This document shows positions 1 to 64,000 of a DNA stretch of 64,000 nucleotides, one piece after another; positions within the stretch are counted from its first letter, which is position 1, and every line of letters starts with the position of its first letter. The notes beneath the pieces are model-generated. The model was not told where the DNA came from and ran no database searches. It saw nothing but the letters and a program-made list of their open reading frames with translations. The position numbers were made by a program, and so were the translations under genes. Source of the DNA: a virus (taxonomy: Duplodnaviria; Heunggongvirae; Uroviricota; Caudoviricetes); IMG/VR virus record IMGVR_UViG_3300029305_003293, positions 54,161 through 118,160 of that record; one strand, 5' to 3'.

Positions 1-548
1 TTTTCATTTCCTTCATCATCATTAGTCTTATGATATTCTTTTAGAATACCTTGACCAAAACAATCGCCTTTAGAAATCTTTACTGGGAAAGGAAGCATAT
101 TAATTAACTGAAAATAAATATGACCCTCATTGTCTGGATTGTTATAATAATCACTATCAATGACGCCAATACTATTTCCGAGAATGAGCCAATGCTTCAG
201 CGGAGTGGAACTTCTTACACTAAGTTCGAGATAATAACCATCAGGAATTTTACATTTAATACCTGTTGGGATAAGCGGGATTTTCGCATTGGCTTCTTTA
301 ACAATCGCGGCAACAGTATTTAGATCAAATGGAAAAGCCTTAGAAACTTCTTCCATATTACCAAACTTCTTTGCTGTCGTCGCGGCAAGACGATCAATCA
401 TTTCATCGCCCATTGCCGGTTCAAGTACCACATCTTCGGCGGCATAAAAATCATAACCAGCAGAGTTTGCAGTTTTACGAAATGGAACAATTATATCTTT
501 ATCATCAGCATATTTACTAATTTTTTCAAAACAAGCATCAATAGTCAT
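1..548 (-). CDS. dut: dUTP diphosphatase, partial; continues beyond the left edge of the window
   Basis: Reverse-strand translation from the ATG at 546-548: MTIDACFEKISKYADDKDIIVPFRKTANSAGYDFYAAEDVVLEP...IPTGIKCKIPDGYYLELSVRSS...GVIDSDY. These match conserved dUTPase motifs. There is no stop before position 1. Confidence 0.7.
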   Translation of the reverse strand, partial: MTIDACFEKISKYADDKDIIVPFRKTANSAGYDFYAAEDVVLEPAMGDEMIDRLAATTAKKFGNMEEVSKAFPFDLNTVAAIVKEANAKIPLIPTGIKCKIPDGYYLELSVRSSTPLKHWLILGNSIGVIDSDYYNNPDNEGHIYFQLINMLPFPVKISKGDCFGQGILKEYHKTNDDEGNE

Positions 549-768
549 AAGATACCTTCACACCACTGTTGGGTTCTTTCTCAAGATTAATAATCTTCTT
601 AGCTTTTACAACAACATATTCTTCTTCAGTTTTCTTATTAAACTTTACAGTATACTGAAAACTTTGAAGTTCATATTTACTGGACTGAGCCATCTCATCT
701 CGCATTTCAAGGGCTTCATCTTCGGTGTCCACGCGCCAAGTTTCTACGACATTCAAAAGATATTTCAT
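538..768 (-). CDS. hypothetical protein
   Basis: 76-aa ORF in the track, in the minus-strand gene series. Its TGA stop overlaps the dut start. Confidence 0.4.
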   Translation of the reverse strand: MKYLLNVVETWRVDTEDEALEMRDEMAQSSKYELQSFQYTVKFNKKTEEEYVVVKAKKIINLEKEPNSGVKVSYDY

Positions 769-771
769 CGC

Positions 772-1023
772 TTAAATTACCTCAATTTTTACTAATTCAT
801 TACTAGAAAACATTTCCATTAGCAGAGTATTCAAATCAAATTCAACAGATGTTAGATTTTCATCTTCGACTTTAAGAGTGTCAATATCATAATTATATAC
901 TACTGTTGCGACAGATTTCATATATTCATCGACACTATTACCAGTATATAAGTCTAGAATAGTTTCATCTTCTAAAATGATTTTTGGATTTGCCGTAAAA
1001 TTATGCAGCCAGAATGCGGTCAT
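772..1023 (-). CDS. hypothetical protein
   Basis: 83-aa ORF, tightly packed with its neighbours. Confidence 0.4.
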   Translation of the reverse strand: MTAFWLHNFTANPKIILEDETILDLYTGNSVDEYMKSVATVVYNYDIDTLKVEDENLTSVEFDLNTLLMEMFSSNELVKIEVI

Positions 1024-1496
1024 ACACGCACAACTCCTTTACCATAAGGGAATAAATAATAACAATCAGGCAGGACTTCGTCATCCCAATTGGCCCAAAT
1101 AGCAATTGCACCATTGGTATCAACAGAAATATCAAAAATCTGACAAAAATCTTCTAAAATATCGAAGATTTTATCAACAAGTTCATAAAATGTGACACCC
1201 ATACGAGTGAAGTCAAATAAAGTATAATATCTCTGCTCATGGCAAAGAAGCATATAATAATTATCAATATTTTTTGTGATCCAATCCATAAGAACTTCTC
1301 TTGCTTTTTCAAGTTCTTCAGATCCATAAGGTTTCATATTGGCAATAAGTTGACGATTCATTTCATAAAGAGAAATTTTTGGGCCTTCACCATTTAAAAT
1401 TTCTTCTTTAATTTCTTCTGCGAGATTTGTATTATGTTCTACAAACTCTTCATATTCGTCAGCTTCCAAAAAAATGCCATTTTCAGTATGCTTCAT
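1020..1496 (-). CDS. hypothetical protein
   Basis: 158-aa ORF with 4-nt overlaps to its neighbours. It lies downstream of the promoter at 1522-1562. Confidence 0.4.
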   Translation of the reverse strand: MKHTENGIFLEADEYEEFVEHNTNLAEEIKEEILNGEGPKISLYEMNRQLIANMKPYGSEELEKAREVLMDWITKNIDNYYMLLCHEQRYYTLFDFTRMGVTFYELVDKIFDILEDFCQIFDISVDTNGAIAIWANWDDEVLPDCYYLFPYGKGVVRV

Positions 1497-1521
1497 TTTG
1501 GAAAACTCCTTTTACTCATTT

Positions 1522-1562
1522 CTTATACATATATTATAACAAAATTTTTATTGAATGTCAAT
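1522..1562 (-). promoter_or_regulatory. sigma70-type promoter (TTGACA-N17-TATAAT), repeated family
   Basis: Minus strand: TTGACATTCAATAAAAATTTTGTTATAATATATGTATAAG, upstream of the gene 1020-1496. Confidence 0.6.
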
Positions 1563-2027
1563 AATCCGTTGATTGCGGCTTCCACGCATTTTTAGGGTAA
1601 CATCTCTTTGCTCTTGAATGAAAGGACCATCAATTAAAGTATTAATATTTGCGAGAATATATTGCATATGAGAACTTTCTTGTTTAAGTAAATCTTCATA
1701 TAAGTATCCAGTCCAAATATAGATCTTTGTTTCAGGAGATTTTTCCTTGACCGTTCTAACCAAAAGAGTAGTTAAAAATAAATTTTCTGGACAAAGAGGT
1801 TCTCCACCCAAGATGCACAAGGAACGATTAATTCCTTGTGCATTGAGTTTTTCTATAATTTCTTCTAAAAGAGATGCTGGAAATTCTTTTCCGCCATTAA
1901 AATCCCAAGTTTCTGGATTATGGCATCCAGGGCAACGATGAGGGCAACCTTGAACATAAAATGAAACACACAAGCCATCTCCGGCCATTATATCGTTCCA
2001 TATTACATCAGCATATTGCATAATCAT
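1548..2027 (-). CDS. nrdG: anaerobic ribonucleotide reductase activating protein (radical SAM)
   Basis: CPHRCPGCHNPETW cysteine cluster. The gene is immediately downstream of nrdD. Confidence 0.85.
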   Translation of the reverse strand: MIMQYADVIWNDIMAGDGLCVSFYVQGCPHRCPGCHNPETWDFNGGKEFPASLLEEIIEKLNAQGINRSLCILGGEPLCPENLFLTTLLVRTVKEKSPETKIYIWTGYLYEDLLKQESSHMQYILANINTLIDGPFIQEQRDVTLKMRGSRNQRIIDIQ

Positions 2028-2032
2028 TCTCC

Positions 2033-4264
2033 TTAATATTTTGAATGTTTAACGCGCTCTATGGTTTCCGCTCTCTTGCCTTCATTAAATTTACGATAAT
2101 CAGTTGTTAAATAACCAGTTACGCGTCGTAGTTGTTCGATATTCCTAGAACCGCATTCAGGGCATTCGTCATTGAATTCACTTTGATACCCGCAATCGAG
2201 GCAGGTGTCGATCGGGAAGTTGAATGCAAGGTATGGGATATCGAGTTTCTGGAAGGCGTAATCAATGATTTGTTCGATTGCTTTTGTGTTCTGAACAAAA
2301 GTCGAATCCAATTCAACATAAGTAATGCAGCCTCCTGTTGGATATTTACAGAATGGAGCTTCAATTTCTAACTTTTCAAAAATACCAACTTTTTCCCAAA
2401 CTGGAACATGATGGCTATTAGTAATATAATCTCTATCTGTAATATTTGGTAAAATACCATGTTGTTTACGCAAGGCTTTAAGAGCAGTAGAGCACAATCC
2501 TTCTGCGGGCGTTGCATAACAAGAGAAGTTCAAATCATTGCGTTCACTTGCTTCTTTTGCATAAGCGTTGATACGCTGAACCACAGAAAGAGCAAAAGCA
2601 TGTGCTTTCTTACTATGAACATGATTTTCACCAAAAAGCGCTTGACACATTTCGGCCACACCGAGATATCCAATTGCTAAAGTATTATGACGGAGTGAAT
2701 TATAAACACTCTCAGCATATTTATCGGCATCGGCAATAGTACCATTCTGATACATAAAAGGTGCTGAAACTGCGGCTTGACAAATCATTGTGTCAAAGCG
2801 TTCAAGCAATCCTTGTTCGGCAAGCTTTAAGGTTGATTCGAATTCTTTCCAGAATCCTTCCAAATCAGGAACTTCTCTTTCCCCAAGACAGGTTCCATAC
2901 TTAATGCCGAGCTGTGGTAGAATAATGGTGACTGGGACATTGTTTCCACGGCCGACTCTTTGATAGCCCAATCCGTGTCTATCGAATCCAAGCATTGTGC
3001 GACATCCCATAGTGGAGAAGTAAGTATCTGGATTACTTGGGTCTTCGTGAGCTTGCGACCAGTCGCAGTTACAAAAATTGGGATAGATTCGTTTTGAGAG
3101 AGAAACTAAAGCATGTTGTTTGAGGTCATAGTTTCTATCTTCTGGATTAGCATTACATCCTTGTTTATATTGGAAAATTGAAATCGGGAAAATAGAAGTC
3201 TTATGATGCTTGCCGATTCCAGCCAAAGAAGCATTAAGCATTGCTTGAGATACCATACGACCTTCAATGGTTTCATCTCGCCCATAATTAATAGAAGTAA
3301 ATGGAACCTGAGAACCTGCTCTTGATTCAAGAGTATTTAAATTATGGTAAAGAGCTTCTGCTCCTTGTTTCAACTCTTTTTCAAGCATATAAATAGCATA
3401 ATCATATGCTCTACTATTTTTATGGAATCGTTTATCATCAATAGATGGCATTGTTTCAATTAAATTCTTTTCTAAATCTTCTGTTCCATAATGATTCCAA
3501 AGAGCATTATCAATTTCATCTTCTGTCATCCATAAAAGACCTTCGCAATAATGTTTATAAAAACTTCTTTTTACAAAAGGAGCTAAGTCGAAATCAATAT
3601 GGACTGTGCCAACGCCACCAAATTGAACTTGAGACTGGCATTGGAAAATAACTGCCATTTGCTGACAAGCAGTTGAGAAAGTAGAAGGTGGACGAATATC
3701 GCCATTACGAGTTGAAAATCCTTCTTTAAAAAGTTTCTCAAAATCAATATTTAAACAGTTGTGTTCACCAATAGGTGCTTTTTCAAGGTCGTGCTGATAA
3801 ATAAGCATACCTTTATGCGCATTAGCAACTTCTTCACTAAGAACATCTTCTAAGGCATAAATCTTTTGAATATCAGCAGATGCTTCTTTCTCTCGACCAG
3901 AGAAAGAGCGTTCATCTACATTAGCATTTTGATTTTGAACTGCAATAGCATCTAATCTGCGGCGCATCGCTTCCATAATGCGACTACGCTGTTCTCTAAT
4001 GCGAGAACGCCTATTTCTATATAAAATATATCTTTTTGCGGTAACTGGATCAACCGCCATTAATTCTTTTTCAACAAAATCTTGAATGCTTTCAACAGAC
4101 ATATCTTTATCTAATGCTCTAATCTTTTCAGCAATGTCTGTAGCATTCGGATGCAGAGGCTGAGTAGGACAATACTCTTCCTCCCAATAGGCTTTTGTAA
4201 TAGCCGTTTCAATCTTGGACTTGTCAAAAGGAACTTTGCGCCCGTCGCGCTTAATAATCATCAT
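2033..4264 (-). CDS. nrdD: anaerobic ribonucleoside-triphosphate reductase, class III
   Basis: 743-aa protein with a C-terminal glycyl-radical region (RVTGYLTTDYRKFNEGKRAE) and CxxC pairs. Confidence 0.9.
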   Translation of the reverse strand: MMIIKRDGRKVPFDKSKIETAITKAYWEEEYCPTQPLHPNATDIAEKIRALDKDMSVESIQDFVEKELMAVDPVTAKRYILYRNRRSRIREQRSRIMEAMRRRLDAIAVQNQNANVDERSFSGREKEASADIQKIYALEDVLSEEVANAHKGMLIYQHDLEKAPIGEHNCLNIDFEKLFKEGFSTRNGDIRPPSTFSTACQQMAVIFQCQSQVQFGGVGTVHIDFDLAPFVKRSFYKHYCEGLLWMTEDEIDNALWNHYGTEDLEKNLIETMPSIDDKRFHKNSRAYDYAIYMLEKELKQGAEALYHNLNTLESRAGSQVPFTSINYGRDETIEGRMVSQAMLNASLAGIGKHHKTSIFPISIFQYKQGCNANPEDRNYDLKQHALVSLSKRIYPNFCNCDWSQAHEDPSNPDTYFSTMGCRTMLGFDRHGLGYQRVGRGNNVPVTIILPQLGIKYGTCLGEREVPDLEGFWKEFESTLKLAEQGLLERFDTMICQAAVSAPFMYQNGTIADADKYAESVYNSLRHNTLAIGYLGVAEMCQALFGENHVHSKKAHAFALSVVQRINAYAKEASERNDLNFSCYATPAEGLCSTALKALRKQHGILPNITDRDYITNSHHVPVWEKVGIFEKLEIEAPFCKYPTGGCITYVELDSTFVQNTKAIEQIIDYAFQKLDIPYLAFNFPIDTCLDCGYQSEFNDECPECGSRNIEQLRRVTGYLTTDYRKFNEGKRAETIERVKHSKY

Positions 4265-4321
4265 ATTTAAAACCTCCTTTTAAGGGAACATCCAATATAC
4301 TTAACTACCAGTGGTATTCCC

Positions 4322-4897
4322 TTAATCGAGAACGGCCAAATTCTCTACAAATTCTTGTATATATCTTGTTGTATAATTTAAATCATCAAGATTATCATTA
4401 CTTACTTTTTTAAGATTTAAATAATCAATATCATCAAAATCTTCTAAATCTGCAAAATATCGACGGCAAATTTCCTTTACATCCGGATCGGTTTCTCTAG
4501 TTAATTGTCGCATCATTCGAATTTTATCATCAACATCAACATAAAAACCAATAACAGTTAATTCTGGATCAATTTTTGCACTTTCTAGAAAACAATCATA
4601 TCCCTCTGGATTAAAAACGCCAACATTGATACCTGGAAGAAGAGTTGTCTTATCGGTTCCATAATACCAATTATTAAAACAAACTGCTTCAAGCATATCA
4701 CCATTTAGAACTTTGGCGGCAAATTCTTCATTGGTAAGATAGTAATAATTTACACCTTCTTTTTCGCCCTCTCTCATAGGACGAGTAGTGCAAGAAACCA
4801 TCATATGCCATTCTGGATTGTTTCCTACCAATATTCGTGCTACTGTATCTTTTCCCGCTCCCGCTTTACCTAATAGAGCAATAATAATTTTCTGCAT
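4322..4897 (-). CDS. deoxynucleoside monophosphate kinase-like P-loop kinase
   Basis: Walker A GKAGAGKDTVA near the N-terminus; 191 aa. Confidence 0.55.
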   Translation of the reverse strand: MQKIIIALLGKAGAGKDTVARILVGNNPEWHMMVSCTTRPMREGEKEGVNYYYLTNEEFAAKVLNGDMLEAVCFNNWYYGTDKTTLLPGINVGVFNPEGYDCFLESAKIDPELTVIGFYVDVDDKIRMMRQLTRETDPDVKEICRRYFADLEDFDDIDYLNLKKVSNDNLDDLNYTTRYIQEFVENLAVLD

Positions 4898-4930
4898 ATA
4901 TTCTCCTAATAGGGGAGGTTTCCCTCCCCT

Positions 4931-7900
4931 TTAATCTTCAATCATTTCACCTTGCGCGCGTTCGTGCGCGAGCATCATAGTAGTTCCATTATGAATCTCT
5001 TGAATTTTATATAATTGATGACCTGGAACCGAAGCATACTTTTTAGGAATAAATTCATCGCCACGACGAATACCCATTACCATAATCATACTGCCTCTAT
5101 TGAACCAAGATTTTTCAACCACATGTTTTGCTCCATCTGCGCCTCGTTCAGAAATTTGCTTATCAAACATACTGAAATATTCATTTCTAAACTTTACAGT
5201 TGTTACACCTTCTGGGGTTAAAAGAGAAACGGAACTTTTGGTTTTATTCTTTGCAATACAAGTGCCAATAATCTTGTGAAGTCGATAAATTGGAATCTCA
5301 GAATTACCTCTTTTCCAAATCTTATCAACTATTGGCTCCTCTGGCAAATCAAAGAAATTACTAATACCATAACGAGTTCGATTAATATCTTTTAATTCAT
5401 GATCATGATAATAGAAACACATAACTTCCATTTCCCACGCAGACAGAGTTCCTTTACCATACTTTTCCCATTCAGCCTTAAAAATTTCTTTGTTAAGTTG
5501 ATACAAAGTTTCTTCTTGATGTTCTTTCATCCAACTGCGGACTTTATCCATTTGTTGCTGATATACCTTATCCCACATCTTTTGATTCATTGCATAATTT
5601 GCATCATAAATCTCAAGATGAATATCTGGATAATTATTATCAATAAAATTTACCGCTCTATCATCAAGAATATAATATCCATCATCAATCTTACATACAT
5701 TCTTAAGATAACGATTAAATTCAAAAGTTCTTTGCTCTAAATTTAAATGATTTGGCAGCAAGCCTCTTTGAATCAAGCCATTCATATTTTGAAGTGTAAT
5801 ACGCTTTTTCTTATCACAATTCTGCCAAAGATACTCAATCATAAGCTTCTTTCGATCATGTAATTTATCAAACGCGCCACTTTTAATCAAAGATACAACT
5901 GCTTGTTTATTCGGATTCACTTTTGTCATAAAATCATAGAAATTTTCATATGGACGATTGTCCAAGATAGATTCTACAACATCATCACCGACATTCAGAA
6001 GGCCTTTAAGACCAAACAGGATTTGATTTCCTTCCGCATCTGGTGCGAAACCAAATTCTGCTTTGTTAATATCCGGCAAACCAATTTTTATACCATTGCT
6101 TTGAATAGCGCCAAGAGCTTTTGCAATTTTACCATAATCAGTCGTTCCAGCGAGTTCTGGATCAACCGCGCCGCTATTAACGATCAAACATGCTGTATTC
6201 CAATATACTGGATTAAACTGAGTTGCAAGAATGATAGTTTGAATTCCAACAAAAGAATATGGGAGAGAATGGTTTAAACTAAATGCATAACCCAACTGCG
6301 GCGCTACTGCAACTTCCCAGATATAGTCAGCAAGTTTATTATCCATTACATCATAAACTTTTCTTTTGAGTTCTGGAATACGAGACATTTGCTTTTTCGC
6401 AACAATTTTACGAGCATCATTCGCTTCTGCAAGACTAAAGCTCGCGATTTCAGGATCCATAAGAATCTGCATCATCTGTTCCTGAATTGCACAACATCCA
6501 TAATAAGTATCACAATATTTATGCATTGCTTTAATCATAGATGAGGGAAGATGAGCATCTTGCATTTCTTTATCAAAAACTTTAATTCCTTGACTCTTAA
6601 TTCTCGCAAATCTATCTTGTTGAGACTCCTTACCTTTTTCAGACATAAGTCTCATCATAGCATTTGCCGCAGTCATTTCCAGAGGATTCTGCGGTTTCAC
6701 TTTCTTTGCAACCGCAAGGCCGACACCGCTATTGAACTGGAATACATCAAGAATATCTCCTGCAGCCAAATGTTCCCAAATAACAGGATTTGTAGTATCA
6801 ATATGCTCTGGATGAAGATATTTATTATAAAGATTTCTCAATCCAATATCTTCAATAACCTTATCTTTTACCATTAGATTCAAACAACTAATAATTTTAT
6901 CTGAAACTTCGGTTACAAGGAAATCATATTTTGTATCTCCTGCGGCCTCAGCCATATGAAGATCATAACAAGTAATCAAATCTCCAGAAGGAGTTCTCAT
7001 AATTGCAGCGGTATCATAAATATCATTGTTATACAAGATAACACCCGAAGCATGACAGCCACGCTGCTTTACAATTCCTTCAATGGCAAAGATAATATCA
7101 AGTAAACCTGGATATTTATCAACTTCTCTTTTGAATGCTGCGATTGGTTTTCTATCTTTTTCTTGATTTCCATATACAACTTCTTTAATACTCCACAAGA
7201 AACCGCGCTCTTGGGGAATCATAGAAGTAATATATTGAGCAATATCAACATCAATACCATCTGGATACATTTCAATTCCATCTGCATCAGTTTGTCTATA
7301 ACCGCGACAAGCAGTCAAAACAGCAGATTTAGAACCTTCAGTGCCGAAAGTTGCAACCTGAATCAATCCAAGCTCTCCGCGTTCTTCTCGAATACGCTGG
7401 AAAATTTCAGGCCTCTTGCTCGGCGCCAAGTCAATATCAATATCAGGAAGTTCAGCGCGTTCTTTATTTAAGAAACGCCACCACGGGAGTTCCCATTTAA
7501 TAGGATCCAACTGAGTAATGCCAAGTAAATAGTTGGACAAAAAACCAGTAGCAGAACCACGACCGGGTCCAACAATACTACCTGCATCCCAAAACATATC
7601 AATGTAATGCTTAAAGGTATTGAAATAAGCAAACAGACAAGTTCCGAGACGATTGCCAATATAAGCAATAACATCCGCTTCAATTTCAAGTCTTTCAAAA
7701 TATCTATCCTCTACAAGATGTTTATCTCGTAATGCTTCCATGCAACAATCAAGCCAATATTGCTCTTGCTCATTTCCTTGTTGATTGATTCTATTTAGAG
7801 TAGGATAATTTTCTGGAATACCCCATCCCAAAAAACCTTTTCTAATAGGGACTTCAACCATAGGAATTTGCTGAGGTTTCTCAAGAGAATACCATTCAAT

Positions 7901-8785
7901 TTTTTTTCGCATTTCCTCAGACATTTGCAATGTAATATCAATGGTATCCTCTTGAAAAGAATAGCGCAATAATTCGCGAACTTCTTCTTCATCCATTAAT
8001 CGCGCAAATTCATAAAAGCTATCAACTTCTCGATCTCCACCCTTAGAGTTCAAATAAGCTTTATGCGCAAAACGAGTTTCTTTGCTTAAATAATGAGAGT
8101 CAGTTGCCGCGATCATATGTATACGATACTTTACTGCATAATTCAATAAATACTGATTTATTAAAATCTGGTCTTTATTTAAAGATGGCGCGCACTCAAT
8201 GTAAAAATCATTTTCTCCGAATACATTTTTACAGAATATAATGAAATCTTCAATCTCAGCGCCAATCTCTTTGGTTCTTGGATCATGCATTTCTTTAGCA
8301 ATATGATATTCAATAATACGTTTAGACAATTCACCACCCATACATGCTGTGGTGCCCATGATATGACCCTTGTATCGAGACATAACTTCTGCAAGTTCAG
8401 ATTTCAGAGTTGGTACACGCTCCATACCTCTGTCGAAATAAGAGTTATACCAAGCTTTTGAACTCAATTCTCGCAAACCTTTATGACCAATCGCATCTTT
8501 TGCAATCAAGATAAAATGATAATAAGTCTGATTTTTATCTCTTGTATCAGTCAGATAAATTTCATTACCAAGAGCAATAGTGAAATCTGGATACTTTTCA
8601 CGAATCTTCTTTGCATACATATTCACTTCCATGTGCGCACTAAGTGCTTCATGATCTGTGATTGCAATACCAGAAAGACCTAACTGAATTGCTTTATCAA
8701 TTAGGTCTGTAGGTTTAATAATGCAGTCAAGAAGTCTTAGATTTGAATACATCGTATGATTATGACAATTAAAAAACATATTCAA
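4931..8785 (-). CDS. dnaE: DNA polymerase III alpha subunit (DnaE-like)
   Basis: 1284-aa protein with an N-terminal PHP domain (NCHNHTMYS...ITDHEAL) and polymerase-core motifs. Confidence 0.85.
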   Translation of the reverse strand: MNMFFNCHNHTMYSNLRLLDCIIKPTDLIDKAIQLGLSGIAITDHEALSAHMEVNMYAKKIREKYPDFTIALGNEIYLTDTRDKNQTYYHFILIAKDAIGHKGLRELSSKAWYNSYFDRGMERVPTLKSELAEVMSRYKGHIMGTTACMGGELSKRIIEYHIAKEMHDPRTKEIGAEIEDFIIFCKNVFGENDFYIECAPSLNKDQILINQYLLNYAVKYRIHMIAATDSHYLSKETRFAHKAYLNSKGGDREVDSFYEFARLMDEEEVRELLRYSFQEDTIDITLQMSEEMRKKIEWYSLEKPQQIPMVEVPIRKGFLGWGIPENYPTLNRINQQGNEQEQYWLDCCMEALRDKHLVEDRYFERLEIEADVIAYIGNRLGTCLFAYFNTFKHYIDMFWDAGSIVGPGRGSATGFLSNYLLGITQLDPIKWELPWWRFLNKERAELPDIDIDLAPSKRPEIFQRIREERGELGLIQVATFGTEGSKSAVLTACRGYRQTDADGIEMYPDGIDVDIAQYITSMIPQERGFLWSIKEVVYGNQEKDRKPIAAFKREVDKYPGLLDIIFAIEGIVKQRGCHASGVILYNNDIYDTAAIMRTPSGDLITCYDLHMAEAAGDTKYDFLVTEVSDKIISCLNLMVKDKVIEDIGLRNLYNKYLHPEHIDTTNPVIWEHLAAGDILDVFQFNSGVGLAVAKKVKPQNPLEMTAANAMMRLMSEKGKESQQDRFARIKSQGIKVFDKEMQDAHLPSSMIKAMHKYCDTYYGCCAIQEQMMQILMDPEIASFSLAEANDARKIVAKKQMSRIPELKRKVYDVMDNKLADYIWEVAVAPQLGYAFSLNHSLPYSFVGIQTIILATQFNPVYWNTACLIVNSGAVDPELAGTTDYGKIAKALGAIQSNGIKIGLPDINKAEFGFAPDAEGNQILFGLKGLLNVGDDVVESILDNRPYENFYDFMTKVNPNKQAVVSLIKSGAFDKLHDRKKLMIEYLWQNCDKKKRITLQNMNGLIQRGLLPNHLNLEQRTFEFNRYLKNVCKIDDGYYILDDRAVNFIDNNYPDIHLEIYDANYAMNQKMWDKVYQQQMDKVRSWMKEHQEETLYQLNKEIFKAEWEKYGKGTLSAWEMEVMCFYYHDHELKDINRTRYGISNFFDLPEEPIVDKIWKRGNSEIPIYRLHKIIGTCIAKNKTKSSVSLLTPEGVTTVKFRNEYFSMFDKQISERGADGAKHVVEKSWFNRGSMIMVMGIRRGDEFIPKKYASVPGHQLYKIQEIHNGTTMMLAHERAQGEMIED

Positions 8786-8804
8786 AAAACTCCCTACATT
8801 TATT

Positions 8805-8845
8805 CTATATATACATTATATCATATTTTTTATTTATTGTCAACT
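8805..8845 (-). promoter_or_regulatory. sigma70-type promoter, repeated family
   Basis: Minus strand: TTGACAATAAATAAAAAATATGATATAATGTATATATAG, upstream of dnaE. Confidence 0.6.
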
Positions 8846-9435
8846 AATGATGTTAAAATAGCAAATAAGTTTTGATATTTAAGAGGCACCCATTCCCACG
8901 AAGCACAAATAAAAACTTTATCGAATTTAATTTCATCAAGAATTCTTAAATCTGTAGTGTGGGTATATTTTAATTTTTCAGGAATTTTTTCTGGCATATA
9001 AGAATTAGGATTATGAATCCAAGTATATTTATACATATTTAAATCAAAATGTGCTTTGGCTGCCCAATTTGCCAATGAAATAGATTGTTCATCCAATGAT
9101 TCATCTGTAATATGATAGCCTAAATCGTGATGATGGTCAATATTATAAATATTATATTTTTTAGCATCAAGCATTTTCATAAATTTATATAGCTCATCGT
9201 GTGCGAGTCCCACATAACAATCATCTTTTGTAAGATTTTTTATTACTTCTTTAAGCGTGAAATATAAATCTGTAAAACGATTTAAATCACAATGAGCTTC
9301 AAATCCAGGCATAGTCATTTCAATTTGTTCCCAAATTTCTTTTGGCCCAAGAGGAGAATTTCCGTGGCATAAATTATTATATGCTTCAATAGTTGGTTGC
9401 ATAATCCAGTCAAAATCAATACTTAAAATATTCAA
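8830..9435 (-). CDS. hypothetical protein
   Basis: 201-aa ORF, His-rich (NIDHHHDLGYH). Confidence 0.35.
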   Translation of the reverse strand: MNILSIDFDWIMQPTIEAYNNLCHGNSPLGPKEIWEQIEMTMPGFEAHCDLNRFTDLYFTLKEVIKNLTKDDCYVGLAHDELYKFMKMLDAKKYNIYNIDHHHDLGYHITDESLDEQSISLANWAAKAHFDLNMYKYTWIHNPNSYMPEKIPEKLKYTHTTDLRILDEIKFDKVFICASWEWVPLKYQNLFAILTSLVDNK

Positions 9436-10130
9436 TTTAATAAAGTCTCCAATTCTTTTATTGTGATTGCTTGGTATCCATCACATTTTCTTTCTATACT
9501 CATAGAAGAAGTTACTTCAATCATTAAACCATCAGCTCCAACTGCTAAAGCTGCTTTAGCAAGAGGTAATACTAAATTTCTATCACCCGCGGCGTGACTT
9601 GGGTCTACAATAACCGGACAACCTGATGATAATTGTAAAACAGGAACCGCGGCTAAATCTAAAGTGAAACGGCTTGAATCTGAAAATGTTCTAATTCCTC
9701 GTTCACATAAAATTACCTTATCACTTTTAATATATTCTCTTGCCTTACAAGTTTCATAAACAGTATTTCCAAAACCCCTTTTTAAAAGAATCGGAAAATC
9801 AAAATGATTTAATTCTTGAAGCAAATCAAAATTTTGCATATTTCGAGCACCAATTTGAATCATTACTTCATTTTTATATTGCTCTAAATATTCTAAATGA
9901 TGATAACTTAAAGCTTCAATAGCACATAATTCTAAATTATTTTTACGCATTGCAGAAATTAAAATTTTCACGCCTTCTTCTCCAAGTCCTAAGAAAGAAT
10001 TTGGATCAGTGCGTGGTTTCCAGCATCCACCCCGCAAGACAATATTAGAATTTAATTCACTTAATTCTTTTGCTATTTGAAAAGTATCTTCAATAGTTTC
10101 TACTGTGCAAGGTCCAGCAATCATAATCAT
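9432..10130 (-). CDS. KdsA/AroG-family 3-deoxy-phosphoheptulonate or phospho-octulonate synthase-like protein
   Basis: IAGPCTVE, LCERGIRTF and VDPSHA motifs, typical of the DAHP/KDO8P synthase fold. Confidence 0.5.
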   Translation of the reverse strand: MIMIAGPCTVETIEDTFQIAKELSELNSNIVLRGGCWKPRTDPNSFLGLGEEGVKILISAMRKNNLELCAIEALSYHHLEYLEQYKNEVMIQIGARNMQNFDLLQELNHFDFPILLKRGFGNTVYETCKAREYIKSDKVILCERGIRTFSDSSRFTLDLAAVPVLQLSSGCPVIVDPSHAAGDRNLVLPLAKAALAVGADGLMIEVTSSMSIERKCDGYQAITIKELETLLN

Positions 10131-11290
10131 TTATGATAATTCCTCACTATAATAAGTTTTTTAGCGGCGCGAGTTGCCGCGGTATATAACCATCGAACAT
10201 GTTCTTCTTTGCTATCTCCTTTAAGATATTCTTCAAGAACTATTACTTTATCATATTCACTGCCTTGTGATTTATGACAAGTAATTGCATAAGCATAATC
10301 AAATTGATTCGGTTGGTAATATTTTGGAATACGCTTAAAATTATCTTTATTTATGGTAGGTTCATGCTCCATAAAAATCTTATAATCCATTTCCAACGCT
10401 AAAAAACTTTTCGCATTTTCATAATCCGGGGTGAAGTCGACAATAGGAGTAACCTCCATAAAAGGGTTGTCTTTAGTATATTTAATAGAATTAATTTTTC
10501 CGCTCAATCCATTTACAAGAGCATCGCCGGTTTCATTAATACATTCCCAATTATTTTTCAGACAAATAATTCGATCTCCTACCAAAGGATGCGGATCATC
10601 TGTATTCATTAAGACTTGTCTCATAAAAGAATTAATCGCGAAACGAGTATCATTTTTTCCAACTAAAATTTGATCTGCCCAAGCAAGGAATCCAGGTTGA
10701 AGCATTTCTTCTCTGTCTACAATCCGCACTTCATTTCCTCTCATTAATTGAAGAGGCTTCTGCGCACGGATATCCATAGTTAAACGAATAATTTCAGATT
10801 CTTCCTCTTGCCGCATAATTTCATCAAGAAAAATATGTGGATGATCTAATACCCCATGTGGTTCTGCCGCAACTGGAGGTAACTGTCCTGGATCTCCAAG
10901 TGCAAGAACATGAATTTTATGACTCAGAAGTAGTTCCCACATATGTTTCGGCAACATGGATACTTCATCAACTACAATAATTTTATAAGGAAACAATGGT
11001 CTAATTGGAATATGTTTAAAAGTTCCATCTTTTTTAGGAAAAGATTGATACAGTAGACGATGCGCAGTCATGGCATTAGGACATCCTTTTGTGCGAAGAA
11101 CCTGCGCCGCCTTACCAGTATATGCTATATATACAACTCTATCTTCTGGAATATTTAATGCACTAATAATAAATTGAACAAGTGTTGACTTACCTGTACC
11201 TGCTTTAAGCGTAGCCTGCGATACAAGTATAAGGTTCTTTATTCTTATATCGGGCTACTGCTGTTTTCAGACCATCTTCTTGATTTTTGG
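10127..11290 (-). CDS. RecD/Dda-like superfamily I DNA helicase with an apparent +1 frame discontinuity at about 11200
   Basis: The track ORF 10127-11071 carries VVDEVSM and the C-terminal motif TAATRAAKKLIIV. Upstream in the same frame: LKAGTGKSTLV...TAHRLL (Walker A). An N-terminal segment (ILTKNQEDGLKTAVARYKNKEPYTCIAGYA) lies in another frame behind an RBS (AAAAAGGAGG). Confidence 0.6.
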
Positions 11291-11321
11291 TTAAAATCAA
11301 TGTCCTACTTCCTCCTTTTTA

Positions 11322-11362
11322 TTAGATAATTTATTATATCATATATTTTCAAGAATGTCAAA
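11322..11362 (-). promoter_or_regulatory. sigma70-type promoter, repeated family
   Basis: Minus strand: TTGACATTCTTGAAAATATATGATATAATAAATTATC, upstream of the RecD-like helicase. Confidence 0.6.
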
Positions 11363-13166
11363 AGTACCAAGAGGTAGTAGAACTAATTTTATAATCTTTT
11401 ATTTCAAGTTGCGGTTGATATAAACCATTCCACTCATTAATTCGGCAATAACCGATAAAAGTAATATACATCATACCTTCTGGGGCATATTCAAAATAGC
11501 GAGTTAATGCTCCATATCTTTCAGCGCCAAAACCAAATTTAATACAAGTTGTATCTGAATTTTGAATCGTTACTTTCAAAGTTCCTTTACCTTGAAGTAA
11601 AACTCTATCTTTAGTAACAGGAATTGTTAATGCAACAAGTGGTTCACTTACTCCTTGTCCCCAAAGATCTTTTTGTTCGGCGATCGCAATAATAGTAGAA
11701 TCAAAATCATCTTTATTCGTCCAGTCAAAATCTACATCATAATGACGCTCTGGTTGAGAACCTTCTTCTGAAAATTCTTTTACAACTAACTGTCTAAATT
11801 CTGACAGACCTTCTGGAGTAAATCCGACACCAAAAGCAAATGGATGTCCTTCCGCATATAGAGCACAGCCGCAATCTTCAATCCATTGGCGCCAATCTTT
11901 TACTAATTCAGTTTCAAATCCTCTCGCGGAACCCTCCCAAGTAATTACACCTTCTTTATCTCTTTTTGTAAGAATTAAAGTCGGTTTTCCAAATTCAGGC
12001 ATAATCTGATTCGCGAGCAATCCATTAAGATTATTGTCTAATGATTTTTCAACTTGAATAATTAAAACTGGAATACTATCAGCATGATATCTATGAATAT
12101 AATCATAAATCATATCAAGAGTAGAAGTTTTCTCTCGCTCTTGTCTTGCTTTTACATTGCCGCAAGTTCTAACTGCCTGTTCAACAACATATTCATATTC
12201 TCCTTTTGCACCTTTTTTAGTGCTTGGAATATATTCAAATGCTTGATAATCAAGTAGCGATCTAAATAAAAGTTGCTTCTCTTCAATAGTGCCAGATCTC
12301 GTCATGGCATTAATAAAAGGAGAAATATACCAAGATACAGTAAATGGATTTAAATGATTCTGAATTTTAAATTCATTTTTTACCATCATCATATTGATAA
12401 AAGGACTGTTAATATTTGCATTTTTAGTTCCTTCTACCACATAATATCTTGTTTCTAAATCTCGCAAATCCATCATGTCTGCAATCATTCCCAAGGCAAC
12501 CAAGTCAAGGAAATCATCGGCATATGAAACTTTGAATACTTTATCCAATGCTTTACAGAATTTATAAACAATGCCGACACCAGATAATGCTTTATTTGGA
12601 TAATCACACATTTGATTATTTACGATAATCGCTGGATCTGTTTCATCAAGCGGCGCATGGTGATGATCGAGAATAACTACTTCAATTCCTCGTTCAGCAA
12701 GTTGTTTATGAATTTCAACTTCATTAGATGATGCATCTGGCACGATAACAAGTTTAATATCTTCTACGATATTGTCAATATTAATGCCGTGATGCTTCTT
12801 ATCATGAACCGCATATGAAATTAAATTTTCTACTCTTGATGGCAGCACTCTGTGAAGATAATTTAGCAAAACTGCCCCCGAAGTATATCCATCACAGTCG
12901 CTATCAATTTGTAGATAAATCTTATGATTATTCGTAAGTGCTTTTAATACAGTTTTAACTGCCTCGTCCATATTATCCAGTTTATTGAATGGATGAATAC
13001 AGTCGGCAGTTGGGTTTATATAATTAGGAATTTGCTCTCGTGGAATACCTCGATTCAGTAAAACTTGTTCAATAATATTATCTGAATGCTCATTAGATTT
13101 AATTACACTATAATTCATAAAAATACTCTTTCCCGATACAGTTTCATAAATACTTCCGGTCCGCAA
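11358..13166 (-). CDS. RecJ-like DHH-family single-strand DNA exonuclease
   Basis: DHH motifs (DSDCDGYTSGAVL; ILDHHH); 602 aa. Confidence 0.6.
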   Translation of the reverse strand: MRTGSIYETVSGKSIFMNYSVIKSNEHSDNIIEQVLLNRGIPREQIPNYINPTADCIHPFNKLDNMDEAVKTVLKALTNNHKIYLQIDSDCDGYTSGAVLLNYLHRVLPSRVENLISYAVHDKKHHGINIDNIVEDIKLVIVPDASSNEVEIHKQLAERGIEVVILDHHHAPLDETDPAIIVNNQMCDYPNKALSGVGIVYKFCKALDKVFKVSYADDFLDLVALGMIADMMDLRDLETRYYVVEGTKNANINSPFINMMMVKNEFKIQNHLNPFTVSWYISPFINAMTRSGTIEEKQLLFRSLLDYQAFEYIPSTKKGAKGEYEYVVEQAVRTCGNVKARQEREKTSTLDMIYDYIHRYHADSIPVLIIQVEKSLDNNLNGLLANQIMPEFGKPTLILTKRDKEGVITWEGSARGFETELVKDWRQWIEDCGCALYAEGHPFAFGVGFTPEGLSEFRQLVVKEFSEEGSQPERHYDVDFDWTNKDDFDSTIIAIAEQKDLWGQGVSEPLVALTIPVTKDRVLLQGKGTLKVTIQNSDTTCIKFGFGAERYGALTRYFEYAPEGMMYITFIGYCRINEWNGLYQPQLEIKDYKISSTTSWYF

Positions 13167-14224
13167 TCAATTGGAGATGCCTTATAAGGAAGCATATCAT
13201 CTTTATCAAACATAAAAGAAATAGTTACAAATTGATGATATTTTTTATGAAATGTTCTAAAATTTTTAATTAAATGTTTAAACTCTTCATCATTCTTTTC
13301 TTTAAATTGTCTATCAAATGCTACAACAATTTCTTCTGCGCCGAGATTCAGCAACATCATTAATTGAATAGATGATATAGAAGAGCCACAACAGGCAACC
13401 GATATGTCATTAGAAATGCCAAAATATGACTGGTATAATAGGCAAGATTTTTCACCTTCAAAGACTATCGCCTTCCTTATCTTCTTTATATTATCTTTAC
13501 TATTGTTTATATTATACAAATTTAAACCAAGAGGATGATTATACATTTGTCCTCCAATAATAAGAGGACGATATTTTCCACATATTTCAGCTTCATCAGA
13601 ACCAAGAGCCCTGCCGCGCAATCCAACAAATCTACCATTAATATCGAAATGCGGAATTGTAATTTGTTCCATAGTTGGATAATAACCAATTCGATTATAT
13701 TCCATTACTTCTTTTGTGATACCTTCTTTTATCCAATCGTAAATAACTGGATAAGTAAGATTATCAAGAATACATGAATCAAATTCTGGTAGGATAATTT
13801 CTTTTGGCGGTTCTAATTTTAAATTGTTGATTTTTTCATATTTTTCCAAAATCTTCCAATCGGCAAGATTAGGAACTTCATCTTCGGCATCTTGTAAAGT
13901 AGGGCCCCATCCATATTTAGATGCGACCCATTTCATTGAATCATACAAAGTCCATTCGCTATTTGGCTGAGATAGCATTTTAATTTTACTTAAAAGTTCA
14001 AAAATATCAAAATAACTATCACAACCAGTATAGCATCTGAACAATTTTGTATTCTCATAATAATACAATTTACGAGAACCTTCACCAGGCGCATTATGAC
14101 AAATTGTAGTAGAAATAAAACCAAAATCTGTCATATGCGGGTCTCCGCCAAATTCTTGAACTATATCAAATACCATTTCAAGAGACAGTTTTTCTTTGAT
14201 TTCATCCTTGTCATATTTCGCCAT
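13115..14224 (-). CDS. DNA primase (zinc-finger plus TOPRIM)
   Basis: CHNAPGEGSRKLYYYENTKLFRCYTGC zinc ribbon. TOPRIM-like acidic motifs (VVAFDRQ, FMFDKD). Confidence 0.65.
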   Translation of the reverse strand: MAKYDKDEIKEKLSLEMVFDIVQEFGGDPHMTDFGFISTTICHNAPGEGSRKLYYYENTKLFRCYTGCDSYFDIFELLSKIKMLSQPNSEWTLYDSMKWVASKYGWGPTLQDAEDEVPNLADWKILEKYEKINNLKLEPPKEIILPEFDSCILDNLTYPVIYDWIKEGITKEVMEYNRIGYYPTMEQITIPHFDINGRFVGLRGRALGSDEAEICGKYRPLIIGGQMYNHPLGLNLYNINNSKDNIKKIRKAIVFEGEKSCLLYQSYFGISNDISVACCGSSISSIQLMMLLNLGAEEIVVAFDRQFKEKNDEEFKHLIKNFRTFHKKYHQFVTISFMFDKDDMLPYKASPIDCGPEVFMKLYRERVFL

Positions 14225-14235
14225 TTTAATTCTCC

Positions 14236-14478
14236 TTAATCAAAAGCAATTCGACTTGTCTGAGAAGAATTTTCCTCTTCCACAACAAGCGCCGTCACCG
14301 TGCCGAGCAACCCAAAAGTTTCATTGATATAATCAATCACATAAATGTAAGGATTTAAGTTCTTATTGCCACGAGTGTCAGCAATCTCGTCGAACATCTT
14401 TTTAGAAATATTATATTCAATTTCCAGATCATCGATAACCAAATTCTTAGGACGATGGATATACTTATTCAAAGCCAT
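14236..14478 (-). CDS. hypothetical protein
   Basis: 80-aa ORF between the primase and the helicase. Confidence 0.3.
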   Translation of the reverse strand: MALNKYIHRPKNLVIDDLEIEYNISKKMFDEIADTRGNKNLNPYIYVIDYINETFGLLGTVTALVVEEENSSQTSRIAFD

Positions 14479-14490
14479 TATTATTTCTCC

Positions 14491-16026
14491 TTAAAATGCA
14501 GATTCTTCTTCAAAAGTTACTTTTATATTTTCAATTGGTTGCAGTTCATATAGATAATCTGTCAAAAACATGGGTTGAATTCGGCAGGTTCCCAAATCTG
14601 CTTTACACCAAAGAATAACGCCTTTATATCTTCCGCGTCTATTTTTATAGATAGAAAGTTTAATAGATGGAGTTTCAAAGTTAGGATTTTTACTTAATAC
14701 CGCTTCAAGAGAAGCAAGATCATTTTCTTTTACTGGTAATAAAATACTACCATAGTCAATTTTATCAGCAATTGCTTTTGCGCCACGAAGCAAGTTTTGA
14801 TCAGGTGCTTTTGCATCTTGATAATCACCATTCAACTGAGTAGCAGACATCATAAAGACATTATACTTTACGCAAATATCTTTAAGTCGTGCAGATAGCA
14901 TAAACAAAATATTATCTTCACGCAATGCAATTTTTCCTGCGGTTCTGCTAATTTCTTCCAGAATTTTCAAACTTGTATGAATGTAATCATGAAATACATA
15001 AGTAACATTCTTTTCTCTGATTCTACGCTTAATTACATTTTCTACATCTTGAAGATTAAATTCTGGTAGAACTTCTACAGTCAATGGAGATTCTTTAATT
15101 ATTCTGGCTGCTTCAAAAACCCTATCTCGTTCACCATCTTCATATTGACCATTCAAAATGTGTTCTTCATTTACATTTGAAATAAATGCGAGCATCATAG
15201 TTTGAATTTCATCTTTATCCTGCTCTGTTCCAATAAACAAAGTTGGAAATTGATGACCATTTTTAATCCAACCAAACTGTTCATCATAAATACGATCACA
15301 TGCTATATAACAAGCATCAGCAATCATACTTCTTGTTTTACCAACGCCTGTCGGTGCAGACCGCAAATAAAATTTACCAAGTCTTGCTCCTCTTGTTATG
15401 GTGTTAATATAATTACCATAAAGAGGAACACCAACATCAGGGGCTTGTTCGAAGCGTAGAATCAATTCTTCAATTCCATCACCTGCATCAAAAGATTGAC
15501 TACAATCATTTACATCGGCATATGTTTGACGAATTGTAAGAATCTTATCATCAATTTTATTTGCAATATCTTGCAAATTAGTGTTATCTAACCATTCCTC
15601 TTGGATTTCTTTCTTTTTCAAATCCATAATATTGTCTGGATCATATAAGAATGAAACATCAAGACCAAAATTATCATATGCGCGCAAAAGAGTCATTTTC
15701 TTCATGCGATCATAATAATAATTAAATGTCGTTGGATTGGCGATCGCACTGGCCCTCATAATAAAATCTGCGCCTTTATTTACTTCAAAAATTGCATTTT
15801 GTTTCGGGCGCCCGTTGAGGTAGTCCAAGATACTTGATAATGAAATCGCTTGTGCTCCGTTATAGTGCAACTGATACATGGCTCCAAATACCACACGATG
15901 AAACTCATCACAGAAGTCATCATCTGTGATGGAGTATGTGTCGTCTAAATCTAGAAGTCGAACATTATTAAATACACATCCTATTACTTGAATGACCGCA
16001 TTTGGATCATTATATTTTGAACCCAA
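14491..16026 (-). CDS. replicative DNA helicase (DnaB/gp41-like RecA-fold)
   Basis: Walker A APTGVGKT, Walker B, and position next to the primase. Confidence 0.6.
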   Translation of the reverse strand: MGSKYNDPNAVIQVIGCVFNNVRLLDLDDTYSITDDDFCDEFHRVVFGAMYQLHYNGAQAISLSSILDYLNGRPKQNAIFEVNKGADFIMRASAIANPTTFNYYYDRMKKMTLLRAYDNFGLDVSFLYDPDNIMDLKKKEIQEEWLDNTNLQDIANKIDDKILTIRQTYADVNDCSQSFDAGDGIEELILRFEQAPDVGVPLYGNYINTITRGARLGKFYLRSAPTGVGKTRSMIADACYIACDRIYDEQFGWIKNGHQFPTLFIGTEQDKDEIQTMMLAFISNVNEEHILNGQYEDGERDRVFEAARIIKESPLTVEVLPEFNLQDVENVIKRRIREKNVTYVFHDYIHTSLKILEEISRTAGKIALREDNILFMLSARLKDICVKYNVFMMSATQLNGDYQDAKAPDQNLLRGAKAIADKIDYGSILLPVKENDLASLEAVLSKNPNFETPSIKLSIYKNRRGRYKGVILWCKADLGTCRIQPMFLTDYLYELQPIENIKVTFEEESAF

Positions 16027-16029
16027 CGG

Positions 16030-16545
16030 TTATTCCTCCTCTTCCAAAAACGAGAATAATTTTTTCTTTTTCTCAACTCGTTTAGGAATCGGTATTTTTA
16101 TTACTCGTTCCTGCGGTTGATACTGTTCGACAGGTTTTGCTTGATTAGATTGATTCGCAAGCCAGATATGATAATAATAATTATAGGCATCTTGATATAC
16201 ATATGGTATAATTCCTATGCCGCCTTTTGCTTTTGCTATGTCATTTTTCTTAACTTCATAAAAATACTTTAATGATTTAAGCATTCCAGTATAAGAATAA
16301 TGATATTGTTCCCTATAATCATTAATCTGTTTGCGCACTCGAGGATTAATATAATCAATTTGCAAAAGATTGATTATATATTGTTCTAACATTTCTAAAT
16401 CTTTTTCCTCTTGAGTTTTTTGCTCTTGTGCTCGCAAATGACACTCAAGATGTGCATATCGAGAACCATTCACTTTTACGCAATCTACGAGTTTATCTCG
16501 ATCAAATGTGATTCCGCAATAATAACATTTAACTCTGTGTGCCAT
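16030..16545 (-). CDS. zinc-finger protein, hypothetical
   Basis: CYYCG...HLECH motif; 171 aa. Confidence 0.35.
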   Translation of the reverse strand: MAHRVKCYYCGITFDRDKLVDCVKVNGSRYAHLECHLRAQEQKTQEEKDLEMLEQYIINLLQIDYINPRVRKQINDYREQYHYSYTGMLKSLKYFYEVKKNDIAKAKGGIGIIPYVYQDAYNYYYHIWLANQSNQAKPVEQYQPQERVIKIPIPKRVEKKKKLFSFLEEEE

Positions 16546-16571
16546 TTAATACATCCTTTTATAGTATCTAT

Positions 16572-16611
16572 TTCTATAAATATTATACCATAATTTTTTA
16601 AAAAAATCAAG
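16572..16611 (-). promoter_or_regulatory. sigma70-type promoter, repeated family
   Basis: Minus strand: TTGATTTTTTTAAAAAATTATGGTATAATATTTATAGA, directly after a terminator. Confidence 0.55.
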
Positions 16612-16640
16612 CCCATATTACTATGAGCTTGATTATTATA
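16604..16640 (-). terminator. rho-independent terminator
   Basis: Minus strand: hairpin AATCAAGC-loop-GCTTGATT followed by TTTTTTT; downstream of the Sak4-like gene. Confidence 0.55.
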
Positions 16641-16649
16641 AATTTTATA

Positions 16650-17639
16650 TTAGGAGAGCTTACGAAGCTCCTGAAGGATAAGATCAAGCTGAGCAGCATC
16701 GGCTTCGGTGCATTCAGCAACTTTTCGACCAGCGCCAAGATAATCAGCAACAATCTTAGCAATAACGGAACGATTCTGAATATCCTTCGACATAAGAGTT
16801 CCTACCAAATCGCTGAACTCATTCATCATGCCGGGGAAGTCATAATAAACCTCTTCAGCTTCCATATAAAGATTACTCTTAGCGGCAGTAACATACTGAT
16901 TGCCAGTCTCCTGAGCTTCCTTATCAATAGCATCATTAATTGCCTTAACGAGATTTTCATAAGAAAGATCAATTACATCGGGAGTGTAGCGGAATCGAGA
17001 ACCAGCAACATAGCGAGGAGTTTCACGCAAGAACATCTTGGTAATAGTGCGACCATCTTCCTGCTTAACAGGACGAGTAAGACCGATAATATCACAAGTA
17101 CGCTCACAAACCAAACGACCACGCTTATCAAGAGTAGGCATCATTTGCTGATACTCATTGCCGAGTTCATCCTTCAAAGTTACATCCTGAGAGTGAGAAA
17201 TTAGAACTAGACCGTAATCCATCTGGAGGATCTTGCGGATGCACTTATCAAACTCACGCATAACGAGCTGATAGCCTTTGCCATAAGGAATGTCCGCAAC
17301 ATTATCCTTACCTTCCTGATTACAAATATACTCACAACAATAGTCATAAGCAATATCTGCGGTGTCAATTACGATAGTCTTATACATCTCCTTGGTATCT
17401 TCATCTTTTAGATCGACAAGATAACTGCGGAACTCACGCCAACTGTTTACAGGCATAGCCATAATACCGGGGATGGTGGAATAACCCTTCTCAAAAGCAA
17501 ATACCAGAGCCTTAGGAAACTTAGATGCGATAGTAGTCTTACCAGACTTAGGAGTACCATAGAGCAAAACGGAATAGCCAGAGAGGTCTCGAGAGACCTC
17601 ATGAGGCTTAATCATAGTTAAAGCATTAGCCATAATCAT
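16650..17639 (-). CDS. Sak4-like RecA-fold ssDNA annealing/recombination ATPase
   Basis: LLYGTPKSGKTT Walker A and the overall length and arrangement of an AAA_24/Sak4 protein. Confidence 0.6.
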   Translation of the reverse strand: MIMANALTMIKPHEVSRDLSGYSVLLYGTPKSGKTTIASKFPKALVFAFEKGYSTIPGIMAMPVNSWREFRSYLVDLKDEDTKEMYKTIVIDTADIAYDYCCEYICNQEGKDNVADIPYGKGYQLVMREFDKCIRKILQMDYGLVLISHSQDVTLKDELGNEYQQMMPTLDKRGRLVCERTCDIIGLTRPVKQEDGRTITKMFLRETPRYVAGSRFRYTPDVIDLSYENLVKAINDAIDKEAQETGNQYVTAAKSNLYMEAEEVYYDFPGMMNEFSDLVGTLMSKDIQNRSVIAKIVADYLGAGRKVAECTEADAAQLDLILQELRKLS

Positions 17640-17651
17640 ATGTCCTCCTTA

Positions 17652-18590
17652 TCAGAAATTATAACCAGTTGCAGCCGGAGAGGCAGCGGGGGTAGCAGCC
17701 TTCTTGGAGTTCTGATACTCTTCCTGACGCTGCTTTACAGTAGCAAGATAAACTTCACGATTTTGAAGGGCTTCTGCAAACTCGATAGCGGTAATACCCT
17801 CTTCATCATCCCAGAGATAAGCTTCCTTAGAAACACCAGTAATTACATAATCCTTGTTAGAAGTAGGAACCATTTTTACATTAGCATCGCCAAACTGAGA
17901 CTCTTCACGAATTTCGCGATAAGAAGTCTGAGAAACCTGACGACCCCAAACCTTAGTAAAGAAAGGATGCTTCTCAGAACATTCCAAAGAAGCAAAATAC
18001 TTCATACCACTCGGATTGAGAACAGAGAATTCGACTGGCATAACTGCCTTGCGGAAATCAAAGATATAACCACGAACAACCAATTTCGCAGGAAGATTGC
18101 GCTCAGGATTTTCCTCAACTTCGCGAGTTCCAGTAATAAGCATATCGGCTTCAAAACGACAACGAGCATTTTGATCCTCATTCAGAGGTTCATTAATAAT
18201 ATGAAGGAAACCACCTTCATTACGCTTGGCACTAACAAGTTCCTCTTTACCATTGCGGTCAGAATAAAACTCGTTTAGACCAATCGCGGAATCTACACGA
18301 ATCTTAACCGCACTATCAGCACCATTCTTGGTTACACAAGGAGCACCATCAATAATACGCTTTAGCGCATTAAAAGTATTATTAGGACCACTAATTTTAG
18401 TGGTAGCAGTTACATAAGTAAAATGAACCTGAACGACATTAAGAAGATCTTCATCGGTCGCAATACTTACAGTTCCAGAAATAAATTCAGTGCCGGGATT
18501 CTTAGAAGCCTCACCACTAATCTTCATTTTCAAGTCGTGTTCATAGAGCCGACCCTCAATGTGTGTCGTATTAATCATTGTCTTTTTCAT
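17652..18590 (-). CDS. hypothetical protein, possibly an ssDNA-binding protein
   Basis: 312 aa, adjacent to the Sak4-like gene; C-terminal tail ends in F. There is no diagnostic motif. TGA is a genuine stop here (tgataa). Confidence 0.3.
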   Translation of the reverse strand: MKKTMINTTHIEGRLYEHDLKMKISGEASKNPGTEFISGTVSIATDEDLLNVVQVHFTYVTATTKISGPNNTFNALKRIIDGAPCVTKNGADSAVKIRVDSAIGLNEFYSDRNGKEELVSAKRNEGGFLHIINEPLNEDQNARCRFEADMLITGTREVEENPERNLPAKLVVRGYIFDFRKAVMPVEFSVLNPSGMKYFASLECSEKHPFFTKVWGRQVSQTSYREIREESQFGDANVKMVPTSNKDYVITGVSKEAYLWDDEEGITAIEFAEALQNREVYLATVKQRQEEYQNSKKAATPAASPAATGYNF

Positions 18591-18593
18591 AAA

Positions 18594-18959
18594 TTAATTT
18601 TCTCCTTCAAACTTTACATTAATTCCTTTTTCTGTAATCATATAAACTACAGGGTCTTTACCGACTTTTTCAACATAACCATCAGTTACCAATTTACGCA
18701 TTGCACCAGCAACTGATTTGGAAGCAATAAACATGCCTTCTGCGATATCTCTTGATTTATACATACCTTTTGGCACTTCCTGAAGATACTTAAGAATAGC
18801 CTTGCCATTATCAGTAAATTCAGGCTTTGCATCTTTTGCGCTATCTTCCCTAAGTGCTTCAAGATAAGCCTTAACATTCTCAGGAATAAGATCCGGATGC
18901 ATGCCGCTGTTAGTAATCAAAGTATCCACAAATTCCACAAACTCTTGTCTTTTCGTCAT
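18594..18959 (-). CDS. winged-helix DNA-binding protein
   Basis: KSRDIAEGMFIASKSVAGAMRKLVTDGYVEKV helix-turn-helix-like segment. Confidence 0.45.
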   Translation of the reverse strand: MTKRQEFVEFVDTLITNSGMHPDLIPENVKAYLEALREDSAKDAKPEFTDNGKAILKYLQEVPKGMYKSRDIAEGMFIASKSVAGAMRKLVTDGYVEKVGKDPVVYMITEKGINVKFEGEN

Positions 18960-18999
18960 AAAATTTATTCTTCCTTATCGTTTATTAGGTTCTTCCTTT

Positions 19000-19042
19000 A
19001 CCTTATACATATATTATATCAAATTTTTTCAATTTTGTCAAA
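19000..19042 (-). promoter_or_regulatory. sigma70-type promoter, repeated family
   Basis: Minus strand: TTGACAAAATTGAAAAAATTTGATATAATATATGTATAAGGT. Confidence 0.6.
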
Positions 19043-19203
19043 TTTCATTGAAGCCTCTTCGAAGATGTCTATTAGGTTTTTAAATGTTCCATCTTCATTT
19101 TTGAGACTTACGCCAATACTTGCAAAAGCTTCCTCAATTTCTTTATAATTACAATTTGCATCTTCAAGTTTCTGACAAAAGGATTTAAGAGATTCCATTA
19201 CAT

Positions 19204-20085
19204 CTATCCCTCATAACCAAAAGTACTTGTAAGTTTATTAAAAGCAATCTTAAATTCTTTCGCTTCATTAGAATTAAGAAGTTTATCAATAGCAATAAAC
19301 ATTTTATCTTTCGCGTTATTAAAAGAATCTTGTGCTGTTTCAAGTTCATCGAAGAAAATAAATTCTTGCGCATATGGAAGAGTGCGAGCCCATTTAATAA
19401 AATTCTCAAGATCAGGATTTCTTTTACCAGACCATTCATTTAATTTATGCGGTCTGCGCTGGCTCTTGGAACACATCGCTAATAGATTTTCATAAGTCAT
19501 AGTAACAGTTCTAGTTTGAAGCCAACTTTCTGGAATAAGACGAATTAATTCCTTCCATACAAGATAAGCCCTATATTCTAACTTATTATGATTGTCATTT
19601 GATGTATTTTCAAGTTCTTTTTGAATTCGCAAATATTCTTGTCGTAAATCTTCACAATAAGAAATAACTTTTTCAAAAATATCTCTTGTGAACCAGCGAC
19701 CATTAACATCAATATTAGCAAAATCATCGTTTTCAAAAGAGTCAAAAGTAATAGGTTGACTCATAATTTTATGCATCGTAGAGGTAGAATTCGCAGTAGT
19801 ACCTACTTTATAAGTATCAAATTCTTTCCACCAATAAAGTGGTGCAGTAATATCAACAGATACAAAAATCTGTCGAAGGAACTTACGATGTTCTGGACCA
19901 CCTTTAATAAGAGTTTGCGCAAGTTTCATATCTTTAGGGCCAATCCAATATCCACCACGCTCTGCGAACTCTGGATCATCAAAAGACATATTCCAGCTAT
20001 CGGATAAATGCCAACTATTTTTAGGGTTTCTCATACCACGCAAAGCGTGATCAAAACCCCATACATCTGTATTTTTAAATTTCAT
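19204..20085 (-). CDS. thyX: flavin-dependent thymidylate synthase (ThyX-like)
   Basis: N-terminal LRGMRNP and a GPEHRKF...TS...S region resembling the ThyX RHR...S motif. Confidence 0.5.
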   Translation of the reverse strand: MKFKNTDVWGFDHALRGMRNPKNSWHLSDSWNMSFDDPEFAERGGYWIGPKDMKLAQTLIKGGPEHRKFLRQIFVSVDITAPLYWWKEFDTYKVGTTANSTSTMHKIMSQPITFDSFENDDFANIDVNGRWFTRDIFEKVISYCEDLRQEYLRIQKELENTSNDNHNKLEYRAYLVWKELIRLIPESWLQTRTVTMTYENLLAMCSKSQRRPHKLNEWSGKRNPDLENFIKWARTLPYAQEFIFFDELETAQDSFNNAKDKMFIAIDKLLNSNEAKEFKIAFNKLTSTFGYEG

Positions 20086-20207
20086 TTTCTAATTCTTCCT
20101 TTAATTTTAATAATGCTTCTATCGCGTCGTCAATAGAATGAACATAACAATAATGCTCTGGTGGTTCAAAATGGTCAAAATTATAACTAATTTCAATACA
20201 TAATTCT

Positions 20208-20531
20208 TTATTCATAATCGTATGTTAAAGTATATCCTTCCAATGGCCCATTCATACCAAGAGCAGACTGGGCAAATAGTTCAAGTTCATCAATCATAAG
20301 ACATTCATGCACTTCATGCGTGTATTTATCATCATTATGCTGTTGTCTATCAATAGCATCACGATAACTTATAAAATTAAGTCCAGTAATTCCATATGCT
20401 ATAGCCTTTTGCTCCATGGCATGTGGATTTTTACAAACAACAGTTGCATTATTTCTTTTTGCTGCTTCCAGCAAGATTCGAGTTTTTCCAGTGCCTCGTC
20501 GATTAATAATCTGATACATATTATCCCTCAT
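20208..20531 (-). CDS. hypothetical protein
   Basis: 107-aa ORF. Confidence 0.3.
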   Translation of the reverse strand: MRDNMYQIINRRGTGKTRILLEAAKRNNATVVCKNPHAMEQKAIAYGITGLNFISYRDAIDRQQHNDDKYTHEVHECLMIDELELFAQSALGMNGPLEGYTLTYDYE

Positions 20532-20890
20532 TTAATACTATATCCAAATTCTTTCGCTTTATAAAAATCTTGCCAATAATCTTCGCGTTCATCTAATTTA
20601 GTTTTATCTGATACTTCTTCAATTAATTCAAAAGCAAAATTCTCAATACCTTCTTTTGCCATTGCAGGATATAATTTATTTTGAATCGGTGTCTCCGCAC
20701 CAATTGCTCTTTTTATATGTTGTTTCCATCGATCAATTACATTTACTGCTTGCCCAACATAGCACATTTCATTATTTAAATTTGTAATTTTATATATGCC
20801 AGTTACGCGAGTAGCGTCACCAAATAATCGACCGCATAAATCACTATAAGGTTTTTCAAGATATACTTTCCAAATTAATTTTCCAAGCAC
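20528..20890 (-). CDS. GIY-YIG nuclease-domain protein
   Basis: GIYKITNLNNEMCYVGQA...RWKQH (GIY...YVG motif). Confidence 0.6.
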   Translation of the reverse strand: MLGKLIWKVYLEKPYSDLCGRLFGDATRVTGIYKITNLNNEMCYVGQAVNVIDRWKQHIKRAIGAETPIQNKLYPAMAKEGIENFAFELIEEVSDKTKLDEREDYWQDFYKAKEFGYSIK

Positions 20891-20896
20891 TTCTGG

Positions 20897-21502
20897 CTAA
20901 TTAAGATCAGGCATTATATCTCTGAGCTTTGCAATATCAGCAAGAGCCCCAGGAGATAAAGTAAGACGATAATAATCAAGAAGATTTTGCTCCTCTTCTC
21001 TATGTTTTGCAATTTCAACTGCGGCAGCGGCAGTTTTTCTTAATTGTGCAATTTCTGCGGCGATTTCAGCACCAATATTTAATTTAATTGCGGCTTCAGC
21101 ATTAAAACCTTCAACGAACTCAGAAGCGGCCTTTTTCAACTCTTCCTCTTGGTTTTTCTTATAATTCTCAAACCAAATTTCTCGTTCTTGAACCAATTTA
21201 TCACGAGTGGCCTATTCAGCAATTTCCATTTGATTATATTGTTCTTGTTTAGTATCTATTAATAATTGAGTATTATTTAAATTATTTGTCGCTATCTAAT
21301 TTCTAAGCAGTAAACTTTCATTATCTTCTTGTAAAGTTTTTAAAGTGTCTAATCCAGTATTTATTTTTAAACAGAGCTAATTATATTCTTCTTTACTCTA
21401 TTGATATTCCTATACGGTATATCCTGCGCTATTTATACAAGCTCTAATTACAAATATTGTGATAGAACAAACTAGAATACATAAAAGAGCTATCCAAATC
21501 AT
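20897..21502 (-). CDS. membrane-anchored coiled-coil protein (spanin-like lysis-protein candidate) with 5 in-frame TAG codons
   Basis: RBS GAGGTGA plus an ATG at 21500-21502. The sequence starts with a TM helix (MIWIALLCILVCSITIFVI) followed by coiled coil. It reads continuously through TAGs into the track ORF 20897-21196, for example MEIAE-TAG-ATRDKLVQEREIWF. Confidence 0.5.
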
Positions 21503-21523
21503 AAGCTCACCTCATTAGAAAAA

Positions 21524-21548
21524 ATAGGGGTTAGATAACCTAACCCCT
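21524..21548 (-). terminator. rho-independent terminator
   Basis: Minus strand: AGGGGTTAG-GTTAT-CTAACCCCT followed by ATTTTTTCT. Confidence 0.6.
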
Positions 21549-21567
21549 ATTAAATGCTAAGTTTAAA

Positions 21568-21840
21568 TTACTCAGCATCCTCAGCGTTCACATCAAGCTC
21601 GCGGCCAGCGGTAGTGAGCTTAAGGAACTTAACAGCCTTATGAGTACCATCCTCGAGTTCAACCTCAGCGGGAACACGAACACCATAGCCCTTGCGCTGA
21701 ACAGCACTGGTAAAGATACCATCAACACTACGCTTCTCCATACCGAGAGCGGTAGCCACATCAGCGGCGGTCACATTAGCGGTCTCGTCCAAACCCTGCA
21801 GATAAGTAATAACAGTCTTAGTATTTTCCTTCATAGCCAT
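21568..21840 (-). CDS. hypothetical protein (Ala/Val/Thr-rich, locally GC-rich)
   Basis: 90-aa ORF followed by the hairpin terminator at 21524-21548. Confidence 0.35.
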   Translation of the reverse strand: MAMKENTKTVITYLQGLDETANVTAADVATALGMEKRSVDGIFTSAVQRKGYGVRVPAEVELEDGTHKAVKFLKLTTAGRELDVNAEDAE

Positions 21841-21960
21841 AATAAGTAATCTCCTTTTTCTCGCGTTATACGCATTTTTTTATTTTAATTATTCTATAAT
21901 AATCTGAGGATTTTTCTCAGTTATTAACTAAAGTTATTTTACCAAAAATTTTTAAGTTTT

Positions 21961-22164
21961 TCAACTATCTAACTGTTTGGTAATCAGTTCACGAATCATT
22001 TCATCCAGTTCAATCATCTCATTAAGTTCTAGATCGGCAGATTGAGTAAGTTTCATCATTTTTTCTTTTGCACTATCTACCTTATCTACAGATTCATTTT
22101 TCTGAATGATAATTTCAAGGTCTGCGAACTCTTTAGCAAGCTTTTTAAGTTGCTTTTTCGTCAT
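21961..22164 (-). CDS. hypothetical protein
   Basis: 67-aa charged helical ORF. Confidence 0.3.
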   Translation of the reverse strand: MTKKQLKKLAKEFADLEIIIQKNESVDKVDSAKEKMMKLTQSADLELNEMIELDEMIRELITKQLDS

Positions 22165-22184
22165 AGGATTTTTATTTCCCTCAC

Positions 22185-22225
22185 CTTATGCATATATTAT
22201 ATCAAAAAATTTTTTAAAAGTCAAA
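22185..22225 (-). promoter_or_regulatory. sigma70-type promoter, repeated family
   Basis: Minus strand: TTGACTTTTAAAAAATTTTTTGATATAATATATGCATAAGGT. Confidence 0.6.
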
Positions 22226-23417
22226 AAATTTCAGAAATTTTACAATCTTTTGGATTTTTATTGTCTCTAAAATTTTTAAAGTAAAAATGTCGAAGAGTTT
22301 TATCTTCGTGATTTTTTTCCATACCGGCAAGTTCTACGACTTCACCGATATATAACTCAGGATTAGATCCAGCAATACGCTGAATATCTTCATTTAGGCC
22401 AGATGAAACAGAGCCAATTTTAACAAGAGTGCCATTGTCATCATAAGCACCAATATCCATAGATGTTTTCCATCCATAATAATATGCTTTTGTTACAGGC
22501 ATTGTATGATAATTAGGTCCTTTAACAATCCAAGTTACGCCTATTGGTGCAATTTTTTCAGAAATTATATTATCATCCGGCCACTGATGCTCTTCAACTA
22601 CCCAATAAGGCCAAGATTCTGCATCTGCTCCACTGTAATTAGGGCCTACATCAAGTTTGCCGTTATAATATTTAGTAGGATCGCTAAATCCCATACAAAC
22701 AGCATCGCAAGTATCAGTCTTTTTAATTTTAATAGTATCCCAAGCAGGACGTTTACCCGGAGTATATGGAGCAGTCTTTTTCTTTAAAACTGCGCCTTCT
22801 TCACCTTTGGCAAGAGCATCTGCCACAAATTCTTGAATATTTTCATCTACTCGTTCAGCAAGTTCAAGAAAATGTTCATTTTCGCCAACAGTATAATCCT
22901 TAAAAAGATATAGCTCAAATACTCGTTTTAAAATATTATAACGAATACTCGCACCATATGAAGTTAAATCTACATTTTTATATCGAAGAATATCATGAAT
23001 ATAATAGTGTAGATAACCATATTCTCCCTCTTGTCGCTCTACCGCTTTTTCTGGCAAACTACCCATAATAGGAGTTACATCCTTACTAGTTTTTCCTGGA
23101 TAATATACTTCTCCAATTAAAATAGTACCTGCTGGCAAATGTTCAAGAGGGAACATAATATGCGGGACACAGGCTCCTTTTTCTGTAAGAAGTCCAGTTT
23201 CTACACTCGTATTGCGACTAAAGAAATAGGCATGATTATCTGTTTTTTCAAACATATACCAATAACCATCTTTCTTTAATTGTGCAAAATATTCTCCGCT
23301 TTCACAAAGGGAGGGAAACATATGTTCCTTGCCCTTTGGAATTTTATTGATTTTCATAGGTTCAATGATAAGAGCCTCTGGATAAATATTATTCATAATT
23401 TTCCTCAAAAATAGCAA
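22221..23417 (-). CDS. ATP-dependent DNA ligase
   Basis: Motif I QLKKDGYW (KxDG) and the downstream EGAVLKKK motif. Confidence 0.7.
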   Translation of the reverse strand: MLFLRKIMNNIYPEALIIEPMKINKIPKGKEHMFPSLCESGEYFAQLKKDGYWYMFEKTDNHAYFFSRNTSVETGLLTEKGACVPHIMFPLEHLPAGTILIGEVYYPGKTSKDVTPIMGSLPEKAVERQEGEYGYLHYYIHDILRYKNVDLTSYGASIRYNILKRVFELYLFKDYTVGENEHFLELAERVDENIQEFVADALAKGEEGAVLKKKTAPYTPGKRPAWDTIKIKKTDTCDAVCMGFSDPTKYYNGKLDVGPNYSGADAESWPYWVVEEHQWPDDNIISEKIAPIGVTWIVKGPNYHTMPVTKAYYYGWKTSMDIGAYDDNGTLVKIGSVSSGLNEDIQRIAGSNPELYIGEVVELAGMEKNHEDKTLRHFYFKNFRDNKNPKDCKISEIF

Positions 23418-24186
23418 TTAATTCACCTTTAGATAAAGATTTTGGTCCTACTGTATATGTAATAGATGGAAATTTTAAACTATTAACAAAATCAACAAAT
23501 TGTTCATCTGATAATTCTGTATTATTAATAATAAAATAATTTGAAGTTTTTGCTCCGTCTAAATTTAAAGTAGCTTTTCCTGCATTTCCACCGACTCTTG
23601 GTATTCTTATTTTTGCTGATTCTTTATCTACAAATGAAAATAAATCTGTAGTTGTCTTTAGTTTTATTTTTTCCCTTGGAATATTATCTCGCTCCCAAAT
23701 TTGAAATACACAAGGAACACTATAGTTTTCATTATTTAATAAAAAGGAGTTTTCAGGTAAATCAACCTCAGTAATCAAATGAAAATATAAATTCAATCTA
23801 TTTTGAACAGATACTTTCTTAAAAGATTTTGGCAAAATAAAAGCTATTGTTTTGCAAAATGTTGCAGCTTCATTGAAAAAATTTACCGATAAAGAATTTT
23901 GTTCTCCGAATGGAGGATTTCCTATTACTAATGAATTAGAACTAAAATTAGATTTATCTAGCTCAAACCAATTTGCTTTAATAATATTATCCGCTGCTGG
24001 AACAATATCATAACTTTTACAATTTTTAATTTTTGAACTAAAAGCGCCATTTCCAGCAGATGGCTCAATAATCATATCATATTTTGCTACATCAATATAA
24101 GATAAACATAAATCAACTATATCGTGTTTAGTATAAAATCTGTCATAAACATCTTTACGACCTAAAGATTTTGTTTCAACACTCAA
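23389..24186 (-). CDS. N6-adenine DNA methyltransferase
   Basis: VIGNPPFG (NPPF catalytic motif) and EPSAGNGAF (SAM-binding motif). Confidence 0.75.
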   Translation of the reverse strand: MSVETKSLGRKDVYDRFYTKHDIVDLCLSYIDVAKYDMIIEPSAGNGAFSSKIKNCKSYDIVPAADNIIKANWFELDKSNFSSNSLVIGNPPFGEQNSLSVNFFNEAATFCKTIAFILPKSFKKVSVQNRLNLYFHLITEVDLPENSFLLNNENYSVPCVFQIWERDNIPREKIKLKTTTDLFSFVDKESAKIRIPRVGGNAGKATLNLDGAKTSNYFIINNTELSDEQFVDFVNSLKFPSITYTVGPKSLSKGELIAIFEENYE

Positions 24187-24724
24187 TTTTAGTCACTCCA
24201 TATTCAGAAATAAAATGTTCATAAAAATCTTTATTATTAATAGCACACTGAATTCTTTTTTGAGTTTTATGATCTCTTTTAAAGCGAGGTCGAATTAAAT
24301 TATTTGTTGTTTTTTTCCATGAATTTTTTAACAAATCACAACCTTTTCTCCAGCGGTCATCATCAGTTTTATCATTTGTAATATTAATAATTAAACGCTT
24401 AAAAAAAGGAAAAAGATTTAAATTAAAATATGACTTCCAATTATCAACAGGAATATAAAGAATATATTCTTCAACAATATTATCTATTGTATTTTCCCAA
24501 AAACCTACAATCATATAATAGTCAGAATTGCGCTCTAAACCATTTCTAAAAAAATCTGCCAATTCTACATCAGTACCATATTTAGCATGTTTAATACTAA
24601 CTGGGATATTAGAATTAGGGACATAAGCATCCCACAAACCGGTATAAGATGAATCGGGAATTAAATTATATTTTTTGATAATATTTTCCTGATAATTAAA
24701 ACCACCAATTTGACGTTCTGCCAT
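24176..24724 (-). CDS. hypothetical protein, possible restriction nuclease partner of the adjacent methyltransferase
   Basis: Overlaps the methyltransferase by 11 nt, so the two form an operon. Candidate acidic/Lys segment SIKHAKYGTDVELADF. There is no firm motif. Confidence 0.3.
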   Translation of the reverse strand: MAERQIGGFNYQENIIKKYNLIPDSSYTGLWDAYVPNSNIPVSIKHAKYGTDVELADFFRNGLERNSDYYMIVGFWENTIDNIVEEYILYIPVDNWKSYFNLNLFPFFKRLIINITNDKTDDDRWRKGCDLLKNSWKKTTNNLIRPRFKRDHKTQKRIQCAINNKDFYEHFISEYGVTKIEC

Positions 24725-24726
24725 AA

Positions 24727-27105
24727 TTAATTAATCCTCGCTACTCTAATAATATTATTATCTTTAATCGCAATTACACCTTGTGCTCCGCGACTGCCGA
24801 GTGCGACATCAGAAGCATTGATACAAATACTTGCAGTATTACCAACAATAAGCATCATATGATCGTCATTAACAGGACAAGCGGCGACCACTTCACCAGG
24901 TTTATGACAAATCAAACCCTTTCCTGCACGATTTTGAAGGACAAAATCATTTACCGCAACTCGTTTTGCTAAACCATTCTCTTGGAAAATCATAATACTC
25001 TTTTCTCCATTTAGATAAAGAGCATCGATCACATAATCTCCTTCATTAAGATTGATAGCCTTAACACCAATCGCGGTTCTAGAAGAAATACTTACATTCT
25101 TACCATCAAAACGCAATGCCATACCATTTCTGGTAAAAATCATAATTTGAGAATCTGGCGCAATAAATACCTTAGCAAGACTATCTCCATCTTTAAGAGA
25201 CGTTGCAATTACTCCGTTTTTGCGCTTCATTCCAGTATATTCAGAAAGATTTGCTTTCTTGATAATGCCATTCTTTGTGATGAACCAAACAAATTTACTA
25301 TTATCAGCAGATCTTTCAACAGAAGCAAGAGTTACAAATTTTTCATTGCTCTCCATAGAAACGAGAGTTTCAATAGAAGTTCCTCTTGTGGTATTAGTGC
25401 CAACCGGAATATCATTTACCGCAAGTTTATAAACTTTACCAAAAGTAGAGAACACCATAAGATTATCAATAGTATTAGTTTTAATTACATCACGAACAAT
25501 TTCATCCTGATTTTTAATACCTTTACCATTGCGCTTTTGAGTTCTATAACTTGCAGAAGGAATGCGTTTAATATTTCCAGCTTCAGTAATTACAACTACA
25601 CAATTCTCAGGAAGAATTTCAGCGATTTCTTTTTCTTCTTCTGTTAAATTCATTTGTGTAATTGTAGTTTTACGAGCATCACCGAATTGCTGTTTGAATT
25701 TTTCATATTCGCCAGCAAGAGCTACACATCGTGCGGCATCATTATGAACTAAAATTAACAAAGCTTCATATTGTTTCTGCTTTTCATCTAATTCATTTTT
25801 AATAGCAAGTTTTTCTGTATGAGCCAATTTACTTAATTTCATATCAAGAATTGCATCTGCTTGATCTGAACTAAGAATGTAGCGTTCTATCAGCTCTACT
25901 TTTGCCATTTGAGCATTTTCAGATTTTTTAATAATCGCTATTACATCATCGAGATTTTCTACTGCTACAGCAAGACCTCTTAAAATATGAATTCTGCTTG
26001 ATAATTTCTCAGATTCATATTTTAAACGGCGTAAAAATACTTCGCTTTGATGCTTGTTATATAATTCAATAAGTTCTTTAAAAGAAAGAAGTTTAGGAGT
26101 TTTTTCTACAAGAGCAACTTGGTTAATACCATAAGTAGTTTCAAGGTCAGTAAGTCTATATAGTTTATTAGCAATTACATCACCATTGATGCCTTTTGCG
26201 AGTTCAATTACAAATCGCACACCCTTTTTATTGCTTTCATCTCTGATTTCCACAATGCCTTCAAGTTTCTTTTCTTCACAAAGAGCATCAATATCAGTAA
26301 TCAAAGATTCCTTAGAAATCTTATAAGGAATTGAATCAAATATAATGGTATCTTTTCCACCTTTTGACTCAATATGATAATCTCCTCGAATTCTTACTCT
26401 ACCTTTACCAGTACGATAAGCATCTCGGAGTTCATTCTTATTAACAATAGTACCACCCGTCGGGAAATCTGGACCGCTAATATGGTCAAGAATATCACTT
26501 TCAGAAGCACTTGGATCAGTCAAAGCATGGATTGCAGCATCCATTACCTCATTAAGATTATGAGGAGCAAAAGAACAAGCCATGGCGACCGCAATACCAG
26601 TAGTTCCATTACACATAAGATTTGGAAAACGACCCGGAAGATAAACAGGTTCTTTTCCAGTTTCACTATAATTGGGAATCCAATTAACAGTATCTTTCTT
26701 TATATGTTCCAATGTAGACTCTGCGATGGGAGATAAGCGACATTCCGTGTATCGGTATGCCGCAGGACCATCACCGTCACGGGAACCATTATTTCCATGA
26801 AAGTCAATGAGTGGGTATCGCATAGTCCAGGGTTGCGAAGCATGAACGAGTGCTCCATATATGGAACTGTCTCCATGCGGATGATACTTGGCCATTGTGT
26901 TTCCGACTGGCGTCGCGCACTTAACATATTGTTTATTGCTCGTAATACCATCTTCTTGCATCTCCCAAAGAATACGACGCATAACCGGCTTGAGTCCATC
27001 TTCCACAGCCGGTATTGCGCGATCAGTAATTACAGATAGAGAATAATCAAGGAATGACTGTTCTACTTCTCCAACTACTGGTGTAATTAAAATATTATCA
27101 TTCAT
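24727..27105 (-). CDS. type II DNA topoisomerase, GyrA/ParC-like breakage-reunion subunit
   Basis: 792 aa. The region around AMACSFAPHNLNEV is conserved with the GyrA active-site region. Confidence 0.8.
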   Translation of the reverse strand: MNDNILITPVVGEVEQSFLDYSLSVITDRAIPAVEDGLKPVMRRILWEMQEDGITSNKQYVKCATPVGNTMAKYHPHGDSSIYGALVHASQPWTMRYPLIDFHGNNGSRDGDGPAAYRYTECRLSPIAESTLEHIKKDTVNWIPNYSETGKEPVYLPGRFPNLMCNGTTGIAVAMACSFAPHNLNEVMDAAIHALTDPSASESDILDHISGPDFPTGGTIVNKNELRDAYRTGKGRVRIRGDYHIESKGGKDTIIFDSIPYKISKESLITDIDALCEEKKLEGIVEIRDESNKKGVRFVIELAKGINGDVIANKLYRLTDLETTYGINQVALVEKTPKLLSFKELIELYNKHQSEVFLRRLKYESEKLSSRIHILRGLAVAVENLDDVIAIIKKSENAQMAKVELIERYILSSDQADAILDMKLSKLAHTEKLAIKNELDEKQKQYEALLILVHNDAARCVALAGEYEKFKQQFGDARKTTITQMNLTEEEKEIAEILPENCVVVITEAGNIKRIPSASYRTQKRNGKGIKNQDEIVRDVIKTNTIDNLMVFSTFGKVYKLAVNDIPVGTNTTRGTSIETLVSMESNEKFVTLASVERSADNSKFVWFITKNGIIKKANLSEYTGMKRKNGVIATSLKDGDSLAKVFIAPDSQIMIFTRNGMALRFDGKNVSISSRTAIGVKAINLNEGDYVIDALYLNGEKSIMIFQENGLAKRVAVNDFVLQNRAGKGLICHKPGEVVAACPVNDDHMMLIVGNTASICINASDVALGSRGAQGVIAIKDNNIIRVARIN

Positions 27106-27676
27106 TAATTAACTCCATAATCATATTAATAGTAGTTTTAGTATCAAATTTCTTCATAGAATAATTAAGTAGAATTTCACTTAACTTTATATATATTATA
27201 TCATTTTTTTTATCCTTTGTCAAGTGCTCAGTTTCATCAGGATAAGCCTTTCCTGTAGCGAGAGCGTCTGCTCTTTCATTATAAAGATGTCCACAATGAG
27301 CCTTAACTTTTTCAAAATTAATTCTGGGATCTTTAAACATCTTTACTAAATAGCGCCATTCTAAAAGATTAGCAACAGTTTCTCCTTTAGAATTTTTCCA
27401 TCCATTATTTTCCCAATTTATATACCATTTATCTTTGTAGCAATTTGTAAGATAAGCACTATCAGAATAAATAGTAATATCATGGTCTTTAAAGTATTCG
27501 CTATTAATAGCCCAGTCACAGGCTTCCATCGCCGCAATAAGTTCCATTAACTGGTTCGTATCGCCGACCTGCTCCTTGCCTGCTTTTTCATATACTTTTG
27601 TTCCATCAATAACTGCGACAAAGCCCCAGCCAGAGCGATTTTTCATTGCGCTGCCATCGGTATAAATCTCAATCAT
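27098..27676 (-). CDS. rnh: ribonuclease H (RNase HI)
   Basis: IEIYTDGS...SDS...KAHCGH conserved RNase H residues. Confidence 0.8.
   Translation of the reverse strand: MIEIYTDGSAMKNRSGWGFVAVIDGTKVYEKAGKEQVGDTNQLMELIAAMEACDWAINSEYFKDHDITIYSDSAYLTNCYKDKWYINWENNGWKNSKGETVANLLEWRYLVKMFKDPRINFEKVKAHCGHLYNERADALATGKAYPDETEHLTKDKKNDIIYIKLSEILLNYSMKKFDTKTTINMIMELINE
27185..27224 (-). promoter_or_regulatory. sigma70-type promoter, repeated family
   Basis: Minus strand: TTGACAAAGGATAAAAAAAAATGATATAATATATATAAAG. Confidence 0.55.
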
Positions 27677-27679
27677 AAT

Positions 27680-27931
27680 TTACTCCATTCTTGTGCTATA
27701 TTCAATTTCACAATTATCACATTTGGCAGTACCGGTTTCTACCCGTACATCTATTTCTGCATAATATGACGCACCACAATTATTACATTCAGCGTCTCCT
27801 TTTATAACCCATTTCCATGGAATTTTGGGATACTGTACAGGTTTAATTTCTTTTCCAACAAAGATTAAAGTACCTGATTTACAATCAGGGCAATTAAATG
27901 TCGAGATTGGCACGGAAAGCATTCTCCTCAA
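27680..27931 (-). CDS. zinc-ribbon protein
   Basis: CPDC...CNNC...CDNC cysteine pairs. Confidence 0.35.
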   Translation of the reverse strand: MRRMLSVPISTFNCPDCKSGTLIFVGKEIKPVQYPKIPWKWVIKGDAECNNCGASYYAEIDVRVETGTAKCDNCEIEYSTRME

Positions 27932-29798
27932 TAAATTTTTTGCGAGTAGAAGCAGATTCTCCCATAAGAGAAGTAAATGTTAAAGCCGCGGCTTGCGCAT
28001 CTTCCATTGTAATCTGTTTCAAAATACGATTTCCAGGTTCCATCGTAGATTCAGCAAGTTCTTCAGCATTCTGCTCGCCAAGACCTTTAAAACGACGAAC
28101 CTCATAATTACCAGTCGCGGTCTTGCGATATTCTTCAAGAGCAGCATCATCTTTTAGATAGAAAGACTTCTTGCCTTGAATGATACGATATAGCGGAGGC
28201 ACTGCCGCGTACACATAACCTTTTTCGATTAGTTCCGGACAGAACTTCCAAATAAAAGTGAAGAACAAAATACGAATATGCGAACCATCAACATCAGCAT
28301 CAGCCATAATAATAATTTTACCATAACGTAGTTTATCTTCATTAAGAATAATCTTATTATCTTTAATTTCTAATCCAAATGCGGTAATCATTCCTTGGAT
28401 TTCGGCGTTTGACATTGCTTTATGGAGATCGCATTTAAGAGTATTAAGGATTTTTCCTCGGACGGGCAGAATTGCTTGAGTTCCTCTATCTCTTGCTTCT
28501 TTTGCAGTTCCTGCAGCTGAGTCTCCCTCCACGATAAATATTTCACAATCGGAGCGAGATTTTGAACTGCAATCAGCTAGCTTGCCCGGGAGCACTGCTC
28601 GGCTAGTTTTTGCAGCAGCATTTCTGACATTTTCTTTCGCCTTCCTTGCATTTTCTCTTGCTTTTCTCGCAAGTAATGCTTTATTAATAATAGTCTTGGC
28701 ATCTCTTTCATTATTGCGTAGCCAAGTTGCTAAAGCGGTAGAACAAAGTCTCTGAACAACAGTTCGTCCTTCCGCGGAACTCAATACTTCTTTTGTCTGA
28801 CCGGAGAAAACCGGATCGGGCATTGTAAGAGAAAGTGCTAAAATCAAACCTTCTTTAAGATCATCGCCAGTAAGATTTTCATCTTTTTCTTTTAAAAGAT
28901 TCTTTTCTCTTGCATATGTATTGACTGCTTGAGTAAGAGCAGTTCTAAAACCAGTTAAATGCGTGCCACTTACATTAGGAATCGAATTTGTATAAAGTTT
29001 ATATGTATCAACATACTGGTCGACATACATAAGAGCGACCTTTACACCAATACGGTTCTCACTGGTTTCTGCATAAAACTTTGAGGTCAAATTGTCTTTT
29101 TCTTTTGCAAGGTAATCCAAGTAATCAAGAAGACCATTTTTGCTCGTAATTTCCTCTGAATTGCTATCGACACGAAGAACAAAAGTCAAGCCGGGAGAGA
29201 GAAAAGCGAGTTCTTGAAGCTGTTTCCGCAGAAGGTTAGTGTCAAGAGAGATACCTTCCTTAAAAATTTCAGGATCTGGAATAAACTCTATGGTAGTTCC
29301 AGTAATATTCTGAGTGGTATCTTTGGTTACGGAATAATGAACCAGTTCACCTTTTTCAAAATGAGCATCCGCGATTTTACCATCTCTCACGGATTGAACA
29401 TGAAACATCTTAGACAAAGCATTTGTTGCTTTTGCGCCGACGCCATTCATACCACCAGAAGTGTTATAACCAGTCTTACCTTCACTATCGAATTTTGCGC
29501 CAGTATGTAGTTTTGTATAAATATTTACAAGAGTTTCACTACCATCTTCTGCTTTACCAAAAGGAACACCTCGTCCATTGTCCATGATACGAATAAGATT
29601 TTCTTCTGTGCTATAAGATACTACGACGCGATTGCAAGCGCCATTCAAATATTCATCAACTGCATTGGAAATAATTTCCAGAGTAATATGTCGAACACCT
29701 TCAGGTCCAACGCTACCGATATACATACCAGGACGAAGTCGAATCGCTTCAATACCTTCAAGAGTTTGTATATCTTTTACGCCATAATCTGTCGCCAT
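27894..29798 (-). CDS. type II DNA topoisomerase, GyrB-like ATPase subunit
   Basis: GHKL ATPase motifs (GLHHLV-like, GxxGxG) and a TOPRIM domain (EGDSA...DVDG). Confidence 0.85.
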   Translation of the reverse strand: MATDYGVKDIQTLEGIEAIRLRPGMYIGSVGPEGVRHITLEIISNAVDEYLNGACNRVVVSYSTEENLIRIMDNGRGVPFGKAEDGSETLVNIYTKLHTGAKFDSEGKTGYNTSGGMNGVGAKATNALSKMFHVQSVRDGKIADAHFEKGELVHYSVTKDTTQNITGTTIEFIPDPEIFKEGISLDTNLLRKQLQELAFLSPGLTFVLRVDSNSEEITSKNGLLDYLDYLAKEKDNLTSKFYAETSENRIGVKVALMYVDQYVDTYKLYTNSIPNVSGTHLTGFRTALTQAVNTYAREKNLLKEKDENLTGDDLKEGLILALSLTMPDPVFSGQTKEVLSSAEGRTVVQRLCSTALATWLRNNERDAKTIINKALLARKARENARKAKENVRNAAAKTSRAVLPGKLADCSSKSRSDCEIFIVEGDSAAGTAKEARDRGTQAILPVRGKILNTLKCDLHKAMSNAEIQGMITAFGLEIKDNKIILNEDKLRYGKIIIMADADVDGSHIRILFFTFIWKFCPELIEKGYVYAAVPPLYRIIQGKKSFYLKDDAALEEYRKTATGNYEVRRFKGLGEQNAEELAESTMEPGNRILKQITMEDAQAAALTFTSLMGESASTRKKFIEENAFRANLDI

Positions 29799-29817
29799 AT
29801 TTTTCTCCTTTCATTTA

Positions 29818-29858
29818 TCTTTACATATATTATATCATAATTTTTAATTTTTTTCAAG
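29818..29858 (-). promoter_or_regulatory. sigma70-type promoter, repeated family
   Basis: Minus strand: TTGAAAAAAATTAAAAATTATGATATAATATATGTAAAG. Confidence 0.6.
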
Positions 29859-30293
29859 CAAATTCAGAACAATTGGATAAAAAAAAATATGGAACAAGCC
29901 AATTACTCTTTAAAGTAATTGGCAAGTTCCTTGATATTTATAAGTTCATCATCTGAATAAACTCGACACAGTCGAGATAGTTCCTAAATTTTACCAATAC
30001 ATACGATAATATTATCAGGATACAGAGTATCTGCTTTCGCTATAATAGTGCATTCTTCTCTATCCGGACGGGCAATACCCCAAGGCGGCAAGAATTTTAA
30101 ATCAAGCCAATGTTTGTGGATAATTTCCAAGGTATTCCCAGGCATATATTTACTACAAATTGGATTATTCTTTACAAAATGATGATTAACCAGAGCTTCT
30201 TCTACAACAAAAATATTCTCTGCATCAATAGTAAATACTTTTTCTCCATGAAGTTCAATTGCCTAAACGAGAGCTTCTGCGGTAAAAATAAAA

Positions 30294-30866
30294 TTAGGTT
30301 TCTGTTTTTCCATCTGGTGAGTCCTTCTTTCGCATGGCTCTCACCTGATTATAAAATTCATCTTTTTGTTCAATCATTTCGCGCATATCTTTTTTAGTTA
30401 CGCGAATAAGTTGTTTAGTATCACCAATATCGCGCTCCAAAAGTTTCATTTGACGACGAATGGTATAACATTCAACTGAATCATAATGCACTCTTGGATT
30501 TTGTTCAAGAATATTGTAAAGGTGTTTTAGAGCCTTTAATTCGGCAACAAGGGCATCTCTATTTTCACAAAGTTCTTGAATCATTGATCTAGTATAGGCA
30601 TAATGTTCTCCTACAAGTTTAGACTCAAATTCCCAGTCATTGGGATGACAACGAGCTTCACCAATATAAGATCTATTATGACTTCTTCTTTTACAAACTG
30701 TTGTATGAGTTTCTGGATTATAAGAAAATTTCGTTTTTGAATCATTAATCATTTCTTGAGTTGCTCCTTTTGCTTTTCTATATAAATTATAGCAAAAATT
30801 TTTGGACATGTCAAATTGACCCATTTTGAGAAAAAATTTTCCATGGGCGTAAAAAACCTGAACCAC
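30294..30866 (-). CDS. hypothetical protein
   Basis: 190-aa ORF. Confidence 0.3.
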   Translation of the reverse strand: MVQVFYAHGKFFLKMGQFDMSKNFCYNLYRKAKGATQEMINDSKTKFSYNPETHTTVCKRRSHNRSYIGEARCHPNDWEFESKLVGEHYAYTRSMIQELCENRDALVAELKALKHLYNILEQNPRVHYDSVECYTIRRQMKLLERDIGDTKQLIRVTKKDMREMIEQKDEFYNQVRAMRKKDSPDGKTET

Positions 30867-30887
30867 GGCCGTTGATGGAGGTCAAAT

Positions 30888-31232
30888 TTAGTTTTTTGTT
30901 TTTCTTTCAATATATCCAATCCCATTACAATTTTCACATTTAACATTTCGTCCTCTGTCATCATGCATGGAACCATATTCTTTTACATAACCTTCTCCAT
31001 CACACTTGGGGCATTCATAAAATTCTTCTTCAATTAATTTACGCATTTCAGTAGCGGCAGCAATATATCGATTTACATTTTTAGTATAATCTTCTTCAAG
31101 GCGTTTCTTCGCAATATTATATTTTTCACGCGCTTCATCTATTTTTTTATTATAAAGTTTAATAAATTGAAGTGCAGTTTTAATTCCAATATCTTTTACA
31201 GTAAGATTTTCTAATTCCATATTTTCCTCCAA
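30888..31232 (-). CDS. zinc-ribbon protein
   Basis: CPKCDGEGY...CENCNGIGY. Confidence 0.3.
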   Translation of the reverse strand: MEENMELENLTVKDIGIKTALQFIKLYNKKIDEAREKYNIAKKRLEEDYTKNVNRYIAAATEMRKLIEEEFYECPKCDGEGYVKEYGSMHDDRGRNVKCENCNGIGYIERKTKN

Positions 31233-31262
31233 AAAAGAAAGGGCGAAGTTTCCTTCGCCCTA
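31228..31262 (-). terminator. rho-independent terminator
   Basis: Minus strand: GGGCGAAGG-AAA-CTTCGCCC followed by TTTCTTTTTT; after the flotillin-like gene. Confidence 0.6.
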
Positions 31263-31268
31263 TATTAT

Positions 31269-32723
31269 TTACTCCTGAGCAGCCTTGCCGCCAATGAAAC
31301 CAGCAAGCAGACTCATAGGATCTACGCCGGTAGCATCCTTTACGCCAGACATAATCTGGTTCATAGAGGTGGTAATGTCACTAATCATCTTAGCCTGATT
31401 ACCATCACCATACATAGTGATAGAATCAACATTGGCAAGAGGAGCGGCAACAGCCTGTGCAATCAAAGGCATGGCGTGGAAATACATTTCCAGAACAGAG
31501 GCTTCACCCATCTTCTTCTGGGCTTCAGCCTTCTTGTCAATACCTTCAGCCTCAGCAAGACCCTTGGCGCGAATACCTTCGGCTTCAGCCGCATACTTAG
31601 CAGCAATACCTTCAGCTTCCTTCTGAGCCGCAAACATCTTAGCTTCAGCTTCTGCACGCAAGGCTTCGGCACGAGCGACAGCAACTTGACGCTCTGCTTC
31701 TGCGCGCTGAACTTCCTCATAAGCCTTTGCTTCAGCTTCCTTCTGACGCTTAATCAGTTCAGCTTCAGCGAGTTTAGCAATAGCATACTGCTTGGCATCA
31801 GCTTCCTTGCGAACAGTGGCATCGAGTTCACGCTCACGCAGATCAATCTTCTGCTTCTGCAGTTCAACTTCGCGCTCCATCTGAGCGATTTCAGCATTGG
31901 TCTGAGTAACATCCAGTTCCTTCTTCTGATCGGCTTCCTGGATCTTATAAGCCATATCAGCGGCTGCGCGCTTCACTTCAGACTGCTGCTTTAGTTCAGC
32001 CTGTCGAATATCAAGAGCATTATTCTGCTCAGCAATCTGAGTTGCGGCCTGCACTTCGGCTTCATTGGCAAGGCGCTGGTTTTCAGCTTCACGCATAGCA
32101 ACATCGCGCTTGGCATCGGACTTGGCAATTGCCGCAGCCTTCTTAATAGCCTCAATATTATCAATACCAAGGTCCTCAATTACGCCATTCTCATCCTTAA
32201 AGTTCTGAACATTGAAGGATACAATTTCAAGACCAAGCTTTTCCATGTCGGGTGCCGCATTTTCAAGAACCTTCTGCGCAAACTTCTGTCGGTCCTGGAC
32301 CATTTCAGTCAGCTTCATCTGACCGATAATCTCACGCATATTACCTTCCAGAACTTCTTGAGCCTTACCAGAAATAACATCTCGACTCTGATTAAGGAAG
32401 TTCTTCGCGGCAAGATCCATCAGACTGGGATCAGAACCAATACGAACATTAACATTGGCATCAGTCCATACATTGATATAATCCGCAGTAGGAACTGCGC
32501 TACGAGTCTTTACATCAACGCCAATTGCGCCAAGATAGAGTTTATCAAGACGATCAACAAAGGGAATTCTGAAACCAGCCTTACCGGTAATAATCTTAGG
32601 GTTCTTTCGAGGGCCAGAAATCAGATATGCCTGATTAGGCGGAGCCTTTACATAACTCATAAACGCAAGAATAGCAACGATAGCAACAATTACTGCGACA
32701 ATACCAATAATAGCAATACCCAT
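31269..32723 (-). CDS. SPFH/band-7 (flotillin-like) membrane protein
   Basis: N-terminal TM helix, an SPFH-like region, then a long Ala/Glu-rich coiled coil. It is followed by a hairpin and a T-tract. Confidence 0.65.
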   Translation of the reverse strand: MGIAIIGIVAVIVAIVAILAFMSYVKAPPNQAYLISGPRKNPKIITGKAGFRIPFVDRLDKLYLGAIGVDVKTRSAVPTADYINVWTDANVNVRIGSDPSLMDLAAKNFLNQSRDVISGKAQEVLEGNMREIIGQMKLTEMVQDRQKFAQKVLENAAPDMEKLGLEIVSFNVQNFKDENGVIEDLGIDNIEAIKKAAAIAKSDAKRDVAMREAENQRLANEAEVQAATQIAEQNNALDIRQAELKQQSEVKRAAADMAYKIQEADQKKELDVTQTNAEIAQMEREVELQKQKIDLRERELDATVRKEADAKQYAIAKLAEAELIKRQKEAEAKAYEEVQRAEAERQVAVARAEALRAEAEAKMFAAQKEAEGIAAKYAAEAEGIRAKGLAEAEGIDKKAEAQKKMGEASVLEMYFHAMPLIAQAVAAPLANVDSITMYGDGNQAKMISDITTSMNQIMSGVKDATGVDPMSLLAGFIGGKAAQE

Positions 32724-32757
32724 AATTCTTTATCTCCTTTTATTTAGTTTTCAAAAT

Positions 32758-33369
32758 TCATAGTTCCCAAGAATACTCATTTGGAGCATTCTTATGGCGT
32801 TCTTTATATTCCCTTACGAAGGGGTCTTTCATCATCTCGTCTGGCCAACATTCAGACCAAATCTGATGAATTGAAATTGGTGCCAAATCATTGGTATCTA
32901 CACCAATATGATAAGTACCTCTATTGAAACCTTTCGGCGCATTACTGTGAATGTGACCGTAAAGATTTACAACTTCACTATTGTCTTGTACCACCATCTG
33001 CATAAATTCTTCGCTTGCGATGGGGAAATGGCACAAGATAAAGAATCTGCCTTTATATCGAATATATGCAATATCCTGCACTTCAATACCAAGACTTTTA
33101 TAAATTTCAATACGCTTTGGCGTATCGTGATTACCTCGAACGAGAATAATCTTACCATTGAGTCTTTTAATAAGAGGAGCGATCTTATCATATGGCCCCA
33201 TACTTAAATCACCGAGCACATATACCGTATCTTCTGAATGAACCCTATCATTCCAATTTTTGATAAACACTTCATTCATTTCCTCAACAGTCTCAAAAGG
33301 ACGAGATACTGGTTCGTACTTGAGAATGTTCTGGTGATTAAAATGTAGATCTGAAGTAAACCAAATCAA
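32758..33369 (-). CDS. calcineurin-like metallophosphoesterase
   Basis: FTSDLHFNH...GDLSMG...GNHD motifs. Confidence 0.7.
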   Translation of the reverse strand: MIWFTSDLHFNHQNILKYEPVSRPFETVEEMNEVFIKNWNDRVHSEDTVYVLGDLSMGPYDKIAPLIKRLNGKIILVRGNHDTPKRIEIYKSLGIEVQDIAYIRYKGRFFILCHFPIASEEFMQMVVQDNSEVVNLYGHIHSNAPKGFNRGTYHIGVDTNDLAPISIHQIWSECWPDEMMKDPFVREYKERHKNAPNEYSWEL

Positions 33370-33370
33370 T

Positions 33371-33949
33371 TTATTCCCTCACAATCCATACACCTTTTAC
33401 TTTTTCATATTCTCCAATAGTAGGAATATTCATTTTTCCGAACATTTCAGTAATAGATTTTTCTGGAACTCTTGTTCGACCTTCACGCTGTTCATTACGC
33501 TTTAAACAAACTGCGAGAGGAGTATCCATAAACACCCAATAGATCTCATATGAAAAATTGATTTCTCGCGAAAGCGCATTATACAACTTGCGGCGAGAGC
33601 CAAGATTCAAATGAGTCGCATCTGCGGTAGTATCTCCGAAACTAAGACCAAGTTTAATATTCTCGATAAACTTGTCATATACCTCGTGCTCATGCGCGAA
33701 ATAGTCATCGCCAGGCTGAAGCAACTTAAAACGAATTTCATCTCGAGATACATAATAATGATCGGGAAAATGTCGCTTAGCCCAAGTGGACTTACCACTA
33801 CCGGGCGCCCCGCACATCACATATAAACGAGGAATATCGTGGGTTATCCCGTTCGTATTCCAATTCTGTTCTTGCTTCATCAAGAAACACCCCATTCTTA
33901 AAATCTTCAAGGAATTCTTCAACTTCCAACTGGTTTCTACACTCAACAT
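33371..33949 (-). CDS. P-loop kinase, polynucleotide kinase-like
   Basis: MCGAPGSGKSTWA Walker A; adjacent to the metallophosphoesterase. Confidence 0.5.
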   Translation of the reverse strand: MLSVETSWKLKNSLKILRMGCFLMKQEQNWNTNGITHDIPRLYVMCGAPGSGKSTWAKRHFPDHYYVSRDEIRFKLLQPGDDYFAHEHEVYDKFIENIKLGLSFGDTTADATHLNLGSRRKLYNALSREINFSYEIYWVFMDTPLAVCLKRNEQREGRTRVPEKSITEMFGKMNIPTIGEYEKVKGVWIVRE

Positions 33950-34199
33950 GATTTACTGTGTGTTTACAAGTCGGACAATACATTAATTTACGATGATTCT
34001 TGCCTTTAAGTTTATTGCCAGCCCTAGCGATCGGGATACCGCGATTGCCGCAGTTAATACAATAAAAATTATGAAAATCCCAATCGCGACAGCCCTTACC
34101 CATTCTCTTCTTCCATTTTCTTCTTTTGATCGAAATAGGCAAGAACTCGATCAATACCTGTAAGCCACATTTCTCTAGCTTTGTCGGCACATTTTTCAC
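33798..34199 (-). CDS. zinc-finger protein
   Basis: Four CxxC pairs. Confidence 0.3.
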   Translation of the reverse strand: MKNVPTKLEKCGLQVLIEFLPISIKRRKWKKRMGKGCRDWDFHNFYCINCGNRGIPIARAGNKLKGKNHRKLMYCPTCKHTVNHVECRNQLEVEEFLEDFKNGVFLDEARTELEYERDNPRYSSFICDVRGAR

Positions 34200-34262
34200 A
34201 ATAATAAAGATTTAACATGGGATTATAGAATTGAGATTCTCCATTACAAAGTTCACATTTCA

Positions 34263-34562
34263 TCACCAAATATCCTCCGAATAGAGAACTGTGGGTGTAA
34301 TGGTATCATTGATATGTTCCTCAATATAGGAATCAAGAAACTGATGATACCGCACCGCTTCTTGATAAGCTTCTGTCCTCGTAAGGAACTCACCTTTTTC
34401 ATTCAGAAAACCTTGCGCAAGTTCTTTGTAATCAGAACCCTTGTAAAAACCAAATTCTTTCAGAATTTGAAAAGCATCGCAATGACGATGACAGGGGATA
34501 ATAATATCCCTTGTGCCATCTGTGTCAAAAAATTTAATTTTGACAGCTGCTCTTGTTATCAT
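34263..34562 (-). CDS. hypothetical protein
   Basis: 99-aa ORF. Confidence 0.3.
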   Translation of the reverse strand: MITRAAVKIKFFDTDGTRDIIIPCHRHCDAFQILKEFGFYKGSDYKELAQGFLNEKGEFLTRTEAYQEAVRYHQFLDSYIEEHINDTITPTVLYSEDIW

Positions 34563-34579
34563 TGATTATCCCCTTTCTT

Positions 34580-34624
34580 AACCTTACATATATATTATAT
34601 AATATTTTTTCTAATTTTTCAATT
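34580..34624 (-). promoter_or_regulatory. sigma70-type promoter, repeated family
   Basis: Minus strand: TTGAAAAATTAGAAAAAATATTATATAATATATATGTAAGGT. Confidence 0.6.
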
Positions 34625-35417
34625 AGAAGGTTGGAAGTTCTTGATTGGGAGTAAATGCAATTATATCATTTGTTTCCAAATCCAGCAAACAAATAGTATC
34701 TGTTCTAAAAGCGCAAGTATCCATATCAATCTTGTTAGGCTGATATTTCATAGGTTTCCATACTCTTGGCACTTCTTCTTCAATACAATCATAAACATAT
34801 TTTACAGGAGTATGACCGTGGATAAGAACGCGCCCTTCAATCCACTTTTCTTCAAAATGATTTCGATCCCAGAGCATATCTCGACCAGAACCCCAGTTTT
34901 CTCGCGAACAACCTGCATGACAAAAATCGTATTTTCCCATTTGAAGATTAATAGGAAGTTTAGCGATTTTACTTACAATATCAACAGGGGCACCGTCAGC
35001 AATCCAAGCTTCAATAGTAGGAACACCACCATTGCTCATATGAAGTTGAGTATCATATTCTCCGGACCACATCATATCAGCAATAGTATTAAATTGATTG
35101 GCATATTCACGAACAGTAAGACCGTCATTTGCTGCGGCGTTCTTGATCTCAAAACAAGACCGTACAAACAGATCTTCGTGATTACCCATAAGATAAATCA
35201 CATTAGGCATAGAAAGCATTTCTTTCATAATTTTATATCCATCGGGACCGCGATCACAAGCATCGCCCAGGAAGATAAGAGTTGTTTCCTCTTGTTCGAG
35301 TTCTTGTTTAACTTGCTCCCAAAGACCACCCATTCCGTGGATATCAGACATTACCAAATATCTCATATTTATCACACCTTTCATATATATTATATCAAAA
35401 ATTATAAAAAAAATCAA
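34623..35417 (-). CDS. Ser/Thr phosphatase-like metallophosphoesterase
   Basis: MSDIHGM...GDACDRGPDG...GNHED motifs. Confidence 0.65.
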   Translation of the reverse strand: MIFFIIFDIIYMKGVINMRYLVMSDIHGMGGLWEQVKQELEQEETTLIFLGDACDRGPDGYKIMKEMLSMPNVIYLMGNHEDLFVRSCFEIKNAAANDGLTVREYANQFNTIADMMWSGEYDTQLHMSNGGVPTIEAWIADGAPVDIVSKIAKLPINLQMGKYDFCHAGCSRENWGSGRDMLWDRNHFEEKWIEGRVLIHGHTPVKYVYDCIEEEVPRVWKPMKYQPNKIDMDTCAFRTDTICLLDLETNDIIAFTPNQELPTF

Positions 35418-35418
35418 A
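35378..35418 (-). promoter_or_regulatory. sigma70-type promoter, repeated family
   Basis: Minus strand: TTGATTTTTTTTATAATTTTTGATATAATATATATGAAAGG, directly after a terminator. Confidence 0.55.
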
Positions 35419-35445
35419 CGAGAGCTTAATGGCTCTCGTTTAGCT
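35413..35445 (-). terminator. rho-independent terminator
   Basis: Minus strand: AAACGAGAGCC-ATTAAG-CTCTCGTTT followed by GATTTTTTTT. Confidence 0.6.
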
Positions 35446-35564
35446 TCCGCAATTCGCGGTTAATCTTTTTAATAATATTAGCATTACCTGCGGGATCTCT
35501 CGCATCAAGAAGATGCTTACGGGTTTCCAGCTGCTTAATTCTCGTTTCCTTACTCATCCACATA

Positions 35565-35834
35565 TTAGTCTTCCTCCAAATTATCAAAAGTCATAAGTTC
35601 TCTAAATTCTCCGGCATCGACACGCATTTTAGCGACATCCCAGAAAGTCAGATCATCTAGATCTTCCTCGCTAATATCACCATCAGGACAATACATTTCC
35701 TGAATTTCCACAAAATTTTCGCCATACCAACACCAATTATCTACTCCTGCTCTTTCAAGAGCATCAAGTTTCATCTGATCGGTAAGTAATTTAACAAGTT
35801 GAACTTCAGTAAGAACAAATAACTTTTCTTCCAT
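35565..35834 (-). CDS. hypothetical protein
   Basis: 89-aa acidic ORF. Confidence 0.3.
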   Translation of the reverse strand: MEEKLFVLTEVQLVKLLTDQMKLDALERAGVDNWCWYGENFVEIQEMYCPDGDISEEDLDDLTFWDVAKMRVDAGEFRELMTFDNLEED

Positions 35835-36142
35835 TATTCATCTTCACTTTCATTGAAGAAATCAAGATCAAGGTCAATACTGTGATTATGGCCAGAAGCA
35901 AATAGATAACCAATCATAGCTAAAATGCCAGAATATCGAGGAATAGATGCCGCGGCAATAGTAGTATTAAACATTGTACTTAAAGTCGGAGCAAGCCAAG
36001 AACCAAAGAAAAGATTTGCTAGCCAACCAAAAATCCAACCTCCAAAATATACTAGAACTGGACCAAAAATAAGAGCAATTAGGGCGGCGGCAAGAACCGC
36101 AGTCGCCTTAGAGACCTTACTAAGAGCAATTTCCTTATTCAT
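35834..36142 (-). CDS. small membrane protein
   Basis: Two predicted TM helices. Confidence 0.3.
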   Translation of the reverse strand: MNKEIALSKVSKATAVLAAALIALIFGPVLVYFGGWIFGWLANLFFGSWLAPTLSTMFNTTIAAASIPRYSGILAMIGYLFASGHNHSIDLDLDFFNESEDE

Positions 36143-36441
36143 TATTCATTATTCTCCTTTTCTTCTTCTTCCTTTTTAGTTGCCATTTCTTCGGCAATTT
36201 TTACATATTTTTCAAAATCAGAAAGGGTAAACGGCACATAAGTGCCAGGCGACAAATATTTAGCAATGACCGCATCCTGTCGAACAGTTTTACCACAACA
36301 TTCACAAACGATTGCTGTAGTCTGTTCCTCTCTTGCCTCTGCATAAAAAAGTGACAAATGTCCGCATTTAGGACAAATACAAGCATTACGATACTTTTTA
36401 ATGCGCTTTTGATAAGCGCGTCGCGCCTCTCTATTCATCAT
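36142..36441 (-). CDS. zinc-ribbon protein
   Basis: CPKCGH...CECCGK. Confidence 0.3.
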   Translation of the reverse strand: MMNREARRAYQKRIKKYRNACICPKCGHLSLFYAEAREEQTTAIVCECCGKTVRQDAVIAKYLSPGTYVPFTLSDFEKYVKIAEEMATKKEEEEKENNE

Positions 36442-36582
36442 ACCTTTTTATTTCCTTCCATCATCATACATTTTCCAAGAGATGAATTATAAGCCATACA
36501 TTGATTTTTATCACAATCGCCGAAATCTACTTTTATTTTAGCAGGCATTTCTTTCCCACCAACGTAAAGATCAACATGATTT

Positions 36583-38049
36583 TTAAGCATTACCATTTTC
36601 TTCAATGGACATTTCATCCTGTGCTTCCTCCATATCAGGTGCAGTAGCATCTTCCTTAATGATACCCTCAAGAACCTTGAAATTAAAATTCTTATGCTTG
36701 TATACTGCGATATCAGGACGATTCACAATACGAGCAACGACACCCTCACGAATATGAGTCTTGCCGATGGGGTCAGGACCATCGAAATACTGTTCTACCT
36801 TGCGGAGAACATATTCGCCAGGAGAACATACACCATAATCAGTGTCGCCAGCCTTATCAACTAGCACTTCACCCGGATTTTCAGGGATAATAAAACGCTC
36901 AAATACAGGGACAGTCTTTACGCCCATCTGTTCGCAACGCATACGCATCTGATCGGGAGACAATTCAACTACATCGCCATCCTCATTTACCTGAGTCATA
37001 CGATATACATAGACTTCACACTTAGGAGCGACAGCCAGACCATACATTCTGGCTTCAGTCAAAGTCATAGTACCAGATTCTACATCTCCAGAATCATCCA
37101 AATTCTGCCATTCATAGCTACCCTCACGGTCGCAGCCATAAGAGAACACAGTCTCTTCACCGTACTGCTTAATGAATTCCTTATCCTTGATCTTAGAATT
37201 CTTCACAGAAGCCATAATAGGAGTGTTGGCATTTACAAAACCGACGATTTCATAGTAAACGACTTCACCCTTACGGAGCTTGCCATCAAACTTTGCAGCC
37301 ATAGCAATACGGAAGTTATTGTCTTCGTAAAAACCACCATCATGCTTGCTATCCAGCACAACACGACGAGTGCCAGTTACATAATCATATTCCTTATACT
37401 GCTTACCCGGACGGCGCAGAATCTTATCCAGAATAGTGCGCTTCATCTGCTTATTGATAGGCAGATAACCGGTACGGCCAGAAGTGCCGTGCATCTTAAG
37501 AGTCAACTCAACAATATCGCCGGTCTTAAACTGGCCCAAGCTATAAGCCAACTGTGCGGTATCAACATGCTCATAGAAAGTAGGAGCGAAGTTAGCCTTA
37601 GCCTTCTTATGACAGCCACCTACAAAAACACCGCCGGAAACACGACGAGGAATATACTTACGACAAATCTCTACTCCACCAAGAGTAGTAATCTGATCTC
37701 CAACCTTCAGGTCAGAAATAGAAGTCCAATTAGCAACAGAAGTCAAGGGCATCAGTATACCATCAGACTTCTCACCGCGCAGACGGATAGCCTTAATATT
37801 ACGCTTATCAGGATCAAGATAACCGCCCGCAGGATTACCATTTTCATCCTTGCGGCGAACTAGATCATTAAAAGCGCAATACTCAGGAGACAACTGACCA
37901 TCGGTCGGGAAGTAAATCATCATCTGGCCAATCTTAGTATCCAGACCAACTACTACATCATTACCAAATACAGTAGCGATCTGAAGTCGATCAGCATTAG
38001 TATGCGGACGCAGATGTTCAATCTTTATAACATATCCACAATACGCCAT
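36583..38049 (-). CDS. RNA ligase (Rnl2-like nucleotidyltransferase) with an N-terminal tRNA-binding-like OB domain
   Basis: LKMHGTSG matches Rnl2 motif I (KxHGxN/S). The N-terminal MAYCGYVIKIEHLRPHTNADRLQ resembles an EMAP/Myf tRNA-binding domain. Confidence 0.55.
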   Translation of the reverse strand: MAYCGYVIKIEHLRPHTNADRLQIATVFGNDVVVGLDTKIGQMMIYFPTDGQLSPEYCAFNDLVRRKDENGNPAGGYLDPDKRNIKAIRLRGEKSDGILMPLTSVANWTSISDLKVGDQITTLGGVEICRKYIPRRVSGGVFVGGCHKKAKANFAPTFYEHVDTAQLAYSLGQFKTGDIVELTLKMHGTSGRTGYLPINKQMKRTILDKILRRPGKQYKEYDYVTGTRRVVLDSKHDGGFYEDNNFRIAMAAKFDGKLRKGEVVYYEIVGFVNANTPIMASVKNSKIKDKEFIKQYGEETVFSYGCDREGSYEWQNLDDSGDVESGTMTLTEARMYGLAVAPKCEVYVYRMTQVNEDGDVVELSPDQMRMRCEQMGVKTVPVFERFIIPENPGEVLVDKAGDTDYGVCSPGEYVLRKVEQYFDGPDPIGKTHIREGVVARIVNRPDIAVYKHKNFNFKVLEGIIKEDATAPDMEEAQDEMSIEENGNA

Positions 38050-38067
38050 ATGTTATTACCTCTTTTC

Positions 38068-38112
38068 TTTATCTTACATACATTATACAATATTTTTTAG
38101 TATTTTTCAAAT
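38068..38112 (-). promoter_or_regulatory. sigma70-type promoter, repeated family
   Basis: Minus strand: TTGAAAAATACTAAAAAATATTGTATAATGTATGTAAGAT. Confidence 0.55.
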
Positions 38113-38639
38113 CAATAATCGTCGTTCCAATTTTTCTCCATGTCCCAAGGACGAACTTCATAACCCTTTTCCGAAAGAACTTTTACCTGTTCATCGGTGA
38201 GATAGTTAATATGTTCGCTGTTGCGGCAGATATAATATTCAGGAGGGTCGAAAGGAAATAGCTGGCTTTTATACATTTTAACCCAGCCCTCTTCTTCCAT
38301 TTCAATTTCAGTTTTATGAATAACTCGGTCGGCGATCAACTGATGTTGCCAATACTGACAACCATAAAAAGTGCCATCGGGAGCAAGCCAGCCAATACGA
38401 GAGGTGGGCGTTAGAAGAGCGCTATTATCCAATTCATCCCAACCTTTTGCGAAAACAACATCATTCTTTTCATCAGAATATTCTTTGCCACAAGTCCAAT
38501 AGTGATAGCCACCTGCGGCATTATATACCTTATATTCTTCACCTAGAACAGGCTCTTTGTCAGTATCAATCAGCCAATGGCCGTTATCAACAATTTCACC
38601 ATTTCTAATAATTCGTCTTTCGTGCAGAAACCAAGGCAT
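38112..38639 (-). CDS. hypothetical protein
   Basis: 175-aa ORF. Confidence 0.3.
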   Translation of the reverse strand: MPWFLHERRIIRNGEIVDNGHWLIDTDKEPVLGEEYKVYNAAGGYHYWTCGKEYSDEKNDVVFAKGWDELDNSALLTPTSRIGWLAPDGTFYGCQYWQHQLIADRVIHKTEIEMEEEGWVKMYKSQLFPFDPPEYYICRNSEHINYLTDEQVKVLSEKGYEVRPWDMEKNWNDDY

Positions 38640-38650
38640 ATTATTCCTCC

Positions 38651-39097
38651 TTAGTTAAGCAGATCTTTAAGAACTTTACTTGCGGCGCCCATATCCATTT
38701 TGCCATTATATTCGCTTTTGAGGAACTTCATAATAGCGCCCATATTCTTTTTATCAAGAGCAAGACCAGAAAATACAACAATCTCTTTAATTTCGTCAGG
38801 ATCAGAAATTACCTGCGGCGCAAACTCCGCGATAATTTTTTCCTCGGCCTGATACTTCTCAAGCAAATCAGTGCGGTTTGCGGGACAAGTAGACAGAGTA
38901 TCTGCCATCTGCTTTTGAATTTTGAGAATTTCAGCATCGACGAAATCTTCAGTAATATTGTCTCGACAACCCTTGTCGATTGCCGCTCTCTTGATCTGAG
39001 CGACCATCTGAGAAATTACATTGCGACGGAAAGTATCCTTATTTTTAAGAGCCACCAAAGACTCCATTTCAAGTCTTGAAATATTCATATTTATCAA
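38651..39097 (-). CDS. GatB/YqeY-domain protein
   Basis: Helical protein carrying the AIMKFL...GKMDMGAASKVLKDLL C-terminal signature. Confidence 0.5.
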   Translation of the reverse strand: MINMNISRLEMESLVALKNKDTFRRNVISQMVAQIKRAAIDKGCRDNITEDFVDAEILKIQKQMADTLSTCPANRTDLLEKYQAEEKIIAEFAPQVISDPDEIKEIVVFSGLALDKKNMGAIMKFLKSEYNGKMDMGAASKVLKDLLN

Positions 39098-39111
39098 TCT
39101 CCTTTAATATC

Positions 39112-39270
39112 TCATAGCTTGTTCGATAAAGAGAAGAGTTGCGAGGAGACAAGCAGCCATTCCAGTAAAGGGAGTAATACCAGTTTCAACCACACCTACA
39201 AGATAAGCGATCTGATTAACACTAAGAAAACCCCACCAGCAAGCACAAAGAATAGAAAGACCTTTCATAA
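39112..39270 (-). CDS. small membrane protein (about 52 aa)
   Basis: Reverse-strand ORF MKGLSILCACWWGFLSVNQIAYLVGVVETG..., absent from the 60-aa track. Confidence 0.25.
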
Positions 39271-39274
39271 TTAC

Positions 39275-39440
39275 TGTTCTTCCTTAGCTCTCTTATAATA
39301 CAAACCAGAGTTAATAAAATCCAATAAAGCAATAATAGCCCAAAGTCCCCAGTTTTCACCAGTCTTAAAAGCTGAAAGCGCAGCAGCAGAAGCGAACGAA
39401 CCAGCGATAAGATACATTACATACAAAGTTTTAGACATTT
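39275..39440 (-). CDS. small membrane protein (about 54 aa)
   Basis: Reverse-strand ORF MSKTLYVMYLIAGSFASAAALSAFKTGENWGLWAIIALL... Confidence 0.25.
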
Positions 39441-39748
39441 TAATCCTCCATTTGTCCTTTATGCTTAGGCTTTTGATTCTTTTTCTTATTAGGAATTACT
39501 TTGGTAATCGGTGAAATAGCGCCCCAATCGCCACGAATTTTTCGCCACGCTTCATATGAAGCATTAGTTTTTTTCTTTTCTTTCATAATTATCACCTTAT
39601 TTTATTGAAGTAAATATCAAATGCTAGTCGGTATAGGCCCCAACAAATAAGGAGAATGGGAGTCAAAAGAGGAGGGAGAGGAAAGTTCCACCAGCCAAGA
39701 ACATGTCCCAGATTGCCAATACCAATACCAAGATAAAATAAACTCATA

Positions 39749-39985
39749 TCAAAAATCCACCTGAACCCACAATTCATCAATATTAGGATAGTGTGCGTGC
39801 ATCCAGCGTGCGATACGAGCATTACAACTCATATCATCTGCATCGTAGTTGTTAGGATTACAATAAACGCGAGTAGCATTCATATCATTAACCATATTCT
39901 CTTCTTCGAAATTATCCAGATAATCCTGCATAATGCGTTCAAGATGATGCTTATTTACCATACGAACCAGCTGAAACTCAAGCAT
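39749..39985 (-). CDS. hypothetical protein
   Basis: 78-aa ORF. Confidence 0.3.
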   Translation of the reverse strand: MLEFQLVRMVNKHHLERIMQDYLDNFEEENMVNDMNATRVYCNPNNYDADDMSCNARIARWMHAHYPNIDELWVQVDF

Positions 39986-40002
39986 TTATCTTAATCCCCT
40001 TT

Positions 40003-40050
40003 CTTAACCTTACATATATATTATATAATATTTTTTATAAAAAATCAAAG
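40003..40050 (-). promoter_or_regulatory. sigma70-type promoter, repeated family
   Basis: Minus strand: TTGATTTTTTATAAAAAATATTATATAATATATATGTAAGGT. Confidence 0.6.
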
Positions 40051-40138
40051 GGTAGATGACATCATCAAGACTCATCCACCCCAAATTCTAGAAAAACAAC
40101 TACTACAAATACTATCCATAAAAGTATGACAAACTAAA

Positions 40139-40870
40139 TCATACAGGCAATTCTACAATCGTGTCATAAAGCATATGAACCTTGCGGTCACCGCACACAT
40201 CCATACGATGGTCATGATAATGACCGAACCACCAGTGATCATAACCTATGCCATTAAGATCAATTAAAAGTTGGAAAAAATTCTCCATGGTAGAATCTAC
40301 TTTTGATTGGTCCACATCAGGCAGAAACAAATCACGAGGCATCCAATCAACTGGACAAGTATGAGTGAAGACATGATCGTAGTGTTCTCCTTCTGAAAGT
40401 TGAAATAATTTTTGTTTCTCTTCGTAAGTTAGTTGTTCATTTGCTACCCATTTATTGCCATTGGTAATACGCCACCATTTATCAACAGAATAAGCTCCAC
40501 CAGCAACAAGACATCTGGTGCCATTAAGAGTAAATTCTGCTACACTCGGCGCGAACCAAACATTTGGCATCCAATGACTTACATAGACAGAATCTCCAAT
40601 ATCTTTGTTTTCAAGATGATATTCAGGTCTATCCTCGGGTCTATCTTCATGATTACCGCGAATACAAAGAATATTAATAGGAGCATTCCTTAATTTATTA
40701 GTAAGTTCCATATACCGCTTATGATTAGGAGGATAATAATTGATACCAGCATCGCCAAGAATGATTAAAAGATCAAAAGTAGTTGTAGATGCCTTCTTAC
40801 AAAAATCATCCAAAAAATCAAAATTTCCATGCGTATCACCGCGAATAAAAATTCTATCAAAATTTCTCAT
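40139..40870 (-). CDS. calcineurin-like metallophosphoesterase
   Basis: FIRGDTHGN...GDAG...GNHE motifs. Confidence 0.65.
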   Translation of the reverse strand: MRNFDRIFIRGDTHGNFDFLDDFCKKASTTTFDLLIILGDAGINYYPPNHKRYMELTNKLRNAPINILCIRGNHEDRPEDRPEYHLENKDIGDSVYVSHWMPNVWFAPSVAEFTLNGTRCLVAGGAYSVDKWWRITNGNKWVANEQLTYEEKQKLFQLSEGEHYDHVFTHTCPVDWMPRDLFLPDVDQSKVDSTMENFFQLLIDLNGIGYDHWWFGHYHDHRMDVCGDRKVHMLYDTIVELPV

Positions 40871-41190
40871 TATTCTTCACCTTTGCACATAAGAATTACA
40901 ACTCCAGGATATTCCTCATATTGAAGCAAACTATAAATAATCAAAAAACGATTGCTATTACGAGGGGTATTTGTATAAATAATAGCACATTGTTTATTAT
41001 CTCGCGCCAACATTTTTGGAATAGCATCAACCAACTCGGCCTCGTTATATTCATTTGGAGACACCATGATTCCTGGAATGTACCGAGGACCATTTTCATC
41101 ATAAATAATTGGAATACAAGCATCAAGATTAAAAACATTCTGTAAAATTACAGATTTCATTACTTCGCCTTCATAAATATGAACAGTCAT
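40870..41190 (-). CDS. hypothetical protein
   Basis: 106-aa ORF. Confidence 0.3.
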   Translation of the reverse strand: MTVHIYEGEVMKSVILQNVFNLDACIPIIYDENGPRYIPGIMVSPNEYNEAELVDAIPKMLARDNKQCAIIYTNTPRNSNRFLIIYSLLQYEEYPGVVILMCKGEE

Positions 41191-41948
41191 ACATTACCTC
41201 TAATTACATCATATGCGATTTCATCAAGAAATTTATCTACTTTTTTATAAACAGGATAAGGCATATACTTAGCTTCTTCCATAAAGTTAAGAGCCCAGGT
41301 GTTCATTTCTTCTGCTGCGGTAAGTGCTTCGGTATAGTTCATCGAACCTCTCTTGATCGCAAGCAAAGTATCGATATCCCTGGGAATCATGGCTTCATCA
41401 AAAGGCTCACCTGACGAAAAACGAATTAGAAATTCTTTAAGGCGATACATATGATGAAGTTGCTTGGGATCATAACCATATTTTTCGATATATTCCATTC
41501 GAGAAGGGAATGGATGAGTGATCTTTTTATATTTTTCGTGAATATGACCGTAGGTTGCGTTAATAGTTTGTCGCATATCCATATGAGAAATGTCATGCCG
41601 ATGCATATGTAAATATTCGTATACATCTTTATATCGAGGATTCACCCAAATATAAGGAGTAAAAAGAATTTCAATGAAATTAGGATTCTGCTTACGAAAG
41701 CAGTCAAACATACCACGAATATCTTTTACATCAGCGTGCTCTTCAGTAGGTTTTACAATAAGAGTTTCGCTGACCCATTGTTTATCAAAAACCAGATTAT
41801 GAAGATTGGGAATAATGAGAGATTTAGTATCTACATCAGATTCTTCATCAGCAAGATGATAATTCTGAGAACCTTGAAGCGCAGTAAAAAATACATCATA
41901 TTTTTGCTGAACAAATTCAGCGTGTTCATTTACTCTCTTTTGAATCAT
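41187..41948 (-). CDS. nucleotidyltransferase-domain protein
   Basis: GSQNYHLADEESDVD fits the GS...DxD minimal nucleotidyltransferase motif. Confidence 0.45.
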   Translation of the reverse strand: MIQKRVNEHAEFVQQKYDVFFTALQGSQNYHLADEESDVDTKSLIIPNLHNLVFDKQWVSETLIVKPTEEHADVKDIRGMFDCFRKQNPNFIEILFTPYIWVNPRYKDVYEYLHMHRHDISHMDMRQTINATYGHIHEKYKKITHPFPSRMEYIEKYGYDPKQLHHMYRLKEFLIRFSSGEPFDEAMIPRDIDTLLAIKRGSMNYTEALTAAEEMNTWALNFMEEAKYMPYPVYKKVDKFLDEIAYDVIRGNV

Positions 41949-42124
41949 CTACATCACTCCTTCGGCATACAATGACAAAGAATAGAAAGATCTGCAATAA
42001 TCATACAAAGAAGACCGAGCATTGCAGGTTCTCGGGGAATATTGTATTTAGAACAAATATAGCTGTATCCTACGTAAGCAAGAAAATTGATAATTCTTGA
42101 AACCATTAGAATCTTTCTCCTTTA

Positions 42125-42170
42125 TTTATTTTACATATATATTATATCAAAAATATAAAAAAAAATCAAG
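42125..42170 (-). promoter_or_regulatory. sigma70-type promoter, repeated family
   Basis: Minus strand: TTGATTTTTTTTTATATTTTTGATATAATATATATGTAAA, directly after a terminator. Confidence 0.55.
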
Positions 42171-42196
42171 GAGAAGATTATTCCTTCTCCTTTTTA
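42166..42196 (-). terminator. rho-independent terminator
   Basis: Minus strand: GGAGAAGG-AATAATC-TTCTCC followed by TTGATTTTTTTTT. Confidence 0.5.
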
Positions 42197-42331
42197 TTAT
42201 GAATTTTTCTTACAAATTCATCTGTTGCTTTTGTCTGAGCGCATAACGCTCCAAAAAAGTATCCTAGTGTTCCGCTTAATACAATACAAAAAATTATAGA
42301 TAAAATAGACATATTAAAACTCCTTAAACAA

Positions 42332-42358
42332 AAACCCGCCATAAGGCGGGTTATTTAA
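42332..42358 (-). terminator. rho-independent terminator
   Basis: Minus strand: AACCCGCC-TTAT-GGCGGGTT followed by TTTGTTT; after the vWA gene. Confidence 0.55.
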
Positions 42359-43909
42359 TTACTGAATACAAGCATAACGCTCCTTATTCAGAACTTCCAT
42401 CATCAGATCATAACCAGACTTGCCGGTCATAATAGACTGGAAGATAGAAGGGCTGAAGCCGGACACATAGCTTACCTTGGAACCATCCAACATAGGAATG
42501 TTAGACTGCCGTGCGTTGACATTCCAGAAGATAAGATGAGGAACCTCATAACCTTCTGCACGCCACTGCTTAGCAATACCTTCCATAAGAGTGTCAGCCA
42601 TGTGCATCTGCTCTTCATTAGGACGCTCATTCCAATAACTGTAGTTGCCAGTTGCCCGGTCAAACTCCATATCGGAAATTACGATAATGTTTTGAGGCAG
42701 ATCTGCCTGAGACATCTTATAACGACGAGCAGTAGTGAGAAGCATATTAAATGCAGCCTCAATATTGGTATTCTGGCACAGATTAGTCGCAACGATGCGA
42801 TCAACCTTGTCGCAGAAGTCTACACCTTCACACTCAATCAACTGAGGACGAGAACTGAAGGAGATGTAATGATTAGCAAAAGGACCATTGGCCTTTTCCG
42901 CACAATACAGACCGAAAGAGACAGCAACATTCATAGGAGTGCCAAGCATAGAACCCGAAGTGTCCACCATGGCAAGAGCATTGAAGGTTGCACCATTGAA
43001 ATAATCGGTAAGATTATCCCAATACTTATTAATCATGAGACGATCAGTATTATCGAGAGCAGGCTTTTCACGACGGGCCCAAGTGTAAGACTGAGGCTGA
43101 GGCTCCATCAGATTAATAGCCTTTTCAACGACTTCGTAAGGATAAAGAGTGCCGGCATTAACCTTAGTATTCTCATCCTTAGCGAAATCAGCATAAGACT
43201 GAACATTCTCATTCTTCATACGCTCAAGATCGTGGCGAGCGAAAGCGTTCTTATAGATAAGACCAGCCTTAGAAGGGATCTTATCAAACTCAATCTCGTC
43301 CCAACGATTCTCAGACATCAACTTCTCAAGAACATTGATGCGAGTGCGCAGAGCAGCAAGAACCTTGCGGTATTCCTTATGGGTCATACCGAGATAGCTG
43401 CGAGTGATATTACCCAGACGAGTAGATTCCTTAGAAGAAGCATTCTCGCTCTTGAGCCACTTTGCCAGCAAAGAAGGAGTCTTACACTCAACATCCAGTG
43501 CAAGCTGGTGCTTCATGATGGACAAAGCATCTTCCTGAAGAGGAGTGTCGATAAAAGCATACAGATCATCCCAGCGACCGAACTCAGGGATATGCTTCAT
43601 ATTGCGGCGAATCGCCTCTCGGCTATCAGCCTGCTTTGCAGCATCAGTCAGAATGGTGCGGAAGAAACGACGCTCGCCCTGGCCACCACGCACATCTCGG
43701 ATATAGAAAAGACACTTCAGCGCATAAACAGGATTTTCCTGAAATGCCTTACGCCACATAAGGATAATATCCGACTCATCGCGCTGACGCATAGCCGCAC
43801 CCATAGCAAACATATCCATCAGATTGCTGGTAGTAGTCTTATGAGTAAGAGCGCCATTTTCAGTGAAAGTCAGATTAGTATCATTCTTCAAAGCATTAAG
43901 CATAGTCAT
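42359..43909 (-). CDS. vWA-domain protein (DUF2828/TROVE-like)
   Basis: MIDAS-like VDTSGSM. 516 aa. A 5' UTR hairpin (GCCCCTTG...CAAGGGGC) lies at 43941-43958. Confidence 0.45.
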   Translation of the reverse strand: MTMLNALKNDTNLTFTENGALTHKTTTSNLMDMFAMGAAMRQRDESDIILMWRKAFQENPVYALKCLFYIRDVRGGQGERRFFRTILTDAAKQADSREAIRRNMKHIPEFGRWDDLYAFIDTPLQEDALSIMKHQLALDVECKTPSLLAKWLKSENASSKESTRLGNITRSYLGMTHKEYRKVLAALRTRINVLEKLMSENRWDEIEFDKIPSKAGLIYKNAFARHDLERMKNENVQSYADFAKDENTKVNAGTLYPYEVVEKAINLMEPQPQSYTWARREKPALDNTDRLMINKYWDNLTDYFNGATFNALAMVDTSGSMLGTPMNVAVSFGLYCAEKANGPFANHYISFSSRPQLIECEGVDFCDKVDRIVATNLCQNTNIEAAFNMLLTTARRYKMSQADLPQNIIVISDMEFDRATGNYSYWNERPNEEQMHMADTLMEGIAKQWRAEGYEVPHLIFWNVNARQSNIPMLDGSKVSYVSGFSPSIFQSIMTGKSGYDLMMEVLNKERYACIQ

Positions 43910-43961
43910 TACGCATTTCTCCTTTTTCTCTTATAGTATGCCCCTTGGGACAAGGGGCTTT

Positions 43962-44008
43962 CTTTACCTTACTTATATATTATAACAAAAATTTTTGAAT
44001 TTTTCAAA
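43962..44008 (-). promoter_or_regulatory. sigma70-type promoter, repeated family
   Basis: Minus strand: TTGAAAAATTCAAAAATTTTTGTTATAATATATAAGTAAGGT. Confidence 0.6.
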
Positions 44009-44010
44009 TA

Positions 44011-44202
44011 TTAGTCATTTCTTCCCCAGCCTTTTAGAAGATCTTGCTTATATTTAATATAATGTTTATTGCCGCAATTTGGACAAACAATATGTTGATC
44101 TTCGAGTGTGCCGCGGATGTCTTTGAATCTATATGCTAATGTCGCTAAACACCAGCTACATTCAGTTAGCGCTTTTGGTGGTTTGCGGATTATCGTTACC
44201 AC
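44011..44202 (-). CDS. zinc-ribbon protein
   Basis: CxxC...CPNCGNKH. Confidence 0.3.
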   Translation of the reverse strand: MVTIIRKPPKALTECSWCLATLAYRFKDIRGTLEDQHIVCPNCGNKHYIKYKQDLLKGWGRND

Positions 44203-44650
44203 TCAATTCACTCCTTACCCTCATAAGAATTTCACCGAGCATATTACGGCCCTCAATATTTTTACAACGATCACATTTACAATTGCCCCAAATATTATCG
44301 TGCCACCAGTTTCCCTCTTCAAGTTCTGCATCACCAGTAGCAAGCAACTTTTTTAGCAATTGCGGATTTTGTTGATATTTATCTACTTGAACCGCATACA
44401 TTACTTCATATTTTACTTGTTCCCAATCGCCACGCATATTAACTGCTCTACCTCTTGACTTAGCAAGACCTGGCGTATGCGCCTGAGCGATATACTGCAT
44501 ATCATTGAAATTGGTTGCTTTTAACATTTGAAAAGCGTGTTCTGCGGTAGGAACACTAATTCCATATCGAGTAATAGGAGAATAAGTGAAATTGCTGAGA
44601 AATTCATACTCTCCTGTAAAAGAATCAATCTTTTCCATTTTATCCTCCAA
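44162..44650 (-). CDS. NADAR (YbiA-like) domain protein
   Basis: EFLSNF...AEHAFQ...GNW...WGNC...LG.ILM.VR matches the NADAR signature. Confidence 0.6.
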   Translation of the reverse strand: MEDKMEKIDSFTGEYEFLSNFTYSPITRYGISVPTAEHAFQMLKATNFNDMQYIAQAHTPGLAKSRGRAVNMRGDWEQVKYEVMYAVQVDKYQQNPQLLKKLLATGDAELEEGNWWHDNIWGNCKCDRCKNIEGRNMLGEILMRVRSELSGNDNPQTTKSAN

Positions 44651-45124
44651 TTAGGTCAATACAAGTGAAGTAGGCATCTTAACAGTGTCGGTAGAGAGAC
44701 AATGCTTTACAAGAAGCGCAATTCGCGCAGCAAGTCCCTCAGGAGAATTATCAACATCACCGCAGTCCATATTATAAAAATTAGTGCAACCGCAATAGGT
44801 CATAAGACTTACTGCTTCTCTTGTATACTGGAATACAATAATAGGTTTACAGCGAGCATATGCATAACCCTGCTCCCAGTTAGTGCCTGCAGTAGATACT
44901 CGACCAGGAGTAATCATTACCATTAGATCGGCCTCATTAAGAGCTTTAAGATCTGCATTAAAAACCATCTGAGCCCATACTTCCTGAGGATAATCCCAAG
45001 CATTTTCAATTTTCAGCTCAAAAGGACAATAAACTTCATGGCCCAGTTTACGAAGATGCTTAGCAATACACTGCATAATAGTACGCTTATCAGAACCGCA
45101 AGAACCAGCAAGATAGATCTTCAT
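44651..45124 (-). CDS. nucleoside 2-deoxyribosyltransferase-like protein
   Basis: N-terminal MKIYLAGS and the overall nucleoside deoxyribosyltransferase-family fold signature. Confidence 0.55.
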   Translation of the reverse strand: MKIYLAGSCGSDKRTIMQCIAKHLRKLGHEVYCPFELKIENAWDYPQEVWAQMVFNADLKALNEADLMVMITPGRVSTAGTNWEQGYAYARCKPIIVFQYTREAVSLMTYCGCTNFYNMDCGDVDNSPEGLAARIALLVKHCLSTDTVKMPTSLVLT

Positions 45125-45139
45125 CTATATTACCTCTTT

Positions 45140-45190
45140 CATTTCTTATTATATATATATTATAACAAAAATATAAAAAAAAAATCAAGG
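45140..45190 (-). promoter_or_regulatory. sigma70-type promoter, repeated family
   Basis: Minus strand: TTGATTTTTTTTTTATATTTTTGTTATAATATATATATAATAAG, directly after a terminator. Confidence 0.5.
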
Positions 45191-45215
45191 TGAGATTTTT
45201 TAATCTCACCTTATA
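45183..45215 (-). terminator. rho-independent terminator
   Basis: Minus strand: AAGGTGAGATT-AAAAAA-TCTCACCTT followed by GATTTTTTTTTT; directly after the TAA of the fibre-like gene. Confidence 0.6.
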
Positions 45216-46020
45216 ATTAATAATAATATCTAATATTGCAAAAAGAAGTAGAAGAACTGCTATTACCTGTGGCGTCAGTATATCCACCAACATAAGAAAT
45301 AGTTTTTTCTCCGATAATATCTGAAACATCAATTGTATATTCGGCCCATGAACTACTTGTAATTGATCTATAATTTAACATCATATCAGCATAAATTACA
45401 GGAGAAGATGCTGTTAAACCGTCTGATACATAAAAACCTATATTGCCATGATCAGCATTTTTTCTTGCACAAAATTTAATTTGCTAAACATATGTTAAGT
45501 CTCTAATATCATCCCATCTTAAATAAGAAGATTTTGCACCAGAACTTGATGTTGATGAACCAACAATTGTAAAACCTGCACTTCCATCTACCTAATTTGT
45601 TAAATAAGTTGGAGAAACATTTTTAAAACCAATTGCTAAATCTGCTCTTGTTACTAAATAATTATAATTTAATTTATATTCATTAATACCAATATATTTA
45701 GCATCTAAAGAATAATTAGTATTAACTCCATTAAAACTATAAATTATATTATAAGTCCCAATTGCTGGTAAATTAAATATCCAATTGCCGGAATTATTTA
45801 TTCCTTCATATAGAATATTGTCTTTAGAAACAGTGATAGTAGCATCTAAATTAGAAGTTATTATTTTTAATGTTGGATGTAATGTATCAAGATATGATTT
45901 ATCTGAAGAAGAAAATAATCCATTTATATCTGATGTTGCATTTGGAATTACAATATGTCCTATCATATTATTAACAGATAAAACAGGCGGTGGCGGGGTT
46001 GGAGTCAAAAATCCTATCAT
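45216..46020 (-). CDS. fibre/receptor-binding-like structural protein with 2 in-frame TAG codons
   Basis: RBS GAGAGGTGA plus an ATG at 46018-46020. The track ORF 45592-46020 continues in frame through TAG (...SPTYLTN-TAG-VDGSAGFTIVG...LTYV-TAG-QIKFCARK...). It ends at a TAA, followed by a hairpin and T-tract. Confidence 0.4.
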
Positions 46021-46050
46021 TTTAATATCACCTCTCTACTTTATCTCAAA

Positions 46051-46090
46051 AAAAAAAAATAGACTGGCCTTTCCAGGCCAGTTTTTATTT
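46051..46090 (-). terminator. rho-independent terminator
   Basis: Minus strand: CTGGCC-TGGAAA-GGCCAG followed by TCTATTTTTTTTTTTT. Confidence 0.6.
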
Positions 46091-46626
46091 TAACTCAATT
46101 TTTTCCAATCGCTCGCAATACTACGACGAACATATTTACTATATGCATTTCCTGCGTGATCAAATAAAAGAGCCCAGCCATAAAAATGTTGACTATTTTG
46201 TTCGGCAATTTTATATGTATCAACAAAGAAAATACCACGGCAAGAAGAATCAACTTCTCTTGCACCTACCGGGATATCTTGACAACTGCGTTCCATATAC
46301 ATAGTATAAAGACCAGGACCAAGTTCATCCATTTTATCAACAAGCATCATATCATTTGTTGGACCAAGAGCAATTTTATGTTCACCATTTTCGCGCATAA
46401 TCTTAGCAAAAGGCATTGCGGCAAGCGCTTCCATAGTTACATAATTATCTGTTTCCTCAGCATCAGGGCAGATCCATTCACCTTTACTATTGGCCATATA
46501 CTCTTTACCATTTTCAATTACAAAACAGGTATCACCCATTGATTGAAATGGAACATTTTCTAAATCTGCAATAGTGTCTGCAATATAATGTTTATCCGTG
46601 CTTGGGGCGTATCTTTGAAAAGCCAT
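46090..46626 (-). CDS. hypothetical protein
   Basis: 178-aa ORF with no internal stops. A terminator hairpin follows at 46051-46090. Confidence 0.4.
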   Translation of the reverse strand: MAFQRYAPSTDKHYIADTIADLENVPFQSMGDTCFVIENGKEYMANSKGEWICPDAEETDNYVTMEALAAMPFAKIMRENGEHKIALGPTNDMMLVDKMDELGPGLYTMYMERSCQDIPVGAREVDSSCRGIFFVDTYKIAEQNSQHFYGWALLFDHAGNAYSKYVRRSIASDWKKLS

Positions 46627-46640
46627 AATTATTCCTCCAA

Positions 46641-47483
46641 TTAATCTAATTTATCTGCTAATCTTGCAGTAGCAGAGCGTTCTGTTGTTGGGAGATTTAC
46701 ATATTGAAAAAGAGGATCTCCAGCAAGTCTATCAACCATTCTGCGCAATCCAGAATTGTCTTCAAATACTTTTTTATCAACTTGAGAATAATCTCCTTCT
46801 ATCCAAAGGTTAGAACCTTCACCAACACGACCAATCAAAAGTTGGACATGCTGTTTAGTTAGATTCTCTGCTTCAGATGAAATAATAATTGAATTTTTAA
46901 TATCTCTGCCGCGAATAAAACCTAAATGTTGAATTTCAATTTGATTGCGGAAAATCATATCATTTACTTGTTCCATACCACCAAGATGGTCGGCGAGTGG
47001 TCCAACATATGGTGCAAGTTTTTCTTCTGCAGTTCCAGGTAGAGCACCTAAAGATACAGTATCTTTAACTTCAATATTATTACGAACCCATACAAGTTTT
47101 TCAAACTTTCCATCTAAAATCTAACTCATTGCATGTGCTACCATTAAGAAAGTTTTACCACTACCAAAACAACCAGTTAATACTTTTACTGTTGACTATT
47201 CATTTTGAAGCATATCAAATGCAAGTCGTTGTTCAATATTTCTCGGTGTGACCTTACCAAGTAAATCATTCTTAATAGGTTTATAGGTAATATGTCTATA
47301 TTTTTCACCAGTCCAGCAATAAGCATCGGCTGGATGTCCATCAGTATCCAGCACGACAAGATATTCACCAATATTAGAAAAATATATATTCCAATCTGGA
47401 TGACTATAAAAATCACTTAAATTAGGATCGTCGGCAGAAATAATCTTATAACCAGTATATCGTTCCATAATCATTCTCCTCAA
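46641..47483 (-). CDS. phoH: PhoH-like ATPase with 2 in-frame TAG codons (47196-47198 and 47121-47123)
   Basis: Track ORFs 47196-47483 and 46641-46976 join in one frame. Walker A GCFGSGKTFLMVA lies between the TAGs. The C-terminal GDYSQVD...SGL motifs are typical of PhoH. Confidence 0.65.
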
Positions 47484-48097
47484 GGTAATAAATCTGCGAT
47501 AGTATCAACAATGGCATCATATACACCGTGCTCGAGACCCTCTTGCGCTGTAATATACCAATCGCTAACAATATTTTCGGCGACTTCTTCTTCCGTATAT
47601 GAAGTTCGTTCACATACAAAGTGTGTTAATCTTTCAATTTCAGCTTGATATGCCAATACTGAAGGAAGAATTTCCGCATATGTACCAGAAAATGCGCCGC
47701 TGCCTTGATGGAATAACAATTTAGAACGTGGTAAAGTGAATCGTTTATGGCAAGAGAGTAAAATATACGCCGCGGAACTATAAGCATTACCCATATTATA
47801 ACCATATACAGGAGTCTTGCTTAAAGTGATTACATCAATTAAACTATTATTAACACTTAAATCTCCACCAGGGGAAAAGATAAATAGTTTAATTGGTTTG
47901 CGCTCTTCTGGCGGCAAGTGCTTATCCTCTTGATTCCATTGAAGAATATATTTTGTGATATATAAAGTATCTTCTCCAACTTCATCATCTAGCCAAATAA
48001 TACGGTTCTCTAAATCAGAATAATACTAAACTAAAGCGGGGTCGGGAGTTGTAAATTTTCTACTGATTTAGGAAGAGATACCAAAGTTACGTCCATT
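47480..48097 (-). CDS. ClpP-like serine protease with one in-frame TAG and an apparent -1 frame discontinuity near 48050
   Basis: FSPGGDLSVNNSLIDVI...VYGYNMGNAYSSAAYIL plus an upstream in-frame YYSDLENRIIWLDDEVGED. The ATG with RBS AAGGAGG at 48095-48097 is in the -1 frame across the heptamer A_AAT_TTA. Confidence 0.55.
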
Positions 48098-48109
48098 GGG
48101 TTTTCCTCC

Positions 48110-49054
48110 TTAACATAAGAAAGGTAAATATCCTTCCTTGATTTTTTTTATATATTCAATAACTGAATATTTTAAGATACCAGTTTGAATATCTAATTTA
48201 CAATATTCTTCGATAGGGCAGTCCAATAAATGTGAAAAAAGATTCCAAAATATTGGTAAAGCTCGCCACATATCATATAATTTACGAAGATCAGTTTCTT
48301 GATTTATGTAAATATAATATTTCATAAACCATTCTCGGACTAAATGTATAATTTGTTCATCGGTGAAACTTGGATCTTCTTTCATTTTCTAATAAGTATA
48401 TTCAAAATTTTTGAATTGTTGCCGCATATTATCATATTGAAAAGCATCATTATTTTTGTGATTATAACCATTTGGATTATAATTGTAAACACATATAATA
48501 TTATCAATATTTTGAATCTATGGGTAATAAGCATTACACCAAAAATTAAACACTAAATCTTCACTTGCTGAAATGGAACTAAAATGTATATTATGTTTAT
48601 TTAAAAAATCAAGCTTATATAATGTAGCGTGCGTCCAAACATCTACATTATTTGTAATTTCAATATCTTCTGGAGTTTTATAACGTAACATCAAGCCTTT
48701 TATGATATCAGCTTCACTATATATTGCATGTTCGTATAATACCTATAAACTATTATACCCAAATAGAACATCGTCGGCATCAAGATAATAAATATAATCC
48801 ATATTATCTTGAATAGCTGCTTGTAATCCAATGTTGCGATTAATAGCATGGCCCTAATTCGTATTATTAATAATAACTTGAATATTAATATGTGTTTTAA
48901 AGATATTAAATATATCTGAATAATCTTGATTATCGTCGATAATACAATAAAGTCGACATTGATTAACAATAGACTATATAGCAATAGATGAAAAACATTG
49001 AATCAAATAATCTCGATTATTATAAATTGTTGTTATAATTGCAATATTTTTCAT
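48110..49054 (-). CDS. family-2 glycosyltransferase (GT-A fold) with 5 in-frame TAG codons
   Basis: Read-through translation MKNIAIITTIYNNRDYLIQCFSSI...IIDDNQDYS...YYLDADD (DxD) joins the track ORF 48110-48385. RBS GAGGT precedes the ATG. Confidence 0.5.
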
Positions 49055-49109
49055 TATATACCTCAAATAAAAAAATGGGGAGAATAAAATATTTTATTCT
49101 CCCTTGTAA

Positions 49110-49989
49110 TTATTGTAATTCTTCATAAGCTTCTAATAAAAGTAAAGATCTGGCCTAATCACGGTATTCTGGTTTAATTAAATAATATACTAATGATTCA
49201 ATATAATTAATATTATTGTAATCTCGTCCTGCAATTTTAAAATGAGTGATTCCAAATTGTTGATTTAATTCCAATACTTGCTCATGAGTTAAACAAGATT
49301 TTAATTTATTTAAGCAGTCATAAAAAGTAAGAAAATCACGAGTTTCTGGTTTATAACATTGCAAAGTAATATTTCTATGTTGCTCTTGATTTAAAATATA
49401 TTGACTCTCAATTTTATAATGCAATTTACGATATGGGCATTCATCCGAGCATGCTTCAGACAACATTATCTCTAGATTTTCTGGATATAATAACTATCCT
49501 AATAAATGTGGTTTCATATTAAATCCATAGTCTAAAACAAGCATATCATTTTTACTTTTCTAATTAATTTCATTAATATCATGTAAACATAAAGAAGTAC
49601 TCCAAATAAAATTATATTTAGGAAAACGCTCATGTAAAAATTCTTTTAATTTTGGATCAGTGATAATAATAGAATTTCCATCATGCTCACAAGCCGCAGT
49701 CCATTGTAAATTTTTGAAATCATAATATGCTTCTTGCGGCAATTCACAATTTGTATAAGTATGTCGTAGATTTACTCCTAAATCATAATAATTATCACGT
49801 AAATCATATATGTCTGTAGTTTGTGCATCACAGTATTTATTTGGTTTAATAATTCTGCAACCACCCCAAATACTACCCGGTAAGCAACCATATACAGAAT
49901 CAACAATAGTGTTTTCATACATCCATTCTGGATGTGTTTTCTACAATGTCAAAAATGCCATATTTACATGATAATGACTATAATAACCC
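49110..49989 (-). CDS. Cys-rich hypothetical protein with 4 in-frame TAG codons
   Basis: Continuous frame joining the track ORFs 49560-49922 and 49155-49466 through TAGs at 49560 and 49155, with a further TAG in the N-terminal extension MLKFSIAGYYSHYHVNMAFLTL. Confidence 0.4.
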
Positions 49990-49995
49990 GCGATT

Positions 49996-50285
49996 GAAAA
50001 TTTTAACATTTTTTTTTACTCACTTATTGTATAAATTAAATTAATAATAGTATTATGTTTATTTTTATCATAGGTATATAAAATTTTACTAATATATCCA
50101 TGATATTCTTGCTACATCAATTGATTTTGAGAAACAATATTTAATGTATTTGTACCTAAAATTTTATTTAATACTTGTTGGTCTATATCATTATGTACTA
50201 ATTCAATATATGTCTCTTGTGGTTCAAAAAATATAGACATCTTTTCCGCACAAAAGTTAATATTATTAATTGAACAATTATACAT
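49996..50285 (-). CDS. hypothetical protein with one in-frame TAG
   Basis: MYNCSINNINFCAEK...; the ATG overlaps the upstream TAA (taaatg). Confidence 0.3.
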
Positions 50286-50624
50286 TTAAATATTTACTCC
50301 AAAATTATAATTAATATGGAATTTATTTACTTCCGGTTTATAATTAATATTAACATGAACAATACGCGCTGGAGCTGCGGTTTGATACACTGTGCGAGGT
50401 GCTTCAGAACCATCTTCTCCAGAATATTGTACAATTAGATTAGTAAAAGATTCTTGTGCCAAATTACGTAAGGCAGTAAATTCAGGCATTTCACCTATAT
50501 ATTCACAATTAATCCATATTGGATTTACTTCATCGCCTGGTTGAAACATAATATTAAAATTAACAAGATTTAAATGAATACCAGCAGGATTTGATTCTGT
50601 TGGTAAAATTAATGTATAAGACAT
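50286..50624 (-). CDS. hypothetical protein
   Basis: RBS GAGGAGG lies 8 nt upstream of ATG-MSYTLILPTESNPAG... Confidence 0.35.
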   Translation of the reverse strand: MSYTLILPTESNPAGIHLNLVNFNIMFQPGDEVNPIWINCEYIGEMPEFTALRNLAQESFTNLIVQYSGEDGSEAPRTVYQTAAPARIVHVNINYKPEVNKFHINYNFGVNI

Positions 50625-50628
50625 AAGT

Positions 50629-50832
50629 TTATTCCTCCTCAATATTACACAAATACTTACACTTTAAACGAAAAAATCTTCGTATTTCATAATAATCATT
50701 TTCAAAAATCAATGTTTTATTAATTTTTAATTTTTTACTTAAATGATTATTATCATAGAATATTTGAATTGTTTCAACATTACTATAATCATAGTTATTA
50801 TCAATTTCATTATTTGAATAAATTTCAAACAT
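50629..50832 (-). CDS. hypothetical protein
   Basis: 67-aa Asn/Tyr-rich ORF. Confidence 0.3.
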   Translation of the reverse strand: MFEIYSNNEIDNNYDYSNVETIQIFYDNNHLSKKLKINKTLIFENDYYEIRRFFRLKCKYLCNIEEE

Positions 50833-50936
50833 AATTGTTATAGTTGATAATTTTCCTTGTTCATCATAAGAATGTGCTTCTTCAAAAAAATTAATATTAT
50901 GATTAGTAGTAATATTATTCTATAATAATTGTGCAA

Positions 50937-51431
50937 TTAACATGATGACTCATCCTTTAATAAGGAAGTTAAAAATCGATGTGATAACTTATATGGAGTA
51001 GCACTATTATTAATAACTCCCTGCTGCTGAATAATTAAACTTTCACATTGCAAAAGTAAAGTAGATAAACTATTTTTCATTAAAACTAATTTAGATAAAT
51101 TGGATATAAGTTCTAAATATTGTTCATCATTAAACATTAAGCTATAGTTTTGTACTAATACAATAATAGCTTCATAAATAGAAAAGGCTTCCTGATCTAC
51201 TTCTTCTAATATTAATGCCGGCAATAATAGCAATCCATGTCCAAGGATTTTCTAATCTTCTTCATTTAAAGTAAATTCAAAAGTCTCATCATCAAGTTTT
51301 TGTTCTACCATTCTACAAATTTCTTTAAGTACTGGCATAAAACCTTGACAAAAAATTCTCATATTATTCGCAAGAATATAAGGATGAGTATCTAAATAAA
51401 CAATCCATTCTTTTACACTTTCAAATTCCAT
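50937..51431 (-). CDS. hypothetical protein with one in-frame TAG
   Basis: MEFESVKEWIVYLDTHPY...NEED-TAG-KILGHGLLLLPALILEEVDQ... joins the track ORF 50937-51233. Confidence 0.35.
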
Positions 51432-51435
51432 ATAA

Positions 51436-52814
51436 TTATATATTCTCCTTTTTAATAATTTCTACACAATTCGCGACTGCTGATTGTGGAATTACGTCTA
51501 AAAAATTATCTAAAGCATTAAATTCTTTTAATTTTTTTAAGATTGTAATTATTTTTATAAATTCTAAATTACAAACAGAAGGAATTGGGGTAAAAAGTTC
51601 TTTAGTAACTTCATATTGACTTCCTAAACATCCATGAATACACATTGTATTTAATAAACAAGAATTACAAATATGCTATTTAGATGGTTTCATTCCTAAA
51701 ATTGTAATTCCTATTTCTGTATTATCTGCAATAATTTCTGTAATTTCATCATTTTGATCATCTATAATAAAATGTCCAAATTTTAATTCAGGATATAATA
51801 AACGATGACAGGGGTAAATTGTTAAATCAGAAATTTTTATCATTAAATTTTCTGCTAGTGTACAAGAAAAAGCATCGGAATCATAACGTTTAAAATTAGC
51901 TGATAATATATTAAATCCACCGCTATGTATATCAGATGAAGTTAATTTCCCAATCAAAGTATCTGGATCATGATTGGCTAACTCAAATAATTGATCCATT
52001 AAAAATGAAATAAAATCTTGAAATAATAATAATTTTTCTGTTGTCCAATTATAATTTCTAACTTCTAATAAATATAAATCGTCTAAAGAAAATCCATATT
52101 TAAGAAGCATTTCTTTAAACCATAAGAAATTATTTTTCCAAACATGAATGTTTTCAGGAGAAATCATAGGATGTGGTAAACTATTACTATCTACCATAAA
52201 CTAAAATAATTTTTCATAAAAATCTTGATTTAATACATAAGTATCACTTAATGGAATGTCTAAATCTGTTTTATATTTTCTAGTAATAGCATCTGCGTAA
52301 TATCCATCTGTACTAATACTAAAATATACATCAATATTTATTTTTTTAAATTCTTGCTATATTGCTATAATTTTATTATATAATAATTGATTTTGAATAA
52401 AAGTCCCATTTGTAGGAATGGTAATATAAGCTGGTCTATCTTGCGGCTCTTCTTGATAAAAAGTTAATATGGTCTCTAATAATTTAAAACCACTCTCTTG
52501 GGCAAATAATTCTCCAGAAAAAATTTCTAAAGAAGGATGAGCCTTCTATTTTCGCAGCCATGTTAATAATAAAATTGTATTTTTAATAGCTTTGTCACCA
52601 TCAAAAGGAAAATGCTATGTATAAATATTTTCATTATTATTTTTAATATAACAATATTCACATTTTAAATTACATTTTGGAGAAAATATAATTTCTAAAG
52701 AACTTTTTGGTTTATTACTCTACCAATCTTTAATAAAATATTCATTAATTACTGTTGAAATTAAATTATCATTTAATTCTTGATAATTACTATAATTAAC
52801 ACAATGTGTCTTCA
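51436..52814 (-). CDS. radical SAM enzyme with a C-terminal SPASM-like Cys-rich domain; 6 in-frame TAG codons
   Basis: CxxxCxxC (SPKCNLKCEYCY) near the N-terminus. The frame runs through the track ORFs 51676-52197 and 51436-51645. C-terminal HICNSCLLNTMCIHGCLGS. Confidence 0.55.
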
Positions 52815-54121
52815 TAATAAGCAATTAACTCCTCTAACGCTCCATTTGCTAATAATCTAATGGTTCCTAATGGAATTACACTCGCATTATTAGTCTAAGT
52901 TCCATGTTCACCAGCATAACAAGAAATGCCGCCTGTAAATACAAACAATAAACGTTTTAATATTGGATCTATATATTTTTTATCGATCTCACCTGCAGCA
53001 ACCATTGCTAATAATAGTGAATCTAATGAACTTTCACTTAACCTGTGATTCATTTGATAAGCAGCATTTGTATATTCAATACGGTCTAACTCTTTATCAG
53101 TAAAAGCAACCTAAGTATTAATCGCGAATTTTTTATCTTTTTCGCCACCCATCATATAACTATCATACATGCGATGACAAGTCATGATATTACCCTTGTG
53201 ATCAATAACTGCAGAGCCAATTCCTGCTCCGCATCTTAATTCTGAACCAGTATAATCTAATACGCCAACAGAATCTTTCCACGAAAAAATAAAACGCTGT
53301 ATAATAGGATGACTATATTCAGGTAATTGAGTAATATCAATTTCTCTTAATTTTCTAATAAGTTTACCATAGTTAATACCATCCTATTTAGTATAATTAT
53401 ATGGTGTTACTAATGTTGGCTCTTGAGTTAAATGTAAATTAATATAATTATTATTATTAATTAACTTACGACATTTTTGTTGTAATATATCAAAAAACTA
53501 TAGCCATTTAAATAAATTATCATTCTCTAATAATTTTGGCCATCTATCGGCAGGCACAGTAGGTTTAGTGTGTAAACTCAAATAAAACTAATCACCAGAT
53601 AATGTTTTATTATTTTCGCAAGTATCCAAAATAGTCTAATAAATAATATCAGTAATGCCCTTATAACCTCTTGAGACATCAGTAATTTCAGCAGGGCCAT
53701 CCAATGAAAACTAGATTGTTAAATGAATAGGACGATCATGTAATTCACTATATTTTTTAAAATATTCTATATATGGTTTAATTCCTTTTTCATAACCCAA
53801 TAAACCATTAGTAGAAAACATAAATGTTTCTAAAAAAGGAAAAAATTCTAATAATGGTTCACAAAAAGTCGCAATTAAATCAGCATTTAAAGTTGGTTCA
53901 CCAGACCATAATGACAAACCTTTTATATTATATTTAGCTTCATTAAATTTTGTAATAATATTATTTTGAAAAGAACCATCAACAATACTGTTTCTAATTT
54001 CTTCATTGTATAAATGCATATTTGAAGGATTTTTATGAATAAAACAATATTCACAAGCTAAATTGCAACTACCCACAAACACACATTCTAAATGATCAAT
54101 CGTTTTTACTAAACTACGCAT
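52795..54121 (-). CDS. radical SAM enzyme with a SPASM-like domain; multiple in-frame TAG codons and an apparent 1-nt frame discontinuity near 53635
   Basis: CNLACEYCF (CxxxCxxC) in the track ORF 53711-54121. The downstream frame carries CGAGIGSAVIDHKGNIMTCHRM and GGISCYAGEHG Cys clusters. The TAA at 52795 overlaps the start of the next radical SAM gene. Confidence 0.5.
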
Positions 54122-54142
54122 ATAATAATTATTTTTTCACAA

Positions 54143-54427
54143 TTATATACTATATAAACGTGAAATTAATTCTCCTCCACACTTTCTAAAACCGCTATAA
54201 CGAACGGAACCATTATTTCCTCCACAATGACTGCCATCGCCGCTACCTCGACTATTATGGCTTCGTACTGAACCATTGTGGCTTGTATAATTAGAGCTCC
54301 AATTAGAACCACAATGTGTATCTATCATATTTTGAGCATTAGTCTAAGCTGTAGTAAGCCATCTACCAACATCGCTCGCTTTGACTAAAGAACCTTGTGA
54401 ACCTGAAGTTAAATTCGTCCAAGCCAT
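54143..54427 (-). CDS. small Cys/Gly/Ser/Asn-rich protein, precursor-peptide-like (paralog 1), with an in-frame TAG
   Basis: RBS GGAGGAG plus ATG: MAWTNLTSGSQGSLVKASDVGRWLTTA-TAG-TNAQNMIDTHCGSNWSSNYTSHNGSVRSHNSRGSGDGSHCGGNNGSVRYSGFRKCGGELISRLYSI. Confidence 0.4.
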
Positions 54428-54738
54428 TGTACCATTTCTCCTCCACACTTATTATTAGTATAAACAGATCGATTGCTGCAATTGCTATTACCGCTACCTA
54501 CTCCATTATGACTACAATTACTGTGAGTGCCCGGTTTAGAAGTAGCATAAGATGAATTAGCAGCACTACCTATATTATTTAATTCTGTCAATAAAGCGGA
54601 TTTTAATAATGTACCTGCCGCTATAGAATTAGTCCAAGTATAAGTACTACCCGTTGTAATACGATAAGCAGATGCTATAGTATTTTTAATACTATTAACG
54701 TCAGCAGCTTGTACTTTCTAACCCTGTGTTAAAGCCAT
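54409..54738 (-). CDS. small Cys/Gly/Ser/Asn-rich protein, precursor-peptide-like (paralog 2), with an in-frame TAG at codon 7
   Basis: RBS AAGGTGGG plus an ATG at 54736-54738: MALTQG-TAG-KVQAADVNSIKNTIASAYRITTGSTYTWTNSIAAGTLLKSALLTELNNIGSAANSSYATSKPGTHSNCSHNGVGSGNSNCSNRSVYTNNKCGGEMVQWLGRI. Confidence 0.4.
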
Positions 54739-54847
54739 ATAAAATATCCCACCTTTATTTAAATTTTATATATAAAATATAAAATACCAGTCTATATTAT
54801 ATATAAAATTTAAACTAATATTTTAATATAATTTGCCCTTATTTAAC

Positions 54848-54890
54848 TCTTTAATTAAATTATATCATATTTTTTTTCTAAAGTCAAATG
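54848..54890 (-). promoter_or_regulatory. sigma70-type promoter upstream of the precursor-like/radical SAM gene cluster
   Basis: Minus strand: TTGACTTTAGAAAAAAAATATGATATAATTTAATTAAAG (TTGACT-N17-TATAAT). It lacks the ATATATGTAAGG extension of the other copies. Confidence 0.55.
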
Positions 54891-54987
54891 AATTTTTCTA
54901 AACCCATTTTTGAATTGACCGTGCCCGCGCCGAGCAACCAAATATTTCCTTTATACCAATATCATAGCATAATTTTTCTAGAAAGTC

Positions 54988-55025
54988 AAAAAAGGTGGGT
55001 TCATCACATTCATGATGAACCCACC
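54988..55025 (-). terminator. rho-independent terminator at the downstream end of the tRNA array
   Basis: Minus strand: GGTGGGTTCATCA-TGAATG-TGATGAACCCACC (13-bp stem) followed by TTTTTT; just after tRNA-Val. Confidence 0.6.
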
Positions 55026-55065
55026 TTAAAGGCCAAGAGCTTCGTAAGTTTTCTGGGCACTGAAC

Positions 55066-55141
55066 TGGTGCGAAGTGACGGGCTCGAACCGCCGACCCTC
55101 TGCTTGTAAGGCAGATGCTCTCCCAGCTGAGCTAACCCCGC
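55066..55141 (-). tRNA. tRNA-Val (anticodon UAC)
   Basis: Cloverleaf with acceptor GCGGGGU/ACUUCGC (two G-U pairs), anticodon loop CUUACAA, T-loop GGTTCGAGCC, CCA encoded. Confidence 0.8.
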
Positions 55142-55479
55142 AAGTTGGGCTTCATTGAAGCCCGTCGAAAGGAAAGGAAGAAAGAAGTAAAGTGCTTTGC
55201 ATCAATAATTATTTCAAAAGAATGTTGTGATTTCAAGAGATACAATTCAAAATCTTTAATTATCTGTAGCAAAGCGTCATCACGATCTAATATTGTTAGA
55301 TCTCCAAACTATTACTTAATAATAGTATCATTGCTGTTAATCTCTTCAGTCAGATATTAGACAATCTCTTTAACTCTTACGAGGGGCCAAAGCATTTCTA
55401 TTACTGACCGCACATTTTTTTTCTTGTATTAATTCTTGCATTTTATAATTACATTACAAATTGCAGTTTAGGCCCAATG

Positions 55480-55567
55480 TGGCGGAAGCGGCAGGATTCG
55501 AACCTGCGGAGCTGTTACACTCTCTTGTTTTCTAGACAAGTGCCATAATCCACTCGGCCACGCTTCC
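55480..55567 (-). tRNA. tRNA-Ser-like, type II; anticodon loop CUAGAAA reads AGA in the canonical register
   Basis: GGAAGCG...CGCUUCC acceptor, discriminator G, long variable arm, T-loop GGTTCGAATCC, CCA encoded. A at position 34 is unusual, and the loop contains the triplet CUA. Confidence 0.6.
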
Positions 55568-55589
55568 ATAAACAAACAAGGCACGCATC

Positions 55590-55661
55590 GACCGGAAAGG
55601 AGACTCGAACTCCTGAGTTCCACCTTGAGGGTAGCGTTCTAACCATCTGAACTATTCTGGT
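55590..55661 (-). pseudogene. atypical tRNA-like element (irregular anticodon arm, no CCA)
   Basis: Acceptor ACCAGAA/UUCCGGU with an A-C mismatch, D-arm GUUC...GAAC and T-arm AGGAG-UUCGAGU-CUCCU. The anticodon arm has either a 5-nt loop or the loop CCUCAAG (UCA or CAA). Confidence 0.35.
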
Positions 55662-55687
55662 AGTTTTGCTGTTTATGCCTTTTGAAC

Positions 55688-55764
55688 TGGTCCGCCATCT
55701 AGGACTTGAACCCAGGACAAGCTGTATATAAGACAGCCGCTCTAACCAGCTGAACTAATGGCGG
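55688..55764 (-). tRNA. tRNA-Ile (anticodon UAU)
   Basis: Acceptor CCGCCAU/AUGGCGG, anticodon loop CUUAUAU, T-loop GGTTCAAGTCC, CCA encoded. Confidence 0.7.
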
Positions 55765-55770
55765 ATAAAA

Positions 55771-55846
55771 TGGAGCCGGTGACAGGACTTGAACCTGCAA
55801 CCTAGTGATTACAAATCACTTGCGCTGCCAATTGCGCCACACCGGC
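55771..55846 (-). tRNA. tRNA-Thr (anticodon UGU)
   Basis: Acceptor GCCGGUG/CACCGGC, anticodon stem AGUGA/UCACU with loop UUUGUAA, CCA encoded. Confidence 0.7.
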
Positions 55847-56105
55847 ACAAAGATAACCGAAACGCACCATTCTTCAAACTACACCGCTTACTGTATGACC
55901 ACGAGCCAAGCGCCTTTCTCCCCTTGAGGTCTGGGGCCCACACCCGCCTCGTTATCCAAACAATACGCCTCGTATTATCTTGCCTAATTTTTAAATAACT
56001 CCATATGTTTTGCGGCTTACATATTTTGTTATCAAAAATTAGAAAATTCTATCACAATAAATAAATATCACAATATCATCCAGTTATCAATCCGCTCTTG
56101 GATGC

Positions 56106-56181
56106 TGGCTGGGGTGGTAGGGCTCGAACCTACATATGCACGGGTCAAAGCCGTGTGCCTTCACCATTTGGCGACACCCCA
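56106..56181 (-). tRNA. tRNA-Gln (anticodon UUG)
   Basis: Resembles E. coli tRNA-Gln: UGGGGUG...CACCCCA G CCA, loop CUUUGAC. Confidence 0.8.
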
Positions 56182-56194
56182 TTAGATGGTTGAA

Positions 56195-56443
56195 TTACTC
56201 AACCACGCGGAAACGATCAAACTCAAGAGGAAAATGTCCGTCATGAATAAGATTGATTAGATACATACCACCAGAAAAATCAGCTCGCGCATACAGCATA
56301 CCAAGCATAGAACCCGGATTCACTGCGTATTCGCCACGAAAATCTTCAAGTCGATAAGTATCTTCTGCTCGCGCGATTAGACTAATGAAATCAACAAGAT
56401 CTCGTTCAGTTTCAATCGCAATTCGCATTCGAGTATTAGGCAT
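56195..56443 (-). CDS. hypothetical protein embedded in the tRNA array
   Basis: 82-aa ORF lying between tRNA-Gln and tRNA-His. Confidence 0.3.
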   Translation of the reverse strand: MPNTRMRIAIETERDLVDFISLIARAEDTYRLEDFRGEYAVNPGSMLGMLYARADFSGGMYLINLIHDGHFPLEFDRFRVVE

Positions 56444-56470
56444 AACTCTAACTCCTTTTGATTAAATAAA

Positions 56471-56547
56471 TGGGGTGTGCGATGGGACTTGAACCCACAA
56501 ACCACAAGAGCCACAATCTTGCGCTCTACCATTGAGCTACGCACAAC
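56471..56547 (-). tRNA. tRNA-His (anticodon GUG) with an extra 5' G(-1)
   Basis: G-1 pairs with C73; loop UUGUGGC; T-loop GGTTCAAGTCC; CCA encoded. There is one U1-C72 mismatch. Confidence 0.7.
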
Positions 56548-56672
56548 ATATAAAGCTTCGGGAGCGAACTATTCCACATATTTTTGGACAATATGCTTTA
56601 TCAAATTATTGCCCGAAGCATGACACCAAAATACATATTGGGAGTTTTTTGACAAAGAGGCACCCAGCTCTG

Positions 56673-56749
56673 TGGCGACTCCGATGGGGTTCGAACCCAC
56701 GACCTCTAGCGTGACAGGCTAGCGCTCTAACCAGCTGAGCTACGGAGCC
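56673..56749 (-). tRNA. tRNA-Asp (anticodon GUC)
   Basis: GGCUCCG...CGGAGUC G CCA; loop CUGUCAC; T-loop GGTTCGAACCC. Confidence 0.8.
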
Positions 56750-57212
56750 ATATTAAGCCCTACAGTATAGGCTGGGCTGCCTCTTCTCGTACTGCTCAAA
56801 GGATTTTTTATCCATCATACTCTTTGCTCTACCAAATCAAAAAGTACTAAAGGAGACGATACTAATCAAGAAAGCAGTTACATCCGGCGTCGCTTCCTTA
56901 TCTCACACTCAGTCATCCTCGCTCGTCTCAACGAGGCTCTATGTCATCTCTCTTGATTAGATGTTAGTTTTTATTGGCTTGCGGTAATTACTAACAACCC
57001 ACATAGCACTCCACATTTAACTCTTTTCGCCAATCGAGGAAAATGCTTCATCATGCGGACTTATCTCAAGTATAAGTCTCATTGCGACCACTCGCGTCCC
57101 ACCAGTCTGTTGACCTTTTTGGTTATTACAAGTCTCACCTGCCAAAGCCTTGTCCGTCGCATATTTTATTGAAAAATCCGGAGTTTATTTACTCTCCCTA
57201 CGGCAAAGGAGA

Positions 57213-57289
57213 TGGTCGGGCATCTTGGACTCGAACCAAGGACTTCCACCTTATCAGAGTGGCGCTCTAACCAACTGAACTAATGCCCG
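57213..57289 (-). tRNA. tRNA-Ile (anticodon GAU)
   Basis: CGGGCAU...AUGCCCG A CCA; loop CUGAUAA; T-loop GGTTCGAGTCC. Confidence 0.8.
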
Positions 57290-57291
57290 AT

Positions 57292-57411
57292 ATACAAGAC
57301 AGCTAACTAGTTTTGCTCGACCAATTGAGCTATTCACACCACACGGCATAAAATCGGACTCGAACCGATAACACAAACTTAGAGTTTGAATTTGCTGTAA
57401 CTGTCTTAAAA
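57292..57411 (-). pseudogene. tRNA-like fragments (D-arm-like TAGCTCAATTGGTCGAGCA and T-arm-like ATCGGTTCGAGTCCGAT) with no complete cloverleaf
   Basis: Segments with tRNA arm signatures that do not assemble into a tRNA; no matching acceptor halves were found. Confidence 0.3.
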
Positions 57412-57458
57412 TGGTGCCGAGAGTGGGACTTGAACCCACACATCTTTTGGATACTTGA
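57412..57458 (-). other. 3' half of a split type-II Leu-like tRNA (UCAAG stem strand, variable arm, T-arm, UCUCGGC acceptor strand, A, CCA)
   Basis: UCAAG-UAUCCAAAAGAUG-UGUGGG-UUCAAGU-CCCAC-UCUCGGC-A-CCA. It pairs with the 5' half at 58094-58125, located 660 nt away. Confidence 0.5.
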
Positions 57459-57459
57459 T

Positions 57460-57942
57460 TTAACGATTATTTTTACCACCATAACTATCTGTTATAGCAT
57501 GGCAATTTGGGCAACGATATTCTAAATTACTTAATTCATTATTTGTTCTATCTCCATCCTTATAATGTAATTGTAGAGTAAGAATGTGTCCCATCCAATT
57601 TCCATCACATCCACATCCAGCACATTGATAAGGAATTAATTTATCTTTATCAATATATCGTCTTAATGTTATATTGGAGATATCTTTACCTTTTACGAAT
57701 AAAGTTTCAATAGAATATTTTTCTTCAAAATCTGGTTTATCTCGCCAATGCTATCCAGTAAAATGCGAAATATCAATTTCATATTCAGCAATTTTTTTTC
57801 TAAGTGTAGCTTGACTTCCGCCACCTTGTGCTCTTCCAGCTTTTCGCAATACTTCAGCCAGCGAATAACTCTCTGCACATAGTTCTTGCAACCAGTCTTT
57901 TGAATATTTTCGTAATGACATAATTATCACACTTCCTTTCAT
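57460..57942 (-). CDS. HNH homing-endonuclease-like protein with an in-frame TAG (57751-57753)
   Basis: RBS AAAGGAAG plus an ATG at 57942. The track ORF 57751-57942 continues through TAG into CAGCGCDGNWMGHILTLQLHYKDGDRTNNELSNLEYRCPNCH (HNH/zinc motif). Confidence 0.55.
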
Positions 57943-57994
57943 TGTATTATGAAAGTTTTATTAGTCTGCCTAATTACGTCTGCCCATTTTTTTT

Positions 57995-58081
57995 TGGTGG
58001 GAGATATGGGACTTGAACCCATACGAGAATTAACTCAAAGGTTTTTGAGACCTTCGTGTATGCCAATTCCACCAATCTCCC
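57995..58081 (-). tRNA. tRNA-Leu (anticodon CAA), type II
   Basis: GGGAGAU...AUCUCCC A CCA; anticodon stem AAGGU/ACCUU with loop CUCAAAA; long variable arm; T-loop GGTTCAAGTCC. Confidence 0.75.
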
Positions 58082-58093
58082 ATACTCGTCTTT

Positions 58094-58125
58094 TCAAGCG
58101 CGTCTGCCAATTCCACCATCCCGGC
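58094..58125 (-). other. 5' half of a split Leu-like tRNA (acceptor GCCGGGA, D-arm GUGG-AAUUGGCAGA-CGC, anticodon stem strand CUUGA)
   Basis: Complementary to the 3' half at 57412-57458: 7/7 acceptor pairs including one G-U, and anticodon stem CUUGA/UCAAG. Confidence 0.5.
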
Positions 58126-58190
58126 AAACTGTATGGGTTTTAAGAGTCCATACCCTCTTTGTAGCTCACTTTCGTGAGTGCCACCTTGCC

Positions 58191-58232
58191 TGGTCGGAGA
58201 GACAGGATTCGAACCTGCGGCCTCTTGATCCA
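58191..58232 (-). other. isolated tRNA 3' fragment (T-arm GCAGG-UUCGAAU-CCUGU, acceptor strand CUCUCCG, A, CCA)
   Basis: No matching 5' half (CGGAGAG) was found nearby. The fragment abuts the 3' end of the CDS 58247-58684. Confidence 0.4.
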
Positions 58233-58246
58233 GTTAATAATGCTCC

Positions 58247-58684
58247 TTATTTTAATACATTTTCTAATTCATAATCAGCTGCAAAGTTAATTCCTTTTAG
58301 CTGACCAGATTTAGGAGGAACAAACCTCAAAGTCTTGGTTATCGAACATTCTTGAACGGGAATGACATAACATTTGCCTTCAAAAAATGTTGCAAGATAA
58401 TCAATTTGGGTTTCATCATAGCGCTGTTGTTTCACACCTTTGCTGTTAATGTGGGCTGAACGAGCATAAAACATAAAAGCTGTTTTTGTTTCATCAGTCC
58501 AACTGGAACTTTTTACTTGAACTCGAATGATTTTTCCATCTTTATCAGCTAAAAAATCATATCGAGCGCAATCTCCATAAGGGATACTTACTTGAAATCC
58601 CGCAGCAATAAATGAACGAATACAATCAAGCTCTGTGGTCATTCCCTTGATTAACGTACTATCCACAATGAGTTTACTAGCCAA
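58247..58684 (-). CDS. putative PD-(D/E)xK-type nuclease
   Basis: YDFLADKDGKIIRVQVK resembles a D...(D/E)xK catalytic core. The gene abuts a tRNA 3' fragment. Confidence 0.3.
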   Translation of the reverse strand: MASKLIVDSTLIKGMTTELDCIRSFIAAGFQVSIPYGDCARYDFLADKDGKIIRVQVKSSSWTDETKTAFMFYARSAHINSKGVKQQRYDETQIDYLATFFEGKCYVIPVQECSITKTLRFVPPKSGQLKGINFAADYELENVLK

Positions 58685-58777
58685 ATCAAGCTGTCTACCA
58701 AACTGACATACTCCCCGATGATCAAGACGATTTTATCTGTACTACCATACATCTTTTTATTGCTGGTATCGTCTTTA

Positions 58778-58824
58778 TCAACCTTACATATTTATTATAT
58801 CATAATTTTTTTAATTTTTCAACT
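58778..58824 (-). promoter_or_regulatory. sigma70-type promoter, repeated family
   Basis: Minus strand: TTGAAAAATTAAAAAAATTATGATATAATAAATATGTAAGGT. Confidence 0.6.
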
Positions 58825-59236
58825 CTTCCATAATCTTAAGCTCGATAGGTTTCTTCTCTGTCTGAGAATTAGAACATATCATAAGAGCTTCCGCGATTGC
58901 CAGATAATCTCTGTCAACGAGTTGCATATCCGCAATCATATCTTCAATAATTACTCGATCTTCCATATGCTCAGCATATTTTTTCTTGAACTCAGTAACA
59001 TAATCATTTGCCTCATCATAAGTCTTATAATAAGAATGATGATCGTAGAGCATTCGATCAGTTCTTTCTTTACAATGAATACAAACAAAAGGTTCAAAAA
59101 TCTTGAATACAAGATATCGAGTATTTGTATTATATGATGCTTCATAATACCAAGGAAAGTCTTTATACTTATGATTACAGACCAGCTTCTGCGGTTTTGA
59201 TTCTTCGACTTTTGCCTTTCGCTTAAACCAGCCCAT
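58811..59236 (-). CDS. hypothetical protein
   Basis: 141-aa ORF downstream of the promoter at 58778-58824. Confidence 0.3.
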   Translation of the reverse strand: MGWFKRKAKVEESKPQKLVCNHKYKDFPWYYEASYNTNTRYLVFKIFEPFVCIHCKERTDRMLYDHHSYYKTYDEANDYVTEFKKKYAEHMEDRVIIEDMIADMQLVDRDYLAIAEALMICSNSQTEKKPIELKIMEELKN

Positions 59237-59263
59237 AATTACTCTCCTTTTAATTTAACTTAA

Positions 59264-59340
59264 TGGAGTGTCCTGCCGGATTTGAACCAGCGCATCACGG
59301 GGTTGCAACCCGCCGCCTTACCAGACTTGGCTAAGGACAC
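59264..59340 (-). tRNA. tRNA-Cys (anticodon GCA)
   Basis: GUGUCCU...AGGACAC U CCA; loop UUGCAAC; T-loop GGTTCAAATCC. Confidence 0.8.
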
Positions 59341-59429
59341 ATAAAACAAGACTTCCTGATTCACAGTAGTTTTCTTCATCAAAACTTAAATATCATATGT
59401 GTATATTTGCTGAAAGAAACCTTTAAAAA

Positions 59430-59504
59430 TGGTGGATCTGAGGGGAATCGAACCCCTAATTCCTGCTTGCAAGGCAGGTGTGTTACCATTAGCACTACAA
59501 ACCC
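59430..59504 (-). tRNA. tRNA-Ala (anticodon UGC)
   Basis: G3-U70 identity pair in GGGUUUG/CAGAUCC; loop CUUGCAA; T-loop GGGTTCGATTCCC; CCA encoded. Confidence 0.8.
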
Positions 59505-59728
59505 GCATTAGTGCCTGCGGATACAGGCAAAGAAAATTACCGAAAACAGTCGCCTAGGACTTTCACCCTATCTCCAGCCTCTTTCATCTGGTGTTCTCAT
59601 TCGTGCTTTCGCACCTTTTAAACTATCCGCACCTATCACGATTACCCAATCAACATTTCTGTCCTTGTGCCGGGCCAGCTGGCGTGCGTCTATTAAGCGT
59701 AGCTATTATTCCAAGCCTATCGGTAATA

Positions 59729-59804
59729 TGGCCTCCCACAAAGGATTCGAACCCTCATTGCTTGATCCGTAGTCAAGTGTCCTGTCCAATTAGACGAATG
59801 GGAG
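59729..59804 (-). tRNA. tRNA-Arg (anticodon ACG)
   Basis: CUCCCAU...GUGGGAG G CCA; loop CUACGGA; T-loop GGTTCGAATCC. Confidence 0.75.
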
Positions 59805-59807
59805 AGA

Positions 59808-59884
59808 TGGGTGCCAAGGCTGGATTCGAACCAGCGATCTCCAACTTATGAGGATGGCGAGATGACCTGCTTCTCTACTCGGCA
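59808..59884 (-). tRNA. tRNA-Met/Ile2-like (anticodon CAU)
   Basis: UGCCGAG...CUUGGCA C CCA; loop CUCAUAA; T-arm GCUGG-UUCGAAU-CCAGC. Confidence 0.7.
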
Positions 59885-60170
59885 GCGCGTGCGTTCCTTT
59901 TGAGCGAACTACACATACTCTCTTTAATAACTCGTACTCTCGCCAAGTTTTAGCGGTTGCTAAATCTTTAACTCATTATAATTATCATCCTATTATAAGT
60001 TGCCACTACTCTTTAATTGATTAATTATAATTTATATGAGTGGACTTTTGTATATTAATTAGAGCGGACGATAATTCGCAACACGCATACCCCGGACTTG
60101 AGACCCGGCGGTGGTGGGTTATACAAGGGTCGGTATTTCCGTTAGGCTGGCCCCGACCGCAGGCTCTGTA

Positions 60171-60488
60171 TCAAGATTGAGCATAACCATAATGGGTAAG
60201 AAGTTGTTCCATATTCTGCCTACCGACCGGATTCATAGTATGCAGATGGAAGCCGAGTAAGGGGTAATTAGATGAAACAATGAACTTACAAATATCATAA
60301 CCGGTCTTTTCTTCACCCAGATCATGGTCTAAGTCGATGTATACTTCGCATACATCTCGGCATTGCTCGAGAAACTCAATGGTTGCCTGATAGGACCTTG
60401 TAGTGTGAGTGCCAGCGCCCTCACAGAAAGGAATGTTCTCAAAGGGATTCTTTCGTTCATCGTCTACCCAGAGGAAAACTTTTGTCAT
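60171..60488 (-). CDS. hypothetical protein
   Basis: 105-aa ORF downstream of the promoter at 60505-60553. Confidence 0.3.
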   Translation of the reverse strand: MTKVFLWVDDERKNPFENIPFCEGAGTHTTRSYQATIEFLEQCRDVCEVYIDLDHDLGEEKTGYDICKFIVSSNYPLLGFHLHTMNPVGRQNMEQLLTHYGYAQS

Positions 60489-60504
60489 TTGCTTGAACCC
60501 CTTT

Positions 60505-60553
60505 CCTTTACCTTACATATATATTATATAATAATTTTTATAATTTTTCAAAT
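60505..60553 (-). promoter_or_regulatory. sigma70-type promoter, repeated family
   Basis: Minus strand: TTGAAAAATTATAAAAATTATTATATAATATATATGTAAGGT. Confidence 0.6.
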
Positions 60554-60566
60554 CAGCGATTTGAAT

Positions 60567-60644
60567 TGGTGGGTTCGGTTGGTGTCGAGCCAACACTCTG
60601 CGGTTTTTCAGACCGCCGCATAAGACCGCTTGTGCTACGAACCC
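60567..60644 (-). tRNA. tRNA-Phe (anticodon GAA), atypical T-loop CUCGACA
   Basis: GGGUUCG...CGAACCC A CCA; anticodon stem GCGGU/ACCGC with loop CUGAAAA. Confidence 0.6.
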
Positions 60645-60650
60645 ATAAAT

Positions 60651-60724
60651 TGGAGCAAGTAGCGGGAATCGAACCCGCGACCTCAGCATGGCAAGCTGAT
60701 GTTTTACCTCTAAACTATACCTGC
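60651..60724 (-). tRNA. tRNA-Gly (anticodon GCC)
   Basis: GCAGGUA...UACUUGC U CCA; loop UUGCCAU; T-loop GGGTTCGATTCCC. Confidence 0.8.
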
Positions 60725-60725
60725 A

Positions 60726-61004
60726 TCACTTATCTTCATCATCATACCTACTACCATCTTCGCAATATTTACACTCCACAGTAGAAGGATCGACATCGCC
60801 ATATAATTCAATATACCAATCACGATAATGTTTCCAAATATAACCGGGGTCACTGATACAATCAGCATATCCAAATTTACAGCACATTGGATAATCAATG
60901 AAGTAGTCTTTAATATAAACATTTTTAGGATTATGCTTACAGACACCACATACTTCATCACTTTTGTTTGGATTAAAACAATTTTCACAATAGTTATATT
61001 TCAT
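60726..61004 (-). CDS. Cys-rich small protein
   Basis: MKYNYCENCFNPNKSDEVCGVCKHNP...MCCKFGYADC. The longer N-terminal part of the track ORF overlaps tRNA-Gly and is rejected. Confidence 0.3.
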   Translation of the reverse strand: MKYNYCENCFNPNKSDEVCGVCKHNPKNVYIKDYFIDYPMCCKFGYADCISDPGYIWKHYRDWYIELYGDVDPSTVECKYCEDGSRYDDEDK

Positions 61005-61078
61005 ATCATAAATCCGGCTATCACGGGGCGCCCTATGGTGGACACGCTTGAATTTCACATACCAATTAAACTTTAAAA

Positions 61079-61152
61079 TGGAGCACCATATGGGACTCGA
61101 ACCCACTACATCTGCTTGGAAGGCAGAGATGTTACCATTACACCAATGGTGC
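61079..61152 (-). tRNA. tRNA-Gly (anticodon UCC)
   Basis: GCACCAU...AUGGUGC U CCA; stem UCUGC/GCAGA with loop CUUCCAA; T-loop GGGTTCGAGTCCC. Confidence 0.8.
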
Positions 61153-61161
61153 ATCCGGGAA

Positions 61162-61866
61162 TTAACCCCACTGTTCTGCCATTGCTTTCGCAATTCCAGG
61201 AAAAGTTTTACTGCGAGCTTTCGCAGTTCGTGGATCACTCCATCTGATCGTCTTACCATTTTCATCATAAGCCGTATCAATAGAAGCATTTACTGAACGA
61301 CCATTTCCTGCAAGAGGGCCGCAATCAACAATTTCAGTTAGAACAAGAGGTTGAACTCCCTTCTCCCAAAGACAAGTTTTCTTGCGTGCTCTTTCGCCAA
61401 ACTCATATGGTTGAATCATTTGCGCTGGCTTTTGCGGCAGACCATATCGTTCTGCCAAATCAGGAAAATGTTCTTTCAGATAAGAACCGCTGATAATACA
61501 TACGGGATTTTCTACAACAACTTTATCGCAATCTGCCTCAAGAAATTGACAGAAAAATTCTATCGCTTCTCTTTGGCGTCCATCCGCACGCTTTGCTGCG
61601 AAATGTCTTGCGCCACTCACAGCTAAATGAGTGCAAGGTGGATGCGCAATAATCATATCCCAACGATCTTCGATCTTATGCTCTTGACCGTCCATTGTAA
61701 TAAAAGTGGTTTTACCATTTAATAGGGGTAGGACATCACCAAGAATGTGCCATTCTGGATGACCGCCACTACATTCCTAAATATCACAGGAGAAAGCTCG
61801 ATGTCCTTTTGCGCGAAACGCCTTACAGACTTCTTGACTTTCTTCACAAGCAATTAAAACATTCAT
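61162..61866 (-). CDS. DNA cytosine-5-methyltransferase-like protein with an in-frame TAG (61777-61779)
   Basis: RBS AGGAG plus ATG: MNVLIACEESQ...FSCDI-TAG-ECSGGHPEW... joined to the track ORF carrying AHPPCTHLAVSG (PC motif) and VVVENPV (ENV-like). Confidence 0.4.
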
Positions 61867-61943
61867 AAACAAGACTCCTTACGATAAAACTAATATGCAG
61901 CAGTTATTTGTAAAAAAGATTGCTGAAAGAGTCTTTATCCCTG

Positions 61944-62036
61944 TGGCAGCCCCTCTGGGACTCGAACCCAGACTACCTCCTTCAGAGGGATATCACGGTT
62001 TTAGAGACCGGTGTTCTGCCATTGAACTAAGGGGCA
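61944..62036 (-). tRNA. amber suppressor tRNA (anticodon CUA, reads UAG), long-variable-arm type
   Basis: Acceptor UGCCCCU/AGGGGCU, discriminator G, CCA encoded. D-arm GUUC-AAUGGCA-GAAC. Anticodon stem CCGGU/ACCGU with loop CUCUAAA (U33, CUA, A37). 23-nt variable arm. T-arm CUGGG-UUCGAGU-CCCAG. U1, G73 and the CCGGU stem resemble tRNA-Gln. Confidence 0.75.
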
Positions 62037-62039
62037 TCG

Positions 62040-62085
62040 CAACCTTATATAAATATTATATCAAAAAATTTTGAAAAAGTCAATT
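62040..62085 (-). promoter_or_regulatory. sigma70-type promoter, repeated family
   Basis: Minus strand: TTGACTTTTTCAAAATTTTTTGATATAATATTTATATAAGGT, upstream of the suppressor tRNA. Confidence 0.6.
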
Positions 62086-62322
62086 GGGGTGATAATAAAT
62101 TCCATGAAGAATAAAACCATCGTGATCAGCATAAAGACCTTCAATAATATCATATTTATCTACAAGCCGATAGCCGAAAGAATCTTGTAAATTCCTGGGA
62201 TCAGATTCTTTAAAAGACTCAATCATCTTATTGGCTTCTTCTATACTATTCGCAGCAATAAGAGAATAGCCAGAATAATATATTTTAGAAGGAATCTGAT
62301 ATACTTTATACAATGGAATCAT
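62080..62322 (-). CDS. hypothetical protein
   Basis: Track ORF trimmed to an internal start (MIPLYKVYQ...) because its N-terminal part overlaps tRNA-Arg. Confidence 0.3.
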   Translation of the reverse strand: MIPLYKVYQIPSKIYYSGYSLIAANSIEEANKMIESFKESDPRNLQDSFGYRLVDKYDIIEGLYADHDGFILHGIYYHPN

Positions 62323-62331
62323 CTCCTTAAA

Positions 62332-62408
62332 TGGTCCGCCCGAAGGGATTTGAACCCCTGACACTCTGCTTAGAAGGCAGATGCTCTATCCAACTGAGCT
62401 ACGGGCGG
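62332..62408 (-). tRNA. tRNA-Arg (anticodon UCU)
   Basis: CCGCCCG...CGGGCGG A CCA; loop CUUCUAA; T-loop GGGGTTCAAATCCC. Confidence 0.8.
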
Positions 62409-62429
62409 TCGGCGGGTATTAACCCGCTT

Positions 62430-62783
62430 TTAGTCAAGCTCCCAAGCTAAGTCATAATAGCGTTTATGACGACATCCTCTACGAGTAGGAATATCATCAT
62501 GATCTTCCATCATTTCTCTCTTGAGTGCTCTGCGAACCTTACGGTTAGCTTGCTTCTTGACAAATTTATAATAATTGCCGTCAGAATTAGAGTGTTCGCG
62601 CCAATAGTCAAGAGGATGCCAATTCTTCCATCTCTCTTCATCCTTGAAGCGAATTACCATTTCATTCCAGGTACCATAACCATACCAGAAATATTTTTTT
62701 GCATAACGCTCTTTCATCTTGCGCTTATGAAGGCGCTTACGACGATACTGATTCAATCTGCGTCCATTTTCATACATAGGCAA
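62430..62783 (-). CDS. highly basic hypothetical protein
   Basis: 117-aa Arg/Lys-rich ORF. Confidence 0.3.
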   Translation of the reverse strand: MPMYENGRRLNQYRRKRLHKRKMKERYAKKYFWYGYGTWNEMVIRFKDEERWKNWHPLDYWREHSNSDGNYYKFVKKQANRKVRRALKREMMEDHDDIPTRRGCRHKRYYDLAWELD

Positions 62784-62802
62784 GCCTCCTCAATTAAAGG
62801 TT

Positions 62803-62876
62803 TGGCAGGGGATGAAAGACTTGAACTCTCACCAACGCTTTTGGAGAGCGGCATGCTGCCATTACACCAATCCCCT
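62803..62876 (-). tRNA. tRNA-Trp (anticodon CCA)
   Basis: AGGGGAU...AUCCCCU G CCA; loop CUCCAAA; T-arm GAGAG-UUCAAGU-CUUUC. Confidence 0.75.
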
Positions 62877-62926
62877 ATACTATATATAGAAATTAGATGG
62901 GAAAGATAATCAGAAATTGCCCTCAA

Positions 62927-63070
62927 GGAATAAAATGTTTTGCTGACACCAGCAACCATTCTCGAGTATCTTTGGAATAAATCAAAAATTGCGGATAACC
63001 ATTGGAATCATATCGCACATCATATACGATAACATCTTCCCAAGATTCTCTCCACTTTACTTTAAACATA
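62927..63070 (-). CDS. small hypothetical protein (48 aa)
   Basis: RBS GGAG plus ATG: MFKVKWRESWEDVIVYDVRYDSNGYPQFLIYSKDTREWLLVSAKHFIP, ending in TGA. Confidence 0.2.
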
Positions 63071-63071
63071 T

Positions 63072-63527
63072 TTACTCCTTATCAAGAAACTTCAACATGA
63101 TCCAACCTTCGGTAGTCTTAGCCCACCATTCACCTTCATTGTCCGCCGCGAGCTTAATTACAGTCATTACATGACCTTCACCAACGCGCTTGATCTGCCT
63201 ACCATTAGGCGCTTCGCGCACATTTACACGACGACTGTTGACAATATACTTTTCATTATCAACGAGTTCAGGCTCATATGGACTAAGCCAAAGGGCATAT
63301 ACCCAACCACCAACTTCTTCAGTCCGAATAGTTGAAGAATAAGCCCAATCACCTTCAAAATAATCAACTTCAATTGACTGTCCGAAAGACATATAACCAA
63401 GTCGATCATGCTTTGTAGAAGCAGTTTCTCTGATATTAACTTCATCAGCATAGCAATAATATGTATCAGCCTTCGCAGAAGAGAACAACATCATACAGGC
63501 TGCCAAAACCGCAATTACTTTCTTCAT
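63072..63527 (-). CDS. secreted protein with two SH3b-like repeats
   Basis: RBS AAGGAG plus ATG: MKKVIAVLAACMMLFSSAKA signal peptide; VNIRE...GWVY and VNVREAPNG...GWIML repeats. The track N-terminal extension overlaps a tRNA and is rejected. Confidence 0.45.
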   Translation of the reverse strand: MKKVIAVLAACMMLFSSAKADTYYCYADEVNIRETASTKHDRLGYMSFGQSIEVDYFEGDWAYSSTIRTEEVGGWVYALWLSPYEPELVDNEKYIVNSRRVNVREAPNGRQIKRVGEGHVMTVIKLAADNEGEWWAKTTEGWIMLKFLDKE

Positions 63528-63551
63528 ATTATTGCTCCTTTTGAATAATAA

Positions 63552-63628
63552 TGGTACCGGCGACAGGATTTGAACCCGCAAAATCTTGATCCTAAGTCAA
63601 GCGCCTATGCCAATTCGGCTACGCCGGC
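63552..63628 (-). tRNA. tRNA-Leu-like (anticodon UAG, reads CUA/CUG) with an atypical short variable loop
   Basis: GCCGGCG...CGCCGGU A CCA; Leu-like D-arm GCC-GAAUUGGCAUA-GGC; stem CUUGA/UCAAG with loop CUUAGGA. It has a class I variable loop (AUUUU), unlike the other Leu tRNAs here. Confidence 0.55.
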
Positions 63629-63773
63629 ACGATGCGGTCTGTGGCCTCAGATTCCGCTCGCTCAACACTTTCTTTGGTCCCTGACCTCGGGCGCCCGGTC
63701 ATCTACGGTAGGCGGTAGTTGTATCACCGGATGGAGAATTTTTAGTAAATCAGATTACCATCATCAACTTAGG

Positions 63774-63860
63774 TGGTGCGGACGATGGGACTTGAACCCA
63801 TACGGTATTACTACCACTAGCACCTCAAGCTAGCACCTATGCCAATTCGGTTACGACCGC
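63774..63860 (-). tRNA. tRNA-Leu (anticodon GAG), type II
   Basis: GCGGUCG...CGUCCGC A CCA; stem CUAGC/GCUAG with loop UUGAGGU; long variable arm; T-loop GGGTTCAAGTCCC. Confidence 0.75.
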
Positions 63861-63863
63861 ATA

Positions 63864-63949
63864 TGGTGGGTGAGGTTGGATTCGAACCAACTCAGCCAGT
63901 GGCGACGGATTTACAGTCCGTTCCGACTCTCCAACTTCGGCGCTCACCC
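63864..63949 (-). tRNA. tRNA-Tyr (anticodon GUA), type II
   Basis: GGGUGAG...CUCACCC A CCA; stem ACGGA/UCCGU with loop CUGUAAA; long variable arm; T-loop GGTTCGAATCC. Confidence 0.8.
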
Positions 63950-64000
63950 ATAAAAATCGCCACATAAGTGGCGGGCCATTGCTAACAAACAGTGCGAATG

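Follow-up and report, generated by a model that had tools for sequence, protein, structure and literature searches.

Uneven use of a reassigned TAG codon among the genes of an uncultured phage

The window, that is, the whole stretch of DNA analysed here, covers 64 kb of an uncultured phage genome of ~173 kb; a total of ~20 kb of flanking sequence was also examined. Calling genes with TAA and TGA kept as stops and TAG read through gave 85 genes in the window, with coding on the minus strand throughout. The called genes terminate in TAA (57) or TGA (27), and TAG was not found as a terminator of any of them; the sole candidate TAG stop is that of the gene for the PHROG 6721 protein (Table). There is no terminase gene in the 64-kb window, and no nucleotide-level match to the window was found in the phage collection. 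Matching assemblies come from at least nine other independent samples, and all but one are 100% identical to the window, the exception (L276) differing at 2 of 957 bases.

The first 45 kb are occupied by a module of early type. Its products include dUTPase, NrdG, NrdD, guanylate kinase, DnaE, DAHP synthase, a RecD-like helicase, RecJ, primase, DnaB, AAA_24, ligase, GyrA, GyrB, RNase H, an SPFH protein, phosphoesterases, polynucleotide kinase, RNA ligase, YqeY, RlaP, a DUF2828 protein, NADAR and deoxyribosyltransferase. It is followed by an AT-rich accessory cassette (45-55 kb), which shares its strand with the early genes, and by a tRNA region. The 48-54 kb block is compositionally distinct (GC about 0.18-0.29), and the four small ORFs at 50016-51431 have a GC content of 0.18-0.30. 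The SPASM match of the first radical SAM enzyme (23.5 bits) is below the 27-bit cut-off, the second enzyme matches the PapB family at 1.2e-12, far under the family cut-off, and the Ser/Asn/Cys-rich ORF has no family hit. A few small single-TAG ORFs (starting at 50016, 50629 and 54409) are weaker gene calls.

Table. Features of the window discussed in the text, with in-frame TAG counts
Positions	Strand	Feature	TAGs	Evidence or remark
1..45150	-	Early-type TAG-free module, with three TAG-bearing genes inside		Family hits, promoters
19198..20085	-	PHROG 6721 protein, end TAG-ATG-TAA	1 (penultimate codon)	Works under either code
20528..21502	-	Gene previously described as spanin-like	6	GIY-YIG nuclease domain, 6.5e-11
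29903..30313	-	136-aa protein, no assigned function	2	Perfect 12/12 promoter upstream
38651..39088	-	YqeY-like protein, GatB/YqeY-type tRNA-binding domain	0	Pfam PF09424, 1e-20; PHROG 1460
45217..46020	-	Ser-rich protein, no assigned function	2	Flanked by terminators 46063-46082 and 45186-45213
46641..47468	-	PhoH-like ATPase	2 (both within PhoH domain)	Profile match
47480..48031	-	ClpP-like protease, putative start	1 (near N-terminus)	TAG opposite Q in homologue of locus L047
48110..49054	-	Family-2 glycosyltransferase	5	Profile match
49110..50009	-	Protein without assigned function	4	tblastn homologues at 8 loci cross TAG positions
50016..50285	-	Small ORF, no assigned function	1	Weak gene call
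50286..50624	-	Small ORF, no assigned function	0	Gene call
50629..50943	-	Small ORF, no assigned function	1	Weak gene call
50937..51431	-	Small ORF, no assigned function	1	Gene call
51436..52815	-	Radical SAM/SPASM enzyme, GC 0.24	6	PapB family 1.2e-16; SPASM 5.8e-5
52796..54121	-	Radical SAM enzyme, CNLACEYC motif, GC 0.29	7	Resembles peptide maturases
54409..54738	-	Small Ser/Asn/Cys-rich ORF	1	Weak gene call
54859..54989	-	Two sigma-70-type promoters heading TAG-rich cassette		54989-54961, 10/12; 54887-54859, 11/12 with TG
54992..55027	-	Strong intrinsic terminator, 16-bp stem		Closes tRNA region ahead of TAG-rich cassette
55590..55661	-	tRNA-like gene, anticodon UCA (opal-suppressor type)		ARAGORN; Rfam tRNA model 44.5 bits
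56106..56181	-	Ordinary tRNA-Gln, anticodon UUG		ARAGORN; aligned with CUA tRNAs
57460..57921	-	HNH endonuclease	1 (codon 57)	PHROG 10822, 2.2e-40, residues 4-152
61162..61866	-	DNA methyltransferase	1 (codon 30)	PHROG 757, 3.5e-56
61944..62036	-	Amber suppressor tRNA, anticodon CUA, 93 nt		ARAGORN; Rfam tRNA model 52.3 bits
62055..62083	-	Sigma-70-type promoter of suppressor, TTGACT-17-TG-TATAAT		11/12, extended -10, near-consensus

The phage genome has reassigned TAG from a stop to a sense codon. ORFs of 300-460 codons containing five to seven TAGs remain open for TAA and TGA in this AT-rich genome, and alignments with profiles or homologues cross the TAG positions in the PhoH, glycosyltransferase, HNH, methyltransferase, ClpP-like and both radical SAM genes as well as in the gene at 49110-50009. 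Homologues in relatives have in-frame stops that are almost exclusively TAG, and those of the HNH gene at other loci carry TAG too. The amino acid at TAG is most likely glutamine. At the TAG of the methyltransferase gene, the aligned column contains Q in 50 of 83 homologues; window residues opposite the TAGs of relatives are Q 6-fold over background, with E and K next; and the best BLOSUM score at TAG is obtained for Q in both comparison directions. Standard-code gene calls break the TAG-containing genes into fragments, and their translation must rely on the phage tRNA(CUA). The preliminary description was right that they need suppression, including the HNH and methyltransferase genes.

The suppressor tRNA has U1.U72, G73 and a long extra arm, and its CCA end is encoded in the gene. 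Alignment with the CUA tRNAs of relatives reveals a tRNA-Gln-like acceptor and covariation in the extra arm; in several relatives, the acceptor end (UGGGG...CCCCA-G) is typical of tRNA-Gln. Among the 23 tRNAs, only the suppressor has a strong dedicated promoter directly ahead, which stops 18 nt upstream of it. No promoter is found between the suppressor and the methyltransferase gene, which appears to be co-transcribed with it. The UCA tRNA-like gene has atypical stems, and CCA is not encoded.

All 42 in-frame TAGs, counted after correction of the start of the ClpP-like gene, reside in 16 of the 85 genes, leaving 69 genes (14,541 codons) without TAG. Random placement among Gln-type codons would yield about 28 TAG-bearing genes, and the G statistic for clustering (123.7) exceeds that of all 20,000 permutations (p<5e-5). 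The uneven distribution described previously is hence real in a recoded per-gene count. In the first 45.1 kb, 14,069 codons include nine TAGs, confined to three genes, and none of the DNA-metabolism genes named in that description (NrdD, DnaE, topoisomerase, ligase) has any; the same is true of RecJ, DnaB and primase, and of small, poorly conserved ORFs within the module. By contrast, 31 TAGs are found among the 2,947 codons at 45.2-54.8 kb, with zero to seven per gene rather than the two to six stated earlier. Two further TAGs are in the tRNA region. The supposed spanin gene has six TAGs, not five; its product has a hydrophobic segment at the N-terminus, a long stretch resembling a coiled coil and, at the C-terminus, a GIY-YIG domain, which all six TAGs precede.

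The split between genes is close to all-or-none. We compared TAG/(TAG+CAG) with the leucine ratio TTG/(TTG+CTG), a control resting on the premise that first codon positions undergo similar mutation and selection. TAG-free genes contain no TAG and 206 CAG codons, whereas their leucine ratio of 0.67 predicts ~138 TAGs; TAG-using genes contain 42 TAG and 11 CAG codons, a ratio of 0.79 versus a control of 0.82. TAG is therefore actively excluded from one set of genes and is used at a near-compositional frequency in the other. The exclusion is conserved in relatives, which points to its maintenance by selection. Homologues of TAG-free genes from loci L001-L105 (at least 35% identity) contain 20 TAG and 2,721 CAG codons (0.7% versus a control of 0.53), a contrast that would be inflated if some of the counted relatives use the standard code. 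For individual proteins of the relatives, the TAG count relative to CAG is 0/337 in DnaE and 0/945 in the DUF2828 protein, versus 21 TAG and 6 CAG codons in their GIY-YIG homologues. The relatives that keep TAG out of core genes have DnaE sequences 54-78% identical to that of the window.

Promoters were taken as matches of at least 11/12 to the consensus of sigma-70/sigma-A type. There are 18 such matches on the coding strand and one on the other, against 1.9 expected. Nearly all are intergenic; 13 lie within the 1-45 kb module, where the distance from promoter end to start codon is mostly 30-37 nt. TAG content follows promoter class in part: such a promoter is present in 16 of 24 gaps upstream of TAG-free genes versus one of eight upstream of TAG genes (Fisher p=0.013), but half of the TAGs (21) belong to one transcription unit with a near-consensus host-type promoter (54887-54859, TTGACT-17-TG-TATAAT) at its head, downstream of the strong terminator, and the TAG gene at 29903-30313 follows a perfect 12/12 promoter. 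Thus, TAG usage does not cleanly equate with late transcription. Three TAG genes start 21-43 nt past terminators with no promoter between, including the GIY-YIG gene (21 nt past 21523-21551) and the glycosyltransferase gene (24 nt past 49078-49103), and consequently look doubly gated.

Taken together, we favor, with a probability of about 0.65, a two-tier genome in which purifying selection keeps TAG out of genes needed while the suppressor is absent or scarce. In the first tier, replication and nucleotide metabolism, TAG would be neither sense nor stop, and consensus host-type promoters would lie ahead of the genes; being devoid of TAG, these genes are readable by the unmodified host translation machinery. 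In the second tier, TAG would be an ordinary glutamine codon, suppressor-dependent and used at about the frequency set by base composition. Outside the window, this tier would extend to RuvC, a lysin-like protein and tail proteins. Exclusion would act on genes made at the very start of infection, an early timing suggested by promoter matches and gene functions. Host enzymes presumably charge the suppressor, and the phage YqeY protein may assist them. Any delay of the second tier would probably reflect the lag while the tRNA accumulates and outcompetes release factor 1, and there would be no need for TAG to have been put into late genes to serve as a timer by design.

Selection against TAG could also stem from expression level or protein length and not from timing. 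Competition with host RF1 would make every TAG costly in yield, so that genes that are long, essential or strongly expressed lose it, while dispensable or weakly expressed genes tolerate it, whatever the time of their expression. In line with this possible, albeit doubtful, explanation, TAG is absent from the genes for the proteins of greatest length and conservation (DnaE, NrdD, gyrase) and from the one with the top codon-usage score (SPFH), the TAG-using genes of the window are sporadic across relatives and include selfish endonuclease-type genes, and the promoter of the TAG-rich cassette is of host type, as are those of the early genes. However, the split is not graded, and the small early-module ORFs are spared too. 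Structural proteins are normally required in large amounts, yet tail proteins of relatives carry 11-17 TAGs, and ones of >1,000 aa carry 12-21, so length and abundance alone fail to predict exclusion.

The preliminary description proposed a temporal switch that protects early expression from premature lysis or modification functions. On this view, TAG is positively kept in late, lysis and modification genes until a delayed suppressor unlocks them. The same idea was put forward earlier by Borges et al. as a hypothesis (bioRxiv 10.1101/2021.08.26.457843), and the pattern on which it builds, described for several recoded phage clades, is seen here. The TAG-free set is an early-type module, the three seemingly doubly gated genes fit, and putative late-type genes beside the window bear TAG: a 463-aa read-through protein (3 TAGs) that merges standard-code calls with SpoIID and SH3_3 hits, RuvC (6 TAGs) and a fibre-like gene (2 TAGs). 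Tail proteins of relatives bear TAG as well. Nevertheless, we consider the switch unlikely. The host-type promoter of the suppressor predicts early rather than delayed synthesis, which weakens a strict timer, and the methyltransferase gene is apparently on the same transcript. The TAG ratio in permissive genes gives no hint of positive selection, TAGs are not significantly concentrated at 5' ends of genes (KS p=0.095), and no release factor or synthetase that could form a code-change module is among the family hits for genes of the window. None of the TAG genes in the window is recognisable as a lysis gene; these genes are of homing-endonuclease type, encode the methyltransferase, PhoH or the ClpP-like protein, or belong to the AT-rich radical SAM/glycosyltransferase cassette.

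It is very improbable that the pattern is a compositional or horizontal-transfer artefact, namely, an AT-rich island acquired from a different recoded phage, the remaining genes being under no selection. The block is compositionally distinct and rare at the equivalent position in the 80 relatives sampled, low GC3 correlates with TAG density (Spearman -0.48), and TAG-using genes have almost no CAG. However, the ten AT-richest TAG-free genes have eight CAG and no TAG codons (control 0.95), TAG genes of ordinary GC exist outside the block (methyltransferase, 0.43; ClpP, 0.36), and drift alone would not keep TAG out of core genes at the DnaE divergence seen among relatives. As a sole cause, the artefact is largely refuted by these counts. 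A reading without recoding, which takes the interrupted ORFs for pseudogenes or assembly errors and the CUA tRNA for incidental, is refuted by the long open frames, homology across TAGs, the near-exclusive TAG interruptions in relatives, the absence of TAG terminators and the independent assemblies, with nothing specific in its favor beyond the few weakly called ORFs.

TAG-free early genes are a known feature of other recoded phages. Borges et al. reported code 15 (TAG-to-Gln) gut phages with standard-code-compatible early genes in the Lak, crAss-like, Garnet and Amethyst clades and in TAG-recoded members of Agate. Our phage resembles these in its tRNA(CUA), TAGs aligned to glutamine, in-frame stops in a fraction of genes, spared replication genes and recoded structural and lysis genes, in Shine-Dalgarno sites and sigma-A-type promoters pointing to a Firmicutes-type host, and in a genome size within the range of their large clades. 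It differs in that family hits in the window include no release factor or synthetase, the recoded genes of the window are accessory or selfish rather than lytic, a host-type promoter is dedicated to the suppressor, and codon ratios indicate exclusion from early genes, not late-gene enrichment. In the Mgcod study (bioRxiv 10.1101/2022.06.29.495998), phage genomes are reported to contain blocks of different genetic codes; standard-code-compatible and amber-reassigned stretches also alternate in our window, but the boundary there follows single genes too, with isolated TAG genes at 20.5, 29.9, 57.5 and 61.2 kb. Suppressor tRNAs associated with theta (HDV-like) ribozymes (PMC10879173) likewise occur within tRNA arrays of recoded gut-type phages. 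Only 4.5% of those encode CCA, unlike the tRNA of the window, near which no HDV-like ribozyme was matched even at permissive thresholds. The best GenBank match to DnaE of the window is from phAss-1 (PMC10607447), a phage of ~136 kb from a human-gut group with TAG reassignment, reported to have in-frame TAG in 41 ORFs. The identity is only 38.7%, indicating that our phage represents a different lineage.

In-frame TAG codons are very unevenly distributed over the window. Genes were called with TAA and TGA as stops and TAG read through, ORFs and starts being picked by codon-usage score. The resulting 85 genes all lie on the minus strand, so that transcription runs from 64000 towards 1. With the start of the ClpP-like gene corrected, 16 genes together contain 42 in-frame TAGs, a total to which some uncertain calls among the small single-TAG ORFs contribute, and 69 genes (14,541 codons) contain none. 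Randomizing the TAGs over glutamine-type codons gives about 28 TAG-bearing genes, and the observed heterogeneity was reached in none of 20,000 random draws. The non-uniform distribution reported in the preliminary description is confirmed, with minor numerical corrections: NrdD, DnaE, GyrA/GyrB and ligase are TAG-free as it claimed, as are RecJ, primase and DnaB, and the HNH endonuclease and methyltransferase genes of the tRNA region do carry TAG, one each. The window matches a JGI metagenome contig of 173,261 bp (3300031555 Ga0318466_10001365), here called the source contig. Assemblies from at least nine further samples match the window with 100% identity, save one that differs in 2 of 957 bases, and no informative CAG/TAG polymorphism was found among them. 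The annotated phage collection yielded no nucleotide-level relative, its closest DnaE being that of phage phAss-1 (38.7% identity). IMG/VR contains many uncultured relatives, with DnaE 54–78% identical and contigs of up to ~200 kb.

Features, sites and TAG-count regions of the window and of the left flank on the source contig
Feature	Position	Strand	Remarks
Region	1–45.1 kb		9 TAGs in 14,069 codons, confined to three genes
Region	45.2–54.8 kb		31 TAGs in 2,947 codons
RecD-like helicase	10127–11301	−	TTG start at 11301, preceded by a strong ribosome-binding site
GIY-YIG gene	20528–21502	−	N-terminal hydrophobic segment, long coiled-coil-like stretch, C-terminal GIY-YIG nuclease domain
Perfect (12/12) promoter match	30786–30824	−	
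YqeY-like protein, free-standing	38651–39088	−	early module; TAG-free; Pfam 1e-20
DUF2828/DUF7788 protein	42359–43909		
ClpP-like protease	47480–48110	−	
AT-rich cassette	48110–54738	−	two radical-SAM enzymes, family-2 glycosyltransferase, small ORFs; GC 0.18–0.29
tRNA array	55–64 kb	−	23 tRNA genes
tRNA-like gene, anticodon UCA	55590–55661	−	opal-suppressor type
drum RNA match	56960–57056	−	
YrlA (Y RNA-like) match	57296–57398	−	
Suppressor tRNA, anticodon CUA	61944–62036	−	
Second GIY-YIG endonuclease	left flank		5 TAGs
RuvC resolvase	left flank		6 TAGs
Lysin-like protein, 463 aa	left flank	opposite	3 TAGs (adjoining 9 kb of source contig, not window); joins standard-code calls with SpoIID and SH3_3 hits
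Fibre-like protein	left flank		2 TAGs (adjoining 9 kb of source contig, not window)

Three findings indicate that TAG means glutamine, a recoding of the code-15 type. Codon 30 of the methyltransferase is TAG, and 50 of 83 homologues have glutamine there. At 66 sites with TAG in relatives, glutamine in the window is 6-fold above background, followed by glutamate and lysine, and glutamine also has the best BLOSUM score at TAG in both comparison directions. The window's CUA tRNA has U1.U72 and G73, and the CUA tRNAs of several relatives have the UGGGG...CCCCA-G acceptor end typical of tRNA-Gln. Serine, leucine or tyrosine, suggested by the long extra arm of the tRNA, was dropped because these residues are depleted opposite TAG (0.6–0.8-fold) while glutamine is enriched. 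For crAss-like phages, proteomics has confirmed that TAG is read as glutamine (PMC9523058). No gene requires TAG as its terminator, and the sole TAG close to a gene end reads TAG-ATG-TAA. There is no evidence for recoding of TGA, which terminates 27 genes (TAA, 57) and was not found in frame; extensions past TGA are short, yet not clearly distinct from those past TAA. The TAG genes show no difference between the base after TAG and that after CAA (p=0.16), and the weak 5' lean of TAG along genes is not significant (p=0.095).

The extra arm of the suppressor tRNA is about 24 nt long; its core, YCTGAAG, is conserved and its stem shows compensatory changes. Related loci contain 47 CUA tRNAs, and those listed with the window's long-armed form are L035, L040, L050, L073, L086, L093 and L100. 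Molecules of the tRNA-Gln type do not usually have such an arm, and CUA tRNAs with a short arm are found in relatives too. The term 'variable arm' was not found in the listed recoded-phage papers. The minimum-energy fold contained no cloverleaf and was uninformative. In known systems theta ribozymes are tied to suppressor tRNAs (PMC10879173), whereas no HDV-like (theta) ribozyme was found near the suppressor at gathering or permissive thresholds, and its CCA end is encoded in the gene. The Pfam and PHROG hits of the window genes include neither a release factor nor an aminoacyl-tRNA synthetase, the components of a code-change module, the only translation-related candidate in this check being the YqeY-like protein. 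YqeY/GatB-type domains bind tRNA-Gln in other systems, and the phage protein may help to charge the suppressor. The UCA tRNA-like gene, mismatched in the acceptor stem and lacking an encoded CCA, is present despite the use of TGA to terminate 27 of the 85 genes. One relative has an ochre-suppressor-type tRNA with anticodon UUA (L031:1109–1181), though TAA is the main stop of the family. The tRNA array also includes full-length but sub-threshold matches to YrlA (32 bits, E 6e-4) and drum RNA (36 bits versus a cut-off of 43), and a DUF2828/DUF7788 protein is encoded in the same window.

Since CTG and TTG differ by C or T at the first position, like the recoded synonyms CAG and TAG, the leucine ratio TTG/(TTG+CTG) was used as an internal control for TAG/(TAG+CAG). 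In the TAG-using genes the TAG ratio is 0.79 and the leucine ratio 0.82. In the TAG-free genes the leucine ratio of 0.67 predicts about 138 TAGs, versus a TAG ratio of 0/206. Thus, TAG is close to compositional expectation in one gene class and missing from the other. In relatives, homologues of the TAG-free genes have 20 TAG versus 2,721 CAG codons (0.7%; leucine control, 0.53), counted over hits of at least 35% identity in the related loci L001–L105, some of which may come from relatives that are not recoded. Individual counts are 0/337 for DnaE and 0/945 for the DUF2828 protein; GIY-YIG homologues have 21 TAG versus 6 CAG. We infer that drift would have introduced TAG as the relatives diverged, so that selection must keep it out. 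This comparison, usable on any recoded genome, parts two ideas that are usually merged, exclusion by selection and TAG at the level set by composition, and shifts attention from the recoding of late genes to the need of early genes to remain code-neutral.

Borges et al. (bioRxiv 10.1101/2021.08.26.457843) found that early genes of recoded phages stay readable under the standard code, with the recoded stop in structural and lysis genes, and proposed regulation of lysis timing. The depletion in replication genes is also found here (0 TAG versus 206 CAG, and as above in relatives); TAG use in structural and lysis genes is seen in the flank of the window and in relatives, the window being without such genes. 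Block-wise mixed coding is likewise the foundation of the Mgcod tool (bioRxiv 10.1101/2022.06.29.495998). Both phenomenon and hypothesis being already published, the window adds an example of a known phenomenon, a clean and quantified case of partial stop-codon recoding in phages. The additions made here are the test of exclusion versus enrichment, the accessory character of the TAG genes of the window and the suppressor's own host-type promoter.

The reading that we favor, with a probability of about 0.65, is that any timing effect would be a by-product of a constraint on TAG, so that a designed timer would be unnecessary. The phage would enter a standard-code host, probably a Firmicute, judging from the phage's Shine-Dalgarno sites and sigma-A-type promoters. 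The code-neutral module, which is TAG-free and legible under the standard code, would be expressed by host polymerase and ribosomes, and the tRNA array, suppressor included, would be transcribed too. The suppressor would be charged with glutamine by host enzymes, possibly aided by the YqeY-like protein, and would rival release factor 1, allowing the remaining genes to be finished. Genes needed before the suppressor competes could not tolerate TAG, and all others would drift to compositional equilibrium. Selection on efficiency or expression level, which could likewise keep TAG out of one gene class and overlaps in part with this explanation, is a tentative alternative.

A designed timer, as in the preliminary description, where the suppressor tRNA was thought to act as a temporal switch, appears rather doubtful; the transcription signals point both ways. 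At a threshold of 11/12 for agreement with the sigma-70 consensus, the coding strand has 18 predicted promoters and the other strand one (1.9 expected). Nearly all are intergenic, and in the 1–45 kb module most end 30–37 nt 5' of a start codon; perfect matches precede the DnaE, helicase and GyrA genes. A host-type promoter is present in the upstream gap of 16 of 24 TAG-free genes versus one of eight TAG genes (p=0.013), and three TAG genes begin 21–43 nt past a terminator hairpin with no promoter between. Both patterns would fit a non-early TAG class. Other predicted signals cut the other way: the largest cluster (21 TAGs) belongs to a unit led by TTGACT-17-TG-TATAAT at 54887–54859 after a strong terminator, one TAG gene lies downstream of a perfect promoter, and the suppressor tRNA has a dedicated 11/12 host-type promoter with an extended -10 at 62083–62055, which ends 18 nt before the tRNA. 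Downstream of the suppressor, with no promoter between, comes the methyltransferase gene. The suppressor promoter predicts the opposite of synthesis later than the early genes, which makes the timing of the code change a concrete, testable prediction. In relatives such a promoter precedes only 3 of 36 suppressor tRNAs and is therefore not a family-wide feature. Inspection of upstream sequences by eye revealed no shared non-sigma-70 motif before TAG genes.

The TAG-free class comprises the nucleotide-metabolism and replication module together with RNA-repair-type genes, and the TAG-using class of the window consists of accessory or selfish genes, among them those for the HNH endonuclease, methyltransferase, PhoH and ClpP-like protease. 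The gene labeled 'spanin-like' in the preliminary description does carry in-frame TAGs, six rather than five, all upstream of the GIY-YIG nuclease domain. The label itself does not hold: a spanin is a membrane-anchored coiled-coil protein with an outer-membrane lipoprotein partner in a lysis cassette, but here the C-terminus is a nuclease domain, and Pfam and PHROG searches gave no hit to lysis-type families for any window gene. The AT-rich cassette is bounded by terminators, adjoins the ClpP-like protease gene, includes a Cys/Ser/Asn-rich small ORF and is uncommon at the equivalent position in 80 sampled relatives. It resembles a peptide-modification (RiPP-like) set, its enzymes being similar to peptide maturases at scores far below the family cut-offs. 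Late-type genes lie just past the left end of the window on the same source contig. In two relatives, large proteins next to the homologous block have 4–21 TAGs, and tail proteins of relatives have 11–17, tail-family matches including proteins of 1,044 aa (12) and 732 aa (11). Because these flanking and related late-type genes carry TAG, the family uses TAG in late genes, as published; the TAG genes of the window itself need not be late. The lysin-like protein had no hits among viral contigs. About 9 kb upstream of the right end of the window, on the opposite strand, a stretch of the source contig carries a gene of the formate/nitrite transporter family (L190:1–607), unusual in a phage.

TAG might also divide core from cargo and not early from late, amber and an unusual suppressor forming a private translation channel, although we regard this as improbable. 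Such a channel might limit the expression of selfish and accessory cargo, here the homing-endonuclease-type genes, the methyltransferase and the radical-SAM/glycosyltransferase cassette, to cells holding this phage. Its suppressor would be the tRNA-Gln-like molecule, with a long extra arm that is conserved and covaries and a strong promoter of its own, and the YqeY-like protein may serve this molecule. If so, the tRNA-Gln(CUA) with the long arm would represent a suppressor class of its own, not described before.

Composition or horizontal transfer alone is very unlikely to account for the divide. The 48–54 kb block is strongly AT-rich (GC 0.18–0.29), but the ten AT-richest TAG-free genes also lack TAG (0/8; leucine control, 0.95), and the missing TAG cannot be explained by base composition alone. 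Pseudogenes can be dismissed almost entirely: profile or homologue alignments run across TAG in PhoH, the family-2 glycosyltransferase, both radical-SAM enzymes, the HNH endonuclease, the methyltransferase, the ClpP-like protease and ORF 49110–50009, so the TAG-interrupted frames are real genes. Recognition of the code is important for annotation, since the standard code breaks a quarter of the window into fragments.

The helicase Walker A motif, within 11200–11301, is interrupted by a 7-nt insertion, TAAAGCA, giving GCT TAA AGC AGG TAC AGG TAA G; it is uninterrupted (GYA-G[TVS]GKST) in 13 of 14 aligned relatives. In locus L005, the remaining relative, the helicase is interrupted at this position by 6 nt (TAAACC), which creates an in-frame TAA. 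The start codon is TTG in the window and in L005 and ATG in the remaining relatives. Omitting the insert restores the conserved protein, which in the window means resuming at GCA, beyond the stop, after the alanine codon GCT, and the insertion is identical in three independent assemblies. It may represent a translational hop, a +1 frameshift or a shared disruption. An in-frame 'MV-TGA-KQQ-TAG' at the helicase start was rejected as coding, the real N-terminus lying in a different frame. By homology, the ClpP-like protease must begin upstream of every ATG in its frame; the ATG at 48096 and a strong ribosome-binding site belong to another frame. The heptamer A_AAT_TTA could provide a -1 shift into the ClpP frame, or else a non-standard start codon could be used. 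Finally, one perfect promoter match lies within the first codons of called gene 30294–30824, and the true start of this gene is therefore probably further downstream.

Follow-up and report, generated by a model that had tools for sequence, protein, structure and literature searches.

The window analysed here, a 64,000-nucleotide stretch from the 173-kb genome of a large gut phage that is uncultivated and translates TAG as a sense codon, contains about 22 copies of a bacterial promoter close to perfect, each with a short standard leader, located before early genes and tRNAs. From their sequence features, we consider it probable that these copies are promoters for the host RNA polymerase with its primary sigma factor (sigma-A/sigma-70 type), serving early and middle replication and nucleotide-metabolism genes and the tRNA genes, and that the AT discriminator and the initially transcribed sequence (ITS) would aid melting and escape. 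MAG binning, Shine-Dalgarno usage and distant protein relatives suggest a gut bacterium of the Clostridia as the probable host. This promoter-leader family is real but ordinary, because coliphage T5 has long been known to carry the same arrangement, with near-perfect promoters before its early genes.

Anatomy, placement and strand bias of the module

The sequence-only reading had counted at least 19 copies on the minus strand and had proposed a motif search with strand-bias statistics as a check. The pattern TTGA(C/A/T)(A/T)-N17-TATAAT yielded exactly 19 matches, 19/19 on the minus strand, while dinucleotide shuffles gave a chance expectation of 0.47 matches (maximum 3) for TTGAHW-N17-TATAAT, so that the exact pattern is approximately 40-fold above chance and on one strand only. 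The outermost exact -35 hexamers begin at 62083 and 1561, in agreement with the span of 1522 to 62085 given earlier. Three variants, at 54989 (TATGAT -10), 45188 (18-nt spacer) and 21964 (TAAAAT -10), bring the family to 22, or about one copy per 2.8 kb. With a 42-nt weight matrix covering -35 to +7, the gap between copies and background was clean: 20 minus-strand hits, including variant 54989, scored at least 28.6 bits, two intermediate scores (15.3 and 14.5) were provisionally assigned to copies 45188 and 21964, all others reached at most 3.2 bits, and the plus-strand maximum was 4.6 bits. In an unbiased direct-repeat search the module made up the highest-ranking families (D1-D5, D8 and D9), and the remaining large direct-repeat families were tRNA-related.

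As had been claimed for their placement before minus-strand genes, all copies lie at gene 5′ ends and are co-oriented with the genes. They are listed below together with one terminator-like hairpin, and each copy is named in the text by its higher coordinate.

62042-62083, minus strand: copy TTGACT-17-TATAAT ATTTAT A TAAGGT, with orthologues in L197 and L198; directly drives an amber-suppressor tRNA(CTA) that begins 18 nt past the -10
60510-60551, minus strand: copy carrying the 18-mer extension unchanged; 34 nt from the -10 to the start codon of a cREC_REC-domain gene (60488-60171)
58781-58822, minus strand: copy AAATAT G TAAGGT; long structured leader, then the 5′ half of a split tRNA-Pro(UGG)
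54948-54989, minus strand: variant copy (TATGAT -10) that opens a tandem pair; hairpin 54992-55027 immediately precedes it
54846-54887, minus strand: extension-free copy (TTAATTAAAGAGT); about 120 nt of leader separate it from a TAG-recoded RiPP-like/radical SAM cluster
45146-45188, minus strand: variant copy with an 18-nt spacer; its -35 (TTGATT and T-run) is the tail of terminator hairpin 45186-45213
43966-44007, minus strand: copy ATATAA G TAAGGT; leader with hairpin GCCCCTTGTCCCAAGGGGC, upstream of a DUF2828/DUF7788 gene
42128-42169, minus strand: copy whose -35 overlaps the tail of terminator hairpin 42168-42192
40007-40048, minus strand: copy with the exact 18-mer extension; hairpin at about 40049-40082 adjoins the -35; family D5
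38069-38110, minus strand: copy whose extension is displaced by 2 nt (GTATGTAAGAT), upstream of an RNA ligase gene
35415-35442, minus strand: intrinsic-terminator-like hairpin whose T-tail (TTGATTTTTTTT) supplies the following promoter with its -35 and proximal spacer
35376-35417, minus strand: copy whose -35 overlaps that hairpin tail, upstream of a metallophosphatase-like gene (by eye)
34581-34622, minus strand: copy with the exact 18-mer extension, the same as copy 40048 from spacer to +24; family D5
30773-30814, minus strand: perfect TTGACA-17-TATAAT copy with an AGAAAAG-type, phAss-1-like transcribed start
29816-29857, minus strand: copy upstream of gyrB
27182-27223, minus strand: copy within the 3′ end of ORF 27676-27098 (RNase H-like by eye), upstream of gyrA
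22183-22224, minus strand: copy ATATGC A TAAGGT, downstream of a DNA ligase gene
21923-21964, minus strand: weak variant with a TAAAAT -10 and without the extension, upstream of a 90-aa protein (21840-21568)
19000-19041, minus strand: copy ATATGT A TAAGGT, upstream of a weak winged-HTH/MarR-like protein (18959-18594)
16569-16610, minus strand: copy whose -35 lies within the 3′ arm and tail of a hairpin at about 16605-16634
11320-11361, minus strand: copy without the extension, upstream of a RecD/Pif1-like helicase
8802-8843, minus strand: copy upstream of a DNA polymerase III alpha gene
1520-1561, minus strand: copy overlapping the 3′ end of an NrdG-like gene

The module combines a TTGAnn -35 and a TATAAT -10 with a 17-nt all-A/T spacer that has an A-tract at -23 to -19 and TRTG at -17 to -14 (the Gram-positive TRTG or extended -10 motif), TG being present at -15/-14 in 18/22 copies. 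A 6-nt, AT-only discriminator follows, with T at -1 and a purine at +1, the latter found 7 nt past the -10 in 21/22 copies. The ITS is C-free and purine-rich, reads R-TAAGGT-(A/T)RAGRRAG and runs into the Shine-Dalgarno sequence, with the start codon about 30 nt past the -10 (at 22-36 nt in 14/22 copies).

The earlier description of the module as nearly invariant holds for the hexamers and the 17-nt spacing but not for the downstream extension, which had been attributed to each copy: the 18-mer TATAATATATATGTAAGG is exact in three copies and has at most two mismatches in nine. TAAGGT occupies +2 to +7 in 9/22 copies, about eight have looser purine-rich variants, and the extension is unrecognisable in three or four; over the 20 positions of discriminator and ITS, window copies differ on average at 9.5. 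One copy lacking the extension is 54887, before the radical SAM cluster, as that reading had remarked. Given that three or four copies do without it, the extension is not essential for promoter activity, and given that it is also kept where a tRNA comes next, it is more than a ribosome-binding site.

Conservation and distribution in other phages

In relatives 83-99% identical to this phage, orthologous copies kept 47/48 positions of the -35, 48/48 of the -10 and 99/104 of the discriminator and ITS, a count that leaves out the mis-registered 45188 pair, while their 60-nt flanks matched at only 79% and 85% in an ungapped comparison, with homology breakpoints. Spacer bases drift among these close relatives, and the hexamers stay fixed. 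Relatives also have six further copies in 5.7 kb of tiny ORFs and tRNAs past the right end of the window, and zero copies were found in the 8 kb past its left end, where gene orientation flips.

The same module is present in hundreds of phage contigs from gut and rumen. Among 188 distinct sites elsewhere that were picked solely by the 19-mer of -10 and ITS, TTG stands exactly 17 nt upstream in 89%, and these sites also carry T-17, T-15 and G-14. Among 436 sites picked by the -35 to -10 region alone, a purine occupies position 7 in 98% and T occupies position 6 in 89%, with C nearly absent over 20 nt. In the complete genome of phAss-1, all 25 copies lie on the minus strand, and 22 of these fall within the replication and tRNA block at 55-130 kb; the plus strand, where the TAG-recoded structural genes are located, has none. 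This distribution, like that past the two window ends, speaks for an early temporal class. The culturable Enterococcus phage EF1 has the module as well. Over the 17 spacer positions, mean pairwise differences were 2.4 within phAss-1 vs 8.4-9.4 between genomes, and these genome-specific spacer signatures are unexplained by optimisation for a shared polymerase.

Comparison with T5 and proposed roles of the extension

Annotated T5 early promoters, including PN25, match the downstream half of the module, with a downstream consensus of ATATTT-ATAAATTGATGAGA in T5 and ATATAT-GTAAGGTAAAGAAA in this phage. The column correlation between T5 and the window module was 0.72 in register and 0.20-0.55 when shifted, the PN25 ITS (ATAAATTTGAGAGAGGAG) ranked in the top 0.04-0.13% of window positions, and a promoter of the T5-like phage S114, annotated as putative, scored 21.9 bits with a matrix built from this window's copies only, the window's own copies scoring 24.7 to 35.8. 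Primer-extension products were found for 11/19 T5 promoters tested. Early and late T5 promoters differ chiefly in the discriminator, all early ones carrying ATATT (PMC7472727), and escape and productive yield at the N25 promoter are governed by the ITS (PMC12464699, PMC5961368). The T5 match, together with hexamers, 17-nt spacing, TRTG, T at -1, purine at +1, bias in both strand and position, conservation and confinement to the non-structural strand in phAss-1, supports the earlier suggestion of a single dominant class that would be read by the host primary sigma factor.

If the copies are such host promoters, the near-consensus core may hold the polymerase firmly enough for output to be limited by promoter escape, and the AT discriminator and purine-rich ITS would be retained since both could speed DNA melting and escape. 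The role in escape is proposed because it is documented for the T5 PN25 ITS, and we infer by analogy that it may carry over from E. coli and T5 work to a Gram-positive polymerase. Where a ribosome-binding site lies close by, the unstructured polypurine leader may serve to load ribosomes and keep the RNA 5′ end covered; elsewhere that protection may come from a small 5′ hairpin formed by TAAGGT. Pairing of the 5′ end was modestly enriched in leaders without an early ribosome-binding site (44% vs 31% shuffled) and showed no excess in leaders with one (20% vs 21%).

This restricted enrichment would also fit a mainly RNA-level function of the extension, a possibility to which we give limited credence, in which the transcript 5′ end (R-UAAGGU, or AGAAAG with polypurine) is a stabiliser or translation enhancer that protects early transcripts from 5′-end-dependent decay, either by pairing with the 16S rRNA 3′ end like STAB-SD or through a 5′-terminal hairpin. 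By sequence inspection, AAGG and AGAAAG, both common variants, are sub-strings of AGAAAGGAGG, the Firmicute anti-Shine-Dalgarno complement, and GTAAGGT...ACCTTAC occurs in many instances. STAB-SD, ribosome blocking of RNase J1 and the polypurine 5′ stabiliser reportedly described by Hue, Cohen and Bechhofer in 1995 are precedents, and all three are cited in the review PMC3997798. However, 5′ ends are paired in only 25% of all instances vs 16% shuffled, and the hairpin is therefore not a general rule; the block is also retained upstream of tRNA genes, where processing cuts the leader off, and recurs in T5-like coliphages, whose hosts are not known to have RNase J1. An RNA-level function is in any case compatible with the host-promoter explanation and not exclusive of it.

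It seems unlikely that the discriminator and ITS (ATATAT-RTAAGGT), perhaps with the spacer, are instead an early-class label on a host promoter, through which a phage polymerase- or DNA-binding factor turns the class off or down at late onset. For such a phage-specific determinant, which the earlier reading had considered possible, T5 offers a precedent in its ATATT discriminator and gpT5.026, an RNA polymerase-binding protein that weakens polymerase contact at -5/+2 and alters the balance of early and late transcripts (PMC7472727). The module-free structural-gene strand of phAss-1 and the differing spacer signatures are consistent with such a label, as are the weak winged-HTH protein directly after copy 19041 and the 90-aa protein after copy 21964, which is winged-helix-like by eye and without Pfam support. 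However, the scanned ORFs included no recognisable sigma factor or polymerase-binding protein, and spacers drift between close relatives despite fixed hexamers. Moreover, phages with unrelated hosts (Streptococcus, Enterococcus, Clostridia-associated contigs and T5-like coliphages) share this discriminator and ITS, a pattern that points to bacterial RNA polymerase itself and away from a private factor.

Terminator-like hairpins, possible mobility and proposed transcription units

In line with the earlier observation that copies often directly follow a terminator, 7/22 adjoin a GC hairpin with a T-run leading into the -35. The arrangement at 35415-35442, in which the terminator tail doubles as the -35, is likewise found at 45186-45213 and 42168-42192. 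Intrinsic-terminator-like hairpins were twice as frequent as in shuffled sequence in the 17 kb scanned.

These adjoining stem-loops recall the PeSL (promoter-early stem-loop) elements of T4-type phages, the model for a quite unlikely scenario in which the copies are mobile or recombinogenic regulatory cassettes, spread by copy-and-paste or gene conversion and serving as crossover sites at which gene cassettes are exchanged. Identity between some copies extends well past the polymerase contacts (34622 vs 40048 over about 43 nt), family D5 shows 73-78% identity over 80 nt, and similarity is higher within than between genomes. Homology breaks between close relatives adjoin modules, upstream of 60551 and 54989 and downstream of 58822, and the entire cargo block 54818-48113 has been exchanged directly after the tandem promoters. 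However, promoter-adjacent breakpoints are expected regardless, because intergenic DNA tolerates junctions, and endonuclease-gene insertions account for some breaks. No target-site duplications, transposase or integrase were found, nor any copy in a non-promoter orientation or position, and mobility would account for spread and not function, presupposing a working promoter. It is highly improbable that the repeat is a signal for packaging or replication, or some other DNA-level element, that only looks like a sigma-70 promoter in AT-rich DNA: loose promoter-like matches are indeed common in this genome of about 35% GC (67 vs 60 expected in 17 kb), but the exact pattern is far above chance on a single strand, lies at fixed distances from start codons and tRNA 5′ ends, is spread unclustered every 3 kb or so, has a purine at the predicted +1 and shares its architecture with the annotated T5 early promoters, of which 11 of the 19 tested gave primer-extension products, and an Rfam scan of the window matched no family except tRNA.

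For the host-promoter reading, the partition into short transcription units that had been proposed from the sequence is plausible, with 22 promoters in about 60 kb and an excess of terminator-like hairpins. The repeated cassettes plausibly split this region of the phage genome into units of about 3 kb.

A minus-strand family of probable promoters and leaders

The pattern TTGA(C/A/T)(A/T)-N17-TATAAT has 19 exact matches in the window, all on the minus strand, with -35 hexamers (by whose start we name the copies) running from 62083 to 1561, in agreement with the count, strand, and span of the sequence-only reading; dinucleotide-preserving shuffles gave a mean of 0.47 matches and never more than three. 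A 42-nt weight matrix trained on the copies placed 20 minus-strand sites at or above 28.6 bits, followed by two scores of 15.3 and 14.5 bits, with all remaining scores at or below 3.2 bits and a best plus-strand score of 4.6 bits. The two intermediate scores are taken to be two of three variant copies:

54989, minus strand: copy with a TATGAT -10, among the 20 matrix sites
45188, minus strand: copy with an 18-nt spacer (intermediate score)
21964, minus strand: copy with a TAAAAT -10 (intermediate score)

Primary-sigma hexamers 17 ± 1 nt apart were thus found in 19 exact and three variant copies, for a family total of 22, or about one per 2.8 kb. All 22 lie on the coding strand at the 5' ends of genes or tRNAs, and that strand also carries every ORF of any size and each of the 23 tRNA genes in the window. 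When direct repeats were searched without a prior motif, the module made up the largest families (D1-D5, D8, and D9), and the other large families were only tRNA-related.

A typical copy has a 17-nt spacer almost only of A and T, which is T-rich beside the -35 and has a central A-tract; 18 of the 22 copies carry TG at -15/-14. TATAAT is followed by six A/T bases (ATATAT or ATATGT) and then, in 21 of 22 copies, by a purine, which by sequence would be a start point 7 ± 1 nt past the -10 after a pyrimidine. The purine leads into TAAGGT or a purine-rich variant, then a polypurine stretch of the type (A/T)AAG(A/G)AAGGGG that includes the Shine-Dalgarno, and then the start codon, which in 14 copies lies 22-36 nt past the -10. 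The module had been called nearly invariant, and this holds for TTGAHW-N17-TATAAT, exact in 19 copies, but not for the conserved extension after the -10 (discriminator and initially transcribed sequence, ITS): the 18-mer TATAATATATATGTAAGG is exact in only three copies and within two mismatches in nine, TAAGGT stands at +2..+7 in nine, and over the 20 positions made up of the discriminator and the initial 14 transcribed bases, copies differ at 9.5 on average. Three or four copies have no recognisable extension (54887, 21964, 11361, and partly 54989), among them, as had been pointed out, the copy in front of the radical SAM cluster (54887), which has a leader of about 120 nt.

A GC-rich hairpin abuts seven of the 22 copies (54989, 45188, 42169, 40048, 35417, and 16610; less closely 29857), and terminator-like sites numbered 23 against 11.5 expected in the 17 kb scanned. 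In TTGATT-type copies, the T-run of the would-be terminator U-tract also supplies the following promoter with its -35 hexamer and the adjoining part of its spacer. As a general rule, such a TTGATT-linked fusion of terminator and promoter was rejected, since sites outside the window showed only a trend, with a strong abutting hairpin at 24-28% of TTGATT/TTGACT sites versus 8-15% of TTGACA/TTGAAA sites.

Genes under the probable promoters and TAG recoding

The window encodes DNA polymerase III alpha, NrdD, an NrdG-like protein, gyrase A and B, DnaB-like and RecJ-like proteins, DNA and RNA ligases, and PhoH, as well as a tRNA array and a ClpP-like protease (by eye and from relatives' gene tables). 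It makes up the arm of a large phage devoted to replication and nucleotide metabolism, and was taken from a metagenome contig of 173,261 bp. By polymerase, the closest annotated relatives share only about 38% identity (phAss-1, a complete TAG-recoding phage genome; Enterococcus phages EF1/H1/VRE9; and SPbeta), and Megablast of 15 kb against the phage collection returned no close cultured relative. The host of this TAG-recoding uncultivated phage is probably a member of the Clostridia. Of the ORFs scanned, none was recognised as encoding a sigma factor or a polymerase-binding protein. No module copy was present in the 8 kb past the left end of the window, in which the genes switch strand. Suppressor-type tRNAs are encoded at two places:

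61944-62036: amber-suppressor-type tRNA (CTA), 93 nt, directly under promoter copy 62083
55590-55661: opal-suppressor-type tRNA (anticodon TCA)

Copy 62083 carries the extension, with the CTA tRNA beginning 18 nt after the -10, and copy 58822 leads to tRNA-Pro. AAGG or AGAAAG occupies +2..+7 also where a tRNA gene follows, so that the extension is more than a ribosome-binding site.

TAG is read as sense in a subset of genes, among others 54136-52796, 52824-51436, 50009-49110, 49054-48110, 47468-46641, and 21502-20528, while most replication genes have no TAG; full-length domain matches of the GT2, PhoH, GIY-YIG, and radical SAM-like ORFs were obtained only with TAG read-through. A RiPP-like cargo block of 26% GC (54738-51436, continuing to 48110) encodes two small proteins of 109 and 94 aa that are rich in Cys, Ser, Gly, and Asn, a pair of radical SAM-like enzymes (CxxxCxxC), and a GT2 glycosyltransferase, with many in-frame TAGs and no internal promoter copies. 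The first radical SAM-like enzyme had weak Pfam matches (Fer4_12, 29.2 bits; Radical_SAM, 24.6 bits, below cut-off) and the second had no Pfam match. In relatives 90-95% identical elsewhere, 54818-48113 is exchanged for different genes, and is therefore a hypervariable cassette just after tandem promoters.

The tRNA-Pro(UGG) gene (58716-58191) is split in its anticodon loop by an insert (58680-58232) and is intact in the relative L197 (11465-11541); the 450-bp insert encodes a PD-(D/E)XK (PDDEXK_5) endonuclease (ORF 58642-58247), and the relative L198 has three PDDEXK_5 genes in its tRNA region. The non-coding part of this insert, about 55 nt, is too short to hold a group I ribozyme, and Rfam reported no intron. 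A tRNA 3' fragment with T-arm, acceptor strand, and CCA (57412-57459) directly follows an HNH-like ORF (57930-57460; 156 aa, one TAG); its 5' half was not found, and neither ARAGORN nor Rfam calls a tRNA there. A RecD/Pif1-like helicase lies in two frames (about 11330-10127, shift near 11237): its N-terminal 31 codons run from a TTG start 32 nt past promoter 11361 to GCT-TAA, and the Walker A continues in the +1 frame (GCT T AAA GCA GGT ACA GGT AAG). Once joined, the helicase aligns to the PIF1 model from residue 3 onward and to AAA_19/AAA_30 from residues 20-24. Gene calling on the metagenome likewise put the start downstream, and the frame break reflects either programmed +1 frameshifting at a stop codon or an error of assembly. 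Finally, the first genes behind two of the promoter copies encode small proteins that are candidate DNA-binding regulators: 18959-18594 (winged-helix/MarR-like, with weak Pfam and PHROG support) and 21840-21568 (winged-helix-like by eye only).

Distribution in other phages and comparison with T5

IMG/VR contigs, many of them 100-400 kb long, contain the exact 19-mer TATAATATATATGTAAGGT in at least 117 stretches, and contigs of genomes or MAGs contain it in 72. The latter belong mostly to Clostridia bins from gut and rumen, and some of them, 150 kb long and with three or four matches, look like binned phages. At 188 distinct outside sites picked only by the -10 and ITS 19-mer, TTG stood exactly 17 nt upstream in 89%, with T-17 in 78%, T-15 in 86%, and G-14 in 62%, and R-16 too. 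From 1.4 Mb of loci, 436 non-redundant sites were selected by the -35 to -10 region only, and their downstream logo read ATATAT-R-(T/G)AA-RR-T-AAAGAAAG, with C nearly absent for 20 nt; it also held for the 318 of 436 sites other than the exact 19-mer. Positions 1-6 past the -10 read ATATAT and are virtually G/C-free, with T at position 6 in 89% of the 436 sites and the purine at position 7 in 98%.

Close relatives, 83-99% identical, keep copies at orthologous sites, with six extra copies in 5.7 kb of tiny ORFs and tRNAs past the right end. Across orthologous copies, 47 of 48 positions were conserved in the -35, 48 of 48 in the -10, and 99 of 104 in the discriminator and ITS, figures that leave out the 45188 pair, mis-registered by its 18-nt spacer; the 60-nt flanks, compared ungapped and with abrupt homology breaks included, matched at 79% and 85%. 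Locus L199, examined for a lack of the module near terminase genes, runs past its shared 5 kb into an unrelated, GC-richer tRNA array, is possibly a chimeric assembly, and carries no information on this point.

phAss-1, as well as EF1 and its relatives, all distant by DNA polymerase III alpha, share this layout of the cassette, which points the same way as their genes for nucleotide metabolism and tRNAs; each genome has a dialect of spacer and ITS of its own (TAATTATAAAGTTAAATAAGGAGG in EF1, ATATATAGAAAATGAGAAAGGGG in phAss-1). phAss-1, which has 44.5% GC and recodes TAG, is described in a paper in which the word "promoter" is absent (PMC10607447). Its genome carries 25 copies of TTGACA-TAAAAAAATTTTTATGG-TATAAT-ATATATAGAAAATGAGAAAGGGG, all on the minus strand and 22 of them in the 55-130 kb replication/tRNA block, and no copy on the plus strand, which holds the structural genes; a search of the structural block for a distinct late-promoter motif (TGnTAnAAT on the plus strand) yielded nothing convincing. 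EF1 has 14 copies of its own dialect in a 40-kb piece.

Among cultured phages, blastn of the consensus matched T5-like Salmonella and E. coli phages, Enterococcus phages EF1/H1/VRE9, Lactococcus phages 949/phiL47, and Listeria, Staphylococcus, and Streptococcus phages. The match in Salmonella phage S114 is annotated "putative promoter" and scored 21.9 bits on the window-only matrix, on which the window copies themselves score 24.7-35.8 bits. A form with a palindromic spacer and the same -10/ITS 19-mer, TTGACT-ACTACTATAAATAGTAG-TATAAT, occurs in the Streptococcus equinus NM-7 chromosome (L167) and in IMG/VR viral loci L029, L064, L073, L077, L080, and L102, and may represent a promoter whose spacer contains an operator.

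A close parallel is given by the early promoters of coliphage T5 (NC_005859), such as PN25 (N25), P25, P26, P28, and P207; about 29 promoters are annotated in its first 50 kb, mostly on the strand of early and tRNA genes. The window likewise has many predicted strong sigma-70-type promoters on one strand. Several T5 promoters overlap annotated rho-independent terminators, much as hairpins abut copies here. The discriminator is AT-only in both (ATATT in T5, ATATAT in the window), and both have a purine +1 and an ITS of the form R-TAAAT/TAAGG-TTGA-GAGAGG running into the Shine-Dalgarno. Aligned on the -10, the downstream consensus reads ATATTT-ATAAATTGATGAGA in T5 and ATATAT-GTAAGGTAAAGAAA here, and the column frequencies correlate at 0.72 in register versus 0.20-0.55 when shifted by 1-3 nt; the T5-type conserved initially transcribed region (ATAAATTGA...GAGAGG) is found in register with the -10. 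PN25 reads ...TTGCTT-TCAGGAAAATTTTTCTG-TATAAT-AGATTC-ATAAATTTGAGAGAGGAG, its ITS scores 8.5 bits, within the top 0.04-0.13% of window positions, and a spacer of the AAAATTTTT-TG type occurs in both PN25 and phAss-1.

The upstream halves differ: the T5 -35 is TTGCTW with a more GC-containing spacer, whereas that of the window is TTGA(C/A/T)(A/T), and most T5 promoters scored low on the window -35 to -10 matrix because of these two features, so that the likeness lies in the -10 and downstream half. Neither TTGCTW nor an A-rich block near -43 characterises the module, in which A-enrichment at -46..-43 is only about 50%; we therefore claim likeness for the architecture and downstream half, not strict family membership. 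The two phages also differ in host phylum, with the TRTG and stronger Shine-Dalgarno here being Firmicute-like, and the phage of the window has TAG recoding and a DNA polymerase that does not make it a relative of T5.

Interpretation and significance

Alongside the directly observed grammar, placement, strand bias, and conservation of the copies, their distribution in other phages, and the T5 parallel, we consider it likely that they are host primary-sigma promoters of early/middle genes and tRNAs, built as promoter-leader cassettes. That they are a primary-sigma promoter family had been proposed earlier, and is supported by hexamers, spacing, TG, predicted purine +1, and placement. The TTGACA-17-TATAAT layout with T-17, R-16, T-15, and G-14 is common to Gram-positive sigma-A promoters and the module sites, which also share a weak A-rich region near -46..-43; a "-16 region" (TRTG), or extended -10, in Gram-positive sigma-A promoters was reportedly described by Voskuil and Chambliss in 1998. 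Ordinary host promoters are not known to have one set discriminator, ITS, and leader in common at dozens of sites. A near-consensus core would need an easily melting discriminator and an ITS that favours escape, and a C-free polypurine leader would stay unstructured and put a strong Shine-Dalgarno no more than about 20 nt from the 5' end. For N25, promoter escape is the limiting step, and both the rate of escape and the productive fraction are set by the ITS (PMC12464699).

It is possible, although we give it limited credence, that the extension is mainly an RNA-level stabiliser, for which precedents appear among the references of PMC3997798, namely the STAB-SD and a polypurine stabiliser of 5' mRNA ends in Bacillus; like these, the predicted transcripts have a Shine-Dalgarno-like polypurine at the extreme 5' end. 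Unlike these, the element, known here from sequence, lies within the first 7 nt and is kept before tRNA genes too. Given that 5'-end protection was predicted, pairing was compared in leaders with and without an early ribosome-binding site: the 5' end was paired in 44% of leaders without one versus 31% of shuffled sequences, often as AAGGT...ACCTT, and in 20% versus 21% of leaders with one, without excess. A universal 5'-terminal GTAAGGT hairpin was rejected, as the first 8 nt were paired in only 25% versus 16% of shuffled sequences.

We regard it as unlikely that the discriminator and ITS form a class label read by a phage factor, an idea that draws on the genome-specific spacer dialects and on T5, in which ATATT in the discriminator of all known early promoters is the main difference from late ones and the polymerase-binding protein gpT5.026 weakens contacts with the discriminator region (PMC7472727). 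The copies also resemble the promoter-early stem-loop (PeSL) cassettes that Arbiol, Comeau and Krisch reportedly described in T4-type phages in 2010, with a repeated early promoter and adjacent stem-loop flanking small or variable genes, and homology breaks between relatives near modules. Recombinogenic cassettes of this kind appear quite unlikely here. Some copies are identical over 43-80 nt, and breakpoints adjoin modules in three of eight orthologous comparisons, all of them of modules; a stem-loop accompanies only seven of the 22 copies, and most copies precede large core replication genes. A wider reading would be a long shot, namely that discriminator, ITS, and A-tract spacer go beyond an optimum for promoter strength and are an "early-class" code. 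Many unrelated virulent phages, as different as T5-like coliphages and large TAG-recoding phages of Clostridia, would have this code in common, and RNA polymerase modifiers encoded by the phages would read it; if true, given the amber-suppressor tRNA directly under such a promoter, a single switch would set the timing of early shut-off and also of the start of the TAG read-through that late genes need. A repeat that is not a promoter is extremely improbable. Rfam matches in the window are tRNAs only, which speaks against a known RNA family or repeat element. A literature search with the sequence TATGTAAGGT matched only unrelated eukaryotic papers.

The probable host primary-sigma cassettes are of an already known kind, a T5-style strong early promoter family with conserved discriminator and leader, and leave the current understanding of phage transcription unchanged. 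Their added value is modest: the cassette is common among large phages of the gut and rumen, and its matrices mark predicted early transcription units cleanly. True copies stand more than 10 bits clear of background on the 29-nt and 42-nt matrices. These could therefore be applied to hundreds of large gut and rumen phage contigs that lack annotation, among them stop-codon-recoded contigs on which gene callers fail, to mark early/middle transcription units and with them the early/late boundary. The cassettes are also predicted to be ready-made strong promoter-leader parts for Firmicutes. Finally, the promoter grammar runs through the spacer, the discriminator, and about 20 transcribed bases, and its recurrence in phages of distant hosts supports the proposal that the ITS should count as part of the promoter (PMC5961368).

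Follow-up and report, generated by a model that had tools for sequence, protein, structure and literature searches.

TAG codons in the gene cassette

The question raised by this locus is whether the TAG codons that interrupt its genes are stops or are read as an amino acid and, if so, as which one and by which tRNA. The window, that is the whole stretch of 64,000 nucleotides analysed, is part of a ~173-kb tailed-phage genome and is 100% identical to the JGI contig Ga0318466_10001365 over the part compared. The public JGI gene calls for this identical contig are fragmented in the region 45217-54738, giving products of 31-136 aa. A sequence-only reading of this region had proposed that TAG is a sense codon and table 11 inapplicable, and had expected ORF length to increase on re-calling. 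This was observed, as the coverage of 45217-54738 by minus-strand ORFs of at least 75 aa rose from 52% with table 11 to 98% when TAG was read as sense; reading TGA as sense gave 52.5%. All the genes of the region lie on the minus strand, and with TAA and TGA as the sole stops it resolves into 13 back-to-back genes plus ClpP. Ten of the 13 genes that reach 90 aa contain in-frame TAG. The 2,907 codons of the 13 genes contain TAG 31 times and neither TAA nor TGA in frame; out of frame, TAA occurs 104 and 210 times and TGA 32 and 157 times. The TAG codons are skewed towards the 5' part of the genes (mean relative position 0.39, t-test p = 0.007), the effect being modest.

The last gene of the block in the direction of transcription (45217-46020, 267 aa) contains two TAG codons (low coordinates 45592 and 45484), ends with TAA and showed no match in Pfam or PHROG. 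Directly past it lies a terminator-like consensus match, a hairpin of 12-bp stem followed by a T run (45186-45213, minus strand). The 267-aa gene is preceded by a TAG-free gene of 178 aa (46090-46626), a PhoH-like ATPase of 277 aa (46641-47474; TAG at 47196 and 47121) and a ClpP-like protease (47480-48096; Pfam PF00574, 6.2e-23) whose single TAG at 48026 is kept as TAG in three relatives. In DNA alignment with the relatives L001, L005 and L007, the ClpP gene is one nucleotide short in a run of C (48044-48046), which interrupts its reading frame; one added C restores a 205-aa protein. A family-2 glycosyltransferase (GT2) of 314 aa (48110-49054) carries five TAG codons (48974, 48854, 48743, 48518, 48389), and a 299-aa gene (49110-50009), having an ortholog of 56% identity in L007, carries four (49941, 49560, 49494, 49155). 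Small genes at 50016-50285, 50629-50943 and 50937-51431 have one TAG each (50112, 50920 and 51252, respectively), and that at 50286-50624 has none.

Two radical SAM/SPASM proteins are encoded further upstream. Protein 1 (51436-52815, 459 aa) has six TAG codons (52720, 52615, 52546, 52357, 52201, 51676) and matched the NCBIfam PapB-like family (1.2e-16) and a SPASM domain, both under the family cut-offs. Protein 2 (52796-54121, 441 aa) has seven (53711, 53636, 53588, 53498, 53384, 53111, 52895) and matched Pfam Fer4_12 and Radical_SAM as well as NCBIfam models. Two small overlapping Cys/Gly/Ser-rich ORFs follow at 54143-54427 and 54409-54738, each with one TAG (54344 and 54718) and a C-terminal KCGGE motif; small ORFs are found in synteny upstream of the two radical SAM genes in L007. 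The cassette is absent or divergent in the relatives. Two promoter-like sites (54989-54961 and 54887-54859, minus strand) lie between the first TAG-containing gene and a terminator-like hairpin of 16-bp stem and T run (55027-54992, minus strand) past the last tRNA, all being consensus matches.

The sequence-only reading had also stated that conserved motifs continue in the same frame on either side of the TAG codons and that a break of homology at these positions would speak against it. The matches were found to be continuous. PhoH matched Pfam PF02562 in a single stretch across its TAG codons (residues 75-262, 1.4e-39), and the quoted string ...DMLQNE-TAG-STVKVLTGCFGSGKTFLMVAHAMS-TAG-ILDGKFEK... 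is present. GT2 matched PF00535 in one stretch spanning three TAG codons (residues 6-135, 2.4e-11), the radical SAM proteins matched PHROG 1802 (residues 19-434 in protein 1 and 18-347 in protein 2), and ClpP and the HNH gene described below likewise gave single-stretch matches. The dN/dS ratio (omega) past the first TAG was 0.05-0.08 for PhoH and 0.13 for GT2; because of these low values, the sequence past the first TAG in both genes is under purifying selection.

Amino acid assigned to TAG

Alignment of the read-through products with their homologs, suggested earlier as a means to infer the inserted residue, pointed to glutamine, with TAG and CAA/CAG replacing each other in relatives. Most window TAG codons are matched there by CAA/CAG or by a TAG that has been kept. 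The TAG codons had 47 alignment partners, TAG-TAG pairs left out, of which 17 were Gln and every other residue accounted for at most four. The BLOSUM62 sums over these partners were 68 for Q, 13 for E, 7 for K, -2 for S, -29 for Y, -67 for L and -101 for W, so that by sequence comparison Gln appears as the clear winner, with Glu next. Where the aligned sequences were at least 82% identical, the partner was CAA/CAG seven times and ACA, AAA and TAT once each; in low-identity alignments the partners were diverse (K, N, L, H, Y, S). Both TAG positions of PhoH are CAA/CAG or TAG in relatives, and the L007 ortholog of GT2 (82% identity) has CAA, AAA, TAG, TAT and CAA at the five TAG positions. The reverse exchange is found at PhoH codon 82, the site of a universally conserved Gln, where the window has Gln but five relatives have TAG; the codon aligns to Gln in PDB 3b85, the one solved PhoH structure. 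Judged from these comparisons, TAG is a sense codon predicted to specify glutamine, i.e. genetic code 15.

Suppressor tRNA

A 93-nt amber-suppressor tRNA with the anticodon CUA was identified by ARAGORN at 61944-62036 on the minus strand (Rfam tRNA, 52.3 bits, full length). It has a U1·U72 mismatch, G2-C71, the discriminator G73, an encoded CCA and a variable arm of 23 nt with a 5-bp hairpin, which is atypical for tRNA-Gln. It shares 86% identity with a tRNA-Sup-CTA of 88 nt that is annotated in phage Phass-1. Of 36 positions compared with other tRNAs of the window, 27 agree with Leu(CAA), 27 with Trp(CCA) and 25 with Gln, which does not discriminate the isotype. A sigma-70-like promoter match (TTGACT, 17 nt, TG-TATAAT; 11/12 to consensus; 62055-62083, minus strand) ends 18 nt upstream of it. 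The gene belongs to an array of 23 tRNA genes (55066-63949, minus strand), out of 34 on the contig, which adjoins the TAG-rich block immediately upstream in the direction of transcription. A second tRNA-like gene bears a UCA anticodon.

The array also encloses an HNH endonuclease gene (57460-57942, minus strand) with one TAG at codon 64 and a single PHROG 10822 match (residues 9-159, 3.6e-41); the string quoted earlier for it, ...ISHFTG-TAG-HWRDKPDF...CAGCGCDGNW, is present, though this gene lies outside 45216-54738, where it had been placed. A DNA methyltransferase-like gene (61162-61866, minus strand; PHROG 757, 6.3e-57, residues 1-234) has one TAG at codon 30. A scan of ~55 window proteins revealed neither a release factor nor an aminoacyl-tRNA synthetase.

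Laboratory amber suppressors consist of a single tRNA with a CUA anticodon which competes with RF1; in E. coli, supE is a tRNA-Gln with CUA and su7 is a tRNA-Trp with CUA that is charged with Gln. GlnRS tolerates CUA and favours a weak 1:72 pair together with G73.

Block-wise use of TAG

Among ~64 window genes, none is clearly terminated by TAG, this role being served by TAA and TGA. The earlier statement that TAA ends all checked genes holds for 12 of 13 genes in the block, ClpP ending with TGA. TGA was correctly taken to be still a stop, as shown by ATGA stop/start overlaps at 10127, 13115, 20528 and 41187, by the short extensions on read-through and by zero coverage gain when it is read as sense.

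The block 1-45142 (minus strand), with genes for replication, nucleotide metabolism and RNA repair, is almost without TAG. Its products include NrdD, a Pol III alpha-like polymerase, RecJ, primase, DnaB, topoisomerase II, DNA ligase, RNase H, RNA ligase and YqeY, and its genes end with TAA (28) or TGA (16) and in no clear case with TAG, one gene ending TAG-ATG-TAA. TAG makes up 26.5% of all TAG, CAA and CAG codons within 45200-54800 but 2.5% within 1-45200 (Fisher p = 4e-14). The TAG-rich block has a GC content of 29% against 36.7%, and CAG has nearly gone from it (7 codons, with 30 TAG). Thus the claim that table 11 fails for the element applies to 45217-54738 but not to 1-45200; the genome is block-structured rather than uniformly recoded, and the early replication block is still read correctly with table 11. 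Code 15 used by blocks in this way has been described by Borges et al. (bioRxiv 10.1101/2021.08.26.457843) and for phage phAss-1 (PMC10607447).

Embedded in the TAG-free block is a gene (20528-21502, minus strand) with six TAG codons, earlier called spanin-like and located in the cassette. It lies outside the latter and encodes a GIY-YIG nuclease (Pfam PF01541, 6.5e-11) with an N-terminal membrane and coiled-coil part. The range of two to six TAG codons given for this gene, GT2 and the radical SAM genes is right except for radical SAM protein 2. A small gene at 29903-30313 (minus strand) within the early block has two. On the same contig, beyond the window start, genes of the RuvC-like, GIY-YIG and SpoIID/NlpC lysin types contain 3-6 TAG codons apiece. 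Taken together, the earlier observation of sense TAG is confirmed and its interpretation supported.

Proposed mechanism and alternative explanations

The suppressor tRNA would be expressed from a promoter of its own inside the tRNA array, and the host would supply the enzymes that charge it with Gln (GlnRS, or GluRS plus GatCAB), a route to which its weak 1:72 pair and G73 would be suited. It would then compete with host RF1 at UAG. Since the replication, nucleotide-metabolism and RNA-repair genes are almost TAG-free, unmodified host machinery could translate them at once. The TAG-bearing genes would yield full-length protein only after the suppressor has built up; these gated genes would comprise the accessory cassette 45217-54738, the homing endonucleases and, beyond the window, the RuvC-like, lysin and structural-type genes. 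This translational timing follows the model of Borges et al. (bioRxiv 10.1101/2021.08.26.457843). The TAG-rich block can be called late by inference only, because its gene content is not that of a classical structural or lysis module and it has sigma-70-like promoter matches. The explanation as a whole, namely TAG as Gln, a phage suppressor tRNA and timing by blocks, is considered highly probable.

It is extremely improbable that the TAG codons are true stops in a cassette of decaying pseudogenes or short genes, or products of assembly or sequencing errors. The short fragments of the public table-11 calls, the AT-richness and variability of the block and the 1-nt frameshift in ClpP would agree with such decay, but it conflicts with the lack of in-frame TAA and TGA against hundreds out of frame, with the omega of 0.05-0.13 and domain matches across TAG, and with the encoded cognate suppressor. 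Errors are countered by TAG positions kept in independent assemblies and by six independently deposited contigs that are 100% identical to the window over their overlaps (window 52430-64000). A sense TAG read as Ser, Leu, Tyr, Trp or pyrrolysine is also very unlikely. The long, type-II-like variable arm would suit Ser, Leu or Tyr, yet the suppressor has neither A73, as in tRNA-Leu and tRNA-Tyr, nor G1-C72, as in tRNA-Ser, although G73 is also the discriminator of bacterial tRNA-Ser. For Leu and Trp there is the tie in the D and anticodon arms; moreover, 72 of 120 collected PhoH homologs have Leu at the second TAG position, and the second BLAST match of the suppressor is a Gordonia phage tRNA-Trp. 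Against these stand the BLOSUM62 sums, the close relatives, in which CAA/CAG but no codon for Ser, Leu or Trp is found at the TAG positions of the window, and PhoH codon 82. Pyrrolysine is the label given to the suppressor by ARAGORN, but tRNA-Pyl has a variable loop of 3 nt against 23 nt here, and no pyl genes were seen in the scans.

A less likely but possible explanation accepts TAG as Gln and denies its block-wise distribution a regulatory role: C-to-T drift at CAG would have enriched TAG in an AT-rich, recently acquired cassette and in mobile endonucleases, and highly expressed core genes would shun a poorly decoded codon. The low GC and near-absent CAG of the block could also have arisen by mutational drift in a variable cassette, without regulation. 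Its absence or divergence in relatives, the mobile GIY-YIG and HNH nature of the other TAG-rich window genes and the sigma-70-like promoter matches ahead of it point the same way. Timing is favoured by the lysin-type, RuvC-like and structural-type genes across the replication block, which also carry TAG and so match the late-gene pattern of many recoded clades (bioRxiv 10.1101/2021.08.26.457843), and by the 5' skew, which is expected for a gate although modest.

Comparison with known systems

The window phage resembles supE and su7 in its single CUA tRNA and differs in that suppression is the normal decoding of dozens of genes and in the extra 23-nt variable arm. According to PMC9523058, TAG is Gln in code-15 crAss-like phages by direct metaproteomic peptide evidence; the window phage would share this assignment, but the lineage is unrelated (Crassvirales, Bacteroidota hosts).

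The recoded gut phage clades described by Borges et al. (Lak, crAss-like, Agate, Sapphire, Jade, Garnet, Amethyst, Topaz; bioRxiv 10.1101/2021.08.26.457843) likewise have predicted standard-code hosts, replication genes in standard code, recoded modules scattered over the genome, a phage-borne suppressor tRNA, a strongly recoded homing endonuclease among early genes, TAA as main stop and recoded codons that vary between relatives. Unlike in these clades, the recoded block of the window is an accessory cassette (PhoH, ClpP, GT2, two radical SAM/SPASM genes, Cys-rich ORFs) and not structural or lysis genes, and no code-change module with RF2 or aminoacyl-tRNA synthetase was found among the window proteins scanned. 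No terminase is present in the window.

The phage is gut-type and distantly related to phAss-1, Enterococcus EF1-like and Bacillus SPbeta-like phages, and its host is therefore probably a standard-code member of Bacillota. The nearest annotated relative, with 38.7% DNA polymerase identity, is phAss-1 (OQ749652; proposed Phassvirus; NCBI 'Caudoviricetes code 15 clade'; PMC10607447). Both phages read TAG as Gln and share a Pol III alpha-type polymerase, NrdD/NrdG, ClpP, PhoH, NADAR and dUTPase; relatives differ in the presence of TAG in ClpP and PhoH (PMC10607447). phAss-1 has 36 tRNA genes including tRNA-Sup-CTA, one of 88 nt with the same long variable arm; it is without a phage aminoacyl-tRNA synthetase, in line with the result for the window proteins scanned, and a Clostridia/Bacillota host is suspected. 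The two differ in genome size (~173 kb against 136 kb) and in CUA tRNAs (one found against three), and megablast similarity of phAss-1 to the window is confined to tRNAs. The window phage is a lineage other than phAss-1 and outside that genus, and is a clear new example of TAG-as-Gln recoding with a phage-borne suppressor tRNA, a phenomenon already well documented in phages.

Reading frames of the TAG-rich block

The minus-strand genes between 45217 and 54738 were called with TAA and TGA as the sole stop codons, which gave a tight gene series and bore out the sequence-only reading of TAG as a sense codon in this block. The series, all on the minus strand, comprises a gene at 45217-46020 (two in-frame TAGs), PhoH (46641-47474, two), ClpP (47480-48096, one), a family-2 glycosyltransferase, GT2 (48110-49054, five), a gene at 49110-50009 (four), small genes in 50016-51431 (one each in three of the four), the radical SAM/SPASM gene rSAM-1 (51436-52815, six), a second radical SAM/SPASM gene (52796-54121, seven) and two small Cys-rich ORFs (54143-54427 and 54409-54738, one each). 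The peptide strings quoted in that reading were present. For 13 block genes excluding ClpP (2,907 codons), the coding frame held 31 TAG and neither TAA nor TGA; the two other frames of the same genes held 104 and 210 TAA and 32 and 157 TGA. When genes were re-called with TAG as sense, coverage of the block by minus-strand ORFs of at least 75 aa rose from 52% under the standard code (table 11) to 98%. The JGI table-11 calls on the same DNA were fragments of 31-136 aa. The earlier observation of in-frame TAG is confirmed.

The family matches were compared with the TAG positions, and the break in homology that the earlier reading had named as contrary evidence was not seen, as PhoH, GT2, the HNH protein and both radical SAM proteins matched as single stretches spanning one to six TAGs. 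PhoH matched PF02562 at 1.4e-39 over residues 75-262 in one stretch, and GT2 matched PF00535 over residues 6-135, spanning three TAGs. The HNH protein matched phrog_10822 at 3.6e-41 over residues 9-159, with no Pfam match at 1e-3, and the two radical SAM proteins matched phrog_1802 over residues 19-434 and 18-347. Both also matched PapB-like radical SAM/SPASM peptide maturase models, under the curated cut-offs, and rSAM-1 matched the SPASM domain model as well. ClpP matched PF00574 at 6.2e-23, the matched part being downstream of its single TAG. Profile scans gave no family for the small Cys-rich ORFs and the 49110-50009 protein. Comparison with the orthologs of related contigs gave dN/dS values past the first TAG of 0.05-0.08 for PhoH and 0.13 for GT2, and of 0.3-0.5 in the more divergent radical SAM and 49110 genes. 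Pseudogenes and true stops are ruled out because the family matches cross the TAGs and purifying selection continues beyond the first of them.

A C run in the ClpP gene (48044-48046) is one nucleotide short, CCC in the window where the contigs of three relatives (L001, L005 and L007) have CCCC, and this deletion puts the two parts of ClpP in different frames. Adding one C gave a 205-aa ClpP resembling that of the relatives; the missing base could stem from misassembly or from a true frameshift mutation, or the run could be a site of slippage.

Termination and the status of TGA

The stop codon was TAA in 46 and TGA in 18 of the 64 genes of at least 90 aa, with no clear case of TAG. The one gene with TAG as a possible terminator was 19198-20085 (minus strand), which ends ...GYEG-TAG-ATG-TAA; its product differs by two residues according to how the TAG is read. 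That TGA is still a stop, as claimed earlier, agrees with the 18 genes it ends, with ATGA overlaps of a TGA stop and the next start (10127, 13115, 20528 and 41187), with the short read-through extensions past TGA stops and with a negligible gain in coverage when TGA was taken as sense (52.5% vs 52.2% in the block; 91.1% vs 90.1% in the early block, 1-45200). The "tgataa" at 17652 consists of a TGA and a TAA in tandem. TGA recoding (codes 4 and 25) was rejected, as it brought no coverage gain and TGA ends those 18 genes. The ratio of TAA to TGA stops was 23:2 in TAG-containing genes vs 38:18 in TAG-free genes (Fisher p = 0.025), counted over the window genes together with two further loci, L048 11617-19705 and L010 1-8777. 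This depletion of TGA stops could reflect the lower GC of the TAG-containing genes or a link to a tRNA-like gene with anticodon UCA.

Identity of the inserted residue

The closest database homologs of PhoH have Q at both TAG positions, and several of them are themselves translations made with an alternative code. Because such proteins, already translated with code 15, would make the comparison circular, codons were compared in the DNA of seven related contigs. A search with PhoH alone for related loci in viral contigs gave zero confirmed relatives, and the relatives were obtained via homologous proteins and then the contigs encoding them. The partner of a window TAG was a conserved TAG or CAA/CAG far oftener than any other codon. 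Counted in both directions, Gln made up 17 of the 47 non-TAG partners and every other residue at most four, and the BLOSUM62 sums over these partners were 68 for Q, 13 for E, 7 for K, -2 for S, -29 for Y, -67 for L and -101 for W. Alignments of at least 82% identity gave CAA or CAG seven times and ACA, AAA and TAT once each. At PhoH codon 82 the window has Gln, which aligns to a Gln of 3b85, the sole solved PhoH structure, and five relatives have TAG. Because the codon partners, the BLOSUM62 sums and PhoH codon 82 agree on Gln, TAG is, as judged from these alignments, a glutamine codon (genetic code 15). The alignment to homologs put forward earlier for inferring the residue thus gave Gln through the codon partners in the DNA of relatives, and the earlier interpretation is upheld, with Gln taken as the residue inserted at TAG.

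Other residues were weighed against the same data and the window's suppressor tRNA. Pyrrolysine would have suited the "Pyl" label of that tRNA, which is ARAGORN's name for the CUA anticodon; its architecture differs from tRNA-Pyl, with a variable arm of 23 nt vs a 3-nt loop, Lys-like partners at TAG positions are few, and the Pyl pathway (pylS, pylBCD) was absent from the window protein scans. The long variable arm is as expected of a type-II suppressor inserting Ser, Leu or Tyr. Insertion of these residues was rejected, since the tRNA has U1·U72 with G73 and not A73 (Leu, Tyr) or G1-C72 with G73 (Ser), and since the BLOSUM62 sums of these residues lie far under that of Q; Trp was rejected on its sum of -101 vs 68.

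Suppressor tRNA(CUA) and a second stop-anticodon gene

The suppressor tRNA (61944-62036, minus strand, 93 nt) was found by ARAGORN and Rfam (52.3 bits). Its acceptor end shows a U1·U72 mismatch next to G2-C71, the discriminator is G73, CCA is encoded, and the variable arm is 23 nt long with a 5-bp hairpin. A strong sigma-70-like match (TTGACT, 17 nt, TG-TATAAT; consensus match only) ends 18 nt upstream of this tRNA. A weak 1:72 pair and G73 agree with tRNA-Gln identity, and these features of tRNA(CUA) offer a lead towards it. Similarity to the window's other tRNAs does not discriminate the isotype. Phage-encoded cognate suppressor tRNAs are common among code-15 phages and not universal.

Long-arm amber suppressors recur in large phage contigs (61944-62036; L020-L047; L056 2988-3075). 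Among 32 IMG/VR loci with the same anticodon arm (GGTCTCTAAAACC), 13 had variable arms of 20-28 nt; these arms form hairpins differing in sequence and mostly accompany U1:A72 and G73. Ten related viral tRNAs likewise had variable-arm hairpins of differing sequence. The published code-15 phage phAss-1 has two adjacent tRNA-Sup-CTA genes, and the 88-nt one is 86% identical to tRNA(CUA), arm included. The variable arm found no mention in the recoding literature searched, and to our knowledge no publication has dealt with a long-arm class of phage tRNA(CUA). It is possible that such a class exists, in which a Gln/Trp-like acceptor end (weak or mismatched 1:72 and G73) goes together with a variable-arm hairpin of 20-28 nt resembling that of type-II tRNAs. 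The long arm might direct non-canonical charging or help the tRNA to escape host defences that target tRNAs.

A tRNA-like gene with anticodon UCA lies at 55590-55661 (minus strand, 72 nt), with orthologs at L001 5241-5312 and L007 1089-1160. The anticodon is UCA in the window vs UUA, in the same register, in these two close relatives, and the remainder of the molecule is nearly invariant among the three. It is the only tRNA of the array without an encoded CCA, it has an A4·C69 mismatch, and position 33 is C in the window and L007 instead of the near-universal U, which L001 retains. The gene looks degenerate. Exact-pattern scans of viral and metagenome contigs were empty, with a pattern that does match the fetched loci, and blastn against phages gave generic tRNA similarity only. 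Given the conservation of the UCA/UUA gene and the shortage of TGA stops in genes that contain TAG, the lineage might be trying out suppression of further stop codons. A joint reading, in which the decoder and not the recoding itself is the unusual element, with a distinct tRNA(CUA) class and possible suppression of further stop codons, is considered decidedly improbable.

Window layout and block-wise use of TAG

The window has a GC content of 35.6%, with C strongly exceeding G, and every convincing gene is on the minus strand. The JGI metagenome contig 3300031555|Ga0318466_10001365 (173,261 bp) is 100% identical over window 52430-64000, and window 1-11,496 is 100% identical to another piece of it. 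Along the direction of transcription, from high to low coordinates, come the tRNA array (63949-55066, 23 tRNA genes), the TAG-rich block (54738-45217) and a replication, nucleotide-metabolism and RNA-repair block (45142-1). The last encodes NrdD, a Pol III alpha-type polymerase, RecJ, primase, DnaB, both topoisomerase II subunits and DNA ligase, and further RNase H, RNA ligase, RlaP, several phosphoesterases, NADAR, a nucleoside deoxyribosyltransferase and YqeY.

The share of TAG among TAG, CAA and CAG was 26.5% in 45200-54800 (30, 76 and 7 codons) and 2.5% in 1-45200 (11, 240 and 183), the difference being highly significant (Fisher p = 4e-14). Most of the 11 early-block TAGs lie in a GIY-YIG nuclease gene (20528-21502, minus strand, six) and a small gene (29903-30313, minus strand, two), and two more lie upstream of likely true starts. 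In the tRNA array, the HNH endonuclease gene and a methyltransferase-like gene carry one TAG each. Beyond the window start on the same contig, TAGs were found in a second GIY-YIG gene (five), a RuvC-like gene (six) and a divergently oriented gene set including a SpoIID/NlpC/SH3 lysin-type protein (three). In-frame TAGs lay preferentially in the 5' portion of genes (mean relative position 0.39, p = 0.007). Mobile-type nucleases comprise the two GIY-YIG proteins, the HNH inside the tRNA array and PD-(D/E)XK endonucleases (20528-21502, 57460-57942, 58247-58642; L048 11617-12288). One GIY-YIG protein has an N-terminal transmembrane and coiled-coil part, and GIY-YIG and HNH genes bear TAG even amid neighbours without it.

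In the mechanism proposed, tRNA(CUA) would be charged with Gln by host enzymes and would compete with host RF1, so that TAG-free genes could be translated immediately and TAG-bearing genes would wait for suppressor build-up. Scans of about 55 proteins gave neither a release factor nor an aminoacyl-tRNA synthetase. Suppressor-accumulation timing is the model of Borges et al. (bioRxiv 10.1101/2021.08.26.457843), who also described replication genes kept in the standard code, recoded modules scattered over the genome and, in the midst of early genes, a homing endonuclease with heavy recoding. The block is bounded upstream by a terminator-like hairpin and promoter-like sites (55027-54859) and downstream by a terminator-like hairpin (45213-45186), all consensus matches only. 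GC was 29% in 45200-54800 vs 36.7% elsewhere, and the rival account of block-wise TAG use, in which CAG drifted to TAG in mobile genes and in a variable cassette rich in AT with no regulatory role, is regarded as the less likely of the two. CAG is nearly gone from 45200-54800, as though TAG had replaced it.

Accessory gene sets

The stretch 48110-54738 looks like a phage-borne peptide-maturation (RiPP-like) cassette. The two small Cys-, Gly- and Ser-rich ORFs, each ending KCGGE-x, lie directly upstream of the two PapB-like radical SAM/SPASM genes, which are followed by several further genes and then GT2; the gene order is syntenic in L007 at 46-56% identity.

An RNA-repair-type gene set was observed at 32758-43909 and 60171-60488, comprising RNA ligase (36583-38049), RlaP (41187-41954), an AAA_33/KTI12-type kinase (33371-33949), a DUF2828/PHROG 'RNA-binding protein' (42359-43909), a cREC_REC protein (60171-60488) and three or four calcineurin-like phosphoesterases. 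The set fits a role in shielding the large tRNA set from host anticodon nucleases. A free-standing YqeY protein (38651-39088, minus strand; PF09424, 1e-20) is encoded within the TAG-free block, its gene being conserved among relatives. The YqeY domain resembles the tRNA-Gln-binding tail of GatB, and it is tempting to think that it helps to make Gln-tRNA(CUA); this idea stays speculative because standard-code T4-like phages also have YqeY.

Significance and relation to known phages

Annotation with table 11, including the public one, leaves at least 20 genes fragmented or missed, among them PhoH, ClpP, the glycosyltransferase, the two radical SAM/SPASM enzymes and homing endonucleases, and the contig requires annotation with code 15 or a multi-code caller. 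The host is most likely a standard-code member of the Bacillota. The recoding phenomenon is already known, and the genome represents a new and fairly remote case of it, which adds a Bacillota-type lineage of about 173 kb to the known phages switching TAG meaning during infection and leaves the picture from earlier surveys unchanged. The long-variable-arm suppressor tRNA class and the RiPP-maturation-like cassette may merit follow-up.

Proteomic support for TAG as Gln in crAss-like phages is given in PMC9523058. The nearest annotated genome to the window is phAss-1 (OQ749652; NCBI "Caudoviricetes code 15 clade"), with a DNA polymerase identity of 38.7%, no better than that of Enterococcus EF1-like and Bacillus SPbeta-like phages. 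When 40000-64000 was compared with phage records by megablast, it matched tRNAs only, with no nucleotide-level similarity to phAss-1, and membership of the genus Phassvirus was rejected on this result and on the polymerase identity, which is of amino acids. The window and phAss-1 have in common their gene repertoire, TAG as Gln and suppressor tRNAs (PMC10607447).
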